Shown in pieces: positions 1-64,000 of a DNA stretch of 64,000 nucleotides. This DNA is from a virus. Taxonomy: Duplodnaviria > Caudoviricetes. The stretch lies in IMG/VR virus record IMGVR_UViG_2600254917_000001, positions 1 through 64,000 of that record; one strand, 5' to 3'. The notes beneath the pieces are model-generated. The model was not told the origin of the DNA. It made no database searches and saw only the letters and a program-made list of their open reading frames with translations. The position numbers were made by a program, and so were the translations under genes. The first letter of the stretch is position 1. The number at the start of each line of letters is the position of its first letter.

Positions 1-1
1 C

Positions 2-1744
2 ATCCAACCAGTTGTCGGAGCTATAGCAGCACACTCGTTTACTGGAGGCGCAGGAGGAAGGCCTGAGGGTGCTGCAGCCGGTCATTTCATTCCAGTGAGC
101 ATAAGCAACGCGGCCACACCTGAACGTTCAGATATAAGTAAAGACAATGTGGAGAATGACACATCAATAATTGCAGCTTATCGCATGCGTGCCTTTGGTG
201 AATATGCCGACGATGAAACTGCATCAACCATCAAAGCGCGTGACAATAAAGATGCAACTGACCTCGCAGTAATATCTATACACGGAACCCAAGACCCTGA
301 CGTGAAAATTGGTCTTGCTCATACGCTAGGGCGTAATCATGGGCAAGAAAATGCCTGCATTTCTTTTAGCTATAAAGACCACGGTGCCGATGCAACAGTT
401 GATATGGCACCAACGTTACGCGCAGGAAATCACAACTTCAGTCATGCGAATAGCGGTCAACCTCCTGCTATAGCTTATGCTTTCAAGGCCGGTCAGGGGG
501 CCAGGGCTGGTGGAATCGGTTTCGCAGAGGAGCAATCACCAACATTGACCTCTACTCAAAGTGGAACAAATCTGGCTCCAACAATTATGCAAAGCACAGC
601 GGTTCGCCGCCTCACTCCACGAGAGTGCGAGCGCTTGCAGGGCTTTCCCGACGATCACACGCTCATTCCATACGGTCGAGCCATCCGCCCAGAAAAAATG
701 GACCGCGATTACGCGAAATACCTCATGCGCGGCGGTAAGCTGACGTTTGAAGAGTGCTGCCAGCTGGCTGCTGATGGACCGCGCTATAAGGCCATTGGTA
801 ACAGCATGGCCGTACCCGTAATGCGTTGGATTGGTAAGCGTATTCATGATGCGATTGCCTCTTCAGGTACAGCACGGTCACCATCGCTTCAGCAACCGGT
901 TAGCGGACCTGTTCGCGTGCCTAAAAGCGATGAGGAACTATCACGGCCGTTCCTGAAGTGGCCCGGGGGAAAATTCAGCGCCTTCCGAACGATTGAACGC
1001 TATTTCCCATCGACCGGTCGGCTGATCGAGCCGTTTGCCGGTGCTGGCTCTATCTTCCTTAATGCTGGGTTCGCGTCGAACCTCATCGCTGACCGAAACT
1101 CAGACTTGATTAACACTTACCAGGCGCTCAAAGAGCATGCGCACGCGTTGATAACGCTCACGCAGCGATTCTTCAATGATTACGGTACTGAGGAGGGGTA
1201 TCGGATGGTCAAAAAGAACTTCAACATGATGCATTACACGCGACTGGAGCGCGCTGCAGCATTCATCTTTATCAACAAGCACTGCTTTAACGGGCTGGTA
1301 CGGTACAACTTAAAAGGTGAGTTTAATGTCGGCTGGGGCTCCCCCAAAAAGGCGTACTTCCCGTTCGCGGAAATGGAGCATTTTCTCTCTATAGCAGATA
1401 GCTGCACTTTCCAATGCGGTAGCTTCGAAACCACGATCTCCCAGGCAGGCGCCGGTGACGTAATATTTTGTGACCCTCCGTATGAGCCTCTGCCGGGCAA
1501 AGACGGGTTTACGCATTACTCCGGAGGTTCATTCAGCTTCGATAAACAGGAGTTGTTGGTGGGGCATCTAAAAGCTGCCCACCAGCGCGGGGCAACGGCG
1601 ATCATCACAAATAGTGGTGCACCCATTATATACGAGCTCTATCGCGATAATGGCTTTACGGTGAATGAGTTCGACAACCAGCGAAAAATATCATGTAAAG
1701 GAAACACTCGTAAGAGAGCCAACGATATTATAGCGGTGCTATAA
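2..1744 (+). CDS. dmt: Bifunctional DNA methyltransferase: C-terminal part of a C5-cytosine MTase fused to a Dam-like N6-adenine MTase; 5' end lies outside the window
   Basis: Frame open from nt 2. C5-MTase motifs IX/X (RRLTPRECERLQGFPD, RYKAIGNSMAVPVM) are followed by Dam motifs FLKWPGGK, EPFAGAGS and DPPY; same architecture as P1 Dmt. Confidence 0.9.
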   Translation: MQPVVGAIAAHSFTGGAGGRPEGAAAGHFIPVSISNAATPERSDISKDNVENDTSIIAAYRMRAFGEYADDETASTIKARDNKDATDLAVISIHGTQDPDVKIGLAHTLGRNHGQENACISFSYKDHGADATVDMAPTLRAGNHNFSHANSGQPPAIAYAFKAGQGARAGGIGFAEEQSPTLTSTQSGTNLAPTIMQSTAVRRLTPRECERLQGFPDDHTLIPYGRAIRPEKMDRDYAKYLMRGGKLTFEECCQLAADGPRYKAIGNSMAVPVMRWIGKRIHDAIASSGTARSPSLQQPVSGPVRVPKSDEELSRPFLKWPGGKFSAFRTIERYFPSTGRLIEPFAGAGSIFLNAGFASNLIADRNSDLINTYQALKEHAHALITLTQRFFNDYGTEEGYRMVKKNFNMMHYTRLERAAAFIFINKHCFNGLVRYNLKGEFNVGWGSPKKAYFPFAEMEHFLSIADSCTFQCGSFETTISQAGAGDVIFCDPPYEPLPGKDGFTHYSGGSFSFDKQELLVGHLKAAHQRGATAIITNSGAPIIYELYRDNGFTVNEFDNQRKISCKGNTRKRANDIIAVL

Positions 1745-1996
1745 CACGCTCAAAAATTGATAAAAAGATCATTGAGAATTATATCCTCTCTTAATTATAT
1801 TCATAAAACCGATTGATTACCAATAATCGTTCGGTTTTTATGATAGTTAAATCATTTTTAAGACCTTCATCACATTCTAAGACAATTCTAACGAGCATAT
1901 TATTAACCGAAGGCAATTTTTTTAACATAACGGCTCTGAGTGGGTTTATAGATAGCCATGCCTTCACTCTATCTAATCGTATATAAGGATATATTT

Positions 1997-2803
1997 ATGA
2001 ACATCGTAGAAAAAAACGTTAACAGTATAAATTCAATGCATGATGGCGGTGTTTTACCTCTCTCTGCTTATAAATTCCAATCACATGAATTAGCCCAAAA
2101 GCAAGCTCAGATGATTTTCGCCAACGACCGTGGTGATATCGAAAAAGAGGCCCAATTTCGTATGAACCAGACGGGCAATATTTTCTATGTTACAACCTCA
2201 CCAGAAATCACTGAGAAAACTAAAAAATTATTTGATAGCGTATCGGTTTTATTCGCTGCTATGACCGCAGGCTTGAACGAATGTAATAAATCACTCTTTG
2301 ATTACGATGCATGGCGCTCCATCATTGGAAAATCAGGTTTCTTTGTAGAAGTTCAGAAAACAAGAAACATGATGACGATTAAGAATAGCGGCGTTACTGT
2401 TAATACGCAGATCGTTCAGCAGTTACTGCCCGGTCTGACATCCGGAAGTGCCATGGACATTGCCAAGGGTGTTCTCAGTGCAGTGAATGGTGAATTCCAG
2501 GCATCCGAGCGTTCTGAAGACGCAAAACTCGGGCACATCCTTTTCATCTGTGAGGAGCTCTTTGGTGCGCCGAGCGTTACAGTACGCTTGTTCTTTGCAT
2601 CTAAAAAGTCGCACAGCTCAGTAACCCAGTCTCCGTGCCATAAGTCTGTATCTACAACATTCGAGCAGTTGCAAGAAGCCAATACCTTCCTGTTCGTATC
2701 GCCTGAAAGCATCGCTGAATATGCGAAGCGATTCACTGAGCAGCCAGAAGAGTATTTAAACCTGATTGAGCGCTTCAAAAAAATGATCACACCTCAGGAA
2801 TAA
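1997..2803 (+). CDS. Hypothetical cargo protein, possibly Cyt/Evf-like cytolysin fold
   Basis: AT-richer ORF, AAGGA RBS, flanked by hairpins; fold is a weak pattern inference. Confidence 0.7.
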   Translation: MNIVEKNVNSINSMHDGGVLPLSAYKFQSHELAQKQAQMIFANDRGDIEKEAQFRMNQTGNIFYVTTSPEITEKTKKLFDSVSVLFAAMTAGLNECNKSLFDYDAWRSIIGKSGFFVEVQKTRNMMTIKNSGVTVNTQIVQQLLPGLTSGSAMDIAKGVLSAVNGEFQASERSEDAKLGHILFICEELFGAPSVTVRLFFASKKSHSSVTQSPCHKSVSTTFEQLQEANTFLFVSPESIAEYAKRFTEQPEEYLNLIERFKKMITPQE

Positions 2804-2907
2804 ATAAAAACCGGTAATCCCAAGGCTACAAATACGTAGCCTTTACCAATAAAGATGCAAAGACCAAGTTTCATTAAACAGAACGCACTTAGCGCAAGGG
2901 ATATTAT

Positions 2908-3306
2908 ATGAATGGATTACGAGGTTATTTGAAAATTTCCACGGTTGCAGTAATTCTTTTCTCTATGCAGTCACACGCCAAAGTATATGTTTGTGAGAGA
3001 TATTCACAAACTTTTGAAGAAATCTCTGCCGAACAGTTAAAGCTCAAACCACATGATAAAAATGAAACAACAGTCGAAGCGGCATTAAACAATTCGAATG
3101 ACAACGGAATTGATAACGCCGTGAAAGATATAAATGGGTGGGATATTTGCATTGATCCCAGATTCTGGCACCGTGGCGGAAAAGGCCCCGAAAGCTACGA
3201 TCACCTGACAGTATTTGCTTACAAAAATGATGAGTATAAAACTTCTTGCCATATTTTTTCATTTAAAATCCCTGAGAAGGATAAATATAGTACATCTTGC
3301 ACATAG
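2908..3306 (+). CDS. Secreted/periplasmic hypothetical protein (signal peptide, 4 Cys)
   Basis: Basic N-terminus, hydrophobic core, SHA-K cleavage-like site; low GC. Confidence 0.7.
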   Translation: MNGLRGYLKISTVAVILFSMQSHAKVYVCERYSQTFEEISAEQLKLKPHDKNETTVEAALNNSNDNGIDNAVKDINGWDICIDPRFWHRGGKGPESYDHLTVFAYKNDEYKTSCHIFSFKIPEKDKYSTSCT

Positions 3307-3379
3307 TTCTATAACTCCCTCCTTGATTAAAAATCAATAAAATATAGACTATCCTTGTGAACTTGGATTGCTAGGGATA

Positions 3380-3491
3380 ACGCAAAGTAGAGCGCTAGCT
3401 ACGTTTTACTTCGAAGGGCCGCTAACCCTTCCAGCGTACCGAATTACCTGCTTATGCAGGCGTTGAAAGCCACCTTTGGGTGGCTTTTTTC
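3380..3491 (+). ncRNA. Candidate structured small RNA ending in an intrinsic terminator
   Basis: Three consecutive hairpins, then AAAGCCACC-TTTG-GGTGGCTTTTTT. Confidence 0.35.
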
Positions 3492-3514
3492 GTTTCTGGC
3501 GTCCAGCTCTTTGA

Positions 3515-3535
3515 CCGGTGGAGTCCTGTTAGCCT
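3515..3535 (+). promoter_or_regulatory. Putative late promoter
   Basis: CCGGTGGA-N7-TAGCCT upstream of the PAAR gene. Confidence 0.6.
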
Positions 3536-3564
3536 CTCCTCTTTAATCACCGGATCTCATCACT

Positions 3565-3849
3565 ATGCCCATCATCGCTATTCAAGGCGCAATCTGTTCT
3601 GGCCATGAAGGATTCCCGCCCCGCCCTGCCGTCGCTGGAGAGCCGTTCTTTACCGTTAACGGCGTACCCGCGCTGGTGGACGGCATGCCATTTGACAAGC
3701 ACAGCGACGAAAACAGCACGCATGACGGCGTCGCGATCTCTTCCCGTCCCTGGTTCACCATAAACCTCATGGGGGTTGTATGCGTGGGCGATCCGGTCTC
3801 CTGCGGTTCTGTTGTCGCATCCGGCGATCCGCTTATCTTCATTATCTGA
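3565..3849 (+). CDS. upfC: PAAR-domain tail spike tip protein (P1 UpfC-like)
   Basis: CSGH..FPP, VNGVPA..G, CVGDPVSCGS PAAR-type repeats. Confidence 0.85.
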   Translation: MPIIAIQGAICSGHEGFPPRPAVAGEPFFTVNGVPALVDGMPFDKHSDENSTHDGVAISSRPWFTINLMGVVCVGDPVSCGSVVASGDPLIFII

Positions 3850-3856
3850 GGCCTTC

Positions 3857-4645
3857 ATGCTTGAACAACCGTACCAGATTGACGCCTTCAACGCGCTGCG
3901 CGCAGCTGGCGGGCTTACCCCGCCCGAATCCGCAACGCTATACCGGACTGCAGTAACACGCATTAATCAGCTCATCTCTGAGCTGAGCGCGCTATTACCC
4001 GAAGCGATCACCTACCCGTCCAGCCTGGCTGAGGTTATTTCGAGGCTCGACGGTATCACCGAAGATCTGACCGATGCTTCAACTCTTTTTGAGTCTGTGA
4101 TTACGCTGATCGAGAGCAATGCCGACACATCCGCGCTCTTAAGACTGCAAATAGGCTGGGAAATTTACTGCCGATTGAATAGCGAACCGGGGAAGCAACC
4201 TCCAGCAATTATCGAACTCATTGCCGATGTCGCGACACCTCAAGCTGTAGACTCGCTCGTTAACAGCCTCTCAACTTCGGATCTGAAAGCCGCCTTCACC
4301 ATCCTCAATAACATCCTGATCGCGGTTGGAACCGCAAGCCCGGCCACTCCCGGGGTGCCGGTCGTTATCCCGGAGGATTTACTGGACGATGTTTCGGATG
4401 CCGTTGATGCCTTTGCAGATGATATTGCCCCTCTCCTCTCCCTGCTGCAGGTCGTAAGCACAGATAAACAAAACGCTGAAGCAAGTGTTGCGCTTGCGAT
4501 GAGCTATTACAAAGACGCCATCACTATCAGCCTGCTGGACTCACTATCGCGCGGAGAGTTCGTGGCACCGGCCGTGGCTTGTATTGCTCCTCAGTCTGTC
4601 ATCGACGCCCTGGCAATCGGTCAGCTCTACGTCCGCACGCCTTAA
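3857..4645 (+). CDS. upfB: P1 UpfB-like protein
   Basis: MLEQPYQ..AAGGL and LQIGWEIYCR resemble P1 UpfB; adjacent to PAAR gene. Confidence 0.7.
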   Translation: MLEQPYQIDAFNALRAAGGLTPPESATLYRTAVTRINQLISELSALLPEAITYPSSLAEVISRLDGITEDLTDASTLFESVITLIESNADTSALLRLQIGWEIYCRLNSEPGKQPPAIIELIADVATPQAVDSLVNSLSTSDLKAAFTILNNILIAVGTASPATPGVPVVIPEDLLDDVSDAVDAFADDIAPLLSLLQVVSTDKQNAEASVALAMSYYKDAITISLLDSLSRGEFVAPAVACIAPQSVIDALAIGQLYVRTP

Positions 4646-4651
4646 CGCAGA

Positions 4652-4672
4652 GCGGTGCACTTTTCTTATTCT
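4652..4672 (+). promoter_or_regulatory. Putative late promoter
   Basis: GCGGTGCA-N7-TATTCT upstream of capsid gene. Confidence 0.7.
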
Positions 4673-4728
4673 GCTCAAATTAAGTGCGTTTAGCTGATAA
4701 CGCGATATTGAAAAAAGAGGTTATAGGC

Positions 4729-6552
4729 ATGTCAGATATCAAACCATACATGGATCAAGTCGCGGATATTCGCTTACGCGCTGGCCGTGTACTCGCCTTT
4801 GCGAGTATTCCGCAGTTTAAAGACGGCTCTTTCATTAAAGACCGTAAAGCCTGGGCTCGCTCAGTCGGTGATGCTACCTACCAGGATCCATTATTCGAAT
4901 CTTATGGGCCGGTAGTTTCAACGATTGTCGGAACGGCTTGGGCAAGTGCGCTGGCCGAGTACACAAATGAACGCGGCGAAATGCCACGTGACGAAATTCT
5001 TGCGGCCGCGCATAAAGCGACTGAAAACCTGCTGCTGGAGGGCGCGAATAAATTCCAGAACCCAAGCGTTCGTTTTCTTCTGGAAAGCGCACAGAAAGAC
5101 TTTAACGAGAACAACCTTCTGCTGGAATCTGCTGACTCAATGCCAGATCTGAGCACCTCGCAGGGCGTTATGCAGCTCGCAACTTTCGTTGCCATGATTC
5201 TGCCGGTGGCGCTCGGCGCGCAAACCAGTGACGCCTGTACTTTCGTGCCATGTGAAAAAGACCAGAATAAGATCTTCGAGATTCTGAATATCGCCGGTAA
5301 CAGCTTCGGGGATCTGAAGGCGGGCCAGGAAATCGACATGACCACTGCTGGGTATTACTCCCAGATGGGCCGTGTCCGCCTTTTCCCTGCTGATCAACAG
5401 CCGAAAGGTACAAAGCAGAAGCTGACCTTTAAAGTGGCTGACGTTGAAGGGGTTGCTGCGCCGATTCGTCCGAAGCGTACTGTTCTGTACATCAACCGTA
5501 AGCCGACAGATCCGGATACCGGTAATAATACCCTTCATCACAGCTTTGTTTACCTGGATCCTGAAACCCAGGAAGAAACGTCAGTCACCCTGACCTGCGC
5601 GATTAACTACGACACTGGCGAAATTGCCGTGACGCCGTCTAACCCGTTCCCGGAAGGTTATGAACTGGGTGTTGGTTACGAGCTCGACGTAGAGAAAAAA
5701 CCTGATCTCATTCCGACGATTAACCACAAAATGAAGGATTACCTCGTTTACCCTTCATTCTACTATCTTGCTGCTGAGCACACGCTTCAGGCCGAGCTTG
5801 AAATGCGTCGCGAGTTCAATTTCGAGCTCAATCCGCTTTCATATCGCAGCCTGCGCGACTTCATTTCGCATGAAATCGATATGATGCGCCTGAGCATCAT
5901 GATCTGGCGCTGCGTTCATAGCTCAACTTATGACGTTGCCCTACCGGATAGCCAGCTGTTCGAGTCCTGGGCAGGCCTGCTGCGTAACAAGTTCAACCAG
6001 ATGTCTGCTGACATGATCAACCGCACCCGTACAACCGGTGTAACGGGCATGTTTGCCGGTTCTGAAGCCTCAAACTTCATTAAAGCGCTGCCGCCGACTC
6101 TGTTCCAGCCAGCTCCTAACTACCGCCAGACGCCGTACGTCCATTTCGCGGGCACACTGTTCGGCGTTTATAAGGTCTTTGAAGTACCGCAGCCAATCTG
6201 CGTCTCTCTGACTAAGAGCCTGGAGAAGCAAGGGGCTAAGTTCAATACCAACAGCATTCTCTGCTATGGCCGTGGTGATGGCATTGCACAGGCTGGTTTC
6301 ATTGCAGGTGATGCCATTCCGTTAATCCCACTTATTCACGACACCACTCCATCGCTGCGCAACCGCACAACCATGTTTGGTAGCGCGCTGAACACAATTC
6401 ACCCGCGTCGTGGCGAAGACTACTTCGAAATGCTGGAGCTGACCTTCGATAAGAAAGTCGGAGCCATCGACACCCGTACCGGGCTCATTGTTCAGGACCA
6501 AACTCCTGCTGAACCAGCCCCCGTTGAACCGGTTGAAGATACAACTGCATAA
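4729..6552 (+). CDS. Major capsid protein (P1 gp23-like)
   Basis: P1-like MCP motifs (ILPVALGAQTSDACTFVP, GFIAGDAIP), LLE processing-type motifs, synteny 23-22-21. Confidence 0.85.
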   Translation: MSDIKPYMDQVADIRLRAGRVLAFASIPQFKDGSFIKDRKAWARSVGDATYQDPLFESYGPVVSTIVGTAWASALAEYTNERGEMPRDEILAAAHKATENLLLEGANKFQNPSVRFLLESAQKDFNENNLLLESADSMPDLSTSQGVMQLATFVAMILPVALGAQTSDACTFVPCEKDQNKIFEILNIAGNSFGDLKAGQEIDMTTAGYYSQMGRVRLFPADQQPKGTKQKLTFKVADVEGVAAPIRPKRTVLYINRKPTDPDTGNNTLHHSFVYLDPETQEETSVTLTCAINYDTGEIAVTPSNPFPEGYELGVGYELDVEKKPDLIPTINHKMKDYLVYPSFYYLAAEHTLQAELEMRREFNFELNPLSYRSLRDFISHEIDMMRLSIMIWRCVHSSTYDVALPDSQLFESWAGLLRNKFNQMSADMINRTRTTGVTGMFAGSEASNFIKALPPTLFQPAPNYRQTPYVHFAGTLFGVYKVFEVPQPICVSLTKSLEKQGAKFNTNSILCYGRGDGIAQAGFIAGDAIPLIPLIHDTTPSLRNRTTMFGSALNTIHPRRGEDYFEMLELTFDKKVGAIDTRTGLIVQDQTPAEPAPVEPVEDTTA

Positions 6553-6597
6553 ATAACGATGCCCTGGCTCCCAGAAGCCAGGGCAAGGAGTCATAGC

Positions 6598-8433
6598 ATG
6601 GAAATCCCGTTCAGTCAGTCGAACGTGAGCGCAGTATCAATTGCTCGCGTTAACGCTGAAAACACAACAATACTCAACTCAGGCGGCAACAGCTCTGTAT
6701 TTGCCGGTATTGTCGTCTGCGAAAAAGGTAATCCCTTCGAAATCCTGAAGATCAACAGCAACAACCTGTATTCAACACTGGGGACCCCGCTGCATCCAAC
6801 TGCTGGTATTTGCGCCGAGCCTATGCGCCATCTTGAAGAAGCTGTGACAGGTGGTGAGGGCTACGTCGTTCGCGTCACGCCGGATAACGCGAAATTTCCG
6901 TTCATTCGTTGGATTGGGCCGAGCGCAGTACAGGGTACCGCGCGGGCGGATGCTCCAGAGGGAGATGCTGCAGCACCGGTAAATGAAGTTACGGTAGCAG
7001 AGACTAATGTCGAGCCGACAGCAGATGAAATCATCTCCGCCCCCAAATCAAAAGTTAAAGGTGGAGTAAAAGCCTCCGCAACAGGCACTGACAGCTCCTC
7101 TACTGATGAAAACGCAAAACAGGCTTTACTCAGGTCCGATAAATTGAAGGCGAATCCCGCTATCCCTTTCAATATTGCTTCAGGGGCTATGCCTTTTGGG
7201 ACTGACCCAAGCACGGAATTCAAATCGTCCGACGTTGTTATGCTTTATGTAATTGATGGCAATCCATCAACCAACAGAAGCGTACGTTTCACGGAAGATC
7301 CCACTAACAATAAACGTCTCATCCTTACGCTGACAGAACAGAGCTCGTTGGGAGTTGTTACGACGTTAGACACCTATACGGTTTCGCTTTATACGGACGT
7401 TACAGACGATTATGGCGCGCCCGCGTGGATTGAAACCCAGTTGGAGAACAAATCCAAGTACTTGCGCGCGATCGCGGTAGCCAACCCAACCGGCGCTACC
7501 AAAGATGCGACTCAACGCCTCGCAGCTGATTTAAGCGCTAAAGACTTCATCGGCGGAACGTCTGGAGATATGAACAATATCTCAGCGGATAGCTATGAAA
7601 AGGCATTAACGGTCCTTCGCAATGCACCGGTGTTCTTCTCAGCGGTCCTTGGGCTGGGCTGCTATGACCGCTCAGTTCTGAACGGCTTGAGTGAAATCGC
7701 GCGCAATCGCCGTATCGATGCATTCTTCGATATCGATCCGCGTATTTCATACGCCGACGCACTGAATAAAAGCGATGAGTATGGCTTTAATGACCATGAG
7801 CACATCGCGTTCTATCACTTCCCGTACACGTACCGCGATAAGACGAGCCGAGCGACGACCGTAGCTGGACTGTCTGGCACGGCTTTTCGCGCGAAAGCGT
7901 TGGGGGTTCAGAAAGTACCAAGCATAGGTGGCTGGCACTACTCACCAGCTGGCGAAGAGCGTGGCGTTATCAGTCGTGACAGTCTGAAATGCGCCAGCTG
8001 GGCGGGTGAACCTGATTACGATCAGATGTACACCAAGCGCATCAACAAAGTCGCCAGCTCGCGCACCGGCGTGATGACGATCGACGACTCACTGACTGCG
8101 TATCGTCGTGAAAATAGTCTGCGCCTGCAGCACGTCAACTCTACGATGAACGCCATCGCACGTGACCTATACAACCTCTGGGGCACGATCAAGCACCAGC
8201 CTGACAACGAGGTGGAGGATTGCCTTACGCGTGACACCCCGCGTGTATTTGACAGCTACGTGGCTTGCGGCGCGCTGGTATCACCTACCCAGGACACAGG
8301 AAGCGGCACAGAGCCATACGTCATTTCGTACAAGCAAGTCGAAGATGACCTCTGGGAAGTTGAGTATTCATGCTGTGTCACAGGTACTGCCCGCCGCATT
8401 GCTGGTGTCCCAATTCTGATGAGAAAAGGATAA
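6598..8433 (+). CDS. Contractile tail sheath protein (P1 gp22-like)
   Basis: Sheath C-terminal motifs GWHYSPAGEERG, RINKV, LRLQHVNS; synteny. Confidence 0.85.
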   Translation: MEIPFSQSNVSAVSIARVNAENTTILNSGGNSSVFAGIVVCEKGNPFEILKINSNNLYSTLGTPLHPTAGICAEPMRHLEEAVTGGEGYVVRVTPDNAKFPFIRWIGPSAVQGTARADAPEGDAAAPVNEVTVAETNVEPTADEIISAPKSKVKGGVKASATGTDSSSTDENAKQALLRSDKLKANPAIPFNIASGAMPFGTDPSTEFKSSDVVMLYVIDGNPSTNRSVRFTEDPTNNKRLILTLTEQSSLGVVTTLDTYTVSLYTDVTDDYGAPAWIETQLENKSKYLRAIAVANPTGATKDATQRLAADLSAKDFIGGTSGDMNNISADSYEKALTVLRNAPVFFSAVLGLGCYDRSVLNGLSEIARNRRIDAFFDIDPRISYADALNKSDEYGFNDHEHIAFYHFPYTYRDKTSRATTVAGLSGTAFRAKALGVQKVPSIGGWHYSPAGEERGVISRDSLKCASWAGEPDYDQMYTKRINKVASSRTGVMTIDDSLTAYRRENSLRLQHVNSTMNAIARDLYNLWGTIKHQPDNEVEDCLTRDTPRVFDSYVACGALVSPTQDTGSGTEPYVISYKQVEDDLWEVEYSCCVTGTARRIAGVPILMRKG

Positions 8434-8436
8434 GTC

Positions 8437-9213
8437 ATGAATAAGTTTGAAAGCGGCGCATTCCAGCAGCGCGTTAATTTGCTGGTGGAGAGCGTACGGC
8501 CCAAAGATGAACGCCAATCGCACGTTAAACCGGCTCCTATTGTCAATGTGCTAAAAACCCAGGAGGAAGCAGACGCAGCTTTTTCCGGTCTTCTGTTTGA
8601 AGCAGTAGCCAAAAAATCCAACCAAGATGAGCGTGGCGCAGCAGCTGCTGCAGTGATCGAATGGGCTCAGTCCGGCGATGCAAGCTGGGATGCATTTGAA
8701 TCGCTTGCATTTGGCCTGGCCCTCGAAAATCTGGGTATGGAACCAGACGATATCGAAGACGATAGCGACATCACGGATGAAGTGATCGACGAATTTAACA
8801 GCGCCCTAGCAACGATGGCCGACGCCGCTGTCACATTCGGCGCCGACAGTGGCAACGTCGCCACCATGATCGACGAAGAAGATGACGACGCGGCCACGGA
8901 AGTGATGAACGCGCTCGGCGATATTGATGACGATGAAGCTGAAGAGCTAATCGCCACGTTTACAGTAGGAGAAGACCTCTATGAGTCTATCAAGCAAACA
9001 GAAACAGACGATTCTCAAATGCTTCTTGAAGCTACTAAAAAAGTGGTTCGCAACGGAAAAGTCAAACTGATCAAGAAGCGCCCGCGCCCGAAGAAGCTGA
9101 ACAGTGCGCAGCGCTCTGCCCTCAAAAAGGCGCGGCGCAAATCGAATACCAGCGCTGCGAAGATGAAGCGTAAAAAATCAATGAAGATTCGTAAGAAGCG
9201 TTTCGGCAAATAA
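8437..9213 (+). CDS. P1 gp21-like virion protein (acidic core, Lys/Arg-rich tail)
   Basis: MLLEATKKVVRNGKVKLIKKR motif; synteny. Confidence 0.75.
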   Translation: MNKFESGAFQQRVNLLVESVRPKDERQSHVKPAPIVNVLKTQEEADAAFSGLLFEAVAKKSNQDERGAAAAAVIEWAQSGDASWDAFESLAFGLALENLGMEPDDIEDDSDITDEVIDEFNSALATMADAAVTFGADSGNVATMIDEEDDDAATEVMNALGDIDDDEAEELIATFTVGEDLYESIKQTETDDSQMLLEATKKVVRNGKVKLIKKRPRPKKLNSAQRSALKKARRKSNTSAAKMKRKKSMKIRKKRFGK

Positions 9214-9221
9214 CAGGGAAC

Positions 9222-9243
9222 GGCCACCGGGTAGCCGGTGGCT
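9222..9243 (+). terminator. Hairpin after gp21
   Basis: GCCACCGG-gtag-CCGGTGGC. Confidence 0.4.
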
Positions 9244-9257
9244 AAAGGGTAAAGGCG

Positions 9258-9833
9258 ATGGCGCAGTTTGGTGCAGTTTTCCCCGATGGCATAAGCGATT
9301 ATCTGAAGCTCTATATCACGTCAGAAGATCTCTGTGTCGTTGGCTATATAGGCGAAGGTGCGTCAGCGCAGTTGTCGGCAAACTGGACATCAGCGTATGA
9401 AGGCGACTCAGTAGGTTCAGTGGCAGGGGAAACGCTGGCGAACATAACGCAGTCACTGTCGAATAACACGAGCATTACACGTCTGAACTCGCTGGTGGTC
9501 TGGCAGGGCTCTCAGCCTTTCGAATTTACCCTTCCCATCTACTTGCATGCGCGATACGACGCGAACATTGAAGTTAATGCCGCCATCGCAGCGCTTTGCG
9601 CGATGCAGGCACCGGAGCTAAATGACATCACGCCAGCAGGCCGACGGCCGTATCCATGTGTATTGGACATTGGCAGGCGCTTCAAGATCGTGGATGTCGT
9701 CATTCGGGATGTCCAGTTCGAACTGGACGCCCCGCGTACGGCCGAAGGGTTCTATACGCATAACAACGTCAGTCTCCAGTGCAGCGCGATGGCTGTCACT
9801 AACCGTTCCGAAATGAAAAATCTGTTTTTATAA
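9258..9833 (+). CDS. pmgG: Tail/baseplate protein PmgG-like
   Basis: GYIGEGASAQLSANW similarity to P1 PmgG; synteny. Confidence 0.7.
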   Translation: MAQFGAVFPDGISDYLKLYITSEDLCVVGYIGEGASAQLSANWTSAYEGDSVGSVAGETLANITQSLSNNTSITRLNSLVVWQGSQPFEFTLPIYLHARYDANIEVNAAIAALCAMQAPELNDITPAGRRPYPCVLDIGRRFKIVDVVIRDVQFELDAPRTAEGFYTHNNVSLQCSAMAVTNRSEMKNLFL

Positions 9834-9842
9834 GAGGTCACG

Positions 9843-10346
9843 ATGAGTACGTCAGGACATTTTAACTCACGGGGAAACGTCGGTTTTCTGCGTGAAAAGT
9901 ACGACCGTAACCGCCTGGCTGGGGAAAAGCTGATCGGCGCGGAATTTGAAATGAACATTGAAGGCTACCAAAACCTTGGAGTGCTGGTGCGCAGTACCCA
10001 GATGCCCGAAATGGCGCGTCAGGACGTTGAAGACGTCGGGCCGATGGGCTTGCTCTTCAACCAGCACGGTTCACTGAAAAACAGTGGTGAAATTCAGGTG
10101 CAGTGCGTTGAGACCATCACCGGCGCTGTGTCGGCGATGGTCATTGCGCTTGTAAAGACCAAAAATTACGTGAATATCACCATTAAGGCTTCGCCAGAGT
10201 CATTGGCAGGGGCCGCGCCAGCGTCTCTCGTCCGCCGTATGAGCGACTGCAAGATCTACTGCGATCAGGTCGATATGAGCACTGAAGACAACGCCGCGCT
10301 GGTTCGCCCGTCACTGCGTATCGTCTACAACTGGGTTGATTTATGA
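9843..10346 (+). CDS. bplB: Tail tube protein BplB-like
   Basis: FNQHG..KNSGEIQVQCVETI and VRPSLRIVYNW match P1 BplB. Confidence 0.85.
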   Translation: MSTSGHFNSRGNVGFLREKYDRNRLAGEKLIGAEFEMNIEGYQNLGVLVRSTQMPEMARQDVEDVGPMGLLFNQHGSLKNSGEIQVQCVETITGAVSAMVIALVKTKNYVNITIKASPESLAGAAPASLVRRMSDCKIYCDQVDMSTEDNAALVRPSLRIVYNWVDL

Positions 10347-10900
10347 CGCCACTCGCTCTACTTGAGGACGTCAAAGGACGTTTTCCGGTATTGCTGCACG
10401 ACGATGAAGACGCGTTAAAGCGTCTTCTCGTTCAATCGCTGGGAACGTACCAGGACCGCGCCGGTGTCATTCGTGCAATCTACCTGCAGTATGAAAACGG
10501 CGAGGCCTCCCGTGAGCTGCCCGCTGATTTTCTGGCCCAGGTAAGCGTTACTGACAAGATGGACGGCTTCGTATGCTCGTCAGTGATCGAGGGCAAACTA
10601 GTGCTCGACTTATGCGGTTGCGAGAGCTGGCCACTCAAGTTTCGCTACCTGGTAAACTTGCGGGATATGGACATAGAGAACGGCGAAGTACCGCCTAATC
10701 TCATCGGTATGGTTTCCGACTACCTGGAAATCCTTATCAAGATCCCAAACACCGACCGCCTGCGCACAGTTTCAATCGCCGGCAAGCTCGACGTTTCAAC
10801 GCTGCCGGACGAAGTAACCCTCTACGAGCGTAAGCGGCAGTTAGAAGCGGACATAGCCAGCCAGCGCGAGATCTTGCCCATGTTGTCGATTTATCCGTAG
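10343..10900 (+). CDS. pmgC: Head-tail adaptor PmgC-like
   Basis: MTP..LLEDVK.RF and LGTYQDRAG. Confidence 0.7.
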   Translation: MTPLALLEDVKGRFPVLLHDDEDALKRLLVQSLGTYQDRAGVIRAIYLQYENGEASRELPADFLAQVSVTDKMDGFVCSSVIEGKLVLDLCGCESWPLKFRYLVNLRDMDIENGEVPPNLIGMVSDYLEILIKIPNTDRLRTVSIAGKLDVSTLPDEVTLYERKRQLEADIASQREILPMLSIYP

Positions 10901-10914
10901 CACAGGGCGGACCC

Positions 10915-11541
10915 ATGGCTTTAATTTATAACCCCTACTCCATGGTGCAGGCCATTCCAGGCGCTGGCCGCATTCTCGGCACGCTGGATCGTGTCGCTGG
11001 TCTGAAAACGCTATTTGAGTCCGTCGTCCCAACTGCAGAGCAGATTTATCTTCGCCAGCTGGCGCACCAGCTCGTACACACCCGCTTCGCCCAGGGCTGG
11101 CAGTGGGCGGTAACCATTGACGAGTTTCCCCAGATTGATATCTTCGCGAAGGATGTCACCTACCCTATCACGTCCGTCGAGCTGGAGGAGAAGAACCTGG
11201 GTGCCGGTTTTATCAATAAGCCGATACGCCGTAACACCGGCACCGTTACGATGGTTGTCCGTGACACCATGGAAGGCGCAATTCTGCAATGGGCTGCTGG
11301 CGCCATAAGCCGCGTCACTAACCCTGACGGGACCGTCAATCTGCCCTCGGCATATCTCCAGACAATCCGTATTTTTCATATTGCCAACGGCGCGCTGGTA
11401 CCAGAGTCCGTTCATCACGTCATACCGACTGAAATCGGCGAAATTACTCGCGCCCGCGATCAGGTCAGTGAGTTCCACACCTTTCCCCTGACATTTACTA
11501 AATACACGTCCTTTAACGGGCTTGAAATAGGGTTACCCTGA
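10915..11541 (+). CDS. tub: Tube initiator / tail tube-like protein Tub
   Basis: FAQGWQW, FAKDVTY, MVVRDT, DGTVNLPSAY. Confidence 0.75.
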   Translation: MALIYNPYSMVQAIPGAGRILGTLDRVAGLKTLFESVVPTAEQIYLRQLAHQLVHTRFAQGWQWAVTIDEFPQIDIFAKDVTYPITSVELEEKNLGAGFINKPIRRNTGTVTMVVRDTMEGAILQWAAGAISRVTNPDGTVNLPSAYLQTIRIFHIANGALVPESVHHVIPTEIGEITRARDQVSEFHTFPLTFTKYTSFNGLEIGLP

Positions 11542-12389
11542 TGCCTATTGCTGACTTCCCCCTCCCCTCTCAGCCGGATAAGATCATCCGGTTTCGCGAT
11601 CCTACGGTTGCCGATAGCATGAAGTTCGCCGATATCAGCGTGGCGTTTGAAGAGCGCACGACGACCGATTACCTCAACACGCTGCAGACAGGTACTGTAT
11701 CTGACAGCCGGTTCTGGACAGCTGCAGACCGTAGGACCGCGCTGTGGTGGATCTACATATTCTCCAAAGATGACCCGGTCATAACAGCCAGCTACGAATG
11801 CATGCATTGCGGTGAAATGCACTATTACGACTGCGATATGCGCCTGCTCGATGAAGAAGCGTCCGTTCTCGGCCGTAAGCCGTCGATAGAGGTCACACTA
11901 AGCGCTGCTGGGGAAGAATTTGAATGGCAAATCGTACCGCTCGATGGCCAGGCGATGGAAAACCTGGAGGTGATGCGCGGCCGTTTGCCTGAAGATACCG
12001 CGTCACAGAAATATACCAACGCGATGGCGCAGCTCCGGCTCTGGGAGCTGGTCTATCAAACCCGCCTTTTCTACGACATCGATCTCGATTACGATGCCGC
12101 GGCGAACAAGCGATATGACCTGATTAACAGCATGCATCTGAGCAAAGAGTTTCCGCTACTGGTGGCGCGCATCAGGCAGGCGCAGGACGTACTGAAGCAC
12201 GGTCTGAACATCCAGTTTACTGACGGGCTGGCTAACCTGCTTCTCCCCCCTCACCCATGCCAAAATGACAAGGAGGCAGGAACGCGGGCCACTCGCCTCC
12301 TGCTCCACTTTCGGAATAGCTACTTCATGCCAGAGTCTGGATTCAATTGGCTGGCGGATTTTAGTCAACAACCTGACGTTGTTCGGTAA
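11541..12389 (+). CDS. pmgB: Tail assembly chaperone / baseplate hub assembly protein PmgB-like
   Basis: FPLPSQP..IRFRDPTVAD, CxxC..H motif; precedes tape measure gene. Confidence 0.7.
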   Translation: MPIADFPLPSQPDKIIRFRDPTVADSMKFADISVAFEERTTTDYLNTLQTGTVSDSRFWTAADRRTALWWIYIFSKDDPVITASYECMHCGEMHYYDCDMRLLDEEASVLGRKPSIEVTLSAAGEEFEWQIVPLDGQAMENLEVMRGRLPEDTASQKYTNAMAQLRLWELVYQTRLFYDIDLDYDAAANKRYDLINSMHLSKEFPLLVARIRQAQDVLKHGLNIQFTDGLANLLLPPHPCQNDKEAGTRATRLLLHFRNSYFMPESGFNWLADFSQQPDVVR

Positions 12390-12486
12390 CCAGCCGGACA
12401 GCAGCGTGATGGCCATGCCGGTGCAGCGCGCGCTTCAGCTTAACAAGGCAGTGGAAGAGAAGTATAAAGCGAAGAAAAAAGCATAG
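12310..12486 (+). CDS. Probable frameshift-accessed C-terminal extension of the tail chaperone
   Basis: +1-frame ORF overlapping the pmgB end with no good start/RBS; TTT-CGG slippery candidate at 12309-12314. Confidence 0.45.
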   Translation, partial: FGIATSCQSLDSIGWRILVNNLTLFGNQPDSSVMAMPVQRALQLNKAVEEKYKAKKKA

Positions 12487-12489
12487 AAA

Positions 12490-12550
12490 GCAATCATTAA
12501 ATATGCATCAAATGTTCATTATGAATATCTTTAATACATATTTAATATAG
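12490..12550. repeat. 11-bp-phased ATGCAT-like box array
   Basis: AATCAT 12492, ATGCAT 12503, GTTCAT 12514, ATATCT 12525, ACATAT 12536. Confidence 0.6.
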
Positions 12551-12632
12551 GAAAGATGAGCGTAGTTAAAGTTTTTTTAAAGGGCCGGGGCTTAGTTAGC
12601 CCCGGCACCTAAGTACGTTTCAAGCCGTTCCG

Positions 12633-12716
12633 CTACTTCAGAAATGACAAGATCAGTTGCAATGCTGCAACGATGAATTCGAGTACGACAACTATCGTAC
12701 TGATGATATTCACCAC
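12633..12716 (-). CDS. Type I toxin, TisB-like (27 aa MVNIISTIVVVLEFIVAALQLILSFLK)
   Basis: Hydrophobic peptide sharing IVAALQL with TisB; GAGGAG SD in a hairpin; TTGCCA-N17-TATACT promoter at ~12906-12934; terminator 12579-12610. Confidence 0.85.
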   Translation of the reverse strand: MVNIISTIVVVLEFIVAALQLILSFLK

Positions 12717-13049
12717 GTCCTTCTCCTCTTGAGAGGAGCGCGAACTCTTCAGCTTAGCCTCTAATCGCCTGTCCACTGAAGTTTCACTGTGTTAAGAGAT
12801 ATGTTTCGCACTCCTTATCCAGGCGCATGCAGGCACCACCCTGAATGCCAGGACTTGAAATCTGAATAGAAGAATCGACAAGGGGGCTATCTCTTAGCCT
12901 CGCCAGTATAGGACTCTCTGCGATGGCTGGCAATGCATTGATTATATTGATTATTCATACGCCTCGCGAATGAGTTTCTCTAATTCATTACACTTTGCAA
13001 ATAAAGTGATCCACTTTGTTTTTTTATGTAGGTGGCGTATACTACTTGA

Positions 13050-13160
13050 CGTGTTAAGAGATATGTTTCGCACTTCTAAAGGCCTGAACTAACTCGATTC
13101 ACCATCTTGATATGTTCAAGCCAAACAAAAAAACCACCGCACACCACGGTGGTTTTTTTG
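13050..13160 (+). ncRNA. Divergent antisense antitoxin sRNA (IstR-like)
   Basis: 24-nt GTGTTAAGAGATATGTTTCGCACT (13051-13074) is identical to 12789-12812 in the toxin leader; TATACT -10 just upstream; ACCACCG/CGGTGGT poly-T terminator. Confidence 0.8.
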
Positions 13161-13199
13161 TATCTTAAATACATACTTAATACATATTAACTACATTTT

Positions 13200-14240
13200 T
13201 TATATGTCTTCTTTTGTAATCTTGAGTGCCTCTGTCAGCGGCTTGTCTGCCAGCTTAGCTCCAACAGATTCACCTATCTCCATGCGGTAGTTTTCCATTT
13301 TATGAGCGTCAGCCTTCGAACAAAGGAATTTAGCCCAGTTGTAAATGTCACTGGGGAACCATGAATTTAAGCTGGAATCTATGTATTCCTCGCCATTAGT
13401 AGCAAGCTCATGAGGATGATCGCAAAAACCATATGAACGCGGTGGAACAGTTGGCACCAAATCACCAGTTCGGCGCACCTGAGTAGGAAAATTGTCGAAA
13501 GCATTCAGATAAAATCCTGCATCTGCATACCTTGGAGCTCCAAATAAAAACGCTGTTGTTGGCCACTCCTGTATTAGATACTTCGATATAGCTGCCACAG
13601 CTCCGCCCAATGAATGGCCAGCAAGAACAACGTGTTTGATGTATGAACGTTCAGCTGCAGGAATAGCGTCCAAAACGCGCTTTGTTATTCGAATGGCTTC
13701 TTCAGCAAAACCACTGTGTACTCCACCAGATAAAACCTTCTTATCTTCAATGACGCAATGGTCAAACACATGATGCTCAGATTTACGGTGGGCTGAATCA
13801 ACTCGAACAAGTTCAGCACGAATATTAACCTTCCAATCAAACAAAAGTGCAGTGCCGCGAAACCCAACAAACATGATCCCATTGATTACAACCCCAACCG
13901 CTACAATCCCAGCAGATGAGGTAACGAAAGGTTTCGGTAGATCTGCTTCGCTGAAAGCTTGTAAGACGTTAGCTGCCCCTCGGATACCCTTATCCACCAG
14001 CGTCTGATAACCAGAACTGGGGATTCTATAGAGCTTCGCGCGTTTACGCTTATCGACTTCCCAATCAGGTACCAAGTGGTAAGACATCTCGGCAAAAAGA
14101 GCGGCAAGATATCTAAGCTCTTTTGCATTAACGTCGAGAGGGTGAGACTGTGTAATACTAAGCGCTCGGATAAGCGAATGAACTTCATTGAATGCGTAGT
14201 CTTCCCATTTATCGTTTTTATCATCCGTATTATCTGTCAT
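13200..14240 (-). CDS. Lipase class 3 (alpha/beta hydrolase) cargo protein
   Basis: VGFRGT, GHSLGG, FGAPR, GDLVPTVPP and C-terminal His. Confidence 0.85.
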   Translation of the reverse strand: MTDNTDDKNDKWEDYAFNEVHSLIRALSITQSHPLDVNAKELRYLAALFAEMSYHLVPDWEVDKRKRAKLYRIPSSGYQTLVDKGIRGAANVLQAFSEADLPKPFVTSSAGIVAVGVVINGIMFVGFRGTALLFDWKVNIRAELVRVDSAHRKSEHHVFDHCVIEDKKVLSGGVHSGFAEEAIRITKRVLDAIPAAERSYIKHVVLAGHSLGGAVAAISKYLIQEWPTTAFLFGAPRYADAGFYLNAFDNFPTQVRRTGDLVPTVPPRSYGFCDHPHELATNGEEYIDSSLNSWFPSDIYNWAKFLCSKADAHKMENYRMEIGESVGAKLADKPLTEALKITKEDI

Positions 14241-14334
14241 AGAAGTTTTCTCCTTTTGCTGTGTTTAAGCATTATCGACATAAGTCCCAAGATATTGAAT
14301 GCGCTAATTAGGCGTAGAGCTCCTCAAGTCATGA

Positions 14335-14425
14335 GTACGCATCCTAATAAAATATTCAAGAACATTACTCCACATGCATTAAGTAATCATTCCATACATA
14401 TCATGCATGCATTAAATGAACACTT
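14335..14425. repeat. 11-bp-phased ATGCAT-like box array
   Basis: ATGCAT 14374, AATCAT 14385, ACATAT 14396, ATGCAT 14407. Confidence 0.6.
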
Positions 14426-15182
14426 CAGATAGCGCTTTAAACTGGCACAGATAGAAATGTGGCTGAGTAGATCGCGGGTTACCCGGCGCGGTCAGGTTCT
14501 TGCCGTACTCCATCCCCTTGGCAGTCAGGCACCAGTAATACTTCTCGCCCCGCGTGCTGCTCCGCGTCTTCTGCTCGACAATCCCCAGCTCAGCCAGGCG
14601 GACGTAGGCCTTCTGTGCTGACATCTTAACCCCGTGCTCCACAAGCAGCTGGCGGAGGCTGGCCGTTGGTTCGCTACTGCCTCCGGTGGCATCGGGCGGC
14701 GCATCGATGGCGTAGCCTGGTAGCAGGTCCGGTAGCCCAGCTGCGCTTTGCAGTTTTCGCAAGCCTGCCAGCACGCTGCTATCCGATATGTGGAGTAATT
14801 TTCTGCTCACTTCCAGCAGCGCGCCCCCAGCTGCGATCGTGTCGGCCGCGCTGGTGGATAAAGACGGTACCGGCGCTGGCGCGGGTTGCTGCATCGACTC
14901 CAGCTTATCCACCAGCGTACGGCGTACGGCTTTAGACTCGCGGGCGGCGACGCGCAGGGCTTGTTTATGCGAAAGAGTAATGACGTCTACAGGTCGCCCT
15001 CCATTCTCACCTGAGGGTTTTACACTTTTTGTGTAAAACTCCCCTTCCAGCTCATCTTCAACCTTCTCAAGAAATTTATTATTACGGATGTTGGGCTCCC
15101 CGTACTGCTTCCGGGCTTCGTTTACCAGCTTCAGCAGCTCCTGAGTATCGATAAAGCCGTTTGTCATCCTGGTCATCATCAT
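14412..15182 (-). CDS. Antirepressor/Rha-like DNA-binding protein (copy 1)
   Basis: ALRVAARESKAVRR N-domain; C-domain (LTAKGMEYGKNL..P..TQPHF) near-identical to 51368-52108. Confidence 0.8.
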   Translation of the reverse strand: MMMTRMTNGFIDTQELLKLVNEARKQYGEPNIRNNKFLEKVEDELEGEFYTKSVKPSGENGGRPVDVITLSHKQALRVAARESKAVRRTLVDKLESMQQPAPAPVPSLSTSAADTIAAGGALLEVSRKLLHISDSSVLAGLRKLQSAAGLPDLLPGYAIDAPPDATGGSSEPTASLRQLLVEHGVKMSAQKAYVRLAELGIVEQKTRSSTRGEKYYWCLTAKGMEYGKNLTAPGNPRSTQPHFYLCQFKALSEVFI

Positions 15183-15658
15183 GCAGCCTCCCCATCAAAC
15201 ACTGACATCACGAGCGCGCCACCGGCAATGTCCGACGCGGTACCGAGCAGCTGGCGCACGTCCTCAAGATACGTATTGGTGCCGAGCGGCTCCAACAGCT
15301 TTTCAGCGCAGCTGATTAGCGTACGCAGCTGTGAGAATTTCGCATGCAGAACGGGAAGCGCCTCATCTGGTGATAGGTCAAGATCGTCGTCCTGCAGCCA
15401 GGCGCGGCGGTAGTCTGTGACAACCGGTGACATATCCCATGCACGCCATATCGCGCGCTTCACGGCATCGAGCTGAAGCTGGCTTTCGCTTAATGTGGAA
15501 AGTTTTCCTGATGAATTGACCGCAAGGATTCGCGTCGCCAATGCTTCAGCGCAGGCCGGATCTGACAGGCTAATGTACATCGAGAAGCGCAGCGCATTTA
15601 GCGCCAGGGATGATAGCTGGCTATCTGAAGGCAAAGTCTGGGTAGGGATGGTAGCCAT
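15179..15658 (-). CDS. First gene of c4-controlled antirepressor operon (paralog of 50584-51063)
   Basis: MATIP start directly after c4 target; near-identical protein at 50584. Confidence 0.75.
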   Translation of the reverse strand: MATIPTQTLPSDSQLSSLALNALRFSMYISLSDPACAEALATRILAVNSSGKLSTLSESQLQLDAVKRAIWRAWDMSPVVTDYRRAWLQDDDLDLSPDEALPVLHAKFSQLRTLISCAEKLLEPLGTNTYLEDVRQLLGTASDIAGGALVMSVFDGEAA

Positions 15659-15715
15659 GATGGCAGTCCTCGTATACTTGATAGTAAAAAACCATCATCA
15701 CGAACGCCAATTCAT

Positions 15716-15797
15716 GGTGATGGCCCGAACAGGGTTGGCGTAACCGGCGTATACGAAGACCGGCCCGACCGAAGTCGGCCCTGCCCGAGCCACCATA
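15716..15797 (-). ncRNA. c4: c4 antisense RNA (copy A; loops CTTCGTATAC / ACGCCAA)
   Basis: ATGGTGGCTCGGGCAGGGCC..GGCCGG..CCGG..AACCCTGTTCGGGCC scaffold; TTGGCGT and GTATACGA targets both upstream and downstream. Confidence 0.85.
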
Positions 15798-15969
15798 ATT
15801 CTATAGGTGTGCACAGGCACAGACACAAAAAAAGACGCTAACGCGTCAGTGTCGTCGTATACATAAAACGGGACGCCAATCCCGGCACCAGATTTTGCTG
15901 GTGCCCTATTACGCTACTCGACCGAAACAGGCGTAGCAAGGGCTTTTTTACGTGGCGACACTGCGTCAC

Positions 15970-15986
15970 ATATCCTACTAAACATT
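15970..15986. promoter_or_regulatory. Putative C1-like repressor operator
   Basis: ATATCCTACTAAACATT; five near-identical copies in window. Confidence 0.7.
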
Positions 15987-16080
15987 ACATAAAATGCATA
16001 GTAAGAGTTCATTATAAATATCTTCAATGCATTCTCCATGCATATCAAATATGCACCGAGCATGCCTAACACATATTTTA
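15980..16080. repeat. 11-bp-phased ATGCAT-like box array
   Basis: ATGCAT at 15994, 16027 and 16038, all in one 11-bp phase. Confidence 0.6.
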
Positions 16081-16125
16081 GGTTTATGCGCATATCGTGC
16101 CTGAAGGTAACAGAACGGGAATTGC

Positions 16126-16204
16126 TGGTGGTGACTCGAACAGGGTTGGAACTACCGGCGGAGAAACCGGCCCACCTTTCGATGGCCCTGCCCGAGTTAC
16201 CATA
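16126..16204 (-). ncRNA. Orphan c4-like RNA (copy B; loops TTTCTCCG / AGTTCCAA)
   Basis: Same scaffold as copy A with different loops; no clear flanking a/b targets. Confidence 0.75.
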
Positions 16205-16384
16205 TCTGGGATGACAGCGGGAACAAACGAGCCGGTATTCTCCCACCTTCCCCACCAGCCAGCATTGATGCCAGACAAAGGATGCACATTAAACACATAC
16301 AAGATACATATCTGATATTCACACCATAAATCCATCCAGACACCTCCATGCTGGCCGAGCGTGCCGGATTGAACGATAAAAAAG

Positions 16385-16401
16385 ATATCCCACTAAACAT
16401 T
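16385..16401. promoter_or_regulatory. Putative C1-like operator
   Basis: ATATCCCACTAAACATT. Confidence 0.7.
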
Positions 16402-16500
16402 ATCAAATGATGACATCATGCATTTAAAAGTCATCCTTAATGCATTTCATATGCATTCAAAATACATATTAGATAAGCAATTCATGAGCATTATGTAAAC
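16395..16500. repeat. 11-bp-phased ATGCAT-like box array
   Basis: ATGCAT 16418, AGTCAT 16429, ATGCAT 16440, ATGCAT 16451, ATACAT 16462. Confidence 0.7.
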
Positions 16501-16542
16501 CCAACAAATCCAGCCTATACCAGCGCCTTGCCTGCCTACCTG

Positions 16543-16563
16543 GCGGTGCATAATTAATAGACT
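16543..16563 (+). promoter_or_regulatory. Putative late promoter
   Basis: GCGGTGCA-N7-TAGACT upstream of sit. Confidence 0.7.
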
Positions 16564-16587
16564 TCAGCCAATACCCCGCACCAGGTA

Positions 16588-19500
16588 ATGACAATGGCCG
16601 AAGATCAAAACAAGACCGTCGCTGACGATAAGCTCAGCGCTCTCAAAATCATTTCAACGATCGAGAAGACCAGCGCGAAGGAGCTGGACGTATTGCTCTC
16701 CATCGATAAGAAGCTGGATGGCAGAGCTCCGGCCGGGAAAGCGGCACCAACAAGCCCAAAGCGCGACGACAGCTCCCAGCGGCCCCCATCACGGGGCGCC
16801 CAACCTGAACAGGAAAGTATTCCACGTAAACCGAGAACACGATCACATTCTTCGACCACAGGGTTAGGGGAAGTTCATGACGACGGGCTGCGCATAACCC
16901 GCCGAGCGCCGCGTCGTGGGAGGCAAAGTAGAGATCAGGAAATCATTCCACATAAGCGTCAGCAGCCCTCTACCGCCACGATACCAGCGCAGCCTACACC
17001 TGAGCCAAAACTAGAAACCTCAAGCGAACCGGAACGAAAGCGCGACAGTAGCGGTCGGTTTACCAGCTCGGCAGATAAAGCCAGGGAGAAGCGCGAAGAC
17101 GTCCGACACAAAGAGCTTATCGACGAAGAGAAGAAAGGGCAGACGCTTTTCCAGAAGCTCTCTGGCTTCATGGAGCGCCGTAATTCGAAAGAAATGGAGG
17201 GAACGGCCATCGATGCAGCTGGCGCAGCTGCTGGTGGCTCTTTCTGGAAAGCAGGGAAGGAAGCCTGGGAGCTCGTCAGCAATACGCGTGAAATGCTCAT
17301 AAAAGGCAAAGACGATGATGACGACGAGAAGAAAGGCCGGTCTCTGTTTGGTAAGGCGAAAGGGCTCTTTCGTCGGAAGGGGTCCGCACCTCCAGCGCCG
17401 GGAACGGCGACGGGTGATATTCCCGCGCCATCGCTTAAGAGGGCCAACAGCGCACCGGCGATACTGAAAGCTGTGCCGCTAACCTCGACAGTGCGCGGAT
17501 TCGGGATGAAGGGCGCTCTGCAGTCTAGGGCCTCAGCTGGTTCGCTTGATGTAGCCAACCGTAATGTCCAAAAGGCCGTCGTGACAAAGACGGAGGAACA
17601 AACGCAGGCAATTCAGGAGGGCGATCGTCAAATCGTTGAACGCCTTGACGAGCTGCTGGAGAAAAATGGCTCCAGTAATAAAGGCGGTGGCCTGCTGGGC
17701 AAGCTGCTCGGCGGGAAGATTGGTAAAGCGCTGGCCGGGATCGCAGGCCTGTGGGTAGCAAAATACGGTAAAAAGCTGTTCAGCGCCTTAATAGCTGCCG
17801 TCACTGCTGCTGTCGGTCTGGGGCGGGGCAGGGGATTGGGTGGGCGTGATGCTTCCCCGGATATCGACGTTGATCGCAACAAAAAACCAGGCAACAAGAA
17901 GAACAAAAAGCCCAGCTCAAAACCAAAAGGGAAGAGCTGGGTTAAGAAGCTACTCACTAACCCCGTAACCAAGACTGCAGCCGCTACAGTAGCGACCGGC
18001 GCGGCGGCGGGCGCGGCCGTTAAAGCTATCGATGCCAAACCTGTGTCAGCTGCAGACGCCGCCAAAGAAAGCGCTCAGAAGGCCAAGGCCACCGCACCGA
18101 AGACCGGTGATGACGTGAAGGTTGGCCGTCCGGTAGCTGCTGAAGAACGCGCCGCACAGAAGGCTGAGAAGTCCGTCGCTACGAAAGCAACTGCAGAAGC
18201 GACTGAGAAGGGCGCTATCAAAGCCGCGGCGAAGGGTACCGCGAAGATGGGGATGCGGGCGGTTCCGTTGCTCGGGTCAGTAATAATGGCCGCTGTCGAT
18301 GCGTACGACGGCTATTCCGATGAGGAGGCCCAGAGGGAGGCCTTCGGGGTAGAAGAGGGCAAGGAGGTCACCACCGGCGAAAAAGCGGCCTTCTCAGCTG
18401 CGAACATCCTTGACATGGGTGGGCTGGTTTCCGGTGCGTCCGGGCTACTTGCGAGTGGCGCCCGGGCGATCGGTATGGATGGTGTGGCGGACTCACTCAC
18501 CTTCGATACCGGCGATATCGCCAAAGGGATCCACAGCGCGGCAAGCGGGGCTAAAAATGCCGTCACCTCGTTATTCAGCGGGCCAAAAGAGGCTGATTCC
18601 AAAACTGAAGCACAAACGAAGCATATAACCGACACGCTCAAAGAGGGCACGAAGGACACAATCAAAACGCTGGAAGATACCTCTAAGCGGCTGATCGACA
18701 CCATCACCGAAACGAACCCACTCGGCGATGCTGAGGTTATACCCTTAAAGGGTGTTGGTGTTGGTACTAATGGCCCGGCAGTTTCGACAATGCAGGGACC
18801 AAGCGAAACGACAATGACACCGGATCTTAATGTCGGTGGCAGCAAGGCTAAAGTCCGTTCATTCCGTAACAACAACTTCGGGAATATTACATTCGCTGGC
18901 CAAGCTGGCGCCGTGCTGGAGAAGAAAAACTCGCTCGGTGAGCAAAGATTTGCGCGCTGGAACACCCCTGAAGAAGGGCTGCGCGGGACGGCTAACCAGA
19001 TCATGTTGTATCAGACGGGTAAATCCCGATGGGGCAAGCTTGAAACGCTTGACGAGATGTTCGATAGATTTGCCCCACCGAGAGAAAATGATACCGAAAA
19101 TTATAAGCAAAGCCTGGAGAAGCAATTGGGCATCAGTCGACACGACAAAATTGACTGGTCCAACCCTGACAAAATACGTCCCTTAGTCCGTGCCATCGGT
19201 ACAGTTGAGGGTGGCGGCGCTATCCAGATGTCAGACGCTGATATGGCGAAGGCGATCGGTCACTATAATTACGAGACCAATCGCTGGGAGGGAGAATTTA
19301 CCGATCAGTCCCTGGAAAAAATAAACGCTCAACGTGCTAAAACCGGCGAGGCACCACTCAAGGCTACTGACCTTTTCAGTATTGGCAACCCACTTACCGG
19401 GCGAGGGGATATCCCCAAAGCGAATGGTGTAAATCAGTCGTCTCCTGCTGAAGTTTCTCCCATTACGCCAGCCCCCGAGCCTGAGCAGCACGCCCAGGCG

Positions 19501-20295
19501 GCAAAAAATAAACAGGAAATTACTCCACCTAAAACTGCAGCGACGGCAGGAGCCAGCTCCCCCGAGGGTATCACTGCAGGTTCAGTAGCTGGCGCTGTAG
19601 GCGCTGGTGCAAAGGAGATCGGTGGCTATGCGCTGGCTAATGTGGAGGGACTTCGTCAGAAGGACGCCCCTCAAGAGGTTACGCACCAGTCAGCTGAGAT
19701 AAGCAAAGAGAAGCGCGAAGAAGACGCTCAGCGACGTATTAACGCCAGCATACAGAACGGCGAGCAGTACACAGCGGCCAAAATACCACTTACAGATACC
19801 CCGATAATTGGTGAAATAATTAAAAAATTTGGCGGTGATCACGTCGCCAATGCTGAAGGTCTGCGCCATCAAGCCGCACCAGGCTCCAACGCCATGGACC
19901 GCGCTATCGCGTCTCAAGCCGGTAAAGGCCAGCCAACCCCCGTAATCCCAGCCAGAACGAGCGCGGCCCCGCAAACAGTCACCGGCGTTGCCAGCTATTC
20001 GCATCCGAAAGAGCTGTATTCAGTGACCGATCTTCAAAGTGCTACGCCAGCCATGCCAACAGCTGTCGATAAGCCAGCAGATCGCAAAGCGGGCAGCAGC
20101 ACTGTCGACGTCGAAATGAAGATGTTAGCGGCACTCAACAAGATTGCCGGCCTGCTGGAAGACATCAAAAAAGACGGTAGTAGCAAAGACACTCCGCGCT
20201 TCACTTCTGTTAAAAATTCGCCGCAACCGGCCCCGCGCGCAACGATACCGCTCTCGGTTGCCGATCCAACTATGTCCAGTCTTGCGAGCAGATGA
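16588..20295 (+). CDS. sit: Tape measure / injection transglycosylase Sit-like
   Basis: Long Ala/Gly/Lys-rich protein with RSFRNNNFGNI...RFARWNTPEEGLR lysozyme-like domain; synteny. Confidence 0.85.
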   Translation: MTMAEDQNKTVADDKLSALKIISTIEKTSAKELDVLLSIDKKLDGRAPAGKAAPTSPKRDDSSQRPPSRGAQPEQESIPRKPRTRSHSSTTGLGEVHDDGLRITRRAPRRGRQSRDQEIIPHKRQQPSTATIPAQPTPEPKLETSSEPERKRDSSGRFTSSADKAREKREDVRHKELIDEEKKGQTLFQKLSGFMERRNSKEMEGTAIDAAGAAAGGSFWKAGKEAWELVSNTREMLIKGKDDDDDEKKGRSLFGKAKGLFRRKGSAPPAPGTATGDIPAPSLKRANSAPAILKAVPLTSTVRGFGMKGALQSRASAGSLDVANRNVQKAVVTKTEEQTQAIQEGDRQIVERLDELLEKNGSSNKGGGLLGKLLGGKIGKALAGIAGLWVAKYGKKLFSALIAAVTAAVGLGRGRGLGGRDASPDIDVDRNKKPGNKKNKKPSSKPKGKSWVKKLLTNPVTKTAAATVATGAAAGAAVKAIDAKPVSAADAAKESAQKAKATAPKTGDDVKVGRPVAAEERAAQKAEKSVATKATAEATEKGAIKAAAKGTAKMGMRAVPLLGSVIMAAVDAYDGYSDEEAQREAFGVEEGKEVTTGEKAAFSAANILDMGGLVSGASGLLASGARAIGMDGVADSLTFDTGDIAKGIHSAASGAKNAVTSLFSGPKEADSKTEAQTKHITDTLKEGTKDTIKTLEDTSKRLIDTITETNPLGDAEVIPLKGVGVGTNGPAVSTMQGPSETTMTPDLNVGGSKAKVRSFRNNNFGNITFAGQAGAVLEKKNSLGEQRFARWNTPEEGLRGTANQIMLYQTGKSRWGKLETLDEMFDRFAPPRENDTENYKQSLEKQLGISRHDKIDWSNPDKIRPLVRAIGTVEGGGAIQMSDADMAKAIGHYNYETNRWEGEFTDQSLEKINAQRAKTGEAPLKATDLFSIGNPLTGRGDIPKANGVNQSSPAEVSPITPAPEPEQHAQAAKNKQEITPPKTAATAGASSPEGITAGSVAGAVGAGAKEIGGYALANVEGLRQKDAPQEVTHQSAEISKEKREEDAQRRINASIQNGEQYTAAKIPLTDTPIIGEIIKKFGGDHVANAEGLRHQAAPGSNAMDRAIASQAGKGQPTPVIPARTSAAPQTVTGVASYSHPKELYSVTDLQSATPAMPTAVDKPADRKAGSSTVDVEMKMLAALNKIAGLLEDIKKDGSSKDTPRFTSVKNSPQPAPRATIPLSVADPTMSSLASR

Positions 20296-20306
20296 GGCCA
20301 GTTTGA

Positions 20307-20660
20307 ATGATGAATGAAATTGACGCCCTGCTCGAAATTGGTCCGAACGGGGTAATAGTGCATGACGGTGACGAAGCCGCCTTGGTTGAACGCCTGGATG
20401 AGTGGTTATGTACGCCCCGCGGGACGATCTACGGATACCCCGACTGGGGCAACAGGCTGTCACGATTCAAACACGAACCGCCCGACACACCGACAGCAGT
20501 GCAGATCGAGAACGATATTATCAACAGCCTGCGCGTTGATATCCCGGCCCTGACAATCAACAAAATCGTCTGTTCACCAGTCGCATCAGCTTCCGACCGC
20601 TATGACATTGCGGTCGTGCTGGGAAGCGGTGCCGTGATCACGCGAGAGATCACTTTATGA
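20307..20660 (+). CDS. pmgA: Baseplate wedge / sheath initiator (gp25-like) PmgA
   Basis: RLDEWL.TP.G.IYG.P.WGN. Confidence 0.75.
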   Translation: MMNEIDALLEIGPNGVIVHDGDEAALVERLDEWLCTPRGTIYGYPDWGNRLSRFKHEPPDTPTAVQIENDIINSLRVDIPALTINKIVCSPVASASDRYDIAVVLGSGAVITREITL

Positions 20661-22078
20661 ACCAGAAAGACATTAACGATCAGTTTAACGCTCTGCTGAA
20701 AAAAGACAGCTGGTGGTCAAAGTATGCGGATTCGCAGTTTGTCGCCATGATTGCGCTTTTTGTGGGCCAGATGGTTTATCGCTGCTGGCAGTACGCTACG
20801 CGCGCCCTCCAGGAGGGCTTTATCAGTACGGCCCTGAAGCGTTCCTCCATTTTGGCTGCAGCTGAGGACAGGGGATATGTCGGGCGCCGTATCGCGCCGT
20901 CTACCGGCATGGTATCGATAACGAACCTGACGGCGGAGCGCCTGCAGTTACCGATTTACTCTACATTCGAGAGCGAGGACCTGGTTCCCGTCCTGCTGAC
21001 CGACGCGGTTGACCTGGCGGCAGGGGAAACTAAGAGCGTTTCAGCGAGCCAGTTGGAGGTGTACTCCGTTGAAAAAACAGTAGACGCAGCTGAACCGTTC
21101 TTCACCGTTATGCTGTCAAAAGAGATGACGGCCATGTGCCATAGCATTGACGTTTACGTCACCGAGCCGGACGGAACGAGCGTTCAATGGGCAAAATCAT
21201 TCATGTTCCGCAACGCGAACAACACCAGCAACGTCTACACAGAATTTTATAAGCCCACTGAGCAGATCGGGATTCGCTTCGGTGACGGTTCAACGGGACG
21301 CATTCCGCCAACCAGCAGCGTCATCAGTCTCGATGTCTGGTGTACCCAAGGCCAGATAACGGTTGTGGAAGGGCAGAAGCTTATTCCGGTGGATGAACTG
21401 GCGGACTACGAGCAGTCAATAAGCGTTGTGACGGCATCCCGTATATCCGGCGGCACCCCAGCTGAAAGCACCGAAGAAACCCGTGCCCGGGCGCAATACT
21501 TCGTTTCATACGATGAGCAAATCGTCTGGGGCGACGATTACGTGTTCTACCTGAAAAATACGATCGGGGGGATGTCCTGGCTACGCTGCTGGGGTGAAGA
21601 GGAGCAAGAGTCTTACACCGGGTACGACATACGAAACATTAACCGGATTTTCCTCTGTGGCCATAAACCCGGGATCGGGCAGGAGCAGCTTCACCTGCTG
21701 TTCATTGAGCGCCTGGCAGCCATCCCGGACAAGATGAATAAGCGATTCTCGCTGGTGCCAGTGAAATATTCACCTATCTCGATTCGTTTCATCGGCAAAG
21801 TGCCATCTACATCCGTGCCTAACGAGGTTGAGCTGACGCTGAAGAATGATCTCGATGTTCAGTTCGGTCGAGACTCATTCAAATTTGACACCGGCAGCGG
21901 CTATGAACCAATTACGAAAGACAAGCTTTGGGCCTTCATTGAATCGCTCGGGATCTTTACCGAATATGAGCTTGAGGTAGAAGGTTCGCTCGTGGCCGCG
22001 AATCTTGAAGATTTTATCTATCTGGACACTTCTACCTCGACGTTCGACATCGCTTTCAAGAAGAACGGGAGCCAGTGA
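20657..22078 (+). CDS. bplA: Baseplate wedge protein BplA
   Basis: FISTALKRSSILAAAEDRGY, IRFGDGSTGRIPP. Confidence 0.85.
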   Translation: MNQKDINDQFNALLKKDSWWSKYADSQFVAMIALFVGQMVYRCWQYATRALQEGFISTALKRSSILAAAEDRGYVGRRIAPSTGMVSITNLTAERLQLPIYSTFESEDLVPVLLTDAVDLAAGETKSVSASQLEVYSVEKTVDAAEPFFTVMLSKEMTAMCHSIDVYVTEPDGTSVQWAKSFMFRNANNTSNVYTEFYKPTEQIGIRFGDGSTGRIPPTSSVISLDVWCTQGQITVVEGQKLIPVDELADYEQSISVVTASRISGGTPAESTEETRARAQYFVSYDEQIVWGDDYVFYLKNTIGGMSWLRCWGEEEQESYTGYDIRNINRIFLCGHKPGIGQEQLHLLFIERLAAIPDKMNKRFSLVPVKYSPISIRFIGKVPSTSVPNEVELTLKNDLDVQFGRDSFKFDTGSGYEPITKDKLWAFIESLGIFTEYELEVEGSLVAANLEDFIYLDTSTSTFDIAFKKNGSQ

Positions 22079-22079
22079 T

Positions 22080-23189
22080 ATGGAGCAAGGATGGTTCCGC
22101 CGTAGATTGACGCCAGAAAAGCAAAAATCGCCGATGTGGGTAGGGCTTGCAGATGCGATCGAAACGTTGGTTGTGAACGTCGTTGAAACGCTCCTGCAGC
22201 GCAACGATAACCGTAAATCGTTCTATACGATGGCAGATGAAGATCTTGACCTTCGCATTAGCGAGCTGGGGCAGTTTTTCAATATTCGAACGAGCACGCA
22301 ATCGAGTAAGCCGCTGCTGCTGGCGCAGCGCCTGGACGAGATCCACCTTAAGAATACCGACCAGCCTATTATCAACACGTTCTGGCGTGAATTTGAGAAT
22401 ATGACTGTCCAATGGATGGCTATCTGGGCGCCCGTTGACCAAGAGATATACCCCTACGGCTCGCTTTTTCTCACGCAAGACTCTGTAGATCTCAGCTGCG
22501 ACCCACCAGTTGATCCGATATATGGAGAATTGTTCCTGACATCACGCGGCACGATATCGGTGCCGCTGGATGAGATATATCGGGCATATTGCGACGAGGA
22601 TGGCGTCGACCTTTCGATGGCGGTTGCCGAATTACTCAAAGATTTTGAGCTCTACATACATCCCTTGATACCTCAGCACATCGTATTTGACGGTGTGGCG
22701 ATAACGCTCAACATTACGCTGGTGGAAGACGCGGAAGCTATCTGGCTGAATTACATTGAAAGCGACCTGTGCGACCCAGTCACCCTTCGCGAGAGGGAAG
22801 AATACCTCTCGCTCAGTACCACGACCGAAATTGGCGATATTCCTGTTTCACCCTGTGATCGTACTCATGTAGACACAGCTATACGATTCGACGATATACC
22901 AGCCGACGACTGGATTACAGATATCTGGCGTGCGCCCGACTTCTTTGCTGGTGGCGTTTACTTCATGGCTGAACCAGGTGCGGTGCACTTTGAATACACT
23001 CCCGAGAATAATGGTCAGGAACATCAATACGCGGTAGCGGAAACTCTTGAGGAATCACTTAAGGCCGAAAGTCACATTGAGCATTACTTCGATGTGAACG
23101 GCACGAGTGACATCGATTCTAGCGACTTTTCCCCTCGCCTTGATACGTTCCCGGCTGATGAAATCCTTACAGATATCGGGAGTGAATAA
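22080..23189 (+). CDS. Baseplate protein gp16-like
   Basis: WF..RLTPEKQKSPMW; synteny bplA-16-R-S. Confidence 0.75.
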   Translation: MEQGWFRRRLTPEKQKSPMWVGLADAIETLVVNVVETLLQRNDNRKSFYTMADEDLDLRISELGQFFNIRTSTQSSKPLLLAQRLDEIHLKNTDQPIINTFWREFENMTVQWMAIWAPVDQEIYPYGSLFLTQDSVDLSCDPPVDPIYGELFLTSRGTISVPLDEIYRAYCDEDGVDLSMAVAELLKDFELYIHPLIPQHIVFDGVAITLNITLVEDAEAIWLNYIESDLCDPVTLREREEYLSLSTTTEIGDIPVSPCDRTHVDTAIRFDDIPADDWITDIWRAPDFFAGGVYFMAEPGAVHFEYTPENNGQEHQYAVAETLEESLKAESHIEHYFDVNGTSDIDSSDFSPRLDTFPADEILTDIGSE

Positions 23190-23665
23190 TGCCTCAATTA
23201 AACGTTGCTGTAGGGGCTGGTAGTGGCGATGTCAGTGATGACGGCGTGCTGTATAAAGCCAGCTTACTCGACTATTACTATGAACGGCGGGCAACAAGCT
23301 CTATTGGTATCGGCGAGCGGTTTGTCATGACAAAAGCCTGGTTTGGCACGAGCGATCTCGTCTCTGCAAATCCTGATGGCGCAGGCTGGCTTATCGGCGA
23401 CATTCCAGCCGACTTCTCCAATGCAGAGTTTAAAAATAAGTTTGCCGAGAGCGATCTTATCTGCAACTACGCTGATGGCCGCATCACGTTGCGCGCAGAG
23501 CTGCAGGATAAGAACCTGCCAGAAAACACACCATATGACTTCAATACGCTTGTCATCGTGGATGCCGAAGACAACGTCTGTATAACGCTATGTATTCAAC
23601 AAGACACGCTCTATCGTGGTAAGAAATTCATCGCGGTCCTGACCATTGAAACAAGGATTGCGTGA
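23189..23665 (+). CDS. Tail fibre attachment protein gpR-like
   Basis: [17 protein letters not shown]; synteny. Confidence 0.7.
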
Positions 23666-24927
23666 TGCCAGACGTTCAACCCATCCATGCTAACAGCCTG
23701 GCGACAGTCCCTGATATATCGGGGTTTCCGCTCGTTGCGGACGTTCAGTACCGTGAACCCTATGTTTCCAGTTCATTGAACCGTAAGTTTCGTGGGATCG
23801 TCTCTCCAGGATTTTATAACGGCTTCCTGCCCGTTCCCGGGACGGGCCTTAGCATTGACATTAAACCGGCAGAAGATGGTTACGGTACGGCTTCAAACAC
23901 GTTCGGTGAGTATCAAATCACAGTTCAGCAGCGAAGCACAGTTAATGTCCCGCTCGTGGCAGGCACAACGCATATTATTGTTCTTCAGACCTCATATGCG
24001 CTGGGACAAGAAACTAACCAGGTTAATACGAAGTCAGCAGTGAAAGCGGCTGAAATTAAAGCTGTCAGCGCGCTGGGTATTAACCAGCTTGAAATTTGTC
24101 GCGTCACTATCCCCGCGGGTGCCGCAGCGATAACTACAAGCATGATAGATACGTCGTATCGACTCAATGTTGTGTTGGGTGTAACGCTAAGCTCAGCTAT
24201 CGATAGTCCGCGAGAGGATATTGCTGCCAATAGTCACGCAGTGAAAATAGTTGCAGACCATCTGAATGATCTTCAAATAAAAGTCACAGAAGTTGAGAGT
24301 GGTAGTTATCTCGTAGGCTCTCCAATTCCCTGGCCCAGCGACATTATTCCGGCCGGACACGCTGCAATGGTCGGTCAATCCTTTAATAAAACGGCTTATC
24401 CGAAGCTGGCTATTGCGTATCCCAGTGGGATTATTCCAGATATGCGTGCATTTACTGTTAAAGGAAAACCAAACAGCGGTCGCGCAGTGCTTTCAACTGA
24501 GATGGATGGGAACAAGTCACATAACCACAGCACTTCAGTTAGCAGCACAAATTTAGGAACCATAGTTTCTACAGGCACCGATCTGGGAACAAAAACCATA
24601 TCAACATTCAACTATGGAACAAAAACAACAACCGGTGGAGGCGCTCATAGTCATACAGTCCCGATCTCCCGCGGTGGCGACGGCGGAAATGGCAAGGATA
24701 GCGGCGCGTTATACGCCTCTATGATGGGTAGTACAGCAACAACCCAAAGCGGCGCTCATTCTCACTCAGTCGCTATTGGCTCACACAATCACACAGTCGT
24801 AATGGGGTCACATAGCCATTCCGTCTCGATTGGTTCCCATAGCCATTCCGTAACTGTAAACGCAGCAGGGAACACGGAAACCACGGTAAAAAACCGTGCC
24901 TTTAATTACATTGTGAGACTCGCATGA
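23662..24927 (+). CDS. Tail fibre protein (P1 S-like N-terminus, tail collar, HxH repeats)
   Basis: [27 protein letters not shown] collar, HSHSV repeats, [12 protein letters not shown] end. Confidence 0.9.
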
Positions 24928-25630
24928 ACACCTTTGAATACTCTGACGAACCACGCCATTTTCGTATTTTCAATTTCACAGCAGATACACAAGAATATTT
25001 AGGAGAAAGCGATGCCCTGGTCGAACCTCACACAGGCTTACCATCCTATTGCACCCTTATTCAGCCCCCAGATTGTCCTGAGGGATACGCACTGGTCTTC
25101 AGAGATGATAGCTGGCATACGATTGAAGACCACAGGGGAAAAATTGTAGCTGATACGACCACCGGTTTAGAGATTGCCATCACCGATCTCGGTCCTCTTC
25201 CCGAAAACATCACAACCGTTCTTCGTGACAATATTTTCTCAAGTTGGGATGGTAAGAAGTGGATACCAGATATAGAAGTGCTAAACAATATCAAATCGCC
25301 AATATTAAAGCTCGTCGCGACAGTCTTAGCTCTGAATATATCAACATTGACGGTTACCATTTTCATAGCGATACCAACAGCCGTATCCAGCAAATTACCC
25401 TTACAAAAATGGGTAAAGCTGGCCTTATCCCTCCAGGGCTAATGTGGCAAACCAAAAATTCCGGTTTGATTGAGCTGACAAATGAAATCGCTGCACAATT
25501 TGAAGACGTAACAATTGCTCATGATATGCGCCTGTTCGCAAATGCGCTTCAGCATATCGCTTCGGTCAATAGCCTGGAAAACATTAATGATATTCTGGCT
25601 TATGATTACTCTGAAGGCTGGCAACCATGA
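24924..25630 (+). pseudogene. Tail fibre assembly chaperone (Tfa + DUF4376-like) split by a 1-nt frameshift near 25275
   Basis: Tfa motifs to WDGKKWIPDIE continue in another frame as SAKQYQIANIKARRD...YDYSEGW. Confidence 0.7.
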
Positions 25631-26085
25631 TGGTATACCTAGCATTTTATAAAGGAACGACAGAGCATAAAGGCATTGCACGCCTGAGTGACTGGCTAAC
25701 ACGTCTTATCACCCGGGGGCCATATTCACATTGTGAGCTCGCCGTAACTTTGCCTTCTGGGGAATATACCTGCTATTCATCCTCGGTCCGTGATGACGGC
25801 GTCCGCTGCAAGGTCATGCCACTACCTAGAGATACATGGGATCTGGTGCCGCTATCGATTGAGCCTGCATTAATCGAAGAGTACTTTCAGCAACGCAAGG
25901 GGACACCTTATGACTGGTTCGGCGCGATTGGTTTTGTGACGCTTAGCCACGGTCGGGAAGGAAAATATTTCTGCAGTGAGTTCTGTGCTGAATGTCTTGG
26001 CCTGCTGGATGCTTGGCGCTACTCCCCCAACATGCTATATGCGATCGCCACCAGCTCCAACACTCATAATGCTGTCTCAGCATAA
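25627..26085 (+). CDS. Permuted papain-like (NlpC/P60) phage protein
   Basis: GPYSHCEL, YDWFG, YFCSEFCA. Confidence 0.75.
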   Translation: MMVYLAFYKGTTEHKGIARLSDWLTRLITRGPYSHCELAVTLPSGEYTCYSSSVRDDGVRCKVMPLPRDTWDLVPLSIEPALIEEYFQQRKGTPYDWFGAIGFVTLSHGREGKYFCSEFCAECLGLLDAWRYSPNMLYAIATSSNTHNAVSA

Positions 26086-26087
26086 GA

Positions 26088-26116
26088 CGAAGCCCTCAAT
26101 CGAGGGCTTTATTTTT
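26088..26116. terminator. Intrinsic terminator between convergent operons
   Basis: AAGCCCTC-aatc-GAGGGCTT-T-rich. Confidence 0.7.
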
Positions 26117-26195
26117 AATGCATACGAGATACATCATCAATGAACATCAAATGCATATGACGCATGCTTCTGGTATGTATCTATAGGTGTTTAGC
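26115..26195. repeat. 11-bp-phased ATGCAT-like box array
   Basis: ATGCAT 26118, ATACAT 26129, ATGAAC 26140, ATGCAT 26151; ATGCTT 26164, ATGTAT 26175. Confidence 0.6.
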
Positions 26196-26441
26196 TTTTT
26201 CCGCTATAAAATCCTGCCACTCCGAAAGCGTGATAGCGCGAACCTTATCGACAATCCGGCCGTCTTGCATCTCTCTCAGCCAGATATCGTCGCCGATTTG
26301 CTCACCGTTAGCATCGACTTTAAAAAGGGTAAAGAGCCCCTTATAAGCCCCAGAATAACGAATGCCGCACCCATACTGTGCGGCAATTTCCTGTAGATGG
26401 CGCATCGTCGCGAAACGAGCTCGCGGGTCTACATTAAGCAT
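26181..26441 (-). CDS. lxc: C1 co-repressor Lxc-like
   Basis: TMRHLQEIA..., VR....EW aligns with P1 Lxc; order darB-ulx-lxc. Confidence 0.7.
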   Translation of the reverse strand: MLNVDPRARFATMRHLQEIAAQYGCGIRYSGAYKGLFTLFKVDANGEQIGDDIWLREMQDGRIVDKVRAITLSEWQDFIAEKAKHL

Positions 26442-26865
26442 TGGTCGCCCTTAATTCGATCTCCATATCGTCACTGTAATAGGGATAGACCTCTTCATCA
26501 ACTTCAGGCTTGGTTGGCAGCAAATGCTCGGCGTTGTAGTAGTTACCGGATTCAAGACGCTCGTTGGAGTAGAGCGTCGCGGCAATGAGTGTTAGCGCTT
26601 CTTCCTCGTAGCAGTAGAGAGATGCAACCGGACCATCATTCTCGCGACCAGCAACCGTGTAACCACGCGCCAGCATCATTGACTTGATAGCGGGCCAGAA
26701 TGGCCCGTATGAGCGGTAACAGCGCAAATCCTTGCCGAGCCGGGTGTTGAGCACGGCCATATACTCATCTACGTACTGTTCCTCACTACGTCCTTCCAGT
26801 GCTTCATCCATGAAGCCGGAGAGGTACTCCTCTTCCGGCATGATCGTGTCGCGTAATGTTGTCAT
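26434..26865 (-). CDS. ulx: Ulx-like Dar system protein
   Basis: YRSYGPFWP.IK, ALTLIAATLYSNER. Confidence 0.85.
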   Translation of the reverse strand: MTTLRDTIMPEEEYLSGFMDEALEGRSEEQYVDEYMAVLNTRLGKDLRCYRSYGPFWPAIKSMMLARGYTVAGRENDGPVASLYCYEEEALTLIAATLYSNERLESGNYYNAEHLLPTKPEVDEEVYPYYSDDMEIELRATNA

Positions 26866-26874
26866 TTCAAATCC

Positions 26875-29800
26875 TTAAGCTCTGTGAATCACTGAGAGAA
26901 CATTGTTGAGATCGTGCTTGGTAGAGATAAGCCACCATGAGCCTTCGAACTCTTCGCCCGCATTTTCGCCATTATAGTATTTCGCGTCGAAACGCTGCTT
27001 TAAATCATTTTTAGCTTTGAAGAGGGCGCCTTTTTTACCAAATGGATCATGCAGACCATAGCACTCACCAGCCTCGAATTTATACATTACGCGGCCACGC
27101 CAGCGGCTCAGCACGGCAGTGGAGTTCGTTTTGATCTGAATACCAGATTCGTCAATCGCTGACTCTTTCGTAATGGCCTCAGTTTCCAGCTCAACCTTTT
27201 TGGCACTTACCTCAGCCATGTCTTCGGCCGTTGTTTTGCCCGCTCTTTCCCGCGCATGCTGAATAAGCTCCGGCGACTTCTCTTGCGTGACCTGATCCTT
27301 AATGTGATCGTAGGTAGCATAGGCAAAGTCGCGCTGAGCGATATAGTCAGCAAGGAGATCGACGGTAACTTCACGTTCTTCAATGACGCCCATGTTTACC
27401 GCATCGGCCAGGAACACGTAATACGAAATGCCCGAGCCAGCGTATGTACTATAGAGTGAATGAAGTGGGGGAGTGGTCGTTACCAGCTTTTGAATGCGGC
27501 CCAGGACATAGTCACCGATGCCTTTCACTTCCGCTTCAAAGAGACCGTGCCGGGTCATTGCCATATCGCGAGCTGCGATCTTGCAGTTCTCCGTCGCCGT
27601 CATCTGCAGCTTATCCGCTGCGCGAGTAATAACCGCTACAAAGTCATCCCTGTTTGTGTATTCCCCAGGGATAGATTCACGCGCCAGGCGCTTGAAACCA
27701 TCAGTATTTACGGTCGGCAGTTCGCCGGTATCGAGGAAAGTTTGTACCTGCGAGCGGCGATCCCCAGACATATATTTATCGCTGCTGGTATCGTACGCGG
27801 AGATAAAGTCAGCCATCCAGGTTTCGATCACTGTCGTATCGGCAGTTTCGCCGTAGTCATTGATGCGGGATTTGTAATCCTCCCCAAACAAGGCCTTAGC
27901 AAACGCAGGCAGATCCTGTAGCGCGCCAGACTCACTACGGAACCACGCAGCAACACGTGTCTTCAATACATTGTCCGAGCCATCTGGATAGATAACATCG
28001 TTTGCCAGACGCTTAAGTGCGGTACCTTCAAGCACTGGAGAGCGACCGTAAATCGAATGGCTTTTCCCTAAAATTTTGAAGCCCTCAGCAGCAAAATAGG
28101 GTACACCGCCATCGCTGAATGTCAGTAAACCGTCCTGAATGTACTTGTGGAATTCCTGCTTTGTGATGCGGTCAGCAACGTCCGCCATCGACACGCCCCC
28201 GATCAACCATTGGCGGAGGGACACCTCGTCTTCCGTTACTGAAACTGGGTCGGGAAGCTTATCTACCTCGATAACGCGTGTTGCACCGATAACAGATCGG
28301 TTAGTCGTTTTGGCATAAATCATCTCCATTTTTGCCGTACGCGCATCGAAATCGAAGCTTTGGATGCGTGACAGGCAATTTGGATCTTCAGTTGCAGAGC
28401 TGTAACCAATATGGAAGGTTTGGCCAACACGGAAAGTCTTGCCTGTAATAGACGAGACCATATATTTGTCGCCGCGGTCGAGCATGTCACGATCCACATC
28501 AATCAATCCCTTCGCGATAGCGGTCTCAATGGCGGGGCGGAGACGTTTCGCTTCACCCTCAGCATTCTTCAGGCGCTTAACCTTACGCTCCTGCTTATTG
28601 AAGCTGCTTTTAGCTTTAGTGAAACCGGCTTTAGCATCTTCAAGATAGTCGCGGGCATTCCTGAGATCTCGTTCGGCCCCCATCACAACCCACCGTTCCT
28701 CACTATTCTCACTCACCTGCTTCAGTTTCGTCTGAGCATTAACAAATCGCTCCTGGCAGCTCTGAAGCCGATCATTGGCATCCGACATCGCGCGTTGAAG
28801 CTGCTGAAGCAGTTCATTCTCTTTCGTCACATCACAATTAATCGCGTGCTGGGCCTTCAGGAAGTTGCTCAGGTCGATATCCGCACGCTTTTTCGCGGCA
28901 GCGCGAGCTTTCTCCTGGGCCATTTCCACCAGCTGAGCATTGCGTCGGGCGCGCTCTTCAGGGTCACGAGCCAGCATCAGCTTCATTTCAACGGCATCAT
29001 TGGCATCGGCGTTAGCCATGCGTGATTCGCTGCTGGACATCAGATTGCCGATCCAGTCTTTTTTGCTCTGAAGCGCGGACAGGCGGAAGTCATCGAATGA
29101 ATCTTTGCCGCAGTAATAGTGCGCACGCACGCGATCGTTGGTCGACCCTACGCGCGCGCCACGCCCGTTTCGCTGTTTGATACTGCCTGGCGTCCACGGC
29201 AGAGTGAGGTGGTGAATATCGGCCGTTCCGAGGTGCAGGTTAATCCCGACTTCGGCCTTTTTGTTGCATATGACAATACGCGTGCGGCCTTCATTATAGT
29301 CAGCCGCGATGGACTCGAGGCCGCTAAGGCTTACCTCATTCTGCGCGGCGATATAGGCATCATAGAGCGCCTTCTGCTGATAGTACTTATCCAGCTGTTC
29401 TGGTGAAGCATCTTCTTTCGGCTCAGGCGGCGATTTGACGCGCTTCGGCTTACGCCCTTTCTTGCCAGCATCGGCGACCGTCGTGGCGTTAAGAATGCCA
29501 ATTTCGGACTCGTCGATACCCAGGCCCGTAGCAATAATCCGGCGTAACTTACCGTGCTGGCTTTTCTCATCAGAGAAGATGATTTGCTTCCCATCGTTAA
29601 GGCCTGCTTTGAGGTTCTCAATGAGGGCTGAGTATTTTGGCGGTACCGGGTGTGACAGGTCAGAACGGGATATGCCGAACTTCTCAAGCCGTGAAAGCAC
29701 CTCGTTTTCGTACGACTCGGGTACAACCAGCTGCGCGACCTTGCCTTTTACCGTTACGGTTGCATCGACCGGCACCGCCATTTCATCCTCTTCGCCGTCC

Positions 29801-32800
29801 TCATCCTCTACAACCTGAAGGCAGGCCGGCAAATCGTTAACCAGAGCATCCAGGCCCTCTTTGTAAATGGCCGGGAAGTTGAAGGTCATCTGACGGCGAT
29901 ACAGGTCCATATCAGTGGTAACGCGGTCCATGTCACGAATGATGGAGAAGGTGGAGTCATCTTCCGGGTTAATTTCATTGCCATTGGCATCAAGGAGAGG
30001 AGCATCGTCTGTATTCCCTCCAAGCACCTGCGAGAGCGGGTTATTGACGTTAGAGAGCGCATCGGCGCGGGCACGCAGCGTTTCATAAACCTCCATCTGC
30101 TCACGCGATAGCGGCACTTCAACGCTTTTCTCATCCAGTTCAGGGATCTTAACGTCACTAGAAACGTCTTGCGATGTCTTCATCACGGTCCAGCGATGGA
30201 ATATACCGCGTAAACCATCAAGGTTTTTGAAGCCCACCAGCCCATCTTTGACTTCGACCTTGCCCGACAGCTTCTGAACCGTGACCGGTGCGATCTGGCC
30301 GAACACCCGCACGAAGTCATCGGGGGTGAAGATCCCCATGCGATTCCACTCCCTGGTCTCAACCACGTGGCTGAGCATGTTGAATGCATCGATTGGGGAG
30401 TTAACGAGCGGGGTAGCCGTCAGCATCACACAGCCGCGACCGTTGTTTTTAGCCATGAGATAAGCGTTTTTCACCGCCATATCACGTGCTGACTGAGCTA
30501 CCGGCGCGGTTGGTAAATACGCCAGACGAGAAGACTCCAGACCAGCGGAGTAGCTGTTACGGTAGTTATGGCCCTCATCGACGATCACGTTGTCGAAGTT
30601 CATGTCTTCGAAGTAGGGGTACTCATGCTCTTTCTTTGAACCAGTGTCGGAAGCGTCATCCAGAATGCGGGATTTCTTGTTGGCATCGCGATGCTTTGTG
30701 CCGTCGAGATTCACGCGACCAGCTTCAGCATTGGCATAGAGGACGTCGTAAGCATGATCCCTTATCGACTCTTCGCGCATCGGGATGCGTGCATACTGCT
30801 CTTTCGTCATGAATACGTGGCGCCAGTTGCTCTGTGGAATAGCATTCATGCGCTCTTTGATCGTGTCTGCACTCGCTTCGGTTACAGCGTCACGATAGAG
30901 AACCTGGCCCGTATGTGGATTGATTTTCTGTTGCCCGTTTTCATCCAGCACGGGTACCTGGCGGATTGAGCCATCATCATTACAGACAATGTCGAGCCCA
31001 ACGAACAGCATGTTCTTGAATGAGGCTTCGTCATAAAAATCTTTCGCCTCGTGATACAGCTTTTGGTAGACCGATTTAGGCACAACCGTTGCGGTTCTTT
31101 TTGAACGGCCGTTCTCAAAGTTATACGCTTCCAGGCCGAGCCCTACCGTGGTTTTCCCAAGGCCGGTACCGAATCCGCAAATGCCTTTGCCATCCTCTGA
31201 TAGGCGGCGGATTTCGCTATTCTGATAGCCAAACGGCACTGTTTTCCCCGAGATCCCCTTCAGTTCAAGGGGTGCGTCCGACTGTTCGTAAGGGATGTAG
31301 GCGTTAAATGCGTCGTTATATTCTTGAACGAGATCCCCAATCTCATCGTGCTGACGGATCCAGTCATTAAAGCCGCTCTCAAGCAGGCGGATTCGCTCCA
31401 TATACTGGTTGGCAAAGACGCCGCGGGGTTTATTGCCGTTGAGATAGCCTTCCAGCTGAGCGAGGAAGGGATCCTTTTTCGAGACGCGCTTATAGACGGA
31501 CTCCATTTGCCCGGTCTCTTTGTTTTTGCTGACGACGGTGCCGTATCGGTAGCCAGCAAACACCCCTTCAGCGCCTTTGTACGACTGGTCTGAAACCAGG
31601 GTGCCGTTTTCGACCTGAATCTCTTTCACGTACTGCAGATCGGTGTACCCCTGCTCGCGCAGGTATTCAAGAATGAGCGAGCGGTCGAACCATCGTGCGT
31701 TCATGTTGAAGTCGATAGAATCAACATCCGTCCATTTCCGCTTACGCTTAATCTCCTCCAGTTGGCGTATGTAGTTTTGCTTGATAGCCTCGTTGTTCTC
31801 AACGCCGATAGCAGCCATCAGGCTTTTCGTCATCGCACTGATATCGCCGCTGGTGGCGCGGTCCATAGGAACCAGGTGCCCATCACCGGTGATAGCGATC
31901 GTCTCATTGCTCGCCAGCATTGCCAGCAGCTCGTTGTCATCGTCAGGAGCATCACCGGTAAAGACTTCCCGAAACTCCTGGAGGTCAATGGGTACCAGGT
32001 CAATCTGGCTGAAGAGGTGGTTTACAACCTGAGACGCGTCTGACGAGTTGAACGCGAGAACGGGGCGGGTATCGAGCGTACCGGCAATGAGCGGCGCCAG
32101 CTCGCCATCTTCGGTGATAGCTGTTTTAAACTTCAGCCAGTCAGCAGCATTCTTGCCCCGCACGCGTCCGGCTTTCCCTTTGCCCGGGTGCCCGTGCTTT
32201 TGGTACTCGGCTGAGACCATGCGGGCAATATCCTGCCGGACATCGTTAATATCGTTCTCAGGGTACCCTTGGGCCATCCAGTCCTGCATCACGGCGATAC
32301 GGGAACCTATAAGCGCACCGCGGAAAACGCGCTCGCGAAGCTCTGCGGGCTGGCTGGCAGCAAACTGAATAGCATTTTTATGTGGGGCCGGTACGATTTC
32401 AGGAAAGCGGGAGTAAACGGCCTGCAACTGGGACCAGGAGAGCCCCATGACAGCTGCGGAATTTGTATCGGAGAACAGGGCCTGTAACTCTGTGTAGCTT
32501 CCGGCGCCGTACTGGGCAACATTGAGATCCTGCTTAGGGATAGAGTTATCCAGGACCCAACGCTCCCCGTCATAAATATGCCAACGATCGTTAATCAAGC
32601 GGCGATCACCTTCAACGGCCAGAATCACTGTTGGCTCGGTCACGCTGAGAAGGTCCCAGTTAATGCGGCTATGGAACTTGTTGAGAAGCTTCGTCTTGAT
32701 CTCGCTGCTGGTGATAGTTTCGTTCTTAACGGTCATGCGATAGCCTTCCAGCACCTCGCCGTGCACGAAACGTTTACCGTCTTGCTCAAACCATTTCCCG

Positions 32801-33726
32801 TTGATGTACGTGTCCCAGAGCACCATAGCTTTTTTGAGAAGCGTGTCCTTTTCTCCAACCATGCGCTGCGCGAGATCTTCTGGATGTTTACGCAAAACCC
32901 AGACATCTACAGCTGTGGCCGTGCCGTTCTCTTCAAACGTGCCGGAGGGGAGGCGATGAGCGCCAAGAAACTCCGCTTTGCGGGAGACCTGCAGGCGCAG
33001 CCGTTTATGAGAGCTACCGCTGGTCATGCCGTACGGAACGATGATGCAGACGTACCCGCCAGGCTTGACCTTATCGAGCAGGCGCAGGATGAAGTAACGC
33101 CCGATATTGCGCTCACCAGCATAAGCCGGATCCATGTTCGCGAACTCGCCCCGGTTATCGCCAAACGGGACGTTACCCACTACCCCGTCAAAGATGTCAT
33201 CCGGCGACGATGCAGCCAGCCTTTCGAACGCGCTGGTGGACACTTTGTCTTCAGGGTGGAGGAGGCGGTTAATACGACTGGAGATCGGACTGATTTCAGT
33301 CGCCGTCATGATAGCCCCAGCCGGTTTCGTTTCGTGGAATACGCCGGTGCCGGAGGATGGCTCAAGCCAGTTACCGGTTGGAGAGCCGTATAACTGCATC
33401 AGATCCCACATACCTTCCGCAACATATTGCGGTGTGTAATATTCGTGTTCATTTGCCCCAATACCGCCTTCCCCCGTATAGCGCGCCAGGATCTGACGCT
33501 GTTCGTCAGTAAGCAGCGTGCCATCCGGCAACTGGTTCAGCAGCTCGATAGCGGCGGCATTTGCCGTTTTACGCTCACGCTCAATCGACACACCGGCGCG
33601 CTTTGTGACGCCAAACGTGGCTGGTGCTCGTTTGATTGCTTGCATTAGCGCACGGCAGACTTCGTCAACCGTTGTCGCTGATTCGATCATGTTTGTGGCG
33701 TTGTTAAGCGCCTTTGTCGTTCTCAT
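26875..33726 (-). CDS. darB: DarB antirestriction protein (MTase + SNF2 helicase)
   Basis: LEPSSGTGVF, VVGNVPF, GTGLGKT, VDEGHNY, MLTATP, QRNGRGAR. Confidence 0.92.
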   Translation of the reverse strand: MRTTKALNNATNMIESATTVDEVCRALMQAIKRAPATFGVTKRAGVSIERERKTANAAAIELLNQLPDGTLLTDEQRQILARYTGEGGIGANEHEYYTPQYVAEGMWDLMQLYGSPTGNWLEPSSGTGVFHETKPAGAIMTATEISPISSRINRLLHPEDKVSTSAFERLAASSPDDIFDGVVGNVPFGDNRGEFANMDPAYAGERNIGRYFILRLLDKVKPGGYVCIIVPYGMTSGSSHKRLRLQVSRKAEFLGAHRLPSGTFEENGTATAVDVWVLRKHPEDLAQRMVGEKDTLLKKAMVLWDTYINGKWFEQDGKRFVHGEVLEGYRMTVKNETITSSEIKTKLLNKFHSRINWDLLSVTEPTVILAVEGDRRLINDRWHIYDGERWVLDNSIPKQDLNVAQYGAGSYTELQALFSDTNSAAVMGLSWSQLQAVYSRFPEIVPAPHKNAIQFAASQPAELRERVFRGALIGSRIAVMQDWMAQGYPENDINDVRQDIARMVSAEYQKHGHPGKGKAGRVRGKNAADWLKFKTAITEDGELAPLIAGTLDTRPVLAFNSSDASQVVNHLFSQIDLVPIDLQEFREVFTGDAPDDDNELLAMLASNETIAITGDGHLVPMDRATSGDISAMTKSLMAAIGVENNEAIKQNYIRQLEEIKRKRKWTDVDSIDFNMNARWFDRSLILEYLREQGYTDLQYVKEIQVENGTLVSDQSYKGAEGVFAGYRYGTVVSKNKETGQMESVYKRVSKKDPFLAQLEGYLNGNKPRGVFANQYMERIRLLESGFNDWIRQHDEIGDLVQEYNDAFNAYIPYEQSDAPLELKGISGKTVPFGYQNSEIRRLSEDGKGICGFGTGLGKTTVGLGLEAYNFENGRSKRTATVVPKSVYQKLYHEAKDFYDEASFKNMLFVGLDIVCNDDGSIRQVPVLDENGQQKINPHTGQVLYRDAVTEASADTIKERMNAIPQSNWRHVFMTKEQYARIPMREESIRDHAYDVLYANAEAGRVNLDGTKHRDANKKSRILDDASDTGSKKEHEYPYFEDMNFDNVIVDEGHNYRNSYSAGLESSRLAYLPTAPVAQSARDMAVKNAYLMAKNNGRGCVMLTATPLVNSPIDAFNMLSHVVETREWNRMGIFTPDDFVRVFGQIAPVTVQKLSGKVEVKDGLVGFKNLDGLRGIFHRWTVMKTSQDVSSDVKIPELDEKSVEVPLSREQMEVYETLRARADALSNVNNPLSQVLGGNTDDAPLLDANGNEINPEDDSTFSIIRDMDRVTTDMDLYRRQMTFNFPAIYKEGLDALVNDLPACLQVVEDEDGEEDEMAVPVDATVTVKGKVAQLVVPESYENEVLSRLEKFGISRSDLSHPVPPKYSALIENLKAGLNDGKQIIFSDEKSQHGKLRRIIATGLGIDESEIGILNATTVADAGKKGRKPKRVKSPPEPKEDASPEQLDKYYQQKALYDAYIAAQNEVSLSGLESIAADYNEGRTRIVICNKKAEVGINLHLGTADIHHLTLPWTPGSIKQRNGRGARVGSTNDRVRAHYYCGKDSFDDFRLSALQSKKDWIGNLMSSSESRMANADANDAVEMKLMLARDPEERARRNAQLVEMAQEKARAAAKKRADIDLSNFLKAQHAINCDVTKENELLQQLQRAMSDANDRLQSCQERFVNAQTKLKQVSENSEERWVVMGAERDLRNARDYLEDAKAGFTKAKSSFNKQERKVKRLKNAEGEAKRLRPAIETAIAKGLIDVDRDMLDRGDKYMVSSITGKTFRVGQTFHIGYSSATEDPNCLSRIQSFDFDARTAKMEMIYAKTTNRSVIGATRVIEVDKLPDPVSVTEDEVSLRQWLIGGVSMADVADRITKQEFHKYIQDGLLTFSDGGVPYFAAEGFKILGKSHSIYGRSPVLEGTALKRLANDVIYPDGSDNVLKTRVAAWFRSESGALQDLPAFAKALFGEDYKSRINDYGETADTTVIETWMADFISAYDTSSDKYMSGDRRSQVQTFLDTGELPTVNTDGFKRLARESIPGEYTNRDDFVAVITRAADKLQMTATENCKIAARDMAMTRHGLFEAEVKGIGDYVLGRIQKLVTTTPPLHSLYSTYAGSGISYYVFLADAVNMGVIEEREVTVDLLADYIAQRDFAYATYDHIKDQVTQEKSPELIQHARERAGKTTAEDMAEVSAKKVELETEAITKESAIDESGIQIKTNSTAVLSRWRGRVMYKFEAGECYGLHDPFGKKGALFKAKNDLKQRFDAKYYNGENAGEEFEGSWWLISTKHDLNNVLSVIHRA

Positions 33727-33739
33727 AGGCTCACTCGTA

Positions 33740-33760
33740 GCGGTGCACAATTGCTAGATT
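33740..33760 (+). promoter_or_regulatory. Putative late promoter
   Basis: GCGGTGCA-N7-TAGATT upstream of portal. Confidence 0.7.
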
Positions 33761-33789
33761 TCTGCGCATGCTGTCAAAAAGGAACCGGT

Positions 33790-35520
33790 ATGAGTGAGCA
33801 AATTGGCGATGAAAAAAAGGGCGTGTTTAAAGCCCTGCGGCAGCTATTTGGCGGCAGCAAATCATCCGATCAGAGCGATTACGGTGCAGGCTATATCACC
33901 GGTGGCGCGGGCACGCTTGTTTCTATAAATGCGAGTAACTTCAAATTTGCTCAGAAAGATAACGATGGGACGAGTGCTGGTGGGTTTACCACGTGCGGCG
34001 CTGATATGTCCGATGACCTCAAACTGCCTGAAGATCGCTTCGCTAAATACCCGTTCCTTGAAGAAATGGCGAAGTTCCCAACGCTCTCTGACGCTATCGA
34101 TATCCACCTTACGCACGCTTTGTCGACCGACAAAAAGACAAACCGCTCCTTCGCGATTACCGCCAAGCAGGGGAAGAACGAAAAGGAAACAAAGACGAAC
34201 CAGGCGGTAGCAGAGGCCCTGGAAAACGAGCTGGGGCAAACCCTAAACGAACAGATGCCCGGTTGGGCAAAGGTGATGTGCATATACGGCGTGAACTATA
34301 TCCGCCCGTATGGGGAACAGGGCGCCGGGATTAACTCCTTCGAGGGCAGCTATTACACCCTCCCATGTTGGGTGCGAGAGTATGTACGCGGATCTGACCT
34401 CGCCGGTTTCACCAACGAGTGGTTCTGGCGCGGTGCTGAAAAAAACAAAATACTCGCCGAGCCTTGGGCGCTGATTCCGCTGAAAATCCCGTATTGGGTT
34501 CCCAGCCGCACGATGATCCCGGTAACGACCGGCACCCAGGGTTATGCGTTAATGGATGATCCCCTTGAGCGCGTGCCGATGGAGACTCAAAACTACGGCA
34601 CCAGTCTGCTTGAAAACAGCTTCGGCCCGTACCAGAACCTTGTCAACGCCCTGAAGTCACTAAAGGCCAGCCGCAATAATGCCAGCAAAATAGACCGCCT
34701 GATCGGGGTAAACACAAGCAACCTCGATCCCGTTAACGCTGCGGCCTACATCAACAGCATTACGACGGCGTTTAAACGAAACGCAGACATGATGAAAAAA
34801 CGCGCTATCAGGGGTGGCTACACTCCTACCGTCGTTAACAACGTCATTCCGTTGATGGGCGACGGTGGGAAGGGGACGATGACCATCGATACACAGTCCA
34901 CAACGGCGGATATTGGGCAGATCGAGGACATCATGTTTTATCTCCGCCAGCTGGCCGCCAGCGTCGGTCTCGATGTCACGCTTTTGGGCTGGGCGGATAT
35001 GATGAGCGGCGGGTTGGGTGACGGCGGATTTTTCCGTACCTCGGTTCAAGCTGCGATGCGCGCGCAGTGGATTCGAAACGCCGTCAGCACATTCGTATAC
35101 CGGGCAATAGACATCCATCTCGCGTGGAAAACCGGCAAAGTCTACCTGCCCGAAGATCGGCCCTACATCGTCCAATTCAACTCGCTTAATACTGCGATTC
35201 AGGAAGAAGAGCAGGCGGAGCAGGAAAGCCGCGCCAATTACGCCTCGATCATAACGTCCATTCTCGACGCAGTACAAAACAGTCCCGCGTTGGCTGGCTC
35301 ACAAACGTTTATGCGCCTGCTGTGCACTGACGTCCTCCATTTCAGCGAAACCGTGTCAGACGCGCTTATCAAGGAGCTGAAGGGGAAAGACGGCAGCGGC
35401 ATGCCAAACGAGATAGACGACGAGCAACTACTGGAATCTTTACGTCGGCTTCCCCCAGAAGAACGGCAGCAACTCATATTTGAATGCGTGAGAAGCGCAG
35501 AGGAAGACTATGTCGCATAA
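33790..35520 (+). CDS. prt: Portal protein Prt
   Basis: ETQNYGTSLLE, LGWADMMSGGLGDGGFFRT; divergent from darB as in P1. Confidence 0.85.
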   Translation: MSEQIGDEKKGVFKALRQLFGGSKSSDQSDYGAGYITGGAGTLVSINASNFKFAQKDNDGTSAGGFTTCGADMSDDLKLPEDRFAKYPFLEEMAKFPTLSDAIDIHLTHALSTDKKTNRSFAITAKQGKNEKETKTNQAVAEALENELGQTLNEQMPGWAKVMCIYGVNYIRPYGEQGAGINSFEGSYYTLPCWVREYVRGSDLAGFTNEWFWRGAEKNKILAEPWALIPLKIPYWVPSRTMIPVTTGTQGYALMDDPLERVPMETQNYGTSLLENSFGPYQNLVNALKSLKASRNNASKIDRLIGVNTSNLDPVNAAAYINSITTAFKRNADMMKKRAIRGGYTPTVVNNVIPLMGDGGKGTMTIDTQSTTADIGQIEDIMFYLRQLAASVGLDVTLLGWADMMSGGLGDGGFFRTSVQAAMRAQWIRNAVSTFVYRAIDIHLAWKTGKVYLPEDRPYIVQFNSLNTAIQEEEQAEQESRANYASIITSILDAVQNSPALAGSQTFMRLLCTDVLHFSETVSDALIKELKGKDGSGMPNEIDDEQLLESLRRLPPEERQQLIFECVRSAEEDYVA

Positions 35521-36541
35521 AGCATTACGTACGGTCACTGACCGATTCAATATCTTCAAAAATTCCCGCAAGCTGGGCGGGAACAAGCGTAATTACGTTC
35601 TGGCTGCAGTAAAGCAGCTCTTCGAAAGCGCTGAAACCCGCGAGTCAATGCAACTGGGCGAACTGTATGGCTACTACGGCCATGGTCGCCGCCAGATGAA
35701 CGGCCGTCTCGACATACCCGAAGTATCGGTGATGATGCTGGAAGGAAAGCCCGTGGTTATCGAGAACGTTCCGTCTAACAGGACTGTGGACGTTAGCATC
35801 GATGATGAGGGGACTGTAACGCATACGCAGGAAATTTTTGTCACTGACCCGGGCAAAATAGTATCAGGGCTGATTGATTCAAAGGCGGGCGGTTGGAGCT
35901 GGGCGATGGGTGGCGCGGAAGGGCGCCGGGTTATACCCCGCGAGTTTAGCGGCTTCGACTATGTAGGTGCCCCGAACTACATTAGCCTCGATCACCCCTC
36001 GTATTTGCTTGAATCGGGCTCCTCGCGTGCACAGCAGCGCGAAATGCTGCTGGAGTCACTGCAACGCCAAGGCTACACGCCGAACGCCGCCAAAATGATT
36101 TCAGAGCACTTTGACGCAATGCTGGATATGAATGTCGATATCTCATCCATGGAAGAGGATGTTTTATTGCTCGAAGGCCTGCTGGTGGAGAGTAATACAA
36201 AAATTAGTGATCTCGAATCTATGCGAAACGACCTCACTAAGACCGTCAGTGAACTGGAAGAGAAAAACGCCTCCCGCCGTACGATGCTTCTCGAAGCCGT
36301 TTCAGCTTTACCTGTAAAGTTAAATGACGGCCAAATCGAAGCGTTGGTTAATTTGAACACTGCAGAAGATGCGAAAGTGGTTACCAAACTTTTTGAGAGC
36401 GTAATCAGAAGGAACTTTAAGGACCTACCACTGCGCAATAACGAACACAAATCATTATCTGTACAAATGGATAACAGATTTGATATTCACAGCAAAAACA
36501 TTGTCACCTTTTCCAATAACGACACGATATTGTTCAAATAA
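35510..36541 (+). CDS. pro: Prohead protease Pro
   Basis: GELYGYYGHGRR, GGWSWAMGG, GFDYV..PNY. Confidence 0.85.
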   Translation: MSHKALRTVTDRFNIFKNSRKLGGNKRNYVLAAVKQLFESAETRESMQLGELYGYYGHGRRQMNGRLDIPEVSVMMLEGKPVVIENVPSNRTVDVSIDDEGTVTHTQEIFVTDPGKIVSGLIDSKAGGWSWAMGGAEGRRVIPREFSGFDYVGAPNYISLDHPSYLLESGSSRAQQREMLLESLQRQGYTPNAAKMISEHFDAMLDMNVDISSMEEDVLLLEGLLVESNTKISDLESMRNDLTKTVSELEEKNASRRTMLLEAVSALPVKLNDGQIEALVNLNTAEDAKVVTKLFESVIRRNFKDLPLRNNEHKSLSVQMDNRFDIHSKNIVTFSNNDTILFK

Positions 36542-36687
36542 CCAGCACCGCCCAGATCGTTAAACGGTTTGGGCGGTCAAACCACTCCATCGCAACCCCT
36601 TTCAGCACCTGCCAATCAATAATCTCTGACCATTTTTATACCGCTTTATCATTGCGTTACAGAAAGCATGCGCCGCCACACTTACAA

Positions 36688-36704
36688 ATATCTCACTAAA
36701 CATT
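36688..36704. promoter_or_regulatory. Putative C1-like operator upstream of repL
   Basis: ATATCTCACTAAACATT. Confidence 0.7.
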
Positions 36705-36871
36705 TGATCATAAATCACGATCCGGTGTAGGATCCGATCGTCTTAAGAAACAACAAAGGTTCCAGGTATATTCTGGGTAATAGAAAATAAAAAGGGCCAG
36801 CAAAATCGCTGACCCTTTGATGAATGTCATGTGTAACGAACATGCATTCTTTACATCCAAATAAAATTAAC

Positions 36872-37900
36872 ATGACGATACTAATATCAAGAAACCCTCT
36901 TTGCAAGTCAAATAACAAAATTTCCGGCATCGGTTTAAAAAAAGTTATTGAATCATTACCAACATCTATTGTTTCCAGGGCATCTAGAAGTATTCTCGTA
37001 TGTATTTGCGAGGTAGCTGCCAGCAGTTCTGAATATAAGATCTTCAAATCTAAAAAACGCATGGCTCTGGAGTGCGGTGTCACCGTTGCGACAGTGCGCC
37101 GGAATCTGGACCTAGCGGTGAAAGCTGGCATCCTCACCCGTTCTTTTGTATTCGATGACGTCAAAGGGCAGTGTCCAACAGAGTATCAGTTCACTCGCGA
37201 GTTTATCGAGATAGCGCGCCTGGCATGCGACTTCATTGTTAGCAAAGCGAAGGACGCTGCCGCTAAGCTCTCGGCACTCTATAGTCAGTTTGCTCTTCAA
37301 CTATCAGCTGCACATCAGCCCGGGATGAGAATTGGCCAGCTGCTACGCCAGCGGTCAAAAGCTCATCGGGAAAAAGCTTTACAAGAAATACCCCCAGATC
37401 AAATTTCCCCTCCCCCCCATGATCATTTTGATCGGGAAATAGAGAAAGGTGTTGAAGTTGAGAAGGTTAAAACATATTCCCCAGCTCGCGCCGGGAAAGG
37501 GGTTTATGGCACTGTTAAAAAACTTAAGGACGCAGTAGCTGAGCGAGCAAAGACCCGGTCCGCCGATCTTGCCGGGCGAAAAAACCAGGCCTATCAGGAG
37601 CGGGGGCAGGAGATTCAACGTATCGAATGTGAAGTACGGCGCCGTGCGTATATCATGAACAAAGCCAGCGAAAGGGCCACCAGCACCACCTTCCCAACTG
37701 GACGTTTCAGTGAAGCAAACAAAGCCCACGAAGCGAATCGTGAACAAACGATCGCAGATTTGCATAGGGCGCAGGAAAGCGGCTTCAATCCGCTCTCGTT
37801 CATCGCTAATTTGCGCCAAAATTTGAGCCTCAAACGGAGAGAACCAACATGTTCACCGAACCAAGAATTATCTTCATGCTCGGATTCGCAGGAGGAGTAG
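36872..37900 (+). CDS. repL: Lytic replication initiator RepL-like (N-terminal HTH)
   Basis: YKIFKSKKRMALECGVTVATVRRNL..AVKAGIL; internal GATC/C-run stretch 37390-37440 may be oriL. Confidence 0.7.
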   Translation: MTILISRNPLCKSNNKISGIGLKKVIESLPTSIVSRASRSILVCICEVAASSSEYKIFKSKKRMALECGVTVATVRRNLDLAVKAGILTRSFVFDDVKGQCPTEYQFTREFIEIARLACDFIVSKAKDAAAKLSALYSQFALQLSAAHQPGMRIGQLLRQRSKAHREKALQEIPPDQISPPPHDHFDREIEKGVEVEKVKTYSPARAGKGVYGTVKKLKDAVAERAKTRSADLAGRKNQAYQERGQEIQRIECEVRRRAYIMNKASERATSTTFPTGRFSEANKAHEANREQTIADLHRAQESGFNPLSFIANLRQNLSLKRREPTCSPNQELSSCSDSQEE

Positions 37901-37980
37901 CGTTCACTTACAGCTCCGTTTTGCTATCCCGGGCTTTAAAGCGCCGCGCCGACCAGGCAAAACGGAACGGTAATTAGCAG

Positions 37981-38466
37981 TCATTTGGCAACGGTACCGC
38001 CTTTTGACTGATAAATCTGAATCACTTTCGCCATAGAAAACTCGTGCTGACCATAACCGGCGCCAGGAAGCGAAGCCCAGATATTGCAGATTTTCTTAAT
38101 GGCTGTTTCTATGTTCCCGTTCTCAATGTCAGACACCGCTTTTCGCTCTTTAATGAGCTGTATGGCCCAACGGTCCTGTGACTCCGGACTGAAATCAGGA
38201 AGCAGCAGCTGAGCGCGGTAATGCTCCCAGTCCTTAACCAGATGTTGATAACGCCCCGACGCAGTAGAGCGCTGTCCCGCGTTATTGAAGATCTTACCTG
38301 GACGCCCGCCTGCAAATGGATGCGTGCTGTAGTCAGTAAAAATCTCTGCCTGGCCGTCAACGCCGGTGACGATGACGTCATAGCCATCATTCTTCGTTAG
38401 CTTGTTTGTAGAAGTGCCTTCAGTTACGGCAATTGTGTCCAATAAAGCCTTCATGTTCGGATGCAT
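37981..38466 (-). CDS. Endolysin, lambda R-type transglycosylase
   Basis: A.LDTIA.TEGT, GYDVIV, STASGRYQ, DFSPESQD, WASLPGAGYGQ. Confidence 0.92.
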   Translation of the reverse strand: MHPNMKALLDTIAVTEGTSTNKLTKNDGYDVIVTGVDGQAEIFTDYSTHPFAGGRPGKIFNNAGQRSTASGRYQHLVKDWEHYRAQLLLPDFSPESQDRWAIQLIKERKAVSDIENGNIETAIKKICNIWASLPGAGYGQHEFSMAKVIQIYQSKGGTVAK

Positions 38467-38508
38467 AATTTTCTCCTCAATTACAACCGATACCTTTCGA
38501 ATCCGTTC

Positions 38509-38529
38509 ATGCTATCCAAACTTCACCGC
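38509..38529 (-). promoter_or_regulatory. Putative late promoter
   Basis: GCGGTGAA-N7-TAGCAT upstream of endolysin. Confidence 0.65.
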
Positions 38530-38544
38530 TCTCAGGCTCACCAA

Positions 38545-38635
38545 GTATGTTTAGAAAAAAAGATGTTTTTTAGCATTCGCCATGCATCTATAAAAATCAT
38601 GAAATAATCATTTGATATGTATCTTGCATGCTTTT
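38545..38635. repeat. 11-bp-phased box array upstream of parA (candidate centromere/operator)
   Basis: TAGCAT 38571, ATGCAT 38582; AATCAT 38595, AATCAT 38606, ATGTAT 38617, ATGCTT 38628. Confidence 0.6.
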
Positions 38636-38663
38636 AAAATATCGAAAAACTAAGGAGGCAACG

Positions 38664-39305
38664 ATGCCAATTCTTGCAATTGCTCAGGGTAAGGGCGGAG
38701 TCGGTAAGACGACGACGAGCTTTAACGTCGCATGTGAGTTAAAGCCAATCAACACAGTTGATATCGACATCGCTGGTGGTATTTCCATCATCAACAACTT
38801 CCGTGCCGACAACAAAAAATTACCGATTACGATCCCCCAGACGACTGAAGAGCTCATTAATCTTCTCCGTGAAGGAGAGTCACCAGATAAGCTTGTTGTA
38901 GTAGACTGCGGTGGTTTTGACTCTCAGTTCACTCGTATCGCCATTGCAGCAGCTGACCTTGTGATTGCGCCAGCAAACGAGACATTCCTCGATCTGGTAG
39001 GGACACAGGAATTTAACCAGACGTTGCGTGAAATCAGCGATCAGGTAGGCAGAGAAATCGTCGGCTACGTGTTCTTCTGCAAAGTGCCGTCATCCAAAAA
39101 GCACTTCCCGAATATGGAAGACATGATCGCAAACTCTTCGAATTTGAAGTTGCTCGAACACCGCATAAGCGCGTTGAACGAACACCATATTAATCAGTTC
39201 CGTGGTCTTGGCGTTACTGAGCTCCCGGCAACAGCCAGCTCACGCGCAGGGAAAGAAGTGCGGGCATTATGCGAAGAAGTGCATCAGCTACTTCATCGCC
39301 AGTAA
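38664..39305 (+). CDS. parA: Type Ib ParA/ParF ATPase
   Basis: Deviant Walker A KGGVGKTT, no N-terminal HTH, AAADLVIAP. Confidence 0.9.
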   Translation: MPILAIAQGKGGVGKTTTSFNVACELKPINTVDIDIAGGISIINNFRADNKKLPITIPQTTEELINLLREGESPDKLVVVDCGGFDSQFTRIAIAAADLVIAPANETFLDLVGTQEFNQTLREISDQVGREIVGYVFFCKVPSSKKHFPNMEDMIANSSNLKLLEHRISALNEHHINQFRGLGVTELPATASSRAGKEVRALCEEVHQLLHRQ

Positions 39306-39317
39306 AGGAGTCATGTT

Positions 39318-39632
39318 ATGGCCAAACAGCCAAAAGTAAAAAACTGGGATTTGATGAGTCGCATTGGCAGCTCCGCCCCGCTTAAAGAAAACGGGCAGAA
39401 TTCAGCCCCAGCTGCAGAAACACCGGCCCCTGCAGCCGAACCAGCACCAGCAAAGACCGTTGAAGGCCCTAAGGTACAGCGCAAAATGCTTGCGGCTATG
39501 CCAACTGAGTACGTTGAAGCCCATGAGCAGCTGCGCGTAAGCGGCCGTACGGCGATGAACCTGTCTTCATACATCTATGAAGCAGTTCGTGAAAAGCTGC
39601 TGCGTGACGGTGCTTTTGAAGCGAAGAAGTAA
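39318..39632 (+). CDS. Centromere-binding protein (disordered N-terminus, ribbon-helix-helix-like C-terminus)
   Basis: 104 aa directly after parA; NLSSYIYEAVREKL. Confidence 0.75.
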   Translation: MAKQPKVKNWDLMSRIGSSAPLKENGQNSAPAAETPAPAAEPAPAKTVEGPKVQRKMLAAMPTEYVEAHEQLRVSGRTAMNLSSYIYEAVREKLLRDGAFEAKK

Positions 39633-39648
39633 CAGAAAAACATTCCAC
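39633..39648 (+). repeat. Isolated RepA-type iteron
   Basis: CAGAAAAACATTCCAC matches the ori iteron consensus. Confidence 0.6.
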
Positions 39649-39679
39649 ATATGAGAAGAGCCGGGACACCGGCTCTTTT

Positions 39680-40270
39680 TTATTTTTTCTTGTCTTCTAT
39701 TTGTTCAGAATCTGGCTGATCTTGTTCCCGTTCTGTACGCTTGGCGCGTCCAATCGGATACTTCCGCAACACAAAGATGCAGGCTACAGCAACGATCACC
39801 CCTATGATGGTTATCGCCGCGCCATCATGGTCATTGATTGCTAAGTATGTGGCAGCAAAAATTGCCGCTAAGGTTGATATAACCCCACATACCTGGCCAC
39901 GTCGATCACGGTTTACAGAAGCGTCTAACACTTTTTCTTCCATTCTCTGACGATGCGCCATTTCCCTTTCAGTTAGACTGAAGATGCGATCAGCAGAGCC
40001 AGGTAAGATTTCTTCGTAATGCTTCAGATGTCGTGGATGCGGGAATGGGCCGGAGAAGGCCTCATGCGCAATCATGAGATGCTGAATTTCAGGGCGGTTC
40101 ATTGATTCAAGAAAAACATGAGGTTTTGATAAAACCTCATGTGTAAATTCTTCGACCTCAGCTTCAGTGGTGCAAGCTTCAGCGGCTTGAAGGTCATCGC
40201 TTGGTTCTTTTGTAGAGTTCTGCGTATTTATCGAATGTGCATCCGCTTGATGTTGTGCTTCCATCTTCAT
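39680..40270 (-). CDS. DUF2335-like membrane protein
   Basis: FSGPFPHP..L..YE.I.PGSADRI..HR plus two TM helices. Confidence 0.8.
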   Translation of the reverse strand: MKMEAQHQADAHSINTQNSTKEPSDDLQAAEACTTEAEVEEFTHEVLSKPHVFLESMNRPEIQHLMIAHEAFSGPFPHPRHLKHYEEILPGSADRIFSLTEREMAHRQRMEEKVLDASVNRDRRGQVCGVISTLAAIFAATYLAINDHDGAAITIIGVIVAVACIFVLRKYPIGRAKRTEREQDQPDSEQIEDKKK

Positions 40271-40691
40271 AGACCTTATAACCAAATTGCTCTAAAAATT
40301 TCTCTTTTATGGATTTTGTTGATTTCAATTTCTTGGTTAACTGTTCTTGAACAGTTCGTTCTTGAAGATCGCATACAGCTTTATTCCAGAATTTCTCTGC
40401 TGCATTGCACTCACCATCTCCGCGAGGCGTATTACGAATTTCGTTTACACTGCAGGTTTTATACTCACGCCCGTGATAAACCGGCTCGTAATGATTGAGG
40501 GCCTCGTAGAATACAAATACTCGGTTCAGGTCATCAGCTACAGTCTGCAGGTCTTGATGTAAGCAACTGGGATACCCTCGATGAGAATCAAGAATATGGT
40601 AATAATTGCTCGTTTTGGTGATTCCCAGAGGAGTACTGGCCTCGATCGCTTCATCGAGATTGATGCTGTGTTTCTTCTTAAGAAGCGTCAT
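40194..40691 (-). CDS. Hypothetical protein coupled to repA
   Basis: GAGGA RBS right after the repA stop. Confidence 0.6.
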   Translation of the reverse strand: MTLLKKKHSINLDEAIEASTPLGITKTSNYYHILDSHRGYPSCLHQDLQTVADDLNRVFVFYEALNHYEPVYHGREYKTCSVNEIRNTPRGDGECNAAEKFWNKAVCDLQERTVQEQLTKKLKSTKSIKEKFLEQFGYKVYEDGSTTSSGCTFDKYAELYKRTKR

Positions 40692-40700
40692 AAATCCTCC

Positions 40701-41705
40701 TCACGCAGCTAATGCTTTTTTCCCGCGCTGCGAACGGACTTTGATTTCGTTCAGTACGTTCTTTTCCGCAATGCTGTCACCGATAATCTTATACCACCCT
40801 GCCAGCTTACGCAGATCAGGCACGCTTACTTTCTCTTGGACATCATATGCTGTCAATTTCTCCCTGTAATCAAGAAGAATCTTGATGCACTTACGCGCCC
40901 ATTGTCCTTCCGCATCAGAACCTTTGGTGACGTGCGGACGACGAGGCAGGCGAGGGCGAACGGGTTTAACCGTTATTGGGGCCGACTCGTCGACGTAGGC
41001 AAACTTGATAGCCTTCACCGTGCGGCCCGCTTTGACCGGCTCCCAGATGACGGAAATGTCCGTCACCGCGTTGATACGGTCGAGGGCAGGCTGAAGTAAT
41101 TTCTGCCTGAAGTCACGGTAATCCGAGTACTTATCGACAATTCCAGCCTTTTGCCTGATCCAGTCCAGCTCCAACGTGACCTCAATGGTGTCACCGTTTC
41201 GGTATGACCGAAGGTTGCGCGCTTTAATCAGCCAGCCATAAAGTCGGATAGAGAACGGCGTATCCAGGCGCGCCAGGTTCGTGAAGTTGAGCTTCGTGAA
41301 GTTTTCCTTCAGCTCGTACAGGTATGGAGCCACGTCCTGGCCGAAGCGAAGCACAACTGCACTGTGATCGTCATTATTCACGTATTCGAGTCGCGAGAAC
41401 CACGATAGCTGGACCGTACGTATCTTGCCGTTGCGATCGGGCTTATAGATAACAACTGGCTTCTTCATCAAGCTTTCAGCTGCATCACGTAGTTGTCGGT
41501 GGCTGCTTGTCGGGTTAACGTTGTATATGCGTTGATAGTCCTTCGGCAACAGTCTGTATAACGTATCCGGCTGGGCCTTACGGCTGTCGATCTGCGACAG
41601 TGCCATGTTGAGCAGGCGCATCTCATCCAAGGTAACGCTATACGTCCCTTCGAGCAGATCGTTGCCTTGCACCACTGTGAGATTATTGTCCTGTTCCTGC
41701 GACAT
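40701..41705 (-). CDS. repA: Plasmid replication initiator, Rep_3 family
   Basis: VVQGNDLLE..Y.V...EMRLL, PYLYELK..FT, SIRLY, Y.DFR.K.L.PA...IN. Confidence 0.92.
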   Translation of the reverse strand: MSQEQDNNLTVVQGNDLLEGTYSVTLDEMRLLNMALSQIDSRKAQPDTLYRLLPKDYQRIYNVNPTSSHRQLRDAAESLMKKPVVIYKPDRNGKIRTVQLSWFSRLEYVNNDDHSAVVLRFGQDVAPYLYELKENFTKLNFTNLARLDTPFSIRLYGWLIKARNLRSYRNGDTIEVTLELDWIRQKAGIVDKYSDYRDFRQKLLQPALDRINAVTDISVIWEPVKAGRTVKAIKFAYVDESAPITVKPVRPRLPRRPHVTKGSDAEGQWARKCIKILLDYREKLTAYDVQEKVSVPDLRKLAGWYKIIGDSIAEKNVLNEIKVRSQRGKKALAA

Positions 41706-41725
41706 TGCACCCGCGCCCCGCATAC

Positions 41726-41751
41726 GTGGAAATTTCAATTAATTATTCCAC
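41726..41751. promoter_or_regulatory. Inverted half-iteron repeat, candidate RepA autorepression operator
   Basis: GTGGAA-N14-TTCCAC immediately upstream of repA. Confidence 0.5.
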
Positions 41752-41844
41752 ACAACAAGCGATCCTGCAAAGGCAAATGCCGTACATAACTTATTGGTTA
41801 TGTAGAAGAAAACAAAAAAGATGGGGATAGGATCTTTTCACGTA

Positions 41845-42132
41845 CAGGAAATCAATCCACATATATCAGGAAAAGTTTCCACATATGGTTCTAACGCTCT
41901 CACGATGAATACAGGAAAGTACTCCACGTATTGATAAAGACGCTGGAATATCGCGGCCTTGAAAGGGGGATGCCATCAGGAAAAAGCTCCACATTTAATG
42001 CAACAGAAAATTCCTCCACGTTAAGCTATTGATATAGCAAAAGTTATTCACAGAAAAAAACTCCACGTGGATCGTAAAAAGGATCCACGTGTGTCAGAAA
42101 AAGGATCCACACAGTACAGATAATCACTCCAC
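41845..42132 (+). repeat. Plasmid origin: nine iterons (CAGRAA-N5-TCCAC consensus) plus DnaA box
   Basis: Iterons at 41845, 41867, 41912, 41977, 42004, 42051, 42073, 42095, 42117 (last four 22 bp apart); TTATTCACA at 42044. Confidence 0.9.
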
Positions 42133-42292
42133 ATTTAGGAGGTAAAGCTACTGATTATTAAAGATTTTTTCGGCGATAAAAGGAAGTGGAAAGATGAACA
42201 TTAACAAACGCTCTCGCGTTTGATCGAGGATCTAAAACATGAATGCATAAGATCGCACCTCCTATCTGCCACCTTTAGCATCATGGTCAACG

Positions 42293-43624
42293 CTACGTAG
42301 CTCCCAAGTTAAAAAGTGTGCCCGGCTGCACTTCAGATAATCTTTTTTCTACTATATCAATAACATCACTTAGCACCAGAGGCTCAACAGCAAACATATC
42401 ATTAACAGCTGCCCCTGATTTTTTCAGCTCTTCGTTGATGACTTCTGCCATGATCTTGAAGGCAGCTCCCATGCGCTTTGCAGATCTATTATTGCGACTG
42501 ATGAAGATCGCTAGGGCTTTAACTTCATCCGACACATCCTCAAATAACCCTAATTGCTGAACAAACTCTTCGACTGATTGTTCATTGCTCTTGGCCTGCC
42601 GAACGAGGTCAGCTGCGTCAACGAGCGAGCGTAACGCCTGTTTATCAAGGCTATCTACAGCTTCGATTGATGAGCAAATATCACCAACAGTCTGCCGGTG
42701 AACTTCACCGGATAAATACTGCATATCGATAAAAGCTGGGGCTGCTACGTTCAAAGCCGTAAGGATATTGCGTATCTCGGGATCGGGTTCTTCCGCAACC
42801 AGCTTCACCAGCATTTCGTTTTTATAGGCTTTGGCAAATATGGCGTTTTGCATTCTATCCAGCAGCTGGCGGGTAGGGCGCCCATCTGCTGTCACAAGTC
42901 CGGCTGTCGCCGTATCTCCAAGTGAAGCCAGGAACGCCTTGATAAAACCTTCGTTGGTTTTAGCCAACAGGTTGCCGTTCTCAGCCGGAGAAAAGAGGGC
43001 CATTACGTCGGGCGTCATATTCTCGGCGTCAGCATAGGCCTTTTCGCTCGCGGCCATATCCTGGAGATCTGATATGTTGCTGTCTTTGGCAAATTGCACG
43101 CGGTCGACGTTATCCAACCGTACCCGGACCAGGACCGGATTCTGCTTCGACGAGATATCGGAAGAGTTAATGCCGTAAAGGGTGGCGTTATCGATCAGAT
43201 ACTGCCGGTAGTTATCAGCTTTTCCTTCGGCGTACGCTTTTAGGATCCCCATCGTACGCCCGTTTCCTGATTCCACTACGTTGTCATGACCCACGATAGG
43301 GGAGCCGTGGCTCGATAAGCCTGAATCAGTCAGGCGCTGCGGCATAATGTTGTTCGAGATGGCGTTGACCTGCAGAATGCTGCTTTTACGCGTACGATCC
43401 CGCGGCTGAAGCTCTGGCGGGAAATTAGGGTTAATGCGGCCGTCGAGCATGTTGGACATGATCAGATCAGTGGCCTCAACCACTTTGAAAGCAGTCTTCA
43501 CCTCTTTGCCTTTTGGTGTAACGATATAAGCGACTCGACCTGTGTGCGTCTGGGTAGCCGTAGTAAGCAACGAGAGCACTTCGGCTACGCTCTGAGCCAG
43601 TTCTATTTGTTGATAAATAACCAT
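42293..43624 (-). CDS. ddrB: DdrB-like protein (ParB-like domain)
   Basis: ELQPRDRTR, GSPIVG.DNVVESGNGRTM, NAIFAKAY. Confidence 0.8.
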   Translation of the reverse strand: MVIYQQIELAQSVAEVLSLLTTATQTHTGRVAYIVTPKGKEVKTAFKVVEATDLIMSNMLDGRINPNFPPELQPRDRTRKSSILQVNAISNNIMPQRLTDSGLSSHGSPIVGHDNVVESGNGRTMGILKAYAEGKADNYRQYLIDNATLYGINSSDISSKQNPVLVRVRLDNVDRVQFAKDSNISDLQDMAASEKAYADAENMTPDVMALFSPAENGNLLAKTNEGFIKAFLASLGDTATAGLVTADGRPTRQLLDRMQNAIFAKAYKNEMLVKLVAEEPDPEIRNILTALNVAAPAFIDMQYLSGEVHRQTVGDICSSIEAVDSLDKQALRSLVDAADLVRQAKSNEQSVEEFVQQLGLFEDVSDEVKALAIFISRNNRSAKRMGAAFKIMAEVINEELKKSGAAVNDMFAVEPLVLSDVIDIVEKRLSEVQPGTLFNLGAT

Positions 43625-43644
43625 AATAAATTTAACGTTATGTG

Positions 43645-43661
43645 ATATCCTACTAAACAAT
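43645..43661. promoter_or_regulatory. Putative C1-like operator upstream of ban
   Basis: ATATCCTACTAAACAAT. Confidence 0.7.
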
Positions 43662-43662
43662 A

Positions 43663-43683
43663 TCAATATCATAATTGCACCGC
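43663..43683 (-). promoter_or_regulatory. Putative late promoter for ddrB
   Basis: GCGGTGCA-N7-TATTGA. Confidence 0.55.
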
Positions 43684-43730
43684 TGCTGGTCATCCGCACG
43701 CGGGTGCGTATACTGCATAAAAAAACCGAG

Positions 43731-45146
43731 ATGGTTGAAGTGATGCCCGAACAACAAAACGAGATATACCAGGCCCCGGCCGATCACCGCGTCGATGCCC
43801 TGAAGTCGCCACCGCACTCAATCGAAGCCGAGCAGGCGGTGCTGGGTGGTCTGATGTTGGATAATGATCGTTGGGATGATGTCGCCGAGCGCGTCAGCGA
43901 GTCGGATTTTTATACCCGCGCTCACCGGAACATTTTCCGGCAGATGGGTACGCTTCAGAAAATGGGCTCACCCATCGACCTCGTTACTCTCGCTGAGGCT
44001 ATCGAGCGCGCTGGCTTCATTGATTCAGTTGGCGGGTTCGCCTATCTTGCCGAACTGAGCAAAAACACGCCCAGCGCGGCAAACATTCTCGCGTACGCTG
44101 ATATCGTTCGTGAGCGCGCCGTCATTCGCTCGTTAATCAGCGTCGGCAATGAGATCGTTAACGATGGTTTCAACCCAAAAGGGCGCACTGTAGACGCGCT
44201 GCTGGACGAAGCTGAAGCGCGGATATTCAACATCGCTGAACATCGCTCCAGCAATGAAAGCGGTCCGAAGCGCATGACGCAAATGTTGACCGAGGTTGTG
44301 AATAAGATTGAAGAGCTCTATAGCAATCCTCACGATGGCGTGACGGGGCTCGATACCGGATTTACCGACCTCAATAGAAAAACAGCAGGCCTTCAACCGT
44401 CGGACCTGATTATTGTCGCGGCGCGCCCGTCAATGGGTAAGACCGCATTTGCGATGAACATATGCGAAAACGCCGCTATGTTGAACGATAAGCCGGTATT
44501 GGTTTTCAGTCTTGAAATGCCAGCAAACCAGCTCACGATGCGTATGTTGTCGTCGTTCTCGCGTGTCGATCTCACCCGCTTACGTACCGGTCAACTCGAT
44601 GATGGAGACTGGGGACGTATCGCTACCTCGATGAAGATGCTATTGGAGAAAGATAACATTCTCATCGACGACGCTTCCTCCCTGACGCCTGGCGAGCTGC
44701 GCGCACGTGCCCGCCGGGTCTACCGCGAGCACGGTGGGTTAAGCATGATCATGGTCGATTACCTTCAGCTCATGCAGGTGCCATCGCTATCTGACAACCG
44801 CACGCTCGAAATATCTGAGATATCCCGTTCTTTAAAGGCGCTGGCTAAAGAATTGCAGGTTCCGGTGGTCGCTTTATCTCAGCTAAACCGTTCTCTGGAA
44901 CAACGAGCGAATAAACGCCCGGTCAACTCCGATTTGAGGGAGTCAGGCTCAATCGAGCAGGACGCCGATTTGATCATGTTCATTTACAGAGACGAGGTCT
45001 ATAACGAGAACTCTGAATATAAGGGCGTGGCAGAAATTATTATCGGGAAGCAGAGAAATGGTCCGATCGGCACTGTACGCCTGACTTTCAACGGCAAGTA
45101 TGCACGCTTTGATAACTACACCGGTCCGCAGTACGATGATGACTAA
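43731..45146 (+). CDS. ban: Replicative helicase DnaB analog (Ban)
   Basis: PPHSIEAEQAVLG, AARPSMGKT, VDYLQLM, LRESGSIEQDAD. Confidence 0.95.
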   Translation: MVEVMPEQQNEIYQAPADHRVDALKSPPHSIEAEQAVLGGLMLDNDRWDDVAERVSESDFYTRAHRNIFRQMGTLQKMGSPIDLVTLAEAIERAGFIDSVGGFAYLAELSKNTPSAANILAYADIVRERAVIRSLISVGNEIVNDGFNPKGRTVDALLDEAEARIFNIAEHRSSNESGPKRMTQMLTEVVNKIEELYSNPHDGVTGLDTGFTDLNRKTAGLQPSDLIIVAARPSMGKTAFAMNICENAAMLNDKPVLVFSLEMPANQLTMRMLSSFSRVDLTRLRTGQLDDGDWGRIATSMKMLLEKDNILIDDASSLTPGELRARARRVYREHGGLSMIMVDYLQLMQVPSLSDNRTLEISEISRSLKALAKELQVPVVALSQLNRSLEQRANKRPVNSDLRESGSIEQDADLIMFIYRDEVYNENSEYKGVAEIIIGKQRNGPIGTVRLTFNGKYARFDNYTGPQYDDD

Positions 45147-45419
45147 TGTAATTGTAACTTATTGAATTATATAGCCAGGCGGAATGTGTATAGTCTGGCT
45201 TAATGATTTTGGGCTCAGTATATTGATTTTGTTGAAAAAATAATCGAATTTTTCCTCCCTGAATTTACAATCGCTTAAGACTACGTCGTTTGTACGCTCA
45301 TCTTTTTACTTTGTTCTGCATCAAAAAAACCGCAAACATGTTTGATGCGAAACAGTTGTAAGTTCCCCTAAAATACCCAGCAGAACCAGATGGGACGCGC
45401 TTTCAGTGATGAGAGAGCA

Positions 45420-45510
45420 TAAAAAAAGCCCAACTGGTTTCGTTGGGCCTTTTTCATTTTTGGTACGGACTGGCGGGTCTGTACCGGATGAAACTGTCTT
45501 CATCTAACGT
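45420..45510 (-). ncRNA. Divergent antisense antitoxin sRNA (AgrB-like)
   Basis: 17-nt AACTGTCTTCATCTAAC 45492-45508 repeats at 45660-45676 in the toxin leader; TTGATT-N17-TATCAT promoter; GCCCAAC hairpin with poly-U. Confidence 0.75.
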
Positions 45511-45751
45511 TGCGAATGATATGCCCGGGTGATCCCAAAATCAACGGGGCGAGATCATGAAATCGTTAGTGAAATTGTAAAGGCCTGGCGAGCGTGGAGT
45601 TTTTTTCACGCTCCTGGCTGGCGAGCGAAGTTTGCAAACCAGTGCTCCAACAACGAGGGAACTGTCTTCATCTAACAGCGTTGGCAGGCCGTAGCGACGG
45701 GAAGTGTAAGAGTAAGCTACTGCTGTTCCTCTCGCAGTTTATGGAGGAACT

Positions 45752-45829
45752 ATGATCGACATTGACCATGTGATCTTAGCTCTGAACGCACTTCTAGTGT
45801 GTTTAGAGATAGCTAAAGCCTTCCTCTAA
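45752..45829 (+). CDS. Type I toxin, DinQ-like (25 aa MIDIDHVILALNALLVCLEIAKAFL)
   Basis: GGAGG SD in GTTCCTC/GAGGAAC hairpin; terminator 45846-45875. Confidence 0.8.
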   Translation: MIDIDHVILALNALLVCLEIAKAFL

Positions 45830-45966
45830 GGCTTATAGCGCCTTCAAGGCCAGAGCCAGTCTCTGGCCTTTTTTTATTCTGTATCAACATTTCAAATAGC
45901 CAAAAGCCGATAATCGAATCTCGAAAACTGTTAACTATATGTTTTAATTAATCATTTGGTGAATAT

Positions 45967-46299
45967 ATGAAGGGATTTATATTAGCTTTGGCGGTACTTC
46001 TTCCAGTTAGTGCATTTGCAACAGATTACACCAAAGTTAACTGCACCAGCGATAGCGCCCGTTCGATGTTATTAGAAGAATACAATCGGATGCTCAAGGA
46101 ACATGCTCAAGACGTGTCTGTTGTTGATTTATATGATATGAAGATTATAAAGCAATCAGAAAAGACTTTGGTTTGTGAAGGCCTAATGGATTTTTCTACT
46201 GGTGAAACCGGGATTTCAGGGACATTTAGTTTGAAGGATAATTCTTTCGGTAAAGCTACGATCTTCGTTAAGCTGAATGTCGAAGATGAAGAAGAATGA
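45967..46299 (+). CDS. Small secreted protein
   Basis: Signal peptide ending AFA; two Cys; low GC. Confidence 0.7.
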   Translation: MKGFILALAVLLPVSAFATDYTKVNCTSDSARSMLLEEYNRMLKEHAQDVSVVDLYDMKIIKQSEKTLVCEGLMDFSTGETGISGTFSLKDNSFGKATIFVKLNVEDEEE

Positions 46300-46346
46300 T
46301 AGCGATACGCAAGTGCCGAATGTTCAGGCACTTGCGTAACGAGTCA

Positions 46347-46727
46347 CTATGCTGCCCGGGCAAACTTATCGGGATTGTTGCTTACCCAGGCAACCGCGCC
46401 TTTTTTAACTTCATCAAGGGAGATGTACTCGGGTTCGTACGCATCAATCTGCCTCAGTGTTTTAATGAAATCACTTGCCGGCACGGAAGAGAATACGCCC
46501 GCCTTAAAGTCAGTAACGATCTGTGGCTCTTCCCCTGCTGGTGGTTTACCCGGGGCCTCCGGTTCTGGCTTAGTCTCTTCATCTGCGCTGTAACCCAGTA
46601 GAATCAGGACTTCGTTAATCTGTTCGAGCAATTCAAGCAGATCGAGTCCTTTCGCGGTTGGGCGTTGTATGAGAAGGTCAACAAGTCGGTCCTGAAGGTC
46701 GAGCCGTTGGAGTGGTGATAAGCTCAT
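46347..46727 (-). CDS. ddrA: DdrA-like protein
   Basis: MSLSPLQRLDLQDRL.DL....TAKGLDLL; follows darA. Confidence 0.7.
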   Translation of the reverse strand: MSLSPLQRLDLQDRLVDLLIQRPTAKGLDLLELLEQINEVLILLGYSADEETKPEPEAPGKPPAGEEPQIVTDFKAGVFSSVPASDFIKTLRQIDAYEPEYISLDEVKKGAVAWVSNNPDKFARAA

Positions 46728-46731
46728 CGTG

Positions 46732-48696
46732 TTACCCCTTTGCTATTTGCTGCATAAGATCGCCCAAGTGCTGACTGGCCGTGTCAAACATATTCTGATA
46801 CTGCTCCAGCACACCAGCGCCATCCAGAACGGCGTAAGCTTCACGAAGTTTCTTTAGATGCTCCTTTATCTCGGTTAGGCTGGCGTCAGTTAGCGCTGCG
46901 GCGCTCTGAATGGCTTCAAGGGCTGCAGTTACCTCTGCATTGTTGCCTGGTTCAACAGGGTCAGGTTTTTCCTCTTCCGGGTTCGGTATCGGTTCCGGCA
47001 TTTCAGGATCTGGGGTTGAAGTGATGAAAATTGGCGTACCTTCAGACAGCGCACCAGCAATTTGCTCTGTGTGGTAGCTGGCCATCTGAAATACATCTTC
47101 GTAACGGGCTTGATATGCCTCGTTTGAATAGATGATCTTGCCCGCTTCACTCAATTTGTTTTCGGCCTCCCGCCACTCTTCCATGGTGGGCTGATTCGAT
47201 AAATTGGCAACATAATTCAGATTTTGGAGAGCCAGTTTTAAGTCATCTGGCATTTCATCAGGTATCAGGAAACGTTTTGGCTGGGGGAGCTCAATCCCAC
47301 CTGCAGAAAACTCCTCCTGAAGCTCAACGAGGTGAGCATCCGCTTTATTCAGCTGGTCGATATACTGGTCAAGAACGTGGGCGCCTTGTAATGCGTAACG
47401 CTGCTGAAGGAGCTGCTTAGCAGCATTGTCGACGGCTTCAGAGCCGGACTTAATTGTTAATGCATTGGCGCTGTCAATGGCAGCGAGCGCGGCGTCGATG
47501 ATTGATTTAGTTGCATCGTTTGAAGCCATATCATTCGCCTTGTACTTATCAGCTTTCCCGTCACGATACAGCTTCAGCAGCTTCTTGGCTGTGTCCTGCA
47601 TCGCTCCGCCTTGTGAGGATGGACTATCAATTTTATACACACCGCCATCCGGCGCAGTGATCGTCACCCAGCCAACAAGCTCACCATTTTTGTCTGCACT
47701 GTTCATTTGAATGACCGCGCCGTTTGAGAGGGTGTGTTGACCGCCCATCTGCAGGTTTTGGGTTACCTGGCGGGTTTTATCCTCAATATCAGGCTTAACC
47801 GTGACCGGTGCTGGTGGCTCTTTATCAGGTTCACGGTTCGGTAGCTGTGCCTTCATCTTGTCAATTTCAGTCTGTAGTGAAGCGTTAATGGATGCCTGCT
47901 TGTCTGCCAGCTTACGGTATTTATCGTACTCATTATCGAGCTCCACGCCGGTAGCGTTGAGCTGGTCTCCCTGGTCTACGAGTGCGCTAATTTGGCCTGC
48001 CAGCTCGGTGCTGGTGGCTTCAACTTCGTTAATATCGGCCAGCAGGCGGGCATTTTTATCGCGGGAACGCTGGAATTTCTCAGAGTTTCGCTCAATCAGG
48101 TTAGACAGGATCTGCGTCGTCTGTTTTAACGACATGTCCCGGCCGCCCATCGGCACCACTGTATGAGTCACGTCGCGTTTATTGAGGAAAAAGCGAAACG
48201 CAACCAGCGTATCATTTGACGTGATTTTTGACGTGTCGCCAGTCGGCGAGTGGAAGACTATGGTAACCGTCTGGCCGTCGCTCAAGGGTATCTGAGCAGG
48301 GAGTAGGGCGATGCTGCCAAATCGGCGCGCTTTGCCAATCTCCGCCCCGCCCAGAACCCGACTACCGTCAGAAACAGAGGCGGCATCGGATACGCCTGCA
48401 GTAATCCCCGTTCCCGTGAGCGCCTCGTTCAGCGAACGAACAAAGGCGCGCATGGTTTGCGAAATACGCGCACGGCTGGTGGTAATGGCTTCGAGTAACA
48501 TACCAACAGACAGATCGAGGTCGGTATCGTAGAAATATAGCGATTCGAAATCGTTCATATCCCATGATTCAAGCAGAAGATGGTGCTGGCCATTTGATTG
48601 AAGCTCATCGAATCGCTGATCGCTCACCGCATAATTATGTAGGTCCATGCGGTCCCTGATCGTTATTGCGTCACGCATGCGCAAATTAGTTAGCAT
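46732..48696 (-). CDS. darA: DarA antirestriction/head protein
   Basis: MLLEAI, PLSDGQTVTIVFHSP, F.LNKRDVTH.V.P. Confidence 0.85.
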   Translation of the reverse strand: MLTNLRMRDAITIRDRMDLHNYAVSDQRFDELQSNGQHHLLLESWDMNDFESLYFYDTDLDLSVGMLLEAITTSRARISQTMRAFVRSLNEALTGTGITAGVSDAASVSDGSRVLGGAEIGKARRFGSIALLPAQIPLSDGQTVTIVFHSPTGDTSKITSNDTLVAFRFFLNKRDVTHTVVPMGGRDMSLKQTTQILSNLIERNSEKFQRSRDKNARLLADINEVEATSTELAGQISALVDQGDQLNATGVELDNEYDKYRKLADKQASINASLQTEIDKMKAQLPNREPDKEPPAPVTVKPDIEDKTRQVTQNLQMGGQHTLSNGAVIQMNSADKNGELVGWVTITAPDGGVYKIDSPSSQGGAMQDTAKKLLKLYRDGKADKYKANDMASNDATKSIIDAALAAIDSANALTIKSGSEAVDNAAKQLLQQRYALQGAHVLDQYIDQLNKADAHLVELQEEFSAGGIELPQPKRFLIPDEMPDDLKLALQNLNYVANLSNQPTMEEWREAENKLSEAGKIIYSNEAYQARYEDVFQMASYHTEQIAGALSEGTPIFITSTPDPEMPEPIPNPEEEKPDPVEPGNNAEVTAALEAIQSAAALTDASLTEIKEHLKKLREAYAVLDGAGVLEQYQNMFDTASQHLGDLMQQIAKG

Positions 48697-49312
48697 TCAA
48701 TTCGCCCTCCAGGTTAGCGAGCTGTGATTTTAACTGCCGGGTCATGGCGCGTTCCGTTTCCAGTCGGGCTTTTTCCTGATCCAGCTGACTGCGAACGCCA
48801 GCCTGGCGTGTCTGCTCCTCAGCGATGACCTTATTCAACGTCTCGACCTTTGCGTTGTTCGAAGCTGCAACCTCTTTGGCCTCGGAAAGACGTTGGACAT
48901 TGGATTTAACCTGCGGTCTGGCCGTGAGTTTTTTTGTGGCGCCAGCAACCTTTTTCGCCAGGCTCTTGGCAAAAGCAGGTGCAGCCTGCTCAGCTGCGCG
49001 ACCAATAATCTGTCCCATGGACGCGACGGTCTTCGCATGAGGAAGAGGCATCTTCTTGCCATTGATCGTGAAGCCAGAAATGTCGCCGGTGTCGTTAACC
49101 TGTAAAACGATCTCCTGCTGATCCTCAAGGTGTAGCGACACGGTTTTGACCGGAATACCATCTTTCTTAGTCGCTTTATTCGTTGAATCGACGGAAACGA
49201 CGTCTGGGCCTGCTTTATTTATCGCCGTAATGAGGGTCTTCAGACCTTTTTCGTTGATCTGTTCAAAGTTCAGAACGGCGTACTGCTGTTTATTCGGCGC
49301 TGGCATGTTCAT
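48686..49312 (-). CDS. hdf: Hdf protein
   Basis: FEQINEKGLK.L, QVNDTGDIS; between lydB and darA. Confidence 0.85.
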   Translation of the reverse strand: MNMPAPNKQQYAVLNFEQINEKGLKTLITAINKAGPDVVSVDSTNKATKKDGIPVKTVSLHLEDQQEIVLQVNDTGDISGFTINGKKMPLPHAKTVASMGQIIGRAAEQAAPAFAKSLAKKVAGATKKLTARPQVKSNVQRLSEAKEVAASNNAKVETLNKVIAEEQTRQAGVRSQLDQEKARLETERAMTRQLKSQLANLEGELNAN

Positions 49313-49754
49313 TACTCTCTGCGTTCAGCGTGTAAGTGCGTTCCACGTTGTCGACGAACGGGAACAGGCGGTAGAAGGGATTCCAGTTCATAAAGGACTT
49401 GCCATGGATGACACGAACCTTTAATACCCATTCGCCACTGTGGCGTACCTGCGATTTGTTGATCGCTAAATATTCTTCTTGGATGCCGCGAGACATGACC
49501 AGCGGCCGGGTTTTGCCCTGGATAACCAATACCGGGCGTTGCTTATCAATGAGCTGATACTGCACAACGCCGTCGTGTTTTGCGGCCTTCGTTTTGTAGC
49601 GGAGGGGAAACAAGAATTGATCACCGTCGTCAACAACATCACCCAGCGGGATATCGTGTAATCTCAAGCGTCTCAGTCGCAGTATCAAGCGGTCTACTGC
49701 CAGCACACCTACAACAACTGCAAGACTTGATAAATGGCTTCCTAATTCGGTCAT
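49290..49754 (-). CDS. lydB: Antiholin LydB-like
   Basis: V.HG.SF...NP.YR.FP motif. Confidence 0.8.
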   Translation of the reverse strand: MTELGSHLSSLAVVVGVLAVDRLILRLRRLRLHDIPLGDVVDDGDQFLFPLRYKTKAAKHDGVVQYQLIDKQRPVLVIQGKTRPLVMSRGIQEEYLAINKSQVRHSGEWVLKVRVIHGKSFMNWNPFYRLFPFVDNVERTYTLNAESNEHASAE

Positions 49755-50086
49755 TTCTTCCCTCCGTTGGTACTAAAGTGCGAGAGCCAGCGCTTAACAA
49801 ACTCAACGCTGCCAGGCCCAACAAGAGCCATTACCTCGTCGCCATTGCTTGAAAGTAAAATAATTAACCCGTAGATCAGCTTTTCCGGCAGCTCGCGCCA
49901 CTGGCCGATGAATGCGGTCAAGATGCCGACCATGATCGCCATCGTTATGTCTGCACCCAGCTCAAGCACGGTGGTTTTTTTACTGCCGTTTCTGACATCG
50001 CATAAGTAACCGCCCAGCCCACTCATAATTGATAGCGGGACGGCAAGCACGACCTGCGGGAGCTCGCTGATAAAATTGATACTCAC
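49751..50086 (-). CDS. lydA: Holin LydA-like
   Basis: TM helices, GLGGYLCDVRNG, SSNGDEV. Confidence 0.8.
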   Translation of the reverse strand: MSINFISELPQVVLAVPLSIMSGLGGYLCDVRNGSKKTTVLELGADITMAIMVGILTAFIGQWRELPEKLIYGLIILLSSNGDEVMALVGPGSVEFVKRWLSHFSTNGGKK

Positions 50087-50109
50087 GGTGCCTCCTTAGT
50101 TTTCGCCGG

Positions 50110-50130
50110 AGGCTAACTTAAATGCACCGC
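50110..50130 (-). promoter_or_regulatory. Putative late promoter for lydA-darA operon
   Basis: GCGGTGCA-N7-TAGCCT. Confidence 0.7.
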
Positions 50131-50164
50131 GCGGTGTATTTATGTGCAATGAGCTCGATTTAGG

Positions 50165-50245
50165 AATATGTAAAGGTTGATGCACATAAAATATGTATCT
50201 TATGCATTCAATATAAATCTAAGGTGCATTTGATAGGTGTATTTT
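50165..50245. repeat. 11-bp-phased ATGCAT-like box array
   Basis: ATGCAC 50180, ATATGT 50191, ATGCAT 50202, ATAAAT 50213, GTGCAT 50224. Confidence 0.6.
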
Positions 50246-50447
50246 GTGATTGCCACAAAATAATAAAGTGTTAGTATAGGATTATGTGTCGCCGTCCGCC
50301 GCTTGACCTTCATTAACGGCTTCGAGTAGCGTGATAAAGCACCAGCAAAATCTGGTGCCGGGATTGGCGTCCCGGAAATGGTTACAGGCGACACAGACGC
50401 GCCAGCGTCTTTTTTTTTGTGTCAGTGCTCTTGCACACCTATAGAAT

Positions 50448-50530
50448 TATGGTGGCTCGGGCAGGGCCACCGAAAGGTGGGCCGGTTTCCTGTAACGCCG
50501 GTTACGCCAACCCTGTTCGGGCCATCACCA
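50448..50530 (+). ncRNA. c4: c4 antisense RNA (copy C; loops TCCTGTAAC / ACGCCAA)
   Basis: c4 scaffold; TTGGCGT and GTTACAGG targets at 50364-50388 and 50536-50572. Confidence 0.85.
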
Positions 50531-50583
50531 TGAATTGGCGTTCGTGTTGATGGTTATCATGACCGTTACAGGAGACTGCCTTC

Positions 50584-51063
50584 ATGGCTACCACCCCTAC
50601 CCAAACTCAGCCGTCATCTGACGAACTGGCCTACTTGGCACTTAACGCGCTGCGTTTCTCGATGTACATCAGCCTGTCAGATCCGGCCTGCGCTGAAGCA
50701 TTAGCAACACGAATCCTTTTAACCAATCCATCAGAAAATCATTCCACATTAAGCGACAACCAGCTCCAGCTCGATGCCGTAAAGCGCGCGATATGGCGCG
50801 CATGGGATATGTCACCGGTTGTCACAGACTACCGCCGTGCATGGCTGCAGGACGACGATCTGGACCTGTCACCAGACGATGCGCTTCCCGTTCTCTTTGC
50901 GAAGTTCTCTCAGCTGCGTACGTTGATCAGCTGCGCAGAAAAGCTGCTGGAGCCGCTCGGCAGCAATACGTATCTCGAAGACGTGCGCCAGCTGCTCGGA
51001 ACCGCGTCGGACATTGCTGGTGGCGCGCTCGTCATGTCAGTGTTTGATGGGGAGGCAGCATGA
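50584..51063 (+). CDS. First gene of c4-controlled operon (paralog of 15179-15658)
   Basis: Near-identical 159-aa protein. Confidence 0.75.
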   Translation: MATTPTQTQPSSDELAYLALNALRFSMYISLSDPACAEALATRILLTNPSENHSTLSDNQLQLDAVKRAIWRAWDMSPVVTDYRRAWLQDDDLDLSPDDALPVLFAKFSQLRTLISCAEKLLEPLGSNTYLEDVRQLLGTASDIAGGALVMSVFDGEAA

Positions 51064-51371
51064 AATCTATCCACGTAAACTTTCATGGTACCGAGCTGTT
51101 TATCATCGAGCACAACGGCGAACCGTATACACCGATGAAACCGATCGTTGAAGGAATGGGGCTGGACTGGAAAAGTCAGTTGGTTAAGTTTAACAAGCGG
51201 TTTAACTCAACTATGGTGGAAATCACCATGGTTGCAGCAGACGATAAATCCCGCGGTATGATCTGTCTTCCGCTGCGCAAGCTTGTTGCGTGGCTAAACA
51301 GCATTAGCGCGAACAAAGTAAAGCCGGAGCTACGAAACCGCCTGCTGCAATGCCAGGAGGGTATCGCATGA
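51060..51371 (+). CDS. P22 Ant N-terminal domain antirepressor
   Basis: FHGTEL...EHNGEPYTPMKPIVEGMGLDWKSQ, CLPLRKL..WL.SI. Confidence 0.85.
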   Translation: MKSIHVNFHGTELFIIEHNGEPYTPMKPIVEGMGLDWKSQLVKFNKRFNSTMVEITMVAADDKSRGMICLPLRKLVAWLNSISANKVKPELRNRLLQCQEGIA

Positions 51372-52108
51372 TGCTGGCAACCGAAGTGCGAATGACAAGC
51401 AGGGAGATTGCCGAACTAACGGGTAAACGACACCCAGATGTGAAGCGTGATATCGACACTATGCTCGTTGAGCTCAATGAAGATGTGAGCAATTTTGCTC
51501 ACATCTACTTGGACAGCATGAACCGGCAGCAAACTGAGTTCAGTCTCGATCGCCTGCATGTTGAATGCCTTCTTATGGGCTACAGTGCAACCCTGCGCAT
51601 GAAGGTCCTTAAGCGCCTGAAAGAGCTCGAATCGCTCCAACAAGATGCGCCGGTGCCGTCGGTCCCCAGCAGCGCAGCCGACACGATCGCAGCTGGCGGA
51701 GCTCTGCTGGAAGTGAGCAGAAAATTACTCCACATATCGGATAGCAGCGTGCTCGCGGGGCTACGCAAACTGCAAAGCGCAGCTGGGCTGCCGGACCTGC
51801 TCCCGGGTTACGCCATCGATGCACCACCGTCCGCCACGGGCGGCAGCAGTGAGCCAACGGCGAGCCTTCGCCAGCTGCTGGTGGAGAACGGGGTGAAGAT
51901 GTCCGCGCAAAAAGCGTATGCCCGCCTGGCGGAGCTGGGGATTGTCGAGCAGAAGACGCGGACCAGCACCCGCGGCGAAAAGCATTACTGGTGCCTGACG
52001 GCCAAGGGCATGGAGTACGGCAAGAACCTGACCGCGCCGGGGAACCCCCGCGCTACCCAGCCGCACTTCTTCACTTCGCGTTTCACTAGACTGGTTGAGC
52101 AGCTGTAA
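51368..52108 (+). CDS. Rha-family regulator with antirepressor-type C-domain
   Basis: MTSREIAELTGKRH.DV.RDI; C-domain shared with 14412-15182. Confidence 0.85.
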   Translation: MMLATEVRMTSREIAELTGKRHPDVKRDIDTMLVELNEDVSNFAHIYLDSMNRQQTEFSLDRLHVECLLMGYSATLRMKVLKRLKELESLQQDAPVPSVPSSAADTIAAGGALLEVSRKLLHISDSSVLAGLRKLQSAAGLPDLLPGYAIDAPPSATGGSSEPTASLRQLLVENGVKMSAQKAYARLAELGIVEQKTRTSTRGEKHYWCLTAKGMEYGKNLTAPGNPRATQPHFFTSRFTRLVEQL

Positions 52109-52232
52109 TCAGTGAATGGTGCCGGGCTTAGGAGTAACGAAGCCCGGCCTTCGTAAATTAAACTGGTAGGTTGAAAGGCAAGGGCAAGTTGGCCAATATG
52201 GGCTGTTGATAATTCATAAGGAGAATGCCGTA

Positions 52233-52946
52233 ATGGATTGGCCCAAAAAGTATAACGGAATTGGTGATACTGTTCGCCGTGCCGCATTAAATGAATTTGA
52301 TGTCGAAGCCATACTGAAAACAACTTTACTCCCTGGACAGCAAAAGACCGCTTATCACGGAGGCCTGATAACTACTGATTATTATGTATTTCAATTTCAA
52401 TCCATCACTCATCCAAATCAGTCAGGATCATTTTGTTGTGGCGAACATGCTGCTCAAGGGTGGTTCAACTTAACATTCCAAAACACGGAATTGATCCCCT
52501 CTTACAACCCCATTACTGGAGCCAGCAGGGGCGGCGGGGCTGGTGGTGGAAATGGCGGGAACGGGAACGTCCAAAACCCTGTAAACAGGGATATGCGTAA
52601 CCTGATAAAGTGTCTTATGACTTACATTTCCTTCACAGACAACACGCTCAACAGTTCTGGTGGTGAGTCAAGCGCAGTAAGAGTGTTGAATGGTCTCCTA
52701 CAGAACATAAATAATCCTCCAACTGTTTCTCAAATCCGAAGCGTGAACACCATTCTTGCAAAAACTTTTCAAAATGCTAAATATGTAGCGCTTAATATTA
52801 AAACCTATTCTGACTTGGTTGCGCATAAAGAACAACAACACGGCGTCACTATTAAGAAAATAAATGTAGCTCCTTTCAATTTGCACATTCAGAATAACAG
52901 GAATAATAGTCCAACATACACCTACCCACATCCGGCATCATTCTAA
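52233..52946 (+). CDS. Low-GC hypothetical cargo protein
   Basis: AAGGAG RBS, Asn/Gly-rich linker, CCGEH motif. Confidence 0.65.
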   Translation: MDWPKKYNGIGDTVRRAALNEFDVEAILKTTLLPGQQKTAYHGGLITTDYYVFQFQSITHPNQSGSFCCGEHAAQGWFNLTFQNTELIPSYNPITGASRGGGAGGGNGGNGNVQNPVNRDMRNLIKCLMTYISFTDNTLNSSGGESSAVRVLNGLLQNINNPPTVSQIRSVNTILAKTFQNAKYVALNIKTYSDLVAHKEQQHGVTIKKINVAPFNLHIQNNRNNSPTYTYPHPASF

Positions 52947-52984
52947 ACATTGTGTGCAGGTGGTGGTTCAAGCGACCCACCACC

Positions 52985-53070
52985 TATGCATACCCGCATT
53001 ATCCTCATATTTTATGCATCTCAAGTGCTTACATGATATGCATTATAAATGCATATTGAATGCATTAGTG
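52985..53070. repeat. 11-bp-phased ATGCAT box array
   Basis: ATGCAT 53014, GTGCTT 53025; ATGCAT 53038, 53049, 53060. Confidence 0.7.
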
Positions 53071-53249
53071 CTTGTTTTCATTTCTTTAAATAATAAACCA
53101 ATCCTCATTCATTCTTGTATTCAATTAGTCAATGGGCCAGGTGCCTTCATTTATTGACTTTAATCATCTTTTATTCTGAAACCCCCGCTTCCCCACACAA
53201 AAAAGCTTTGTTTTTTTTGCCCTGTTTGCATAATGACCTCACCGAAGAT

Positions 53250-53266
53250 AATGTTTAGTGAGATAT
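53250..53266. promoter_or_regulatory. Putative C1-like operator heading the early operon
   Basis: AATGTTTAGTGAGATAT is the reverse complement of the 36688 copy. Confidence 0.7.
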
Positions 53267-53280
53267 TATAAGAGGGTGAA

Positions 53281-53463
53281 ATGTCAGCCAAAAACAATCT
53301 CTTGGCTTCGCGTGATTTTGTGAAGCAAAAACAACATGTAAACGTACGTGTTAAGAAGTCAACCATTCTTGGTGTTCTTTCGCGTCTGGTTTTACTTGCT
53401 CCTGCAATCTTTCTTTGTGTCTTTTTTATGATGGCTGTTTACGAGCATGCCATTGGTCTTTGA
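53281..53463 (+). CDS. Small membrane protein
   Basis: GAGG RBS; C-terminal TM helix. Confidence 0.6.
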   Translation: MSAKNNLLASRDFVKQKQHVNVRVKKSTILGVLSRLVLLAPAIFLCVFFMMAVYEHAIGL

Positions 53464-53525
53464 TTCAAACGGCGCAATGAGGTAGCGCTAATCCGTTCTT
53501 TAAAAATCAGGAAAAAGAGGTCGCT

Positions 53526-53666
53526 ATGTCAAGTGAGTATAATTTAACTACCGCGTTTCAGGGCGTTCAACCGCATGCACTTATCTGGTTTATTGCATAT
53601 TACGCAGGGAAACAGAGTGGGAAACGGTCGAAAAGAAAGAAGCGCGGTCATTCACGGAAAGCATAA
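53526..53666 (+). CDS. Small basic protein (46 aa)
   Basis: GAGG RBS; K/R-rich tail. Confidence 0.45.
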   Translation: MSSEYNLTTAFQGVQPHALIWFIAYYAGKQSGKRSKRKKRGHSRKA

Positions 53667-53675
53667 TACTCGAAA

Positions 53676-53918
53676 ATGCGTTTATTAAATAAATGTGTGA
53701 AAGGGACAGTGCAGCATGAAGCTGCGGCCCTTGCCTTAAGTGAGCATTTCAAAAAATACGGCAACTACGGTATTTCCGAGCGTACTTACACATACAGGGT
53801 TCGAATTAAAGGCGAGATCGTTTCTATTCGAATAGTTAACTCAACCCGTTCATATGTTGCTCACCCCAGTAATGGTGCACGCAGGCTTGTAAGACTGTGG
53901 GAGGAAAATCGCGCCTGA
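53676..53918 (+). CDS. DUF4060-like phage protein
   Basis: MRLLN, H...YG.YG, TY.V, SYVA...GARRL. Confidence 0.7.
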   Translation: MRLLNKCVKGTVQHEAAALALSEHFKKYGNYGISERTYTYRVRIKGEIVSIRIVNSTRSYVAHPSNGARRLVRLWEENRA

Positions 53919-54174
53919 GCATTGGCGCGTCGCAGCTAACAGACAGGGCGCTTTGGTACCCCTCCGTGTTTCTCCATGCACGCCTGAGCGTCCTGCCTGT
54001 TATCTGCGTTGCAGTTAACAAGCACTTGAAACCACTTAATCTACAGGGAAGCGGGTCAGTGGCCCGATATCTGCAAAGGCTTAAACACTGGAGCAGTACA
54101 GAACTGGAACTGTATTACCGACTCAGCGCCAGCCGGGGCGTTACCCGGCATTTTTCTTCAAAAGGAATAGCCAA

Positions 54175-54261
54175 ATGGAACTTCTTAAAGCTGCCGGTCA
54201 GGCTGCGACATGCATTTTCATTGTCATGATCGCTATGTTTTTCACAATTCAGTTTCATTAA
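54175..54261 (+). CDS. 28-aa hydrophobic peptide
   Basis: AAGGA RBS; MELLKAAGQAATCIFIVMIAMFFTIQFH. Confidence 0.45.
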   Translation: MELLKAAGQAATCIFIVMIAMFFTIQFH

Positions 54262-54355
54262 CTGCGAGCCTGGTTGACCACGATGTATTAGCCGATCCTG
54301 CTGGCGTTTTGAAGGTCGAACAGGGACTTAATTCCCATACAGGAATAGTTAGAAA

Positions 54356-54964
54356 ATGGCCCAAAAGGTAAAAAAGCCGCTAAAGGCGTTTCGGATTGAT
54401 GGTTATGAATACTGCATCATTCGATTCCATTCACATGCTCTCGCCGCAAGGCGGGAAGGGGCTGAAGAGTTGGAGGATGATTTCGATTCAGTGACGTGCA
54501 AACGTGCCCCAGAGTTTGATTCATACGCGCCTCTGGGGAGAGTGCCTCGCAAAGCCCTGGTGGAGGTTCATGGCTGGTGGCAGGAATGCACATATTGTTC
54601 AAGCCATGTTTCAGAGGATAACGCGGACCGTGTTTGGTCAGCTGACGATGAGCAAGTCTATTGCTCCCCTCTGTGTATGCACAGTGATGCCATTCGTGAA
54701 GAAGCTGATCGTTCTGAAAAACTTAAAAGGGAGGCGGAGGAGGCCGAGGCCATTGAACTGACCAAAGCAAAGTTTAAAGGGATTGAAAACGTTGTTGCGT
54801 ACAGCCGGTGCCATCCTCTCCGTGTCTCCTTTTCCTTCCCGGGCGGGATAGGCCGGGTCACATGGGAGCCTGGCGCACCTTCGGTTAGCATAGTGCCGTC
54901 TGATAGTGCCGCCTGGCGCATGTTTATGCAAACGCAGCATCAGGAAGGTAAAAAGGAGGCGTAA
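54356..54964 (+). CDS. Hypothetical phage protein with Cys cluster
   Basis: GWWQECTYC, YCS..C. Confidence 0.7.
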   Translation: MAQKVKKPLKAFRIDGYEYCIIRFHSHALAARREGAEELEDDFDSVTCKRAPEFDSYAPLGRVPRKALVEVHGWWQECTYCSSHVSEDNADRVWSADDEQVYCSPLCMHSDAIREEADRSEKLKREAEEAEAIELTKAKFKGIENVVAYSRCHPLRVSFSFPGGIGRVTWEPGAPSVSIVPSDSAAWRMFMQTQHQEGKKEA

Positions 54965-54966
54965 GT

Positions 54967-55188
54967 ATGGCCATTCGAAGTCAACCGCCTGATGGTATTA
55001 AGCAGAAGGCGAAGCGTCTTCTTCAGCTATACAGGGAGCGACTTAAGATCCCAAGAAAGTCGAAAAAGATGGCTTACCTTTCATTCGAAGTTGGCCCCAG
55101 ATGGCGTTTGTTGTCGAAAGATAACGGCCAACACTGGTCGTTGCTCAGTCACTCTGAATACAACATGGCCATTAACGGAAAACGATGA
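54967..55188 (+). CDS. Small ParE-like-fold phage protein
   Basis: V.PRWRLLSKD.G..W.LLSH..YN family motif. Confidence 0.6.
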   Translation: MAIRSQPPDGIKQKAKRLLQLYRERLKIPRKSKKMAYLSFEVGPRWRLLSKDNGQHWSLLSHSEYNMAINGKR

Positions 55189-55421
55189 CTTATTCAGTCA
55201 AATCCCGCTGCCGTTCTTCCCTCTCCCGATTGCAAAACTCCCATGGACATGATTACCGCTGGCACGTCGATTGTCAGTGTCATGTTTGCTGTGTTTGCGG
55301 TACTGCAGAGCACCGTAATGGGACGTTTTTGTATGTCGGGAAGTATTCAAAAACTGAACCGCCATGCGAAGGAAACCATCTTGGAAGGCTGAACTGGTTA
55401 GCGCAGGCCAAAGATGGTTAG
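55185..55421 (+). CDS. Small Zn-finger-like protein
   Basis: H.CCVCG, EPPC; ATGA coupling. Confidence 0.6.
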   Translation: MTYSVKSRCRSSLSRLQNSHGHDYRWHVDCQCHVCCVCGTAEHRNGTFLYVGKYSKTEPPCEGNHLGRLNWLAQAKDG

Positions 55422-55436
55422 CAGATAAGGACAGCT

Positions 55437-55751
55437 ATGCACACTATTCATCCTGGAAAGTTATACATTGCCAATTCCCATTACAGCGAGTTCCCGGACG
55501 TGCTTGTCACTCTGGAGCTTTGCCGCGCCTGCGCGCGCCTTGAAGGTCGAAAGATCGCTGCATCTTTGCAGGCCTGTGCCTTGGCATTAATGGCACGCGT
55601 CGAGAATGAGGCGCTTCGGAACACCCTTGAAACCATGAGCACTAGCCGCTTCCCCGAATCGCAGATCACGCGAATACGTGGATGCATTTCCCGTATGGAA
55701 TCGGTGGCTGGGCGCAAACTCAACGAGATAAAGAGGATGAACGTACGGTGA
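55437..55751 (+). CDS. Hypothetical phage protein
   Basis: AAGGA RBS; operon position. Confidence 0.6.
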   Translation: MHTIHPGKLYIANSHYSEFPDVLVTLELCRACARLEGRKIAASLQACALALMARVENEALRNTLETMSTSRFPESQITRIRGCISRMESVAGRKLNEIKRMNVR

Positions 55752-56455
55752 AAGAAAAACCGATATTTTTTTCTGAAGAAATGGTCCAGGCCGTTCTGGC
55801 CGGTAGGAAAACCCAGACGCGCAGACCGGTAAAGTTCAAGTTCCGGGATGGCCGTCGCGATGCAAGTACGCTTCAAGTAGGTAACTACCGCACTGGCCAT
55901 CCTCGTTCCGGTTTTGTCCTGCGTAGTGGTAATGGTGGATGCTGGCAGGATGTTACTCACCCGCTTCAGTGCCCGTATGGAAATAAAGGCGATCGTCTGT
56001 GGGTGCGCGAGACCTGGAGCGATGTGAATTATGACGGCTCTGAAGCCATTGCCTACCGTGCTGACAGTGGAGTGAACCTGCTTTCGGATGACATAACCTT
56101 CCTGGATGACGTTGGTGTTTTCAACCCCCACGACGAGCGGCTGGCAAAGCTGCATTTCGGTAACTGGTACCAGGATCTTATTGCAGGCACCGAAGGCAGG
56201 TGGCGACCGTCTATCCACATGCCGCGTTGGGCCTCCCGCATCCAGCTGGAAATAACAAACGTTCGAATCGAGCGGCTCAAGCATGTCCCGCGTGAGGGAG
56301 TGATTGCTGAGGGCTATCCCGTTGAGCGCCTGGAGTGGGCGAACGAATACGATCCCTTCATCTGGTTCAAGGAGCTATGGGGGGCGATTTACGGGGATAA
56401 GCACTGGGACACGAACCCTTGGGTGTGGGTTGTCGAGTTCCGGAGGTGCGAATGA
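55748..56455 (+). CDS. ASCH/PUA-like phage protein
   Basis: AVL.GRKTQTRR, CPYG..GDRLWVRET, WRPSIHMPRWASRI, NPWVWV. Confidence 0.85.
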   Translation: MKEKPIFFSEEMVQAVLAGRKTQTRRPVKFKFRDGRRDASTLQVGNYRTGHPRSGFVLRSGNGGCWQDVTHPLQCPYGNKGDRLWVRETWSDVNYDGSEAIAYRADSGVNLLSDDITFLDDVGVFNPHDERLAKLHFGNWYQDLIAGTEGRWRPSIHMPRWASRIQLEITNVRIERLKHVPREGVIAEGYPVERLEWANEYDPFIWFKELWGAIYGDKHWDTNPWVWVVEFRRCE

Positions 56456-56670
56456 TACCGCTGCCTACATGCCCGAAGTGTGGCCTTCAGGCCCAGATCC
56501 GGTTGCGTGAGCGCGGTATGAACATGGGTAGCAGTGAGCTTCGTTGCCCGGAGGGCCACTTCAGAGTGGGGACGAGTTTCCACTCAGGCATGAAAAACTG
56601 GGCTCGTAACTGGCTACTGGAAGAGTGGGAAAAAAAAGTGAAGGAAGCTGCGGAGGCTAACAATGCATGA
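56452..56670 (+). CDS. Zn-ribbon protein
   Basis: CPKCG...CPEGH. Confidence 0.6.
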   Translation: MIPLPTCPKCGLQAQIRLRERGMNMGSSELRCPEGHFRVGTSFHSGMKNWARNWLLEEWEKKVKEAAEANNA

Positions 56671-58132
56671 TGACAATGTATTAAAGGGATTTTTAAGGGA
56701 CGTCAGCTCCCACACCATGACGATTATCAGAGATGACGGTTTTTACCGTCATCTTTCGTTTGGGCGCCCGGGAAGCAGCATTTACCGCTTCGACCTGGTC
56801 AGCTGGCCTGGTTATCTCTGCATGACCGGCGACATGGGAACGTGGACGTTCAGCCGTATCACCGACATGTTTGACTTCTTCGGCGGCGCATTTGAGCGAG
56901 GTATCAACCCGCGCTACTGGTCGGAAAAGCTGGAGGCCGGTTCCGGTTGTCCACGCGATGAGATCGCAAAAGAGTGGGATGAACAGGCCTACTGCCAGCG
57001 TCTCGATTACATCCTGAAGGAGTGGTGTGAAGAGCATGCCCCTGGCAAAGGCGCGCCAAAGGACCGGATAAAAGAGTTCCACTATAAACGGAAGCATACG
57101 GAGGACATCATCCGCCAGATGAAAGAGGTCAGCTATTCAGAGATGGATGCCTATGCCGCGTATGCGAGCGTGGACGATCCTGACGGTGTGCTGACCGACT
57201 TCTGGGAATCCACCTTCAAAGTCTGGTCAATACACTTCCTTTGGGCCTGCTATGCGATCCAGTGGGGTATCAGCCGGTACAAGAACAATAAAATAGCGTT
57301 ATCCGCGATGGATAAGTTCCTCGCGATCGGGAGCGCTGCCGGTGCCGAATACGGCGAGGCTTATCCCGTTCTCGTGCAGCAGGCCATATCTCGTTTACTG
57401 CGCGGCGAACTGAAAACCTATCGCAACGGTCTCACCATCGGCTTTGCAAGGGATCACAGTGGTGTATGTGAGGTATGGGGCCGCGATGCCCGCGACTATG
57501 AAGGGAAGGTAATCGCGCGTCGTCTCGTGGCGTGCTGGAATGCTTGCAAGGGGTTGCCGACCGGCGAACTGGAAAGCGTGGGCTTAACCGGGGCTCTGGG
57601 TAATGAGCTGCTTAAACTGGACCGACTGGAGACATTGCGCCAGGATCTTATCGAACTGCGCGAATGCTTCAAGGAAGCTGGTCTCCCGATAAACCGTAAC
57701 CAACCTCATAGCGTTGACAGCGTGGATAAGGCGAGTCCCCAGTTGCAGCCGGGCCAATATGCCATTTACTACCTGGACAATTCCATTGGCGAACATGACC
57801 GGTACCACCGATTAGCCACCCTTGATATCGACGGCAAATGGGAGGATGAGGACGGCCGGGAGTTGCTGCAGTATGAAGGCGATCAAATATTGAGCGTCTG
57901 GCCGCTGTTCGAGTCCGCCGACCTGATGAATATGGCTCAGCTGGTGGATGAAGCTTCCTCAATGCGAGAAAGCTTTATCAGCTATCTGATATCAGAAAAC
58001 TTAAAGAACAAGCCTGACGTTGACCAGGATGTCCTCTATACCCATTGCGCGAAGTGGGTTGACGCGATGTGCCATACGCCTTTGCTGCTACGCATTATCG
58101 AAACTGCTAAATCGGTAGAAGAGAAACCCTGA
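56663..58132 (+). CDS. Multidomain phage accessory protein
   Basis: DDG.YRHL.F, WPG.L...GDMG...F, IN..YWSEKL, ARRLVACWNAC. Confidence 0.75.
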   Translation: MHDDNVLKGFLRDVSSHTMTIIRDDGFYRHLSFGRPGSSIYRFDLVSWPGYLCMTGDMGTWTFSRITDMFDFFGGAFERGINPRYWSEKLEAGSGCPRDEIAKEWDEQAYCQRLDYILKEWCEEHAPGKGAPKDRIKEFHYKRKHTEDIIRQMKEVSYSEMDAYAAYASVDDPDGVLTDFWESTFKVWSIHFLWACYAIQWGISRYKNNKIALSAMDKFLAIGSAAGAEYGEAYPVLVQQAISRLLRGELKTYRNGLTIGFARDHSGVCEVWGRDARDYEGKVIARRLVACWNACKGLPTGELESVGLTGALGNELLKLDRLETLRQDLIELRECFKEAGLPINRNQPHSVDSVDKASPQLQPGQYAIYYLDNSIGEHDRYHRLATLDIDGKWEDEDGRELLQYEGDQILSVWPLFESADLMNMAQLVDEASSMRESFISYLISENLKNKPDVDQDVLYTHCAKWVDAMCHTPLLLRIIETAKSVEEKP

Positions 58133-58268
58133 GCGCAGACAGGCAGCGTTTGAGATAAGCCCCGGCATGAGTCTTCAACCCAGGCTTTCCTTTTCAGCCC
58201 CGATCATCATTTCTTTATCGATTCCTCTTTTCAATTTCAGCCAGGCGCGATGCGCCAGGAGCATCCTT

Positions 58269-59105
58269 ATGTCCAAAAAAGGTCAAACCTTCACTATCAA
58301 CATGTGGCGTCCAGATCCTGAAGAGACGGCGAACATGTGGAAACTTTTCCACAGCGCGGAGCGAGTACAGGATCGTTGGTCAATAAACACGGTACCTCAA
58401 ATTGCTGAGGAGCTGGCTTCCACGAACCTCTCCCGCGAGGAAAAATTGTTTCTACTGCGCGCCTGGCAAATGCTGGTGGATGACAAAGCAGGCTTCGGAC
58501 GCTTCATGGGGGCCTTTGATTGCTATGTCCACAATGTCCAGGATCCTACTGCTGAGTACGTGGCATATAAGCCTGAGCTTAAGGCGTGTATTGAAGACGG
58601 TCTGATCTTTGAGGAGGTGCTGGAGGCTTACCAGGGCGCTCAGCAGCGCATCATAGAGCTGGAGGCGCTCACTTATTACCTTAAATTGCCGGATGAGCTC
58701 GACTTCGACTGTGAGTATGAGCGCGGCGGCCATAGTCCCTCTGATGAGCCGTTCCTGCGCGGGTGCGTAGAGGGCTGGAATCTGGCGATTGGAAAAGTAA
58801 GCCAACTCAATGGTGCCACTGGCCAACGACCAACCGCCTGGTACACCGACGATCATAAAACAGATAAATCGGCCACAACCTACGATCCTGCTGTCGCGTT
58901 GCGCTGGAAGTCAAAGAGCTGGCCAGTCACTCCGCTCTATGAAAACCCACCAGCTCAGCTATCACCGGCTTTTACAGGCGATTATTTGGATGAACAGCGT
59001 GCGGCCGTCATCGAGAGTGTTGCTTCAAAGCGCTGGGGTGTCGGCTATGTATTTGATGGGCTGTTGGCCATCGCCAACAAGCTCCGGCATGGGGTGGGGC
59101 ATTAA
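58269..59105 (+). CDS. Ead/Ea22-like phage accessory protein
   Basis: AQQRIIELEA, GWN, P.AW...VTPLY modules. Confidence 0.65.
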   Translation: MSKKGQTFTINMWRPDPEETANMWKLFHSAERVQDRWSINTVPQIAEELASTNLSREEKLFLLRAWQMLVDDKAGFGRFMGAFDCYVHNVQDPTAEYVAYKPELKACIEDGLIFEEVLEAYQGAQQRIIELEALTYYLKLPDELDFDCEYERGGHSPSDEPFLRGCVEGWNLAIGKVSQLNGATGQRPTAWYTDDHKTDKSATTYDPAVALRWKSKSWPVTPLYENPPAQLSPAFTGDYLDEQRAAVIESVASKRWGVGYVFDGLLAIANKLRHGVGH

Positions 59106-59202
59106 ATTCTTGCCAAAAAATGGGGGCTATTCATGGGATTTCATTGATAACTTTAGGGAAAAGATGTTTCATTGGTGCACAGGTTAACTATGGAGAGTTT
59201 AA

Positions 59203-59913
59203 ATGTCTTGGGTATGCCCGCACTGCGATACGGCTGCAATTGTCGATGATGAAGATATTGAAATTAATTATTTTGACTTGAAGTCAGGAGAATATGATTT
59301 CCGATTTACTACTATGGGTATAACTTGCCCGAATCCAGCATGTGCAAAAGCTTGCATTTGGATGAGCAAAGAGACATTGGTTTATTATGCCGGAGAACTT
59401 AAGCCTGCTATGGGTACAAAATCGACATGGCCTATCGTTCCTTCTGGTAAGAAAGAACGAGCGAAACCCTATCCGGAGTATATACCGCAATCTGTTTTGG
59501 AAGATTACAGAGAAGCTTGCGCTATTGTGGAGCTTTCACCAAAAGCTTCGGCAACTCTTGCTAGAAGGTGCTTACAAGGGATGATCCGTGGGTTCTGGAA
59601 AGTTGAAGCAGACACACTTAACAAAGAAATTTTGGCAATTCAGGACAAGGTTGACCCAGTTGTCTGGGATGCAATAGACAGTGTCAGGAAGGTAGGTAAC
59701 ATCGGCGCTCATATGGAGAAAAACATAGACGTCATTGTTGATGTCAGCCCTGATGAAGCCAATTTGCTGATCGAAATGATTGAAATGCTAATTGAAGATT
59801 GGTACATCGCTCGTCATGAAAAACAAGAGAAGCTAAAGCGGATAAAGGAAGTAGCTGCTGAAAAAGCAGCAGCGAGGAAGGTTAAACCTGATGAAAAAGC
59901 TGATAATAGCTAG
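59203..59913 (+). CDS. DUF4145 (HEPN-like) protein with N-terminal Zn ribbon
   Basis: CPHC..CPNPAC, SPKASATLARRCLQGM, RKVGNIGAH. Confidence 0.85.
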   Translation: MSWVCPHCDTAAIVDDEDIEINYFDLKSGEYDFRFTTMGITCPNPACAKACIWMSKETLVYYAGELKPAMGTKSTWPIVPSGKKERAKPYPEYIPQSVLEDYREACAIVELSPKASATLARRCLQGMIRGFWKVEADTLNKEILAIQDKVDPVVWDAIDSVRKVGNIGAHMEKNIDVIVDVSPDEANLLIEMIEMLIEDWYIARHEKQEKLKRIKEVAAEKAAARKVKPDEKADNS

Positions 59914-60253
59914 TTTGTTGTTTGTCGCATCAGCTTCTGTAGCAGCTGATGCAACAGTTAAATCAATGGCGCATGCAACTTATATGTGCGGTGAGAGCGG
60001 CTTAGTTGTAAAAACTACTGGCCTAACTGCAAGCATCGACGGCGTGAGCGATTACAAAATGTACGCAAGTGATAATCAACCAGCATCTGATACCCTTCCT
60101 GGTTTCGTTAGCGTCTCATATCGGTCTGCGACCAATGAAAGCAACTGGTTTTCATTATCATTGACTAAAAAAAGCGAATACATCTCCCTCACAAACGTCA
60201 ATAAATCAAAAGGCTTAGAGCAGATTGGACTTTCTTGCCAGATTGTTGAGTAA
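59891..60253 (+). CDS. Small secreted protein
   Basis: Signal peptide MKKLIIASLLFVASASVAA; two Cys. Confidence 0.7.
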   Translation: MKKLIIASLLFVASASVAADATVKSMAHATYMCGESGLVVKTTGLTASIDGVSDYKMYASDNQPASDTLPGFVSVSYRSATNESNWFSLSLTKKSEYISLTNVNKSKGLEQIGLSCQIVE

Positions 60254-60318
60254 GATCTGGCAAGTGCCTTTCTGTGAAGTGATGAAATTTTATTCATTCT
60301 TAAATGGGAGTGGAATGT

Positions 60319-60777
60319 ATGGCTAACGAAAGGCTTTTGATTCCGCAAGATGCTGGCTACTTCCATGCTCTTGGTTTGGCGGCTGTCGCTTTTGCTCGTC
60401 TGGAATGGGATGCTGTTTGGTGCTGCGAAAGGCTTCAAAAAGGTTACATATCAACAATTGAACCTAAGAAGAAGACCGCGGGGTTCATTGCTAGAGATCT
60501 TGAAGCGTTATTCGGCCGAATTTCAGATCACACGCTTCGCCAAAAAGTAGAACCTTTTGCTACAGAGTTTATTGCTATCGTTCTTGATCGTAACGCACTT
60601 TTCCACGGCAAACCTGGAACGACAAAAGAATCTGATCAGAGGCTTTTCCGCTCAGGTATACCTTGGTCAATCCAGGATGTTAATGACTTTGCTGACCGGT
60701 GCACGCGGGCAGGTGCTCCACTCAATGCGCTCCTTTACGATGAGCTCAAGGAAAACTGCACCGTTGCGCTTAACTAG
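60319..60777 (+). CDS. Putative HEPN-like protein
   Basis: ALG.....FA.LE helix and RNALFH (RxxxxH). Confidence 0.6.
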   Translation: MANERLLIPQDAGYFHALGLAAVAFARLEWDAVWCCERLQKGYISTIEPKKKTAGFIARDLEALFGRISDHTLRQKVEPFATEFIAIVLDRNALFHGKPGTTKESDQRLFRSGIPWSIQDVNDFADRCTRAGAPLNALLYDELKENCTVALN

Positions 60778-60814
60778 TAATTATCCTATTAAAACGTGAT
60801 TAATCAGTTACTTT

Positions 60815-60849
60815 GACCCCCAGTTTGATTTCTTCACTGGGGGTTTTTT
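60815..60849 (+). terminator. Intrinsic terminator
   Basis: ACCCCCAG...CTGGGGGT-TTTTT. Confidence 0.7.
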
Positions 60850-61002
60850 ATTGGTTTATTTTCGGAGAGATTCAAACGCAGCGGAGGAACATAGTAAAAA
60901 ACTGGAATGATGGCCGTAAAAATGAAAACTCGACAATAAATTGTACGAAAACAGTGATTATTATTCAGGGATTAAATACGCAAGGAGAGAGGAAGGGAAG
61001 TA

Positions 61003-61431
61003 ATGGACAACGATTTTAACCGCGTGCTGTTTGAGGAGATGTTACGGCAAACCTATCGTAACGCATCTGGTAAGAAGGCAACGCGCCAGATGATTGAAGA
61101 CCTCCGCCTCAGTCCGCCCAAGGAAGGATATTCAGATCCGAGCATGAATTTTCTGTGGCTTGGCTGGTGTGCGGCGCATGAGTTGTTTCGTAGCGCGCCG
61201 GTGCACATGTTTAAGGAACTATCGCCGCAGAATATCCCCCCAGCTGAAGAAGATTTTCTGAGCTATTACGAAAAACCTGGCAAGTACTACGTGCTACGGA
61301 TGAGCGAAACCCATACGTTCTGCCTTGCCCATACCCCCGCAGTGGATGCTCCCGTTCCCATGCCAGATCCCTCGCACTGGATGTCGTTATCCGAAAATAC
61401 GCCTCACTTCGAGGTCGGGCTCGTACACTAA
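61003..61431 (+). CDS. Hypothetical phage protein
   Basis: RBS; W.GW motif. Confidence 0.6.
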   Translation: MDNDFNRVLFEEMLRQTYRNASGKKATRQMIEDLRLSPPKEGYSDPSMNFLWLGWCAAHELFRSAPVHMFKELSPQNIPPAEEDFLSYYEKPGKYYVLRMSETHTFCLAHTPAVDAPVPMPDPSHWMSLSENTPHFEVGLVH

Positions 61432-61553
61432 ACCTACACCGCTTTAAACCTACCCGTTCAACCGCCCCGTGCTGAAAAGCGCGGGCGGGGTTGTTGACAG
61501 GCCTGCATTACCCATGCAGAGCGCCTGACAGGAATTTAAGAGAAGAATCACCA

Positions 61554-61877
61554 ATGAAGAAATTGCACAGCATGATCAGCATTGCGGTGTGCCTAAACAA
61601 ACACACCGCGAATGGCCAGCCCCTCCGCGTCTCGGATATGAGCAAACATATCGGTCTGTCGATCTCATGCATCGAGGGCTACCTCCAACCCCTAAAAGCT
61701 GCGGGTATTGTCGATAGTACCCGCGGTCCGAACGGCGGTTACTGGCTTGTCCGTAACGATCTGACCGTCACCGAGCTCTATCTGGCCGGTAACGAGAAGG
61801 AAGATGCATTTGCACCTATCTACGATGCATTGTCTCGGGTCAATCTGTCAGCGTTCAGCGAGGCCGTGTATGGCTGA
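61554..61877 (+). CDS. Rrf2-family winged-HTH regulator
   Basis: LKAAGIVDSTRGPNGGYWL. Confidence 0.85.
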   Translation: MKKLHSMISIAVCLNKHTANGQPLRVSDMSKHIGLSISCIEGYLQPLKAAGIVDSTRGPNGGYWLVRNDLTVTELYLAGNEKEDAFAPIYDALSRVNLSAFSEAVYG

Positions 61878-62139
61878 TCTGAAGGTTGTGCCATTTAAGG
61901 CCTGCGATAACTCTGTGCATGATCGTGACGAGATCATTCGTAAGCTGGAGGAGTGCCTGGCATTCGTCAAAGAGGAGGGAAGCGATCAGGTTGCCCGGGC
62001 TATGGCTGTCGTCTTGCTAACGGATGGACCTGCTGGTGGCCTTCTCAGCTGCTGGCATAACGGTAAAGAGAACCATGAAATGCTCGGCGCCATTGAGTCG
62101 CTGAAGGTCGATTTTGTGCACGCATGCATATCGCTATGA
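61870..62139 (+). CDS. Hypothetical phage protein
   Basis: MADLKVVPF, MLGAIESLK. Confidence 0.6.
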   Translation: MADLKVVPFKACDNSVHDRDEIIRKLEECLAFVKEEGSDQVARAMAVVLLTDGPAGGLLSCWHNGKENHEMLGAIESLKVDFVHACISL

Positions 62140-62152
62140 AGAGGAAACAACA

Positions 62153-62792
62153 ATGAGTGATTTACATCTGATCCTGACCACGACTCAGCGAGAAGTGCTT
62201 GATTCGTTCACAAGGAATTTCGAAGGTCTGCCTAACTGCCGTATTCACCAGGGCTTCTATCAGGAATTACGAAAACATGACGCGGTGGTTTCACCGGCAA
62301 ACAGTTTTGGCCTGATGGATGGCGGTTTCGATCTGGTGCTCACGCAGCGCTTCGGGGAACAGCTCATGAAGCGCGTCATGATGCATATCGATGAGCATTA
62401 CCTCGGCGAGCAGCCTGTAGGAACCGCGTTCGTTATTGAAACCGGGCATCCATATACCCCCTGGCATGGTCCATGCCCCGACTATGCGTGTGCCAGAGCT
62501 GGTGGCCGGTACAGACGTCGCGTACCGCTCAACTTGGGCCGCGCTGATTGGGATCCATAACCACAACCTGCAGGCTGACGCCGACAAGCAAATTAAGAGC
62601 GTTGTCTTTACCGGAATGGGCGCTGGTTGCGGGGAAATGCCTCCGGAAAGTGTGGGCCAGCAAATGGCGCTGGCGTGGGCGCGCTATCATGAAGTATTGA
62701 GCGGAACGGCTTACAACGGGATGAGCCGCTGGCAGATGGCCATTAATATTCAACGGCGAGTAATTAGTGCCGTGGTTGGGGTTGAGCAGTAG
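62153..62792 (+). pseudogene. Macro domain (ADP-ribose processing) protein split by a 1-nt frameshift near 62465
   Basis: VSPANSFGLMDGGFD...GEQPVGT in one frame; VHAPTMRVP...GMGAGCG in the next. Confidence 0.8.
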
Positions 62793-62989
62793 TTGGCCCG
62801 CTTCTCTGCAACTGTGGTTGCCAAGAGCGCAGATGATGCGCTTAGAGCTAACCTTTCTTCGGTAGCTCGTTTTATGACAGGGCGGCTTCTGCGGGCTCTA
62901 TTACCTTCGGTCAATGATTGCATTTCTCCGACCCTCCACTGGATGTTAAAAGGGGAGGTGGTGCCTCCCCTTTACTTACGTTTCCGCTA

Positions 62990-63085
62990 TCAGTCGAAAT
63001 ACTGGCGGATCAATTCCAAAACAGCAATCATCGCTTCTGCAAGCGCGATCACTCCTTTGAGAATAATGATTAGTTTACTAATCAT
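62990..63085 (-). CDS. Type I toxin, DinQ-like (31 aa MISKLIIILKGVIALAEAMIAVLELIRQYFD)
   Basis: IAVLELIR resembles DinQ IALLELIR; SD in CTCCAC/GTGGAG hairpin; TATAAT at 63295-63300; terminator 62948-62974. Confidence 0.85.
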   Translation of the reverse strand: MISKLIIILKGVIALAEAMIAVLELIRQYFD

Positions 63086-63378
63086 CCGTTACTCCACTAC
63101 GTGGAGGGAGTGCGCCGTTGCCTGCTCATGGACGCCTGGCACAACGGTGTCCCCTAAAAATGTCAGTTAATAGATAGCACCCCTCCTGCCAGAGCCCTCT
63201 GTAGCGGCACCACCCGTTTACAGAGCCAGGACTTTCATATCATTCATGCAGCGCAGAATGCAGGAGATCGACTAACTATAAAGCTAACCCCCTGATTATA
63301 CTCTCAAGAAAGAGCACGGGTAAATCGTGAAGGGAACATTCGGGTTGCATGAACGTGATGGAGGGCGTATTCTTTGAT

Positions 63379-63468
63379 TGTTAGTTAATAGAGAGCACTC
63401 CTCCAGCCAGGGCACTCCACCTCGGCACTGGAACTGCAAAAACCCGACCTCACCAGTCGGGTTTTTTG
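63379..63468 (+). ncRNA. Divergent antisense antitoxin sRNA (AgrB-like)
   Basis: 33/39-nt match to toxin leader 63161-63199; TTGCAT-N17-TATTCT promoter; ACCCGAC/GTCGGGT poly-T terminator. Confidence 0.8.
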
Positions 63469-63492
63469 CATTATAAAGCAGCTCAATCTCAG

Positions 63493-63574
63493 TATGGTGT
63501 CTCGGGCAGGGCCACCGAAAGGTGGGCCGGATGTCGCCGCGCCGGTTGTTGCAACCCTGTTCGAGTCACCGCCA
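63493..63574 (+). ncRNA. Orphan c4-like RNA (copy D; loops ATGTCGCCGC / GTTGCAA)
   Basis: Intact c4 scaffold with no flanking targets or downstream antirepressor gene. Confidence 0.75.
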
Positions 63575-63583
63575 GCGATAAAC

Positions 63584-64000
63584 TCACTTAGTAATAAAGA
63601 GCTGTAGAAAAGCTGCAGCAGCGCTCCCTGCGGCAGCGATTGCGGCGAATAAAGTAGCCCAAAACATTTGGCGCTGTTGTTTGCTGTTATCGCGATGTCG
63701 GCGGTTCTGGAGCTGGTATTCGGCTTGAGTTGAGAAGGCTTTACCTGTTGGTCTGTACCCCGTAATGGGTTCCCTTGTTAGTTCCCCGCCATCAACGAAC
63801 GAGTCAAGGGCCAGTGTCAGCTCACGCTTGATTTGCTCTTTCTTCGGATGTTCCTGCCATCGATGCGAATGGATCTGCGTGGCTATCTGGCTTATTCCAA
63901 AAGAATGGCCATCCTTGATGTAGAGTGCAATGGCAACGTCTAAAACGCGCATTCGGTCTTTGACGCTTGGCTCCTGGCTGTTAAAGCGGTGCTGCTGCAC
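63584..64000 (-). CDS. Hypothetical protein with C-terminal TM helix; 5' end outside window
   Basis: Frame open at window edge; wHTH-like segment followed by hydrophobic tail. Confidence 0.6.
   Translation of the reverse strand: MQQHRFNSQEPSVKDRMRVLDVAIALYIKDGHSFGISQIATQIHSHRWQEHPKKEQIKRELTLALDSFVDGGELTREPITGYRPTGKAFSTQAEYQLQNRRHRDNSKQQRQMFWATLFAAIAAAGSAAAAFLQLFITK

Follow-up and report, generated by a model that had tools for sequence, protein, structure and literature searches.

Phased ATGCAT arrays in a P1-like phage-plasmid

The genome of a 95-kb P1-like phage-plasmid, whose phage backbone has darB, the portal, c4-icd-ant and the C1-type operator logic in common with P1, carries twelve arrays of ATGCAT-type boxes set one DNA turn apart, and the question raised by this locus is which protein reads them, and to what end. 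Ten of the arrays (A1–A10) lie in the window, the 64,000-nucleotide stretch analyzed here, and two further arrays (A11 and A12) lie beyond it, at genome positions 64467-64507 and 93071-93145.

The initial annotation had described 11-bp-phased ATGCAT-like boxes at ten sites, and boxes with at most one mismatch were recovered in this arrangement at all ten. The histogram of distances between such boxes peaks at 11, 22 and 33 bp (12, 9 and 7 pairs, respectively), and it also shows a minor series at 13, 24 and 35 bp. We defined a phased position as one with at least three of five boxes in 11-bp register and counted 17 in the 95-kb genome, compared to 0.12 expected from third-order Markov simulations of the genome and 0.03–0.08 from simulations of intergenic DNA only (orders 1, 3 and 5; maximum of 5 in 500 runs). 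When periods from 6 to 22 bp were scanned, phased positions appeared solely at 11 bp (17) and its multiple, 22 bp (8). The 11-bp signal is thus significant against simulated DNA (17 versus 0.03–0.12). The arrays are also confined to intergenic DNA, as first described, with all of them in 12.6 kb of intergenic sequence and none in 82 kb of coding sequence. Their strength varies: A4, A6, A7, A9 and A10 pass the strict phasing test, A1, A3 and A8 are of moderate strength, and A2 (13160) and A5 (16280) have just two boxes at ≤1 mismatch accompanied by weaker in-phase boxes. Comparison of the arrays with one another showed no mutual copies apart from the boxes and the neighboring C1 operator. Strict de novo detection of three-copy repeats lacked the sensitivity to be informative. 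The in-window arrays, together with the operator that adjoins A4, are as follows.

12479..12545, A1: AAGCAT, AATCAT, ATGCAT, GTTCAT, ATGAAT and ATACAT, flanked by the end of a tail gene on one side and a small toxin-antitoxin-like locus on the other
13157..13200, A2 (weak): ATACAT, ATACAT and CTACAT at 11 bp, after a terminator and abutting the 3' end of the lipase gene
14372..14415, A3: separated by 132 bp from the lipase gene (minus strand, 13200-14240), on its upstream side
15969..15987, plus strand, C1-type operator ATATCCTACTAAACATTA: adjoins A4 as a separate motif outside the array
15994..16067, A4: covers a predicted minus-strand promoter, TGGAGA-16-TATAAT
16282..16322, A5 (weak): ATGCAC, ACACAT and ATACAT, beside an orphan c4-like scaffold
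16418..16467, A6: ATGCAT, AGTCAT, ATGCAT, ATGCAT and ATACAT, overlapping a predicted minus-strand promoter, TTTAAA-18-GATAAT, and adjoining a C1-type operator at ~16384-16402
26118..26180, A7: follows a terminator, where the ends of two convergent genes meet
38582..38633, A8: ATGCAT, AATCAT, AATCAT, ATGTAT and ATGCTT, overlapping the predicted parA promoter
50180..50229, A9: stops ~20 bp short of a predicted promoter's -35 (TTGCCA-16-TAGTAT), on the upstream side
52986..53065, A10: the strongest of the set, having five perfect ATGCAT boxes with three in strict register, after the hairpin ending gene 52206-52946; a C1-type operator (~53248-53268) follows ~185 bp downstream

The positions agree with the initial description of one array at parA (A8) and of others bracketing the lipase gene (A2/A3) and both c4-ant cassettes (A3/A4 for cassette 1, A9/A10 for cassette 2). 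The parA-proximal array contains one perfect box and is weaker than several of the dispersed ones.

Promoters and C1-type operators near the arrays

In consensus scans, predicted c4 promoters have their -35 covered by A4, A6, A11 and A12, another such promoter starts just downstream of A9, and no convincing promoter is seen near A1, A2, A3, A5, A7 or A10. The predicted A4 promoter reads through the C1-type operator into c4-ant cassette 1, and the promoter adjacent to A9, whose -10 overlaps a C1-type operator (~50264-50283), reads into cassette 2. Five arrays thus lie on the -35 or upstream side of c4 promoters predicted to be under C1-operator control, and others lie beside gene ends. About half of the arrays overlap a predicted promoter and the other half have none that is convincing nearby, so regulation on its own does not account for every array.

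The operators themselves, a feature of the c4-cassette arrays that was absent from the initial annotation, conform to the motif GATATCnnACTAAACATTA, with ten exact-core sites and two variants found beside arrays and never within them. At 17–19 bp and asymmetric, they are distinct from the phased ATGCAT boxes. We rejected the arrays as C1 repressor operators of the kind found in P1-like phages, since this separate, single, asymmetric motif fills that role.

A predicted type Ib partition cassette

The array at 38582..38633 leads into a small partition cassette composed of the following elements.

38612..38640, plus strand: predicted parA promoter, TTGATA-17-TAAAAT (10 of 12 consensus matches)
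38664..39305, plus strand: parA, encoding a 213-aa small Walker ATPase of type Ib size
39318..39632, plus strand: the 104-aa ParA partner, starting 12 bp after parA

The parA start at 38664 is supported by a Shine-Dalgarno sequence (GGAGG at 38654), and translation of the longer ORF that begins at 38628 is improbable. ParA carries the GKGGVGKT motif and matches Pfam AAA_31, CbiA and MipZ; the NCBIfam ParA_partition model spans its full length at a score below the cut-off (67.9 versus 180 bits). It has no type Ia N-terminal DNA-binding domain.

The partner has no Pfam or PDB sequence match, and a Foldseek search of the PDB returned no match. Its N-terminal half is disordered and contains a conserved APLKEN-type motif, and its C-terminal domain (residues ~52-100) is predicted to be a ribbon-helix-helix (RHH). 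Folded as a single sequence, the protein gave a poor model (pLDDT 58); with a 29-sequence alignment, residues 55-100 were modeled at pLDDT >90 as an extended strand followed by two helices. Almost all of its best 50 structural matches are RHH proteins (among them omega, ORF56, ParG, Arc and pCXC100 ParB), with Z scores of 2.6–4.1 that are low because the domain is small, and the family alignment shows a strand-helix-GxT-helix pattern. The fold model, the structural matches and the family pattern thus all support, at the level of prediction, the earlier assignment of the partner to the RHH proteins. Taken together, the small ParA, the downstream RHH partner and the array over the par promoter predict a type Ib partition layout. 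The P1-type (type Ia) ParB/parS arrangement was rejected, as parA has no neighboring gene for a large HTH ParB and its product is without the type Ia domain. Farther downstream, 42293-43699 encodes a ddrB-ParB-domain protein in a layout unrelated to P1-type ParB/parS.

Conservation of the arrays and the partner family

Two Enterobacter kobei plasmids are ~75–80% identical to this genome at the DNA level and encode partners that are 97–98% identical. In these relatives, arrays persist at eight or more of the ten in-window sites, despite turnover of individual boxes. ATGCAT-type boxes equivalent to A8 cover the parA promoter in both, making three genomes in total; the A2 site is stronger in the relatives, with four boxes, and A7, which adjoins an 86-aa gene in the lxc position, is kept in both with different spacers. 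The relatives also possess an extra lipase-family gene, which has an array of its own.

The association of partner and phased boxes extends to more distant homologues. In six other replicons that encode them, 11-bp-phased hexamer arrays flank the par genes, each replicon having its own box, and the box sequence differs along with the strand residues of the partner homologue. Across 16 par-flanking regions from eight loci with homologous partners, self-similarity reached 147 at lag 11 and 110 at lag 22, compared to 10–30 at other lags. At the parA promoter studied here, the ATGCAT-like boxes are the only such phased boxes. Five of these replicons were examined in full, and arrays of the replicon's own box proved essentially restricted to the par locus, two of the five each having a single possible further array; array dispersal is therefore not a habit of the family. 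Judged from these genome comparisons, the dispersal is real and specific to this phage-plasmid lineage. The P1 genome, which lacks this partner and has a type Ia system with one parS, contains no phased ATGCAT arrays.

Remote matches to the partner family occur in 1316 PLSDB plasmids (including IncI-gamma/K) and 82 Vibrio phage records. A megablast search of the phage collection with the par/rep region returned nothing, and neither did a blastn search of complete E. coli genomes with the par locus. A partner homologue from E. coli (P0004) is 61% identical, and its strand reads RKTVAA where the partner here has RKMLAA; scans of viral and metagenome contigs for DNA encoding it found no relative, and the single hit in a genome contig scan, from Pseudomonas, was spurious. 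An exact triple-box scan of viral contigs returned 19 loci, all of them unrelated 11-bp repeats without ParA or partner homologues.

Comparison with known partition systems

In TP228 ParF/ParG/parH (type Ib), a repeat array lies over the par promoter and the RHH partner has a flexible N-terminal tail (PMC3130281). The present cassette resembles ParF/ParG in gene order, the small ParA, an RHH partner with a flexible N-terminal tail and an array overlapping the par promoter. The pB171 par2 locus (ParA/ParB/parC1-parC2) is likewise type Ib, with the same cassette layout as TP228. In both of those plasmids, however, the arrays are found at the par locus only, and the ParG boxes are tetramers with 4-bp spacers. 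Another repeat-binding protein, pESBL ParB, recognizes octamer repeats (PMC7602700) and has no detectable relationship to this partner.

A parallel for several arrays on one replicon is pSM19035, where omega, the RHH partner of the small ParA delta, has three parS/operator sites of 7–10 heptads each (PMC5016525). Here too, a small, predicted RHH partner accompanies a small ParA, and omega's arrays act as both centromere and operators; omega is among the best structural matches to the partner, with no detectable sequence similarity. The pSM19035 system differs in that its 7-bp heptads lie at three promoters that all serve maintenance genes, as opposed to an 11-bp period and twelve arrays on a phage-plasmid, half of them off promoters.

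A match in period is provided by R388, in which StbA, a tri-helical HTH protein, binds (T/C)TGCATCAT repeats with an 11-bp period and serves as both segregation factor and repressor; stbDR comprises ten repeats at its own promoter, with 2–5 at four others (bioRxiv 10.1101/2022.04.29.490116). The arrays described here have in common with stbDR the 11-bp period (9 bp + 2 bp) and a TGCAT in the box. StbA nevertheless acts without a ParA partner, and all of its sites are promoters in one region. We rejected assignment of the candidate binder to the StbA/stbDR class, given that it is a predicted RHH protein encoded directly after parA, in its operon.

N15 SopB, with four dispersed inverted-repeat centromere sites (IR1-4) on a plasmid-prophage (PMC7205306), is a precedent for dispersal. 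It establishes that partition-protein sites can be scattered over such an element. RK2 KorB, with 12 operators, is a partition protein that acts as a global regulator. Both, however, belong to the large HTH ParB proteins of type Ia and recognize single inverted repeats, whereas the sites here are phased arrays.

Proposed binding of the partner and alternative explanations

Because the partner is a predicted RHH protein and the par loci of its homologues carry 11-bp arrays, it very probably binds ATGCAT arrays. On balance, we favor the reading, built on sequence and structural modeling, that the arrays are cooperative binding sites of this 104-aa protein within a type Ib cassette. One RHH dimer would occupy each palindromic ATGCAT-like box, and the 11-bp spacing would align neighboring dimers along a single helix face. 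At the parA promoter, A8 would then be autoregulatory operator and centromere at once, and the other eleven would offer extra docking sites. The five at C1-operator-controlled c4/antirepressor promoters would probably add a second layer of repression, and those beside gene ends and around cargo genes could provide centromere-like mass or pairing sites. Occupancy of the dispersed arrays by the partner is inferred, as are repression and centromere activity, and a role in marking cargo-insertion hotspots, raised in the initial annotation, is hypothetical.

An unlikely alternative is that another DNA-binding protein of the phage-plasmid or its host, such as a c4 activator or second repressor, occupies the dispersed arrays, with the partner bound at parA only and the shared box due to coincidence or competition. 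The fixed geometry of five arrays relative to the C1-type operator at c4 promoters does look like the work of a promoter-specific regulator, a TGCAT box at 11 bp is not exclusive to RHH proteins, as R388 StbA shows, and the relatives are annotated with an Rrf2-type and an XRE-type regulator and many hypothetical proteins. Yet the identical box and period recur over the parA promoter in three genomes, the partner family is linked to 11-bp arrays on other replicons, and a symmetric RHH dimer is suited to a palindromic hexamer. No candidate for an alternative binder was identified in an analysis that considered the partner as the one small protein of the element, and among PhoB, ArcA and TorR-type host boxes, H-NS and Fis we know of no consensus site that fits palindromic ATGCAT.

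Very unlikely, too, is a reading in which the arrays serve chiefly as patches of common homology where modules join, being either relics of recombination or substrates for it as cargo (the toxin-antitoxin locus, the lipase and the c4-ant cassettes) is reshuffled among related phage-plasmids, with protein binding secondary. Spacers turn over while box phase is kept, which suggests selection on binding geometry and not on homology. The arrays have little common sequence outside the boxes, even if A1/A4 and A1/A2 share 18–22 bp beyond chance; and while an array brackets every unit of the 12.4–16.5 kb cargo region, and the extra lipase-family gene of the relatives brings its own, A7 and A8 lie away from cargo borders. 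Sequence-directed bent or UP-element-like DNA without a dedicated binder is scarcely credible, for although the arrays are AT-rich and helically phased, with several upstream of promoters, the conserved element is a specific G/C-containing palindrome rather than A-tracts, several arrays lie at convergent gene ends, and the phasing does not emerge from order-5 Markov models of intergenic sequence.

Binding by the partner would have its widest consequences in a stronger form, which we consider rather doubtful: that the partner is a second, copy-number-linked repressor of every c4/antirepressor immunity promoter and that the twelve arrays make up one distributed centromere. The single genome of a phage-plasmid has to run both a plasmid and a phage programme, and a partition adaptor that occupied all c4/antirepressor promoters would link the two directly. 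If the partition protein were lost or titrated away, the plasmid would become unstable just as the antirepressors were released, so that failed inheritance would be coupled to prophage induction, and the same arrangement would explain cargo modules kept under plasmid-state control. The partner also defines an unnamed, widespread family of ParA partners whose apparent site rule, one hexamer box per 11 bp, could aid centromere annotation.

11-bp-phased ATGCAT-like boxes in intergenic DNA

The initial annotation placed ATGCAT-like hexamers with an 11-bp period at ten sites in the window, and reading of the sequence confirmed 11-bp-spaced boxes (for example ATGCAT, ATACAT, ATGTAT, AATCAT and GTTCAT) at all ten (arrays A1–A10). 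The window covers the first 64 kb of the genome, a single contig of 95,253 bp; two additional arrays (A11 and A12) lie further along, at 64.5 and 93.1 kb.

Arrays and the par genes (window positions unless marked)
12479–12545, A1
13157–13200, A2
14372–14415, A3
15994–16067, A4
16282–16322, A5
16418–16467, A6
26118–26180, A7
38582–38633, A8
38664–39305 (+), parA
39318–39632 (+), 104-aa partner of ParA
50180–50229, A9
52986–53065, A10
genome 64467–64507, A11
genome 93071–93145, A12

Among boxes with no more than one mismatch to ATGCAT, inter-box distances peak at 11, 22 and 33 bp. Seventeen genome positions carry three or more boxes out of five in phase, as against 0.12 expected in simulations from a whole-genome third-order Markov model and 0.03–0.08 after intergenic-only training up to order 5; the proposed periodicity held against simulated DNA. 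The cleanest control on the phasing is the period scan, which returned 17 positions at 11 bp, 8 at 22 bp and none at any other period from 6 to 21 bp. Every array is intergenic, with none in 82 kb of coding DNA, in agreement with the confinement originally claimed.

Array strength is uneven, A2 and A5 being weak in this genome. A4, A7 and A8 each contain one 13-bp register step (window 16038–16051, 26151–26164 and 38582–38595), with CAT conserved in the boxes before it and ATG in those after, which looks like two facing sub-arrays, as at other partition sites. The array clusters (12.5–16.5, 26.1, 38.6, 50.2–53.0, 64.5 and 93.1 kb) are spaced by ∼12 kb around much of the circle, save for one 29-kb gap; this spacing may simply follow the placement of intergenic gaps.

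Conservation of the arrays in related phage-plasmids

The phage backbone is P1-like (a darB-like 2291-aa gene, portal, head processing and tail genes, c4/antirepressor cassettes and a cre-like region), while the plasmid functions are unlike those of P1: a Rep3 initiator, DnaB, a small ParA and the 104-aa partner. The darB-like, 143-aa and 86-aa genes (window 26181–33750) follow the order of P1 darB-ulx-lxc, and A7 adjoins the 3′ end of the 86-aa gene, at the lxc position. Between rep and the par cassette is a DUF2335 membrane protein with a small gene upstream of it (window 39680–40691), and a ddrB-type ParB-superfamily domain occurs in a 468-aa protein encoded between rep and dnaB (window 42293–43699). 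Only two close relatives were found in the collections, both Enterobacter kobei plasmids with the same partner, syntenic over almost their full length at ∼70–90% DNA identity (mostly 75–80%); P1-group plasmids come next, at ∼65% identity across one quarter of the structural query.

Each E. kobei plasmid has ∼10 phased pairs, compared with one in P1 (inside darB) and two in an unrelated Yersinia plasmid. Their arrays occupy the orthologous intergenic sites of A2, A3, A4, A7, A8, A9, A10 and A11, where spacer and flanking DNA often cannot be aligned and single boxes have shifted, and phased boxes are nevertheless retained. Such box turnover with phasing kept is the pattern expected of selected binding sites. 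The relatives also have an extra small gene and a second lipase-family gene (NZ_CP156932.1 28213–29733), both missing from this genome, with their own upstream ATGCAT array (28597–28680). Short 11-bp ATGCAT arrays occur as well in five unrelated viral contigs (L011, L012, L015, L022 and L023), with no ParA or partner homologue near them within the retrieved stretches.

A predicted ribbon-helix-helix partner and arrays at par loci

The partner has no sequence match in Pfam, NCBIfam or PDB. In an alignment of 29 family representatives, a conserved motif at the N terminus and a variable linker precede a strand-helix-GxT turn-helix, and the structure model using that alignment reaches pLDDT >90 over the C-terminal 50 residues. 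A fold search without pre-filter matched almost exclusively ribbon-helix-helix (RHH) proteins, including omega, ParG, Arc and the pCXC100 ParB, at modest Z values (2.6–4.1), in keeping with a query of 50 residues that is one monomer of a dimeric fold. Predicted fold, structural matches and sequence pattern support the earlier assignment of the partner as an RHH protein. Remote homologues lie beside small ParA genes in 1316 plasmids and 82 Vibrio phage records (tblastn).

We compared six replicons of this family (Yersinia, Pantoea, two Vibrio, an E. hormaechei 34-kb plasmid and an IncI-gamma/K plasmid). All six carry hexamer boxes at 11 bp upstream of parA, with a different box in each replicon, and frequently also in the parA-partner gap and downstream of the partner gene. 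Self-similarity summed over 16 par-flanking regions was 147 at lag 11, 110 at lag 22 and 10–30 at other lags, and the strand residues of the partner vary among plasmids with different boxes. From these par-locus arrays, lag sums and box and residue differences, the family appears to bind 6+5-bp arrays. In IncI-gamma/K plasmids (NZ_CP058304.1 8586–10220), where the partner is annotated just as hypothetical or “GroEL,” the homologous ParA-partner pair is flanked by GGATAT/GGTATC boxes at 11 bp and directly followed by a ParM/ParR-type cassette, making a double par locus.

At the parA promoter studied here, as in both relatives, the only 6+5-type boxes are ATGCAT-like. The array reported directly upstream of parA is borne out: A8 covers the predicted promoter (TTGATA-17-TAAAAT, consensus scan). 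The longest parA ORF starts at 38628, within this promoter; a GGAGG ribosome-binding site accompanies the start at 38664, which agrees with the 213-aa annotation in the relatives. A palindromic hexamer would suit a symmetric RHH dimer, and by analogy with known RHH-operator complexes the 11-bp spacing would set dimers on one helix face.

Five of the six replicons were scanned across their complete sequence, and own-box arrays sit at the par locus in all five; two of them each have a single possible site elsewhere. In this lineage one of the 12 arrays is at par, and a terminator, not a second array, lies 3′ of the partner gene. Judged from these sequences, dispersal is an unusual feature of this lineage's arrays.

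Array placement relative to a candidate C1-type operator

A recurrent asymmetric motif distinct from the boxes, GATATCnnACTAAACATTA, has 10 search-core sites and two variants (∼43.6 and ∼77.6 kb), and is consistent with a set of C1-type operators in this phage.

Copies of GATATCnnACTAAACATTA
15969–15987, window
16384–16402, window
36687–36705, window
50264–50283, window
53248–53268, window
64515, 70465, 76993, 93054 and 93237, genome, beyond the window
∼43645 and ∼77639, variants

Seven copies lie <200 bp from an ATGCAT array. Boxes and this neighboring operator aside, the arrays share at most 18–36 bp with each other and are not copies of one dispersed repeat. In all five c4 scaffolds (A4, A6, A9, A11 and A12) the array is on the −35/upstream side of the predicted promoter and the operator on the −10/early transcribed side, followed by the c4 RNA; binding to these arrays would most simply repress. 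A3 is 132 bp from the lipase gene, on its upstream side. A purely regulatory reading does not fit all arrays, since A1, A2, A7 and A10 come after gene ends or terminators and the consensus scan gave no convincing promoter for them, and a putative centromere-like or pairing role is plausible for some. As a minor alternative, the arrays could be module borders: they separate each unit of the 12.4–16.5-kb cargo region (toxin-antitoxin-like locus, lipase, c4-ant cassette and orphan c4), and the relatives' extra lipase-family gene has its own.

Comparison with known partition systems

Partition proteins can control a plasmid-wide regulon, the classic case being KorB of RK2. The system here, as read from sequence and structure prediction, comprises a predicted type Ib RHH partner, whose family is unnamed, and 12 phased arrays across a P1-like phage-plasmid, five of them at its predicted immunity promoters. 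By class of protein and by logic the closest is omega of pSM19035, which differs in using heptads, at three maintenance promoters (PMC5016525). For site design the closest is StbA of R388, whose TGCAT-containing repeats recur every 11 bp at its own promoter and at four others (bioRxiv 10.1101/2022.04.29.490116); unlike the candidate binder, it is an HTH protein with no ParA. N15 provides a precedent for a plasmid-prophage with scattered centromere sites (PMC7205306).

What the first reader, a model, noticed from the sequence alone, without database searches (positions are those of the whole stretch)
14412..52108. Duplicated, inverted c4-antirepressor cassettes with co-varying RNA specificity and swapped N-domains
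Seen: 14412-15915(-) and 50330-52108(+) share the leader, c4, a near-identical 159-aa gene and the C-terminal antirepressor domain. The c4 b-loop and both of its targets changed together (GTATACGA vs GTTACAGG), and the middle modules differ (one N-domain versus Ant-N plus Rha). Inference: two orthogonally insulated anti-immunity circuits sit in one phage-plasmid, whereas P1 has a single immI. The inverted homology could also invert the ~34-kb intervening segment and shuffle domains.
Basis: partly seen in the sequence, partly recalled or inferred. Interest (0 to 1): 0.7.

Follow-up and report, generated by a model that had tools for sequence, protein, structure and literature searches.

The report
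Four stacked antisense-gated antirepressor cassettes
A P1-like phage-plasmid of Enterobacter carries four complete copies, not two, of phage P1's "anti-immunity" switch, each locked by its own small antisense RNA with its own recognition code, plus two stand-alone lock RNAs; this is a known switch stacked more heavily than in published relatives.

Summary
14412-15921(-) and 50322-52108(+) are diverged inverted copies (86-94% over four blocks) of a P1 immI-type operon: terminated leader (Rfam isrK), C4 RNA (Rfam RF01695, ~80 bits), a 159-aa gene in the icd position, and an antirepressor coupled by ATGA overlap. The c4 b' loop co-varies with b1 and b2.

The reading is incomplete. The 95,253-bp genome holds four full cassettes (two lie beyond the window, at 64.6-66.1 and 91.5-93.0 kb) and six C4 RNAs, two of them orphans (16124-16207-, 63490-63576+). 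A and C share the a' element and differ only at b', so their insulation is predicted, not shown.

All paralogs are under purifying selection (dN/dS 0.03-0.26; dS 0.4-2.7), so they are old, functional duplicates and not artefacts.

The proposed 34-kb inversion has no support: two complete Enterobacter kobei plasmids, 66-90% identical by segment, are collinear throughout.

Stacking is already present in published genomes: D6 has 2 hits plus a weak one, RCS47 has 2, and pYU39_89's second c4-icd region was noted in print. This scan has also reported two- and four-cassette P1-like elements on other DNA.

New here are the number, the orphan c4 RNAs, the 159-aa replacement of icd, and three N-modules on one shared C-domain.

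The parts
14412..15182 (-). antA, 256 aa: P1-Ant-type N-module plus the C-domain shared by all four Ants
   Evidence: ORF. 58% identity to P1 Ant1 residues 112-233. phrog_1726 anti-repressor and phrog_129. The start overlaps the stop of the 159-aa gene (ATGA). dN/dS of the C-domain is 0.03-0.11.
15179..15658 (-). 159-aa gene of cassette A, in the icd position; function unknown
   Evidence: ORF. No Pfam, PHROG or NCBIfam match, and not similar to P1 Icd. Only 20 clusters in 5.8 billion proteins. dN/dS 0.13-0.26.
15670..15710 (-). a2 (15704-15710, TTGGCGT) and b2 (15670-15677, GTATACGA, abutting the Shine-Dalgarno) targets of c4-A
   Evidence: Sequence. Loop-only duplex energy b'-b2 is -15.3 kcal/mol cognate against -5.2 to -8.1 non-cognate.
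15713..15800 (-). c4-A antisense RNA (b' TCGTATAC at 15749-15756; a' ACGCCAA at 15735-15741)
   Evidence: Rfam RF01695, 79.8 bits, full length.
15828..15904 (-). Leader A (isrK-type) with a1 (15873-15879), b1 (15855-15862) and an intrinsic terminator (15834-15847 plus T-run)
   Evidence: Rfam RF01394, 75.6 bits. Terminator scan. Coordinates.
15911..15985 (-). Inferred promoters of cassette A: proximal TTGCTA-17-TAGCGT (15911-15939) and an upstream copy of the dispersed motif ATGTTTAGTAGGATAT (15970-15985)
   Evidence: Sequence. The motif recurs at about ten intergenic sites, including upstream of cassettes D and E and of orphan oA, and near c1. The layout parallels P1 Oc4/P2c4/P1c4. Function is inferred.
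16124..16207 (-). Orphan C4 RNA 'oA' (short b' loop TTTCTCCG; a' AGTTCCAA), with its own upstream motif copy at 16385-16400
   Evidence: Rfam RF01695, 63.4 bits. No leader, 159-aa gene or ant behind it, and no a+b target pair anywhere in the genome.
50250..50332 (+). Inferred promoters of cassette C: TTGCCA-16-TAGTAT with TG (50250-50277) and proximal TTGACC-18-TAGCGT (50303-50332)
   Evidence: Promoter scan. Sequence. Function is inferred.
50339..50415 (+). Leader C (isrK-type) with a1 (50364-50370), b1 (50381-50388) and a terminator (50395-50410 plus T-run)
   Evidence: Rfam RF01394, 79.5 bits. Terminator scan.
50445..50532 (+). c4-C antisense RNA (b' CCTGTAAC at 50489-50496; a' ACGCCAA at 50504-50510)
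   Evidence: Rfam RF01695, 80.3 bits.
50535..50572 (+). a2 (50535-50541) and b2 (50565-50572, GTTACAGG, abutting the Shine-Dalgarno) targets of c4-C
   Evidence: Sequence. Duplex energy b'-b2 is -17.0 kcal/mol cognate against -5.6 to -7.3 for the c4 of the other three cassettes.
50584..51063 (+). 159-aa gene of cassette C
   Evidence: ORF. 89% identical to the A copy.
51060..51371 (+). Stand-alone P22_AR_N (antirepressor N-terminal) ORF, 103 aa, chained by ATGA overlaps on both sides
   Evidence: PF10547, 5e-33. 65% identical to residues 1-98 of a relative's fused 285-aa P22_AR_N+C-domain Ant. Junction sequence.
51368..52108 (+). antC, 246 aa from the ATG at 51368: Rha N-module plus the shared C-domain
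   Evidence: PF09669. AGGAGG lies 8 nt upstream and the ATGA overlaps the previous stop. The C-domain is 85% identical to that of P0041.
63490..63576 (+). Orphan C4 RNA 'oD' (b' loop ATGTCGCCGCG; a' TGTTGCAA)
   Evidence: Rfam RF01695, 60.8 bits. No cassette behind it. Its a' equals that of the E. kobei plasmid cassette at 88 kb. No cognate target in this genome.

Best explanation
The two loci are members of a set of four paralogous P1-immI-type operons in one P1-like phage-plasmid. Cassettes A and C lie in the window. Cassettes D and E lie at 64.6-66.1 kb and 91.5-93.0 kb of the same 95-kb genome. Each operon reads: promoter(s), a short terminated leader carrying sites a1 and b1, a C4 antisense RNA with exposed elements a' and b', sites a2 and b2 with b2 on the ribosome-binding site, a 159-aa gene, and one or two antirepressor genes chained to it by overlapping stop/start codons. 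By analogy with P1, the prophage makes each C4 RNA continuously. Each C4 RNA pairs with a2/b2 of its own transcript, blocks translation of the 159-aa gene, and so blocks the coupled antirepressor. The leader's a1/b1 copy is a second, co-evolving partner, acting as a decoy or anti-antisense as IsrK does in Gifsy-1. When an antirepressor is made, it inactivates a C1-type repressor. Because each cassette has its own a'/b' code, a resident relative must carry all four codes to silence this phage's antirepressors. Conversely, this prophage's six C4 RNAs can silence incoming relatives of up to six codes. The two orphan C4 RNAs would be 'locks without a weapon', kept after the loss of their cassettes. 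Shown here: the anatomy, the Rfam membership, the co-variation, purifying selection and lineage conservation. Inferred: expression, actual orthogonality, the repressor target, and the arms-race rationale.
For: Counts in the genome: six C4 hits of 60.8-80.3 bits, four isrK-type leaders, four shared Ant C-domains, four 159-aa genes, and one C1 homologue with a coi-like ORF upstream. The layout maps element by element onto the annotated P1 immI: Oc4, P2c4/P1c4, a1, b1, c4, a2, b2, icd, ant1 overlapping icd. Cognate pairing is specific. Loop-only duplex energies for b' are -11.5 to -17.4 kcal/mol on the diagonal; 22 of the 24 values between different full cassettes lie between -4.1 and -9.1, the exceptions being D on E b2 (-11.2) and E on D b1 (-9.9). 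Over 12 distinct full cassettes from this genome, two E. kobei plasmids, P1, P7, RCS47 and D6, the cognate pairing total is 349. In 3000 permutations it is 245 +/- 12.6 (maximum 308), with none reaching the observed value. At syntenic positions a' changes together with a1 and a2 while b' stays, for example ACGCCAA, GTTCGAA and TGTTGCAA at the C position. Paralogs are under purifying selection: dN/dS is 0.13-0.26 for the 159-aa gene and 0.03-0.11 for the Ant C-domain, with dS 0.4-2.7. ATGA overlaps and a Shine-Dalgarno sequence sit at each junction. Stacking is lineage-wide: 3 C4 in each E. kobei plasmid, several Ant paralogs per roughly 95-kb contig in E. hormaechei, E. kobei and E. coli, and 4-5 fold summed contig depth over the repeated parts in two independent sequencing runs. 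At the A position of the E. kobei plasmids the leader is gone, ant is N-terminally truncated and one copy has ATC for ATG. Yet the C4 RNA still scores 79-81 bits. This is the pattern expected if C4 is kept when ant decays.
Against: No expression data: no RNA run was listed. A and C share a', a1 and a2 exactly, so c4-A can still pair with part of C's mRNA and the reverse; only b' (5 of 8 positions differ) separates them. All four Ants share one C-domain and the genome has a single C1 homologue, so the four may be functionally redundant. The 159-aa protein is not an Icd homologue and its role is unknown. The orphans have no identified target in this genome or in IMG/VR. One has a shortened loop and each has one non-canonical stem pair, so they may be inert remnants.
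Confidence: 0.72

Rival explanations
1. The cassettes are specialised by their N-modules rather than, or besides, their RNA codes. The P1-Ant-type, Rha and P22_AR_N modules would each recognise a different repressor, for instance those of co-resident prophages or competing phage-plasmids. The shared C-domain would supply a common activity.
For: Three N-module types sit on one C-domain in this lineage. The N-module grouping (A with D; C with E) conflicts with the flanking modules, where A is closest to C. This shows modules were exchanged and kept. The AntA model has separate N (8-98) and C (170-256) domains joined by a poorly predicted linker.
Against: Only one C1 homologue is present in the genome. 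A and D share an N-type, as do C and E, so four codes cover only two or three N-types.
Confidence: 0.3
2. One reading: the inverted A/C homology acts as a recombination substrate that flips the 34-kb segment between the cassettes and shuffles domains.
For: The repeats are inverted and contain identical runs of 52, 50, 38 and 37 bp. Domain exchange did happen at the linker at some time in the past.
Against: Flanks (1-14400) and interior (16588-56000) all match the same strand in the same order in two complete E. kobei plasmids 66-90% identical by segment. Homology between the copies is only 82-88%. dS between A and C is 0.39-0.67, so there has been no homogenisation. No inversion isomer could be looked for, because all available runs are contigs.
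Confidence: 0.07
3. The extra copies are redundant duplicates drifting toward loss, without distinct roles.
For: The A-position cassette is degraded in both E. kobei plasmids. The two orphan C4 RNAs look like remains of lost cassettes. The 103-aa P22_AR_N ORF looks like the severed head of a fused Ant.
Against: In this genome all four cassettes are intact, with coupled starts, low dN/dS despite dS up to 2.7, and matched a/b codes at three sites each. That matching needs continued selection.
Confidence: 0.1
4. One copy is an assembly artefact.
For: None found. Short-read contigs do break inside the repeats.
Against: The copies differ by 12-18% with compensated changes. Syntenic copies exist in two complete circular plasmids. 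Independent runs from 2017 and 2022 show several distinct variants of the repeated parts, each at single-copy depth.
Confidence: 0.01

Closest known systems
Phage P1/P7 immI operon (Oc4, P2c4/P1c4, a1 b1, c4, a2 b2, icd, ant1/ant2)
   Same: Same order of elements. The C4 RNA belongs to the same Rfam family. b2 lies on the ribosome-binding site. ant is coupled to the upstream ORF by a 4-nt overlap. Specificity is set by a few bases in a' and b', as between P1 and P7. The AntA and AntD N-module is 58% identical to the middle of P1 Ant1.
   Different: Four operons plus two solo C4 RNAs, against one in P1 and P7. The first ORF is an unrelated 159-aa protein, not the 73-aa Icd. The Ant C-domain is not P1's KilAC type. 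Three alternative N-modules occur. The leader is of the isrK type, with a strong terminator.
Gifsy-1 isrK-orf45-anrP locus of Salmonella (PMC4825925)
   Same: The leader matches Rfam isrK at 75-80 bits. It has a terminator that must be read through to reach the antirepressor gene. It carries sequence complementary to the downstream RNA.
   Different: In Gifsy-1 the short IsrK RNA was shown to activate translation in trans, and the antirepressor switches on an antiterminator. Here nothing is tested, the element is a P1-like plasmid prophage, and there are four loci with different codes.
Second immI-like cassettes in published P1-supercluster genomes: D6 (MF356679), RCS47 (NC_042128), pYU39_89 (PMC6799933), pTZ20_1P and pSvP1 (PMC6906374)
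   Same: More than one c4-icd-ant unit in one phage-plasmid. D6 has two annotated icd/antirepressor pairs, two C4 hits over the cut-off and a third at 40 bits. RCS47 has two C4 hits. The second c4-icd region of pYU39_89 and the extra ant between pacB and c1 were noted in print.
   Different: Those genomes have two units, D6 perhaps three, with true Icd homologues. I found no paper that analyses the codes as an orthogonal set. Here there are four units plus two orphans, in a rare Enterobacter lineage: only 2 of 72,556 PLSDB plasmids and no phage record carry the 159-aa gene.
Domain shuffling among KilA-N / Bro-N / Rha / ANT phage regulators (my recollection of Iyer, Koonin and Aravind 2002; not checked here)
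   Same: Alternative N-modules joined to a common C-module at a linker.
   Different: Here the shuffling is seen among paralogs inside one genome and its close relatives, with one exchange leaving a stand-alone 103-aa N-module.

Membership tests
P1/P7 immI-type antisense-controlled antirepressor operon | C4 antisense RNA (Rfam RF01695) above the gathering score | tested here: met
   79.8 and 80.3 bits for A and C, 80.1 and 71.6 for D and E, 63.4 and 60.8 for the orphans; gathering score 45.
P1/P7 immI-type antisense-controlled antirepressor operon | Exposed a' and b' complementary to a2 and b2 between c4 and the first ORF, with b2 at the ribosome-binding site | tested here: met
   Met in all four cassettes. 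Permutation test across 12 cassettes: 0 of 3000 reach the observed pairing.
P1/P7 immI-type antisense-controlled antirepressor operon | Second copy of the targets (a1, b1) in the leader upstream of c4 | tested here: met
   a1 and b1 are present and co-vary in A, C, D and E. The A-position cassettes of the E. kobei plasmids lack a leader.
P1/P7 immI-type antisense-controlled antirepressor operon | First ORF is an Icd homologue | tested here: not met
   BLASTP E = 0.4 against P1 Icd. NCBIfam NF033153 hits P1 Icd but none of the 159-aa proteins. Only the first ~8 codons (MATIPTQT) resemble the Icd-like genes of D6 and RCS47.
P1/P7 immI-type antisense-controlled antirepressor operon | ant translationally coupled to the upstream ORF | tested here: met
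   4-nt ATGA overlaps at 15179-15182, 51060-51063 and 51368-51371, and in D and E. Coupling itself is inferred from the overlap.
P1/P7 immI-type antisense-controlled antirepressor operon | Ant homologous to P1 Ant1/Ant2 | tested here: inconclusive
   The N-module of AntA and AntD is homologous (58% identity, E = 1e-43). The Rha-type AntC and AntE align only marginally. The shared C-domain has no match to P1 Ant or to Pfam KilAC.
P1/P7 immI-type antisense-controlled antirepressor operon | C1-controlled operator/promoter upstream plus a constitutive promoter for c4 | tested here: inconclusive
   A dispersed asymmetric motif lies upstream of A, D, E and oA and at about six other intergenic sites. 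Promoter-like hexamers are present. Binding by the C1 homologue is untested.
P1/P7 immI-type antisense-controlled antirepressor operon | Ant inactivates C1; c4 processed by RNase P; c4 represses in trans | not testable with these tools
No RNA run was listed.
IsrK-type leader (Rfam RF01394) | Match above the gathering score, with a terminal intrinsic terminator, upstream of an antirepressor gene | tested here: met
   Four hits of 75.3-79.5 bits; gathering score 50. Terminators found.
IsrK-type leader (Rfam RF01394) | Hfq binding and trans-activation of translation by the short form | not testable with these tools
   Shown only for Gifsy-1 (PMC4825925).
Invertible DNA segment bounded by inverted repeats | Both orientations of the segment found among relatives or within a population | tested here: not met
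   Both E. kobei plasmids are collinear with this genome through flanks and interior. A population-level test was not possible because all runs are contigs.

The most novel reading that the evidence does not exclude
P1-like phage-plasmids run a combinatorial two-address RNA immunity code, in which a' and b' assort independently. They accumulate 'keys' (c4-gated antirepressor cassettes of different code) and 'locks' (C4 RNAs) in an arms race with relatives. Orphan C4 RNAs are selected immunity-only determinants, retained after their antirepressor genes decay. They protect the prophage from induction by superinfecting phages of codes it no longer carries as weapons.
Probability: 0.3. Interest if true: 0.7.

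Novelty: new variant of a known kind. Interest (0 to 1): 0.45.

Why it matters
P1/P7 heteroimmunity is the textbook case of an antisense RNA setting phage immunity specificity. This genome suggests the specificity is modular and stackable. Two short address elements vary independently, each co-evolving with two target sites, and one element can carry four armed circuits plus two bare RNAs. If the predicted orthogonality holds, three things follow. It would explain how related phage-plasmids that share a C1-type repressor compete inside Enterobacter and Escherichia hosts. It would give a natural rationale for orphan C4-like sRNAs, which are common in enterobacterial genomes: the leader-plus-c4 module matches 2167 of 5426 complete E. 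coli genomes. It would also supply a ready-made natural set of orthogonal RNA repressor/target pairs on one scaffold. The 159-aa protein that replaces Icd is a conserved unknown, confined to this lineage.

Tried and rejected

Searches for the 159-aa gene:
- The search for related loci found no relative in IMG/VR or in GTDB species representatives.
- The D6 genome paper (PMC5800970) is not held.

Structure and family searches:
- The fold of the 159-aa protein came out at pLDDT 49 and all-helical, too poor to search with. The ESM Atlas gave nothing above chance level.
- The AntA model has pLDDT 69. Foldseek against PDB gave no match at E <= 0.001, only weak winged-helix-type rows (PadR/LmrR, CodY), which I do not rely on.
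- A profile search against PDB sequences found nothing.

RNA interaction modelling:
- Co-folding whole C4 with whole targets gives only -2.6 to -6.4 kcal/mol on the diagonal, and 0 for cassette E. Nested folding cannot represent loop-loop contacts, so I used loop-only duplex energies instead.

Orphan alleles:
- Exact searches of IMG/VR for the two orphan loops found only chance hits in GC-rich coding DNA, or none.
- The oD b' loop pairs with a conserved GGCGACA(C/T) beside b1 of cassettes C, D and E (-13 to -14 kcal/mol). This is 8 nt without a matching a', so I treat it as possibly chance.

Expression and isomers:
- No RNA holder was listed among the sequencing runs.
- All runs are contigs, so inversion isomers could not be sought.

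Literature:
- A search for papers on multiple antirepressors in one phage returned nothing relevant.

Full report
WHAT IS THERE

The window is the first 64 kb of a 95,253-bp viral record. It encodes a Sit-like tail transglycosylase, a DarB-like 2291-aa protein, tail sheath, baseplate, portal and a DnaB-type helicase. It also encodes a C1 homologue (30% identical to P1-type C1) with a coi-like ORF upstream.

Its nearest complete relatives are two circular, non-mobilizable Enterobacter kobei plasmids of 96 and 109 kb, 66-90% identical by segment. It is therefore a distant P1-like phage-plasmid.

THE OBSERVATION

Four inverted-repeat blocks of 86-94% identity join 14453-15921 to 50322-52070. Rfam finds a full-length C4 RNA and an isrK-type leader in each copy.

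Both copies read as follows:
- promoter-like sites;
- a leader ending in an intrinsic terminator;
- the C4 RNA;
- a 159-aa gene;
- antirepressor gene(s).

Each gene start overlaps the previous stop by ATGA.

The 8-nt b' loop of each C4 (TCGTATAC in A, CCTGTAAC in C) is complementary to one site in its own leader and one abutting its own Shine-Dalgarno sequence. A pairwise view shows that the differences between the two regulatory regions are concentrated at b1, b', b2 and a compensated hairpin.

WHAT THE FINDING LEAVES OUT

The genome has six C4 RNAs, four isrK-type leaders, four 159-aa genes and four copies of the Ant C-domain.

Two further complete cassettes lie just past the window:
- D: leader 64597-64672, c4 64700-64787, 159-aa gene 64841-65320, ant 65317-66075, plus strand.
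- E: leader 92905-92982, c4 92793-92880, 159-aa gene 92261-92740, ant 91497-92264, minus strand.

D and E differ from A and C in both address elements:
- D: a' AGTCTCAA with targets TTGAGAC; b' CCGTGTGT with targets ACACA(T/C)GG.
- E: a' AGGCTAA with targets TTAGCC; b' CCTTGTGC with targets GCACAAGG.

A and C share a' (ACGCCAA) and both of its targets exactly, and differ only at b'.

Two C4 RNAs are orphans. One lies at 16124-16207(-), 410 nt upstream of cassette A, with its own copy of the upstream motif. The other lies at 63490-63576(+). Neither has a leader, a 159-aa gene or an ant behind it, and neither has a matching a+b target pair in the genome.

IS THE CO-VARIATION MORE THAN CHANCE?

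I extracted 12 distinct full cassettes: four from this genome, three from the E. kobei plasmids, P1, P7, the second RCS47 cassette and two from D6. I summed the longest contiguous pairing of a' and b' with their four target windows.

The cognate total is 349. In 3000 permutations of RNA-to-target assignment it is 245 +/- 12.6, with a maximum of 308.

Loop-only duplex energies inside this genome are -11.5 to -17.4 kcal/mol for cognate b' pairs. Of the 24 values between different full cassettes, 22 lie between -4.1 and -9.1; the two exceptions are D on E b2 (-11.2) and E on D b1 (-9.9). The orphan oD reaches -14.4 on cassette leaders.

The two addresses assort independently. At the syntenic C position b' stays GTTACAGG-specific, while a', a1 and a2 change together: ACGCCAA here, GTTCGAA in one E. 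kobei plasmid, TGTTGCAA in the other. At the A position b' stays and a' changes. P1 and D6 share a' and differ at b', as A and C do.

ARE THE PARALOGS ALIVE?

dN/dS is 0.13-0.26 for the 159-aa genes and 0.03-0.11 for the Ant C-domain. dS is 0.4-2.7. These are old duplicates under purifying selection, so they are neither assembly artefacts nor recent copies.

Independent short-read assemblies from 2017 and 2022 hold the locus. They break inside the repeats and show four to five variants of the repeated parts, each at single-copy depth.

THE PROTEINS

The 159-aa protein is not Icd. It has no family in Pfam, PHROGs or NCBIfam. It belongs to a family of only 20 clusters among 5.8 billion proteins. 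It occurs in 2 of 72,556 plasmids and in no phage record. Its fold could not be predicted with confidence. Only its first eight codons resemble the Icd-like genes of D6 and RCS47. This suggests a replacement just inside the ORF that kept the regulatory 5' end.

The four Ants share a C-terminal region of ~150 aa. A and D carry the P1-Ant-type N-module. C and E carry Rha.

In relatives a third type exists in which P22_AR_N is fused directly to the C-domain (~280 aa). Cassette C looks like such a gene into which a Rha module was inserted at the linker. That event left a stand-alone 103-aa P22_AR_N ORF, chained by ATGA overlaps on both sides.

HOW IT MOST LIKELY WORKS

The layout maps element by element onto the annotated P1 immI. 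My reading follows from that:
- Each C4 RNA, made in the lysogen, pairs with a2/b2 of its own transcript.
- This blocks translation of the 159-aa gene and, through coupling, of Ant.
- The leader's a1/b1 copy is a co-evolving second partner. It may act as a decoy, as the short IsrK RNA does in Gifsy-1.

An upstream motif, ATGTTTAGTRnGATAT, recurs at about ten intergenic sites, including upstream of A, D, E and oA and near c1. This resembles the dispersed C1 operators of P1, but binding is untested.

The stacking is best read as accumulation of heteroimmunity determinants. There are four differently coded antirepressor circuits that a resident relative would have to silence one by one. There are six C4 RNAs that can silence incoming relatives.

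The E. kobei plasmids show the decay path that would produce orphans. At their A position the leader is lost, ant is truncated and one start codon reads ATC, yet C4 still scores 79-81 bits. All functional steps here are inferred.

THE INVERSION IDEA

Flanks and interior are collinear on one strand in both E. kobei plasmids. A and C are only 82-88% identical, with a longest identical run of 52 bp. They have coexisted long enough to reach dS 0.4-0.7. Inversion isomers in a population could not be tested, because only contigs are available.

WHAT IS KNOWN

C4 hits per genome:
- P1: 1
- P7: 1
- RCS47: 2
- D6: 2 over the cut-off, plus one at 40 bits in tandem
- E. kobei plasmids: 3 each
- this genome: 6

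D6 carries two annotated icd/antirepressor pairs. A second c4-icd region in the D6-like pYU39_89 was called noteworthy in print. Extra ant genes in RCS47, pTZ20_1P and pSvP1 have been described. I found no paper that treats such sets as orthogonal codes.

Earlier notes of this scan report two- and four-cassette P1-like elements on other DNA, and the same six C4 RNAs on this genome. I had counted the six before reading those notes.

VERDICT

This is a known switch in an unusually stacked form, with orphan RNAs, a lineage-specific replacement of icd and modular antirepressors: a new variant of a known kind, of moderate interest.

Noticed in passing
window 16124-16207(-) and 63490-63576(+): Two orphan C4 RNAs (63.4 and 60.8 bits) with no cassette behind them. 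The a' of the second (TGTTGCAA) equals that of a full cassette in an E. kobei plasmid. Its b' loop pairs with a conserved GGCGACA(C/T) next to b1 of cassettes C, D and E.
   Followed up: partly
window 15970-15985(-), 16385-16400(-), 36688(-), 43645(-), 53251(+); genome 64516(+), 70466(+), 75592(+), 93047(-), 93230(-): The asymmetric motif ATGTTTAGTRnGATAT is dispersed at intergenic sites, including upstream of three cassettes, one orphan c4 and the c1/coi region. It is a candidate operator or promoter of a C1-type regulon.
   Followed up: partly
window 50419-50447(+): A promoter-like site (GTGTCA-17-TAGAAT) lies between the leader terminator and c4-C, so c4 might be transcribed on its own as well as processed from read-through. 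A similar TATAGAAT precedes c4-A and c4-D. It is not conserved in cassette E or in the E. kobei plasmids.
   Followed up: no
L007:2959-3600(-), L007:1239-1523(-); L014 (E. kobei plasmids): The cassette syntenic with A is degraded in both E. kobei plasmids: no leader, ant truncated at its N-terminus, a further Ant C-domain fragment nearby, and ATC in place of the 159-aa gene's ATG in one plasmid. The C4 RNA stays intact.
   Followed up: partly
window 13200-14240(-): A class-3 lipase family gene (PF01764, 8e-15) lies directly beside cassette A and is conserved at the same place in the E. kobei plasmids. This is unusual cargo next to the tail genes.
   Followed up: no
window 52206-52946(+): A 246-aa ORF downstream of cassette C with a glycine-rich centre and no match in Pfam or PHROGs.
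   Followed up: no
L026 (phage D6 75792-75871, minus strand): D6 has a third, sub-threshold C4-like RNA (40 bits) in tandem upstream of its 75.2-kb cassette. Its linker (TGTTCCA) is complementary to TGGAACA just downstream, ahead of two small annotated ORFs. This parallels the orphan upstream of cassette A here.
   Followed up: no
E. coli complete genomes: The leader-plus-c4 part of the cassette matches 2167 of 5426 complete E. coli genomes, with up to 6 places per genome, mostly on chromosomes next to Icd-like genes. The RNA module is therefore ubiquitous, while the 159-aa gene is not.
   Followed up: no

Follow-up and report, generated by a model that had tools for sequence, protein, structure and literature searches.

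Six C4 RNA genes were found in a 95-kb P1-like virus record, a P1-like phage-plasmid (probably of Enterobacter), whose first 64 kb (64,000 nucleotides) form the stretch analysed here, called the window. Four of the genes (copies A, C, E and F) belonged to complete immI-type modules. The other two (copies B and D) stood alone, as the original prediction had it: their structure was intact, their loops differed from those of the neighbouring copies, and they had no canonical regulatory partner in this genome. Our tentative explanation is that B and D arose as by-products when cassettes were replaced, the lineage being one in which immI modules and loop alleles are exchanged all the time. Its close rival, that they are non-canonical guides acting in trans, is a possibility that we hold with less confidence. 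The C4 copies were:

15713–15800, minus strand: copy A, RF01695 79.8 bits, b′ UCUUCGUAUACG, a′ UUACGCCAA, within a complete immI-type module.
16124–16207, minus strand: copy B, solo, RF01695 63.4 bits, b′ UUUCUCCG, a′ UAGUUCCAA.
50445–50532, plus strand: copy C, RF01695 80.3 bits, b′ UUUCCUGUAACG, a′ UUACGCCAA, within a complete module.
63490–63576, plus strand: copy D, solo, RF01695 60.8 bits, b′ AUGUCGCCGCG, a′ UUGUUGCAA.
64700–64787 (genome coordinates, past the window end), plus strand: copy E, 80.1 bits, complete module.
92793–92880 (genome coordinates, past the window end), minus strand: copy F, 71.6 bits, complete module.

Family membership and fold were established directly. The original prediction had placed four scaffold copies in the window and had proposed the Rfam C4 model (RF01695, gathering score 45 bits) as a check; when this was run, all four sites gave full-length matches above the gathering score with canonical folds, and the loop sequences quoted for them, read directly, were correct. 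The count of four did not hold for the whole record, which contained E and F beyond the window. All six copies passed the gathering score and spanned model positions 1–87, and in six of six the MFE fold had an outer stem around hairpin 1, a hairpin 2 with the b′ loop and an unpaired a′ linker (fold z-scores −3.7 to −4.9 for copies A–D). In P1/P7-type switches the mature ~77-nt RNA, which acts in trans, is released from the operon leader by RNase P; a tRNA-like 3′ CACC(A/G)CCA was present in every copy here.

The complete modules A, C, E and F shared one order of parts: an isrK/c4-a1b1 leader, C4, a2/b2 over a ribosome site, an ORF of 159–171 aa and an Ant-type antirepressor. The parts within the window were:

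15828–15917, minus strand: module A leader, isrK/c4-a1b1-type, RF01394 75.6 bits, RF03163 43.8 bits (short of the 46.7-bit gathering score).
15659–15712, minus strand: module A a2 (TTGGCGT) and b2 (GTATACGAGG, over the ribosome site), matching the P1 a2/b2 spacing.
14412–15658, minus strand: genes that A would control, a 159-aa first ORF in the icd position, then a 256-aa Ant-type antirepressor.
50339–50415, plus strand: module C leader, isrK-type, RF01394 79.5 bits, with a1 TTGGCGT, b1 GTTACAGG, a GGCGACA box and a terminator.
50533–52108, plus strand: module C downstream part, with a2/b2, a 159-aa ORF, a 103-aa P22_AR_N protein and a 252-aa Rha/Ant-type protein.

The claim that A and C had cognate targets on both sides was borne out, with a1/b1 in the upstream isrK/c4-a1b1 matches and a2/b2 downstream over the ribosome site. 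In the A leader, a1 TTGGCGT lay in a hairpin loop and was followed by b1 GTATACGA and a terminator-like site, a putative leaky terminator. All four modules had a 7-nt a2, an 8–10-nt b2, P1-like spacing and Ant/Rha-type antirepressors downstream; the 256-aa protein of module A fell into PHROG anti-repressor families. Their first ORFs (159–171 aa), including the 159-aa ORF of module A, matched no Pfam or PHROG family. Every complete module had its own loop/target pair, indicating that the four switches are orthogonal. In such a module, processing of the operon's own leader would release the C4 RNA, whose exposed a′ and b′ would bind a2 and b2 around the first ORF's ribosome site and so keep the antirepressor operon off; the a1 and b1 copies in the isrK-like leader upstream would serve as decoys.

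In B and D the scaffold was intact, but a leader, a2/b2 and a controlled gene were absent. Direct inspection agreed with the original statement that D had no flanking targets and B only a lone upstream GGAGAA: neither a1/b1 nor a2/b2 occurred around either copy, no a/b partner of either was found in the 95 kb, and no isrK or a1b1 match was detected upstream of either even at E up to 1. Neither a2 nor b2 followed B or D, no ORF start lay behind them, and a cognate pair occurred nowhere in the 95 kb. BLAST of the B leader, the spacer downstream of B and the D flanks against the genome and all fetched loci revealed no a1/b1, a2/b2 or icd-like remnant and matched only ATGCAT/operator regions and the toxin–antitoxin repeat. 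Their surroundings contained:

16384–16451, minus strand: upstream of B, ATGCAT boxes, a promoter-like TTTAAA-18-GATAAT and an operator-like ATGTTTAGTGGGATAT.
62990–63085, minus strand: putative DinQ-like (DqlB-type) type I toxin ORF of 31 aa, MISKLIIILKGVIALAEAMIAVLELIRQYFD, from the ORF list, probable partner of the AgrB-like sRNA.
63381–63469, plus strand: putative AgrB-like antitoxin sRNA whose terminator is bidirectional, matching RF02891 over the full model length at 39.1 bits, slightly short of the gathering score of 40 (E 1e-4).
63584–64000, continuing to genome position 64393, minus strand: 3′ part of a 269-aa ORF (phrog_7611), convergent with D.

Judged from these sequences, B and D are probably still transcribed. 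The set upstream of B was of the same type as that ahead of complete modules, and B would be transcribed from this operator/promoter as the first element of the long leader of module A. The AgrB-like sRNA ended 21 nt ahead of D on the same strand, and read-through of its terminator is a possible source of D. The leader of the toxin ORF and the sRNA shared a direct 50-nt repeat (78% identity), and plasmid records annotated dqlB beneath the match to this neighbour locus of D.

A distant target within the element itself had also been proposed, but a whole-genome a+b scan (95 kb), in which cognates scored 37–46, left B and D at background and gave nothing above it. We regard it as unlikely that they act on their own element outside the immI boxes, B on the ribosome site of a Lipase_3 gene and D as a cis-antisense RNA to the 3′ UTR of the 269-aa gene. 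The lipase site (TTGGGACT-N29-GGAGAAA-6-ATG, 14290–14240, minus strand, at the end of the region of module A) was the best non-self match of B in the genome, pairing over 8 bp (one G·U) with a′ and 7 bp with b′, its b part covering the ribosome site (shuffle test, p about 0.05). This site stood at the top of the background, not above it, its spacing was 37 nt against the canonical 29–33, and the E. kobei lipase gene lacked such a site. As to D, the stop codon of the 269-aa ORF lay 8 nt away and the next terminator past D, read from the sequence, also reads as a terminator on the minus strand, so that the mRNA should contain anti-D, its 3′ UTR being antisense to D; this overlap follows from position alone, with no evidence of regulation. 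The 269-aa neighbour had no relative in IMG/VR. Two other candidates were discarded: an 8-nt match of B, CGGAGAAA, in hairpin 1 of copy F (92857), attributed to chance as ~3 such 8-mers were expected in 190 kb and ~4 seen; and an a/b pair for D just downstream (63613, 63641), which needed two G·U pairs, had no start codon after it, was antisense to a coding region and was unranked genome-wide.

The a′ alleles of B and D exist in nature: UAGUUCCAA of B also occurred in phiP27/SfV-type prophages and many Enterobacterales, and UUGUUGCAA of D in the E. kobei plasmid NZ_CP156932.1 and one metagenome contig. In its canonical version, the original prediction makes the orphans ordinary immunity guides. 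Their full a/b target pairs would then cover a ribosome site in some heteroimmune phage or satellite yet to be sequenced, at the head of an operon for an antirepressor or for lytic functions, which implies modules with b2 CGGAGAAA (for B) or CGCGGCGACAU (for D) in a2/b2 geometry. In P1/P7, c4 is a diffusible repressor that sets immI specificity, and extra alleles would widen immunity. All modules with these a′ alleles in IMG/VR, GTDB representatives and metagenomes were picked up by scans keyed on a′, and none of them had the b′ of B or D. The original prediction was partly supported, in that complete modules of other elements use these a′ alleles. The predicted TTGCAAC..GGCGACA pair was present in an a1b1-type leader of NZ_CP156932.1, and the full TTGGAAC..CGGAGAAA pair for B was absent from every collection searched. 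Exact scans for the b′ hairpins in IMG/VR gave one chance match each for D and B, in genes of unrelated GC-rich phages; two of the 11 GTDB matches to the a′ pattern (L032 and L037) were also chance matches, outside any C4. The b′ of D lacked the anti-Shine-Dalgarno part and so could not block a canonical b2; a canonical b2 for D would itself lack a ribosome site. We consider this canonical version very unlikely.

The cassette turnover that we favour agrees with several observations. Four of the six C4 matches had the full architecture of the annotated P1 immI map (NC_005856, used as reference). B and D scored lowest among all copies (63.4 and 60.8 bits; the other four 71.6–80.3), and each had one mismatch in the outer stem (A·C in B, which had only six unpaired loop bases, and U·U in D). 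Both lay at junctions of mosaic blocks: the leader of B had no homologue, and the homology of the widespread dqlB/AgrB cassette to plasmid dqlB loci ended at the AgrB-like sRNA terminator, 20 nt before D. Modules and loop alleles were visibly shuffled among relatives, one b allele of the holin-side module being constant with three different a alleles. Truncated or decayed C4 copies also occur in other genomes (L070 and L076). Searches of PLSDB, INPHARED, IMG/VR, GTDB representatives and JGI metagenomes gave neither a copy of B or D type nor a module to match, and the closest records found, E. kobei plasmids NZ_CP156932.1 and NZ_CP104726.1, each carried three complete modules but lacked an orphan at the corresponding syntenic positions. 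P1 and P7 are heteroimmune and differ by 2 nt in both loops and in each of the four target boxes, indicating that a half-matched C4 is unlikely to repress. From these data we infer a cassette-replacement origin, continued transcription and lack of function of B and D.

Other observations argue against turnover. Homology of the orphans to complete copies started and stopped within ~4 nt of the mature-RNA borders on both sides, whereas the decayed copies in other genomes had ragged ends or lost boxes. The stems of B and D were near-identical to those of copy E while their loops were wholly different, a pattern of functional diversification rather than even decay. Both b′ loops were non-canonical. 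That of B kept only the anti-Shine-Dalgarno core; that of D, not derivable from the canonical UUUCC-N6-G loop by a few substitutions, equalled the strand that pairs with the GGCGACA box conserved in immI leaders; it was identical at 12 of 12 positions to a leader box of a relative and complementary to the GGCGACA box (estimated chance ~2e-4). Both orphans were sense-oriented behind plausible transcription sources, D at a distance from the sRNA terminator like that in canonical copies (21–27 nt).

These borders and transcription sources also suit the close rival, possible if doubtful in our view, that B and D are working half-guides acting in trans, in which a′ would pick a foreign a-allele and b′ would pair with an invariant element. 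B would use a′ for TTGGAAC and b′ UCUCC for a GGAGA ribosome site, dampening translation of foreign modules with a2 TTGGAAC. At −8.3 to −8.5 kcal/mol, as strong as cognate pairing, its a′ matched a1/a2 of at least 20 complete modules (phiP27/SfV-type phages, Yokenella, Kosakonia, Sodalis, Symbiopectobacterium and Buttiauxella), and its b′ gave −6.8 to −9.2 with the ribosome sites of those modules, though offering only 5–7 bp against 10–12 for cognates. D would use a′ for TTGCAAC and b′ AUGUCGCC for the GGCGACAU box beside b1, binding a foreign isrK-like leader RNA, so that the activator/decoy RNA would be neutralised or terminator read-through altered and an incoming antirepressor (e.g. of the NZ_CP156932.1 module) kept silent. 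Its a′ matched a1/a2 TTGCAAC of loci L014 and L042, and its b′ gave −13 to −14.7 with the box, both in the leaders of this element's modules C, E and F and in foreign ones, equal to cognate b′–b1 duplexes; the GGCGACA box was kept in 21 of 39 leaders, and RNAalifold predicted that the box forms a helix with the strand copied by D. The IsrK leader RNA activates antirepressor translation in trans, and processing of read-through transcripts yields a species of ~80 nt (PMC4825925). Against the half-guides, the a1-to-box distance in L014 was 25 nt against 14–17 for a1–b1, the b′ loop of D was partly self-paired in the MFE fold, P1/P7 heteroimmunity accompanies changes of 2 nt in each loop, and both orphans were singletons.

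A further reading, which we think rather improbable, would place solo C4 RNAs in a functional class of their own, that of allele-generalist immunity RNAs, keeping the scaffold and an allele-specific a′ with b′ retargeted to an invariant immI element. With similar reserve, that element might be the ribosome site for B and the GCGACA box of the leader's terminator-flanking helix for D. If so, one small gene would blunt the antirepressor switches or activating leader RNAs of a whole class of foreign phages, whatever their b code.

c4-type RNAs are a textbook case of immunity specificity held in a few RNA bases. Four orthogonal switches in one phage-plasmid indicate how far such a code can be multiplexed, and the relatives show its two code words, a and b, shuffled independently. 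Should B and D be active, c4 RNAs that act on other elements alone would be shown for the first time, and D would be the first shown to target a leader/decoy RNA, not a ribosome site; exclusion of one phage by another would then gain a cheap layer made of RNA only. Should they be leftovers, the replacement of such cassettes is recorded in them.

The immI locus of P1/P7, as Citron and Schuster are said to have described it in 1990, is ordered Oc4 – P2c4/P1c4 – a1 b1 – c4 (a 77-nt processed antisense RNA) – a2 b2 – icd – ant1/2. Modules A, C, E and F resembled it in part order, Rfam family and two-loop code, with a2 starting 3–8 nt after C4, 29–33 nt between a2 and b2, b2 on the ribosome site and an antirepressor downstream. 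P1 and P7 have one c4 each, whereas the present element had six; the first ORF of P1 is the 73-aa Icd, in contrast to ORFs of 159–171 aa without a family match here. Compared with P1/P7, B and D lacked every part except the RNA, and their b′ loops were non-canonical. A third C4-like match in D6 was considered as a precedent for a tandem orphan and discarded, since an a2, a ribosome site and small ORFs of its own accompany it. The E. kobei plasmids NZ_CP156932.1 and NZ_CP104726.1 shared the C4 scaffold and modules beside sit, holin genes and a phrog_7611 gene, and one E. kobei module bore the a′ allele of D, but orphans and the AgrB-C4 junction were absent from them, as was a second C4 copy in the interval from sit to the A-type module. 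The P4 CI RNA (seqA/seqC) and the N15 CB RNA are, like C4, processed leader small RNAs of the operon they control, with targets up- and downstream. P4 CI acts by premature transcription termination through a single recognition segment; the RNAs described here, in contrast, matched the C4 model and had two segments. P4 CI RNA has been discussed as an analogue of the Salmonella Gifsy-1 locus (IsrK – STnc1160 – orf45 – anrP), where read-through and processing yield a ~80-nt RNA (PMC4825925). The A and C leaders were likewise full-length isrK/c4-a1b1 matches followed by a putative leaky terminator, a C4-type RNA and an antirepressor, whereas B lacked such a leader and D lay behind a different sRNA (AgrB-like) and its terminator.

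The window was scanned with all Rfam models, and the four C4 scaffolds of the original prediction were borne out, each as a full-length match to C4 (RF01695) above the gathering score of 45 and with the family fold; the loop sequences quoted for all four copies (A–D) were also correct. The number four held for the window, but the whole 95,253-bp record, whose first 64 kb make up the window, has six C4 genes, with E and F lying beyond the window end. All six RNAs are members of the Rfam C4 family.

C4 copies (A–D in window coordinates; E and F in genome coordinates, beyond the window)
15713–15800, minus strand: C4 copy A, full-length RF01695 match, 79.8 bits
16124–16207, minus strand: C4 copy B, full-length RF01695 match, 63.4 bits
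50445–50532, plus strand: C4 copy C, full-length RF01695 match, 80.3 bits
63490–63576, plus strand: C4 copy D, full-length RF01695 match, 60.8 bits
64700–64787, plus strand: C4 copy E
92793–92880, minus strand: C4 copy F

Each of A–D folded alone into the C4 shape (an outer stem of 17 bp that encloses two hairpins, the second with the recognition loop b′, and a linker, a′, left unpaired), with fold z-scores of −3.7 to −4.9. Two isrK matches were found in the window scan, directly 5′ of A and C. The element is P1-like, encoding a 1235-aa Sit-type tail transglycosylase, a 2291-aa DarB-sized ORF and a LydA-type holin, and its nearest records were two Enterobacter kobei plasmids (96 and 109 kb).

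A, C, E and F belong to complete immI-type modules with a common layout, which opens with ATGCAT boxes and an operator-like motif (ATGTTTAGTAkGATAT). A predicted promoter, TTGAC(G)-17-TAGCGT, is followed by an isrK/c4-a1b1-type leader, in which b1, a GGCGACA box and finally a terminator with a T-run come after a hairpin loop that holds a1. C4 comes after a spacer of ~27 nt; a2 begins 3–8 nt 3′ of C4, and b2 sits on a ribosome site 29–33 nt past a2. The first ORF has 159–171 aa and the N-terminus MATIPTQT, and an Ant/Rha-type antirepressor gene ends the layout. Each complete module has its own a/b code, and the switches are orthogonal.

Codes of the complete modules
Module A: a TTGGCGT, b GTATACGA
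Module C: a TTGGCGT, b GTTACAGG
Module E: a TTGAGAC, b ACACACGG
Module F: a TTAGCCT, b GCACAAGG

When the whole genome was scanned for an a site followed by a b site 10–45 nt downstream, the cognate a2/b2 pairs ranked first (scores 43–46), and the a1/b1 pairs scored 37–40, level with the highest background scores (35–38) or slightly over them. In the holin-side module (window 50270–50600; L009 and L014, loci from relatives) the b code GTTACAGG was the same in three relatives, but the a code was TTGGCGT in this element, TTGCAAC in NZ_CP156932.1 and TTCGAAC in NZ_CP104726.1, indicating that the two code words were swapped independently.

ATGCAT occurred 52 times in the genome against ~23 expected. 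Clusters, often with copies 11 nt apart, were located at window 14374–14407, 15994–16038, 16418–16451 and 52986–53060 and at genome 93071–93139, preceding three immI loci (A, B and F), the Lipase_3 gene and a site near 53 kb. An operator-like ATGTTTAGTrkGATAT lay beside them on the minus strand (15984, 16399, 43659, 93061 and 93244), and both may be repressor or global-regulator sites. The 346-aa class-3 lipase gene (window 13200–14240, minus strand) lies 3′ of module A with an ATGCAT/promoter region of its own; a lipase-family gene with an unrelated leader was also present in that region of the E. kobei relative. Neither E. kobei plasmid has an isrK-type leader at its sit-side C4, which directly follows ATGCAT boxes. 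The sit-side C4 of NZ_CP156932.1 (L012, 25386–25474) is 89 nt long with an extra base in its 3′ stem, and the first ORF starts with ATC, not ATG; this module may be decaying.

B and D are real orphans. No isrK or a1b1 leader was detected upstream of either, even with permissive thresholds, no a2, b2 or gene start was found downstream, and BLAST revealed no module remnants in their flanks. With neither targets of their own nor a leader nor an operon to control, they lack what defines an immI switch and belong solely to the RNA family. In the scan of all 95 kb, no a+b combination outside B itself scored above 35 for B, and scores for D fell inside a broad background. A distant target locus within this element, as had been suggested, was not found, the 95-kb a+b scan giving nothing beyond background.

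The canonical b′ of this lineage is UUUCC-N6-G, in which UUUCC lies opposite the GGAGA ribosome site and specificity comes from N6. The b′ of B, UUUCUCCG, has six unpaired bases only, and all that its sequence retains is a perfected core against GGAGA. The b′ of D, AUGUCGCCGCG, is without the anti-ribosome-site part. Twelve of its bases (GATGTCGCCGCG) recur unchanged in a box that precedes the leader promoter of NZ_CP104726.1, and ten recur in the corresponding box of this element's module E. The loop of D is the complement of GGCGACA(U/C), the box found 3′ of b1 in the leaders of modules C, E and F as well as in those of relatives; predicted duplex energies were −13 to −14.7 kcal/mol, on par with cognate b′–b1. 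At least GCGACA was present in 21 of the 39 leaders examined, and in many it pairs with AUGUCGC just 3′ of the terminator; a matching helix (strands GGCGACA and AUGUCGCC) was predicted by RNAalifold in Enterobacter leaders. The GCGACA–AUGUCGC helix was conserved in window 50385–50430 and in the leaders of loci L058, L062 and L071–L083 from Symbiopectobacterium purcellii; it brackets the terminator or, in some leaders, takes its place. To our knowledge, a role for it in isrK/c4-a1b1 RNAs has not been described.

Among PLSDB plasmids and INPHARED phages, no C4 was nearer to B or D than ordinary E. kobei plasmid copies (84–86% identity), and the E. kobei plasmids were without B and D at the syntenic sites. 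The a′ context of each orphan was also looked for in IMG/VR, in GTDB (one genome for each species) and, with the scaffold's 3′ strand added as a stricter condition, in JGI metagenomes. Many complete modules were retrieved, but none among these matches had the b′ of B or D; searching for exact copies of the two b′ hairpins yielded chance matches only. The a′ of B, UAGUUCCAA, is that of complete modules of phiP27- and SfV-type phages and of modules in Yokenella, Kosakonia, Sodalis, Symbiopectobacterium, Buttiauxella and Aeromonas, paired with a1/a2 TTGGAAC wherever the module was complete. The a′ of D, UUGUUGCAA, is that of the NZ_CP156932.1 holin-side module and of one metagenome contig, both with a2 TTGCAAC, and the former also with a1. 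The a′ segments of B and D are real alleles. The pair TTGCAAC..GGCGACA, put forward earlier as a pair to search for, is present in the NZ_CP156932.1 leader, but with a spacing of 25 nt instead of 14–17 and with a generic GGCGACA half; the module with a TTGCAAC carries the box GGCGACAU.

B lies 190 nt downstream of a promoter-like site and operator-like motif, within 16384–16451, of the same type as in complete modules. No terminator was found between B and the module A leader, so a long module A transcript would have B as its leading element. Upstream of D, at a distance of 21 nt, lies the terminator of an sRNA that resembles AgrB (RF02891; its 39.1 bits fall just short of the gathering score, 40); the promoter and terminator of this sRNA fall within 63350–63489. 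The sRNA belongs to a putative type I toxin-antitoxin cassette that is widespread on plasmids, with homology ending at that terminator.

62990–63469 of the window, toxin ORF on the minus and sRNA on the plus strand: putative DinQ/DqlB-type cassette, 31-aa hydrophobic ORF and AgrB-like sRNA

The sRNA and the toxin leader share a 50-nt repeat (78%), and cassettes of this type were present in 4736 PLSDB records, mostly conjugative plasmids. The layout at D (sRNA, terminator, ~25 nt, C4) copies the canonical one, and the sRNA is a candidate transcription source for D. In Gifsy-1, transcripts have been documented to run past the IsrK terminator and to be processed to an RNA of ~80 nt (PMC4825925).

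We tentatively regard B and D as leftovers of cassette turnover, a reading we hold at somewhat under an even chance. Both are singletons with the lowest C4 scores of the six and one stem mismatch each, and both lie where mosaic blocks join; module shuffling is plainly visible in this lineage, as on the holin side with its one b code and three a codes. Heteroimmune P1 and P7 differ by merely 2 nt per loop and per target box, so a half-matched C4 should not repress. Decayed copies do exist: among 30 C4 matches sampled from five other genomes, 28 kept the cognate a2, one was cut after a2 and one, low-scoring, had no boxes. Unlike these, however, B and D have borders within a few bases of the mature RNA on all four sides, and their stems are nearly the same as those of E while the loops are wholly different. 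Drift from a canonical loop cannot yield that of D, which is complementary to a conserved leader element, and both orphans are sense-oriented behind plausible promoters. B and D might instead be non-canonical trans guides against foreign immI RNAs, which we consider possible but doubtful. Action on their own genome, B on the Lipase_3 ribosome site in the leader at 14241–14330 (p ~0.05; not conserved) and D as antisense to the 3′ UTR of a 269-aa gene, is improbable. That B and D are canonical heteroimmune guides is highly improbable.

P1 and P7 have one C4 each, D6 two or three and the E. kobei plasmids three each, compared with six here. The third, C4-like RNA of phage D6 (L050, 75792–75871, minus strand) is weak (40 bits, below the cut-off) and lies 470 nt 5′ of c4-icd-ant; it has its own a2 GTGGAACA, a ribosome site and two small ORFs, which make it a tandem, diverged c4-type switch. 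The Symbiopectobacterium purcellii genome (G005, L055–L083) gave 25 C4 matches, many sharing b′ UUGGUUGUAU with different a′ alleles, an unusually large immI-type family. Modules A, C, E and F match the annotated P1 immI map (Oc4, P2c4, P1c4, a1, b1, c4, a2, b2, icd and ant1) and, as far as their features can be tested, are P1-type immI switches; the one exception is the first ORF, in which icd is not recognisable. The multi-copy orthogonal immI switches and the target-less C4 genes are variants of this known system, not a new kind.
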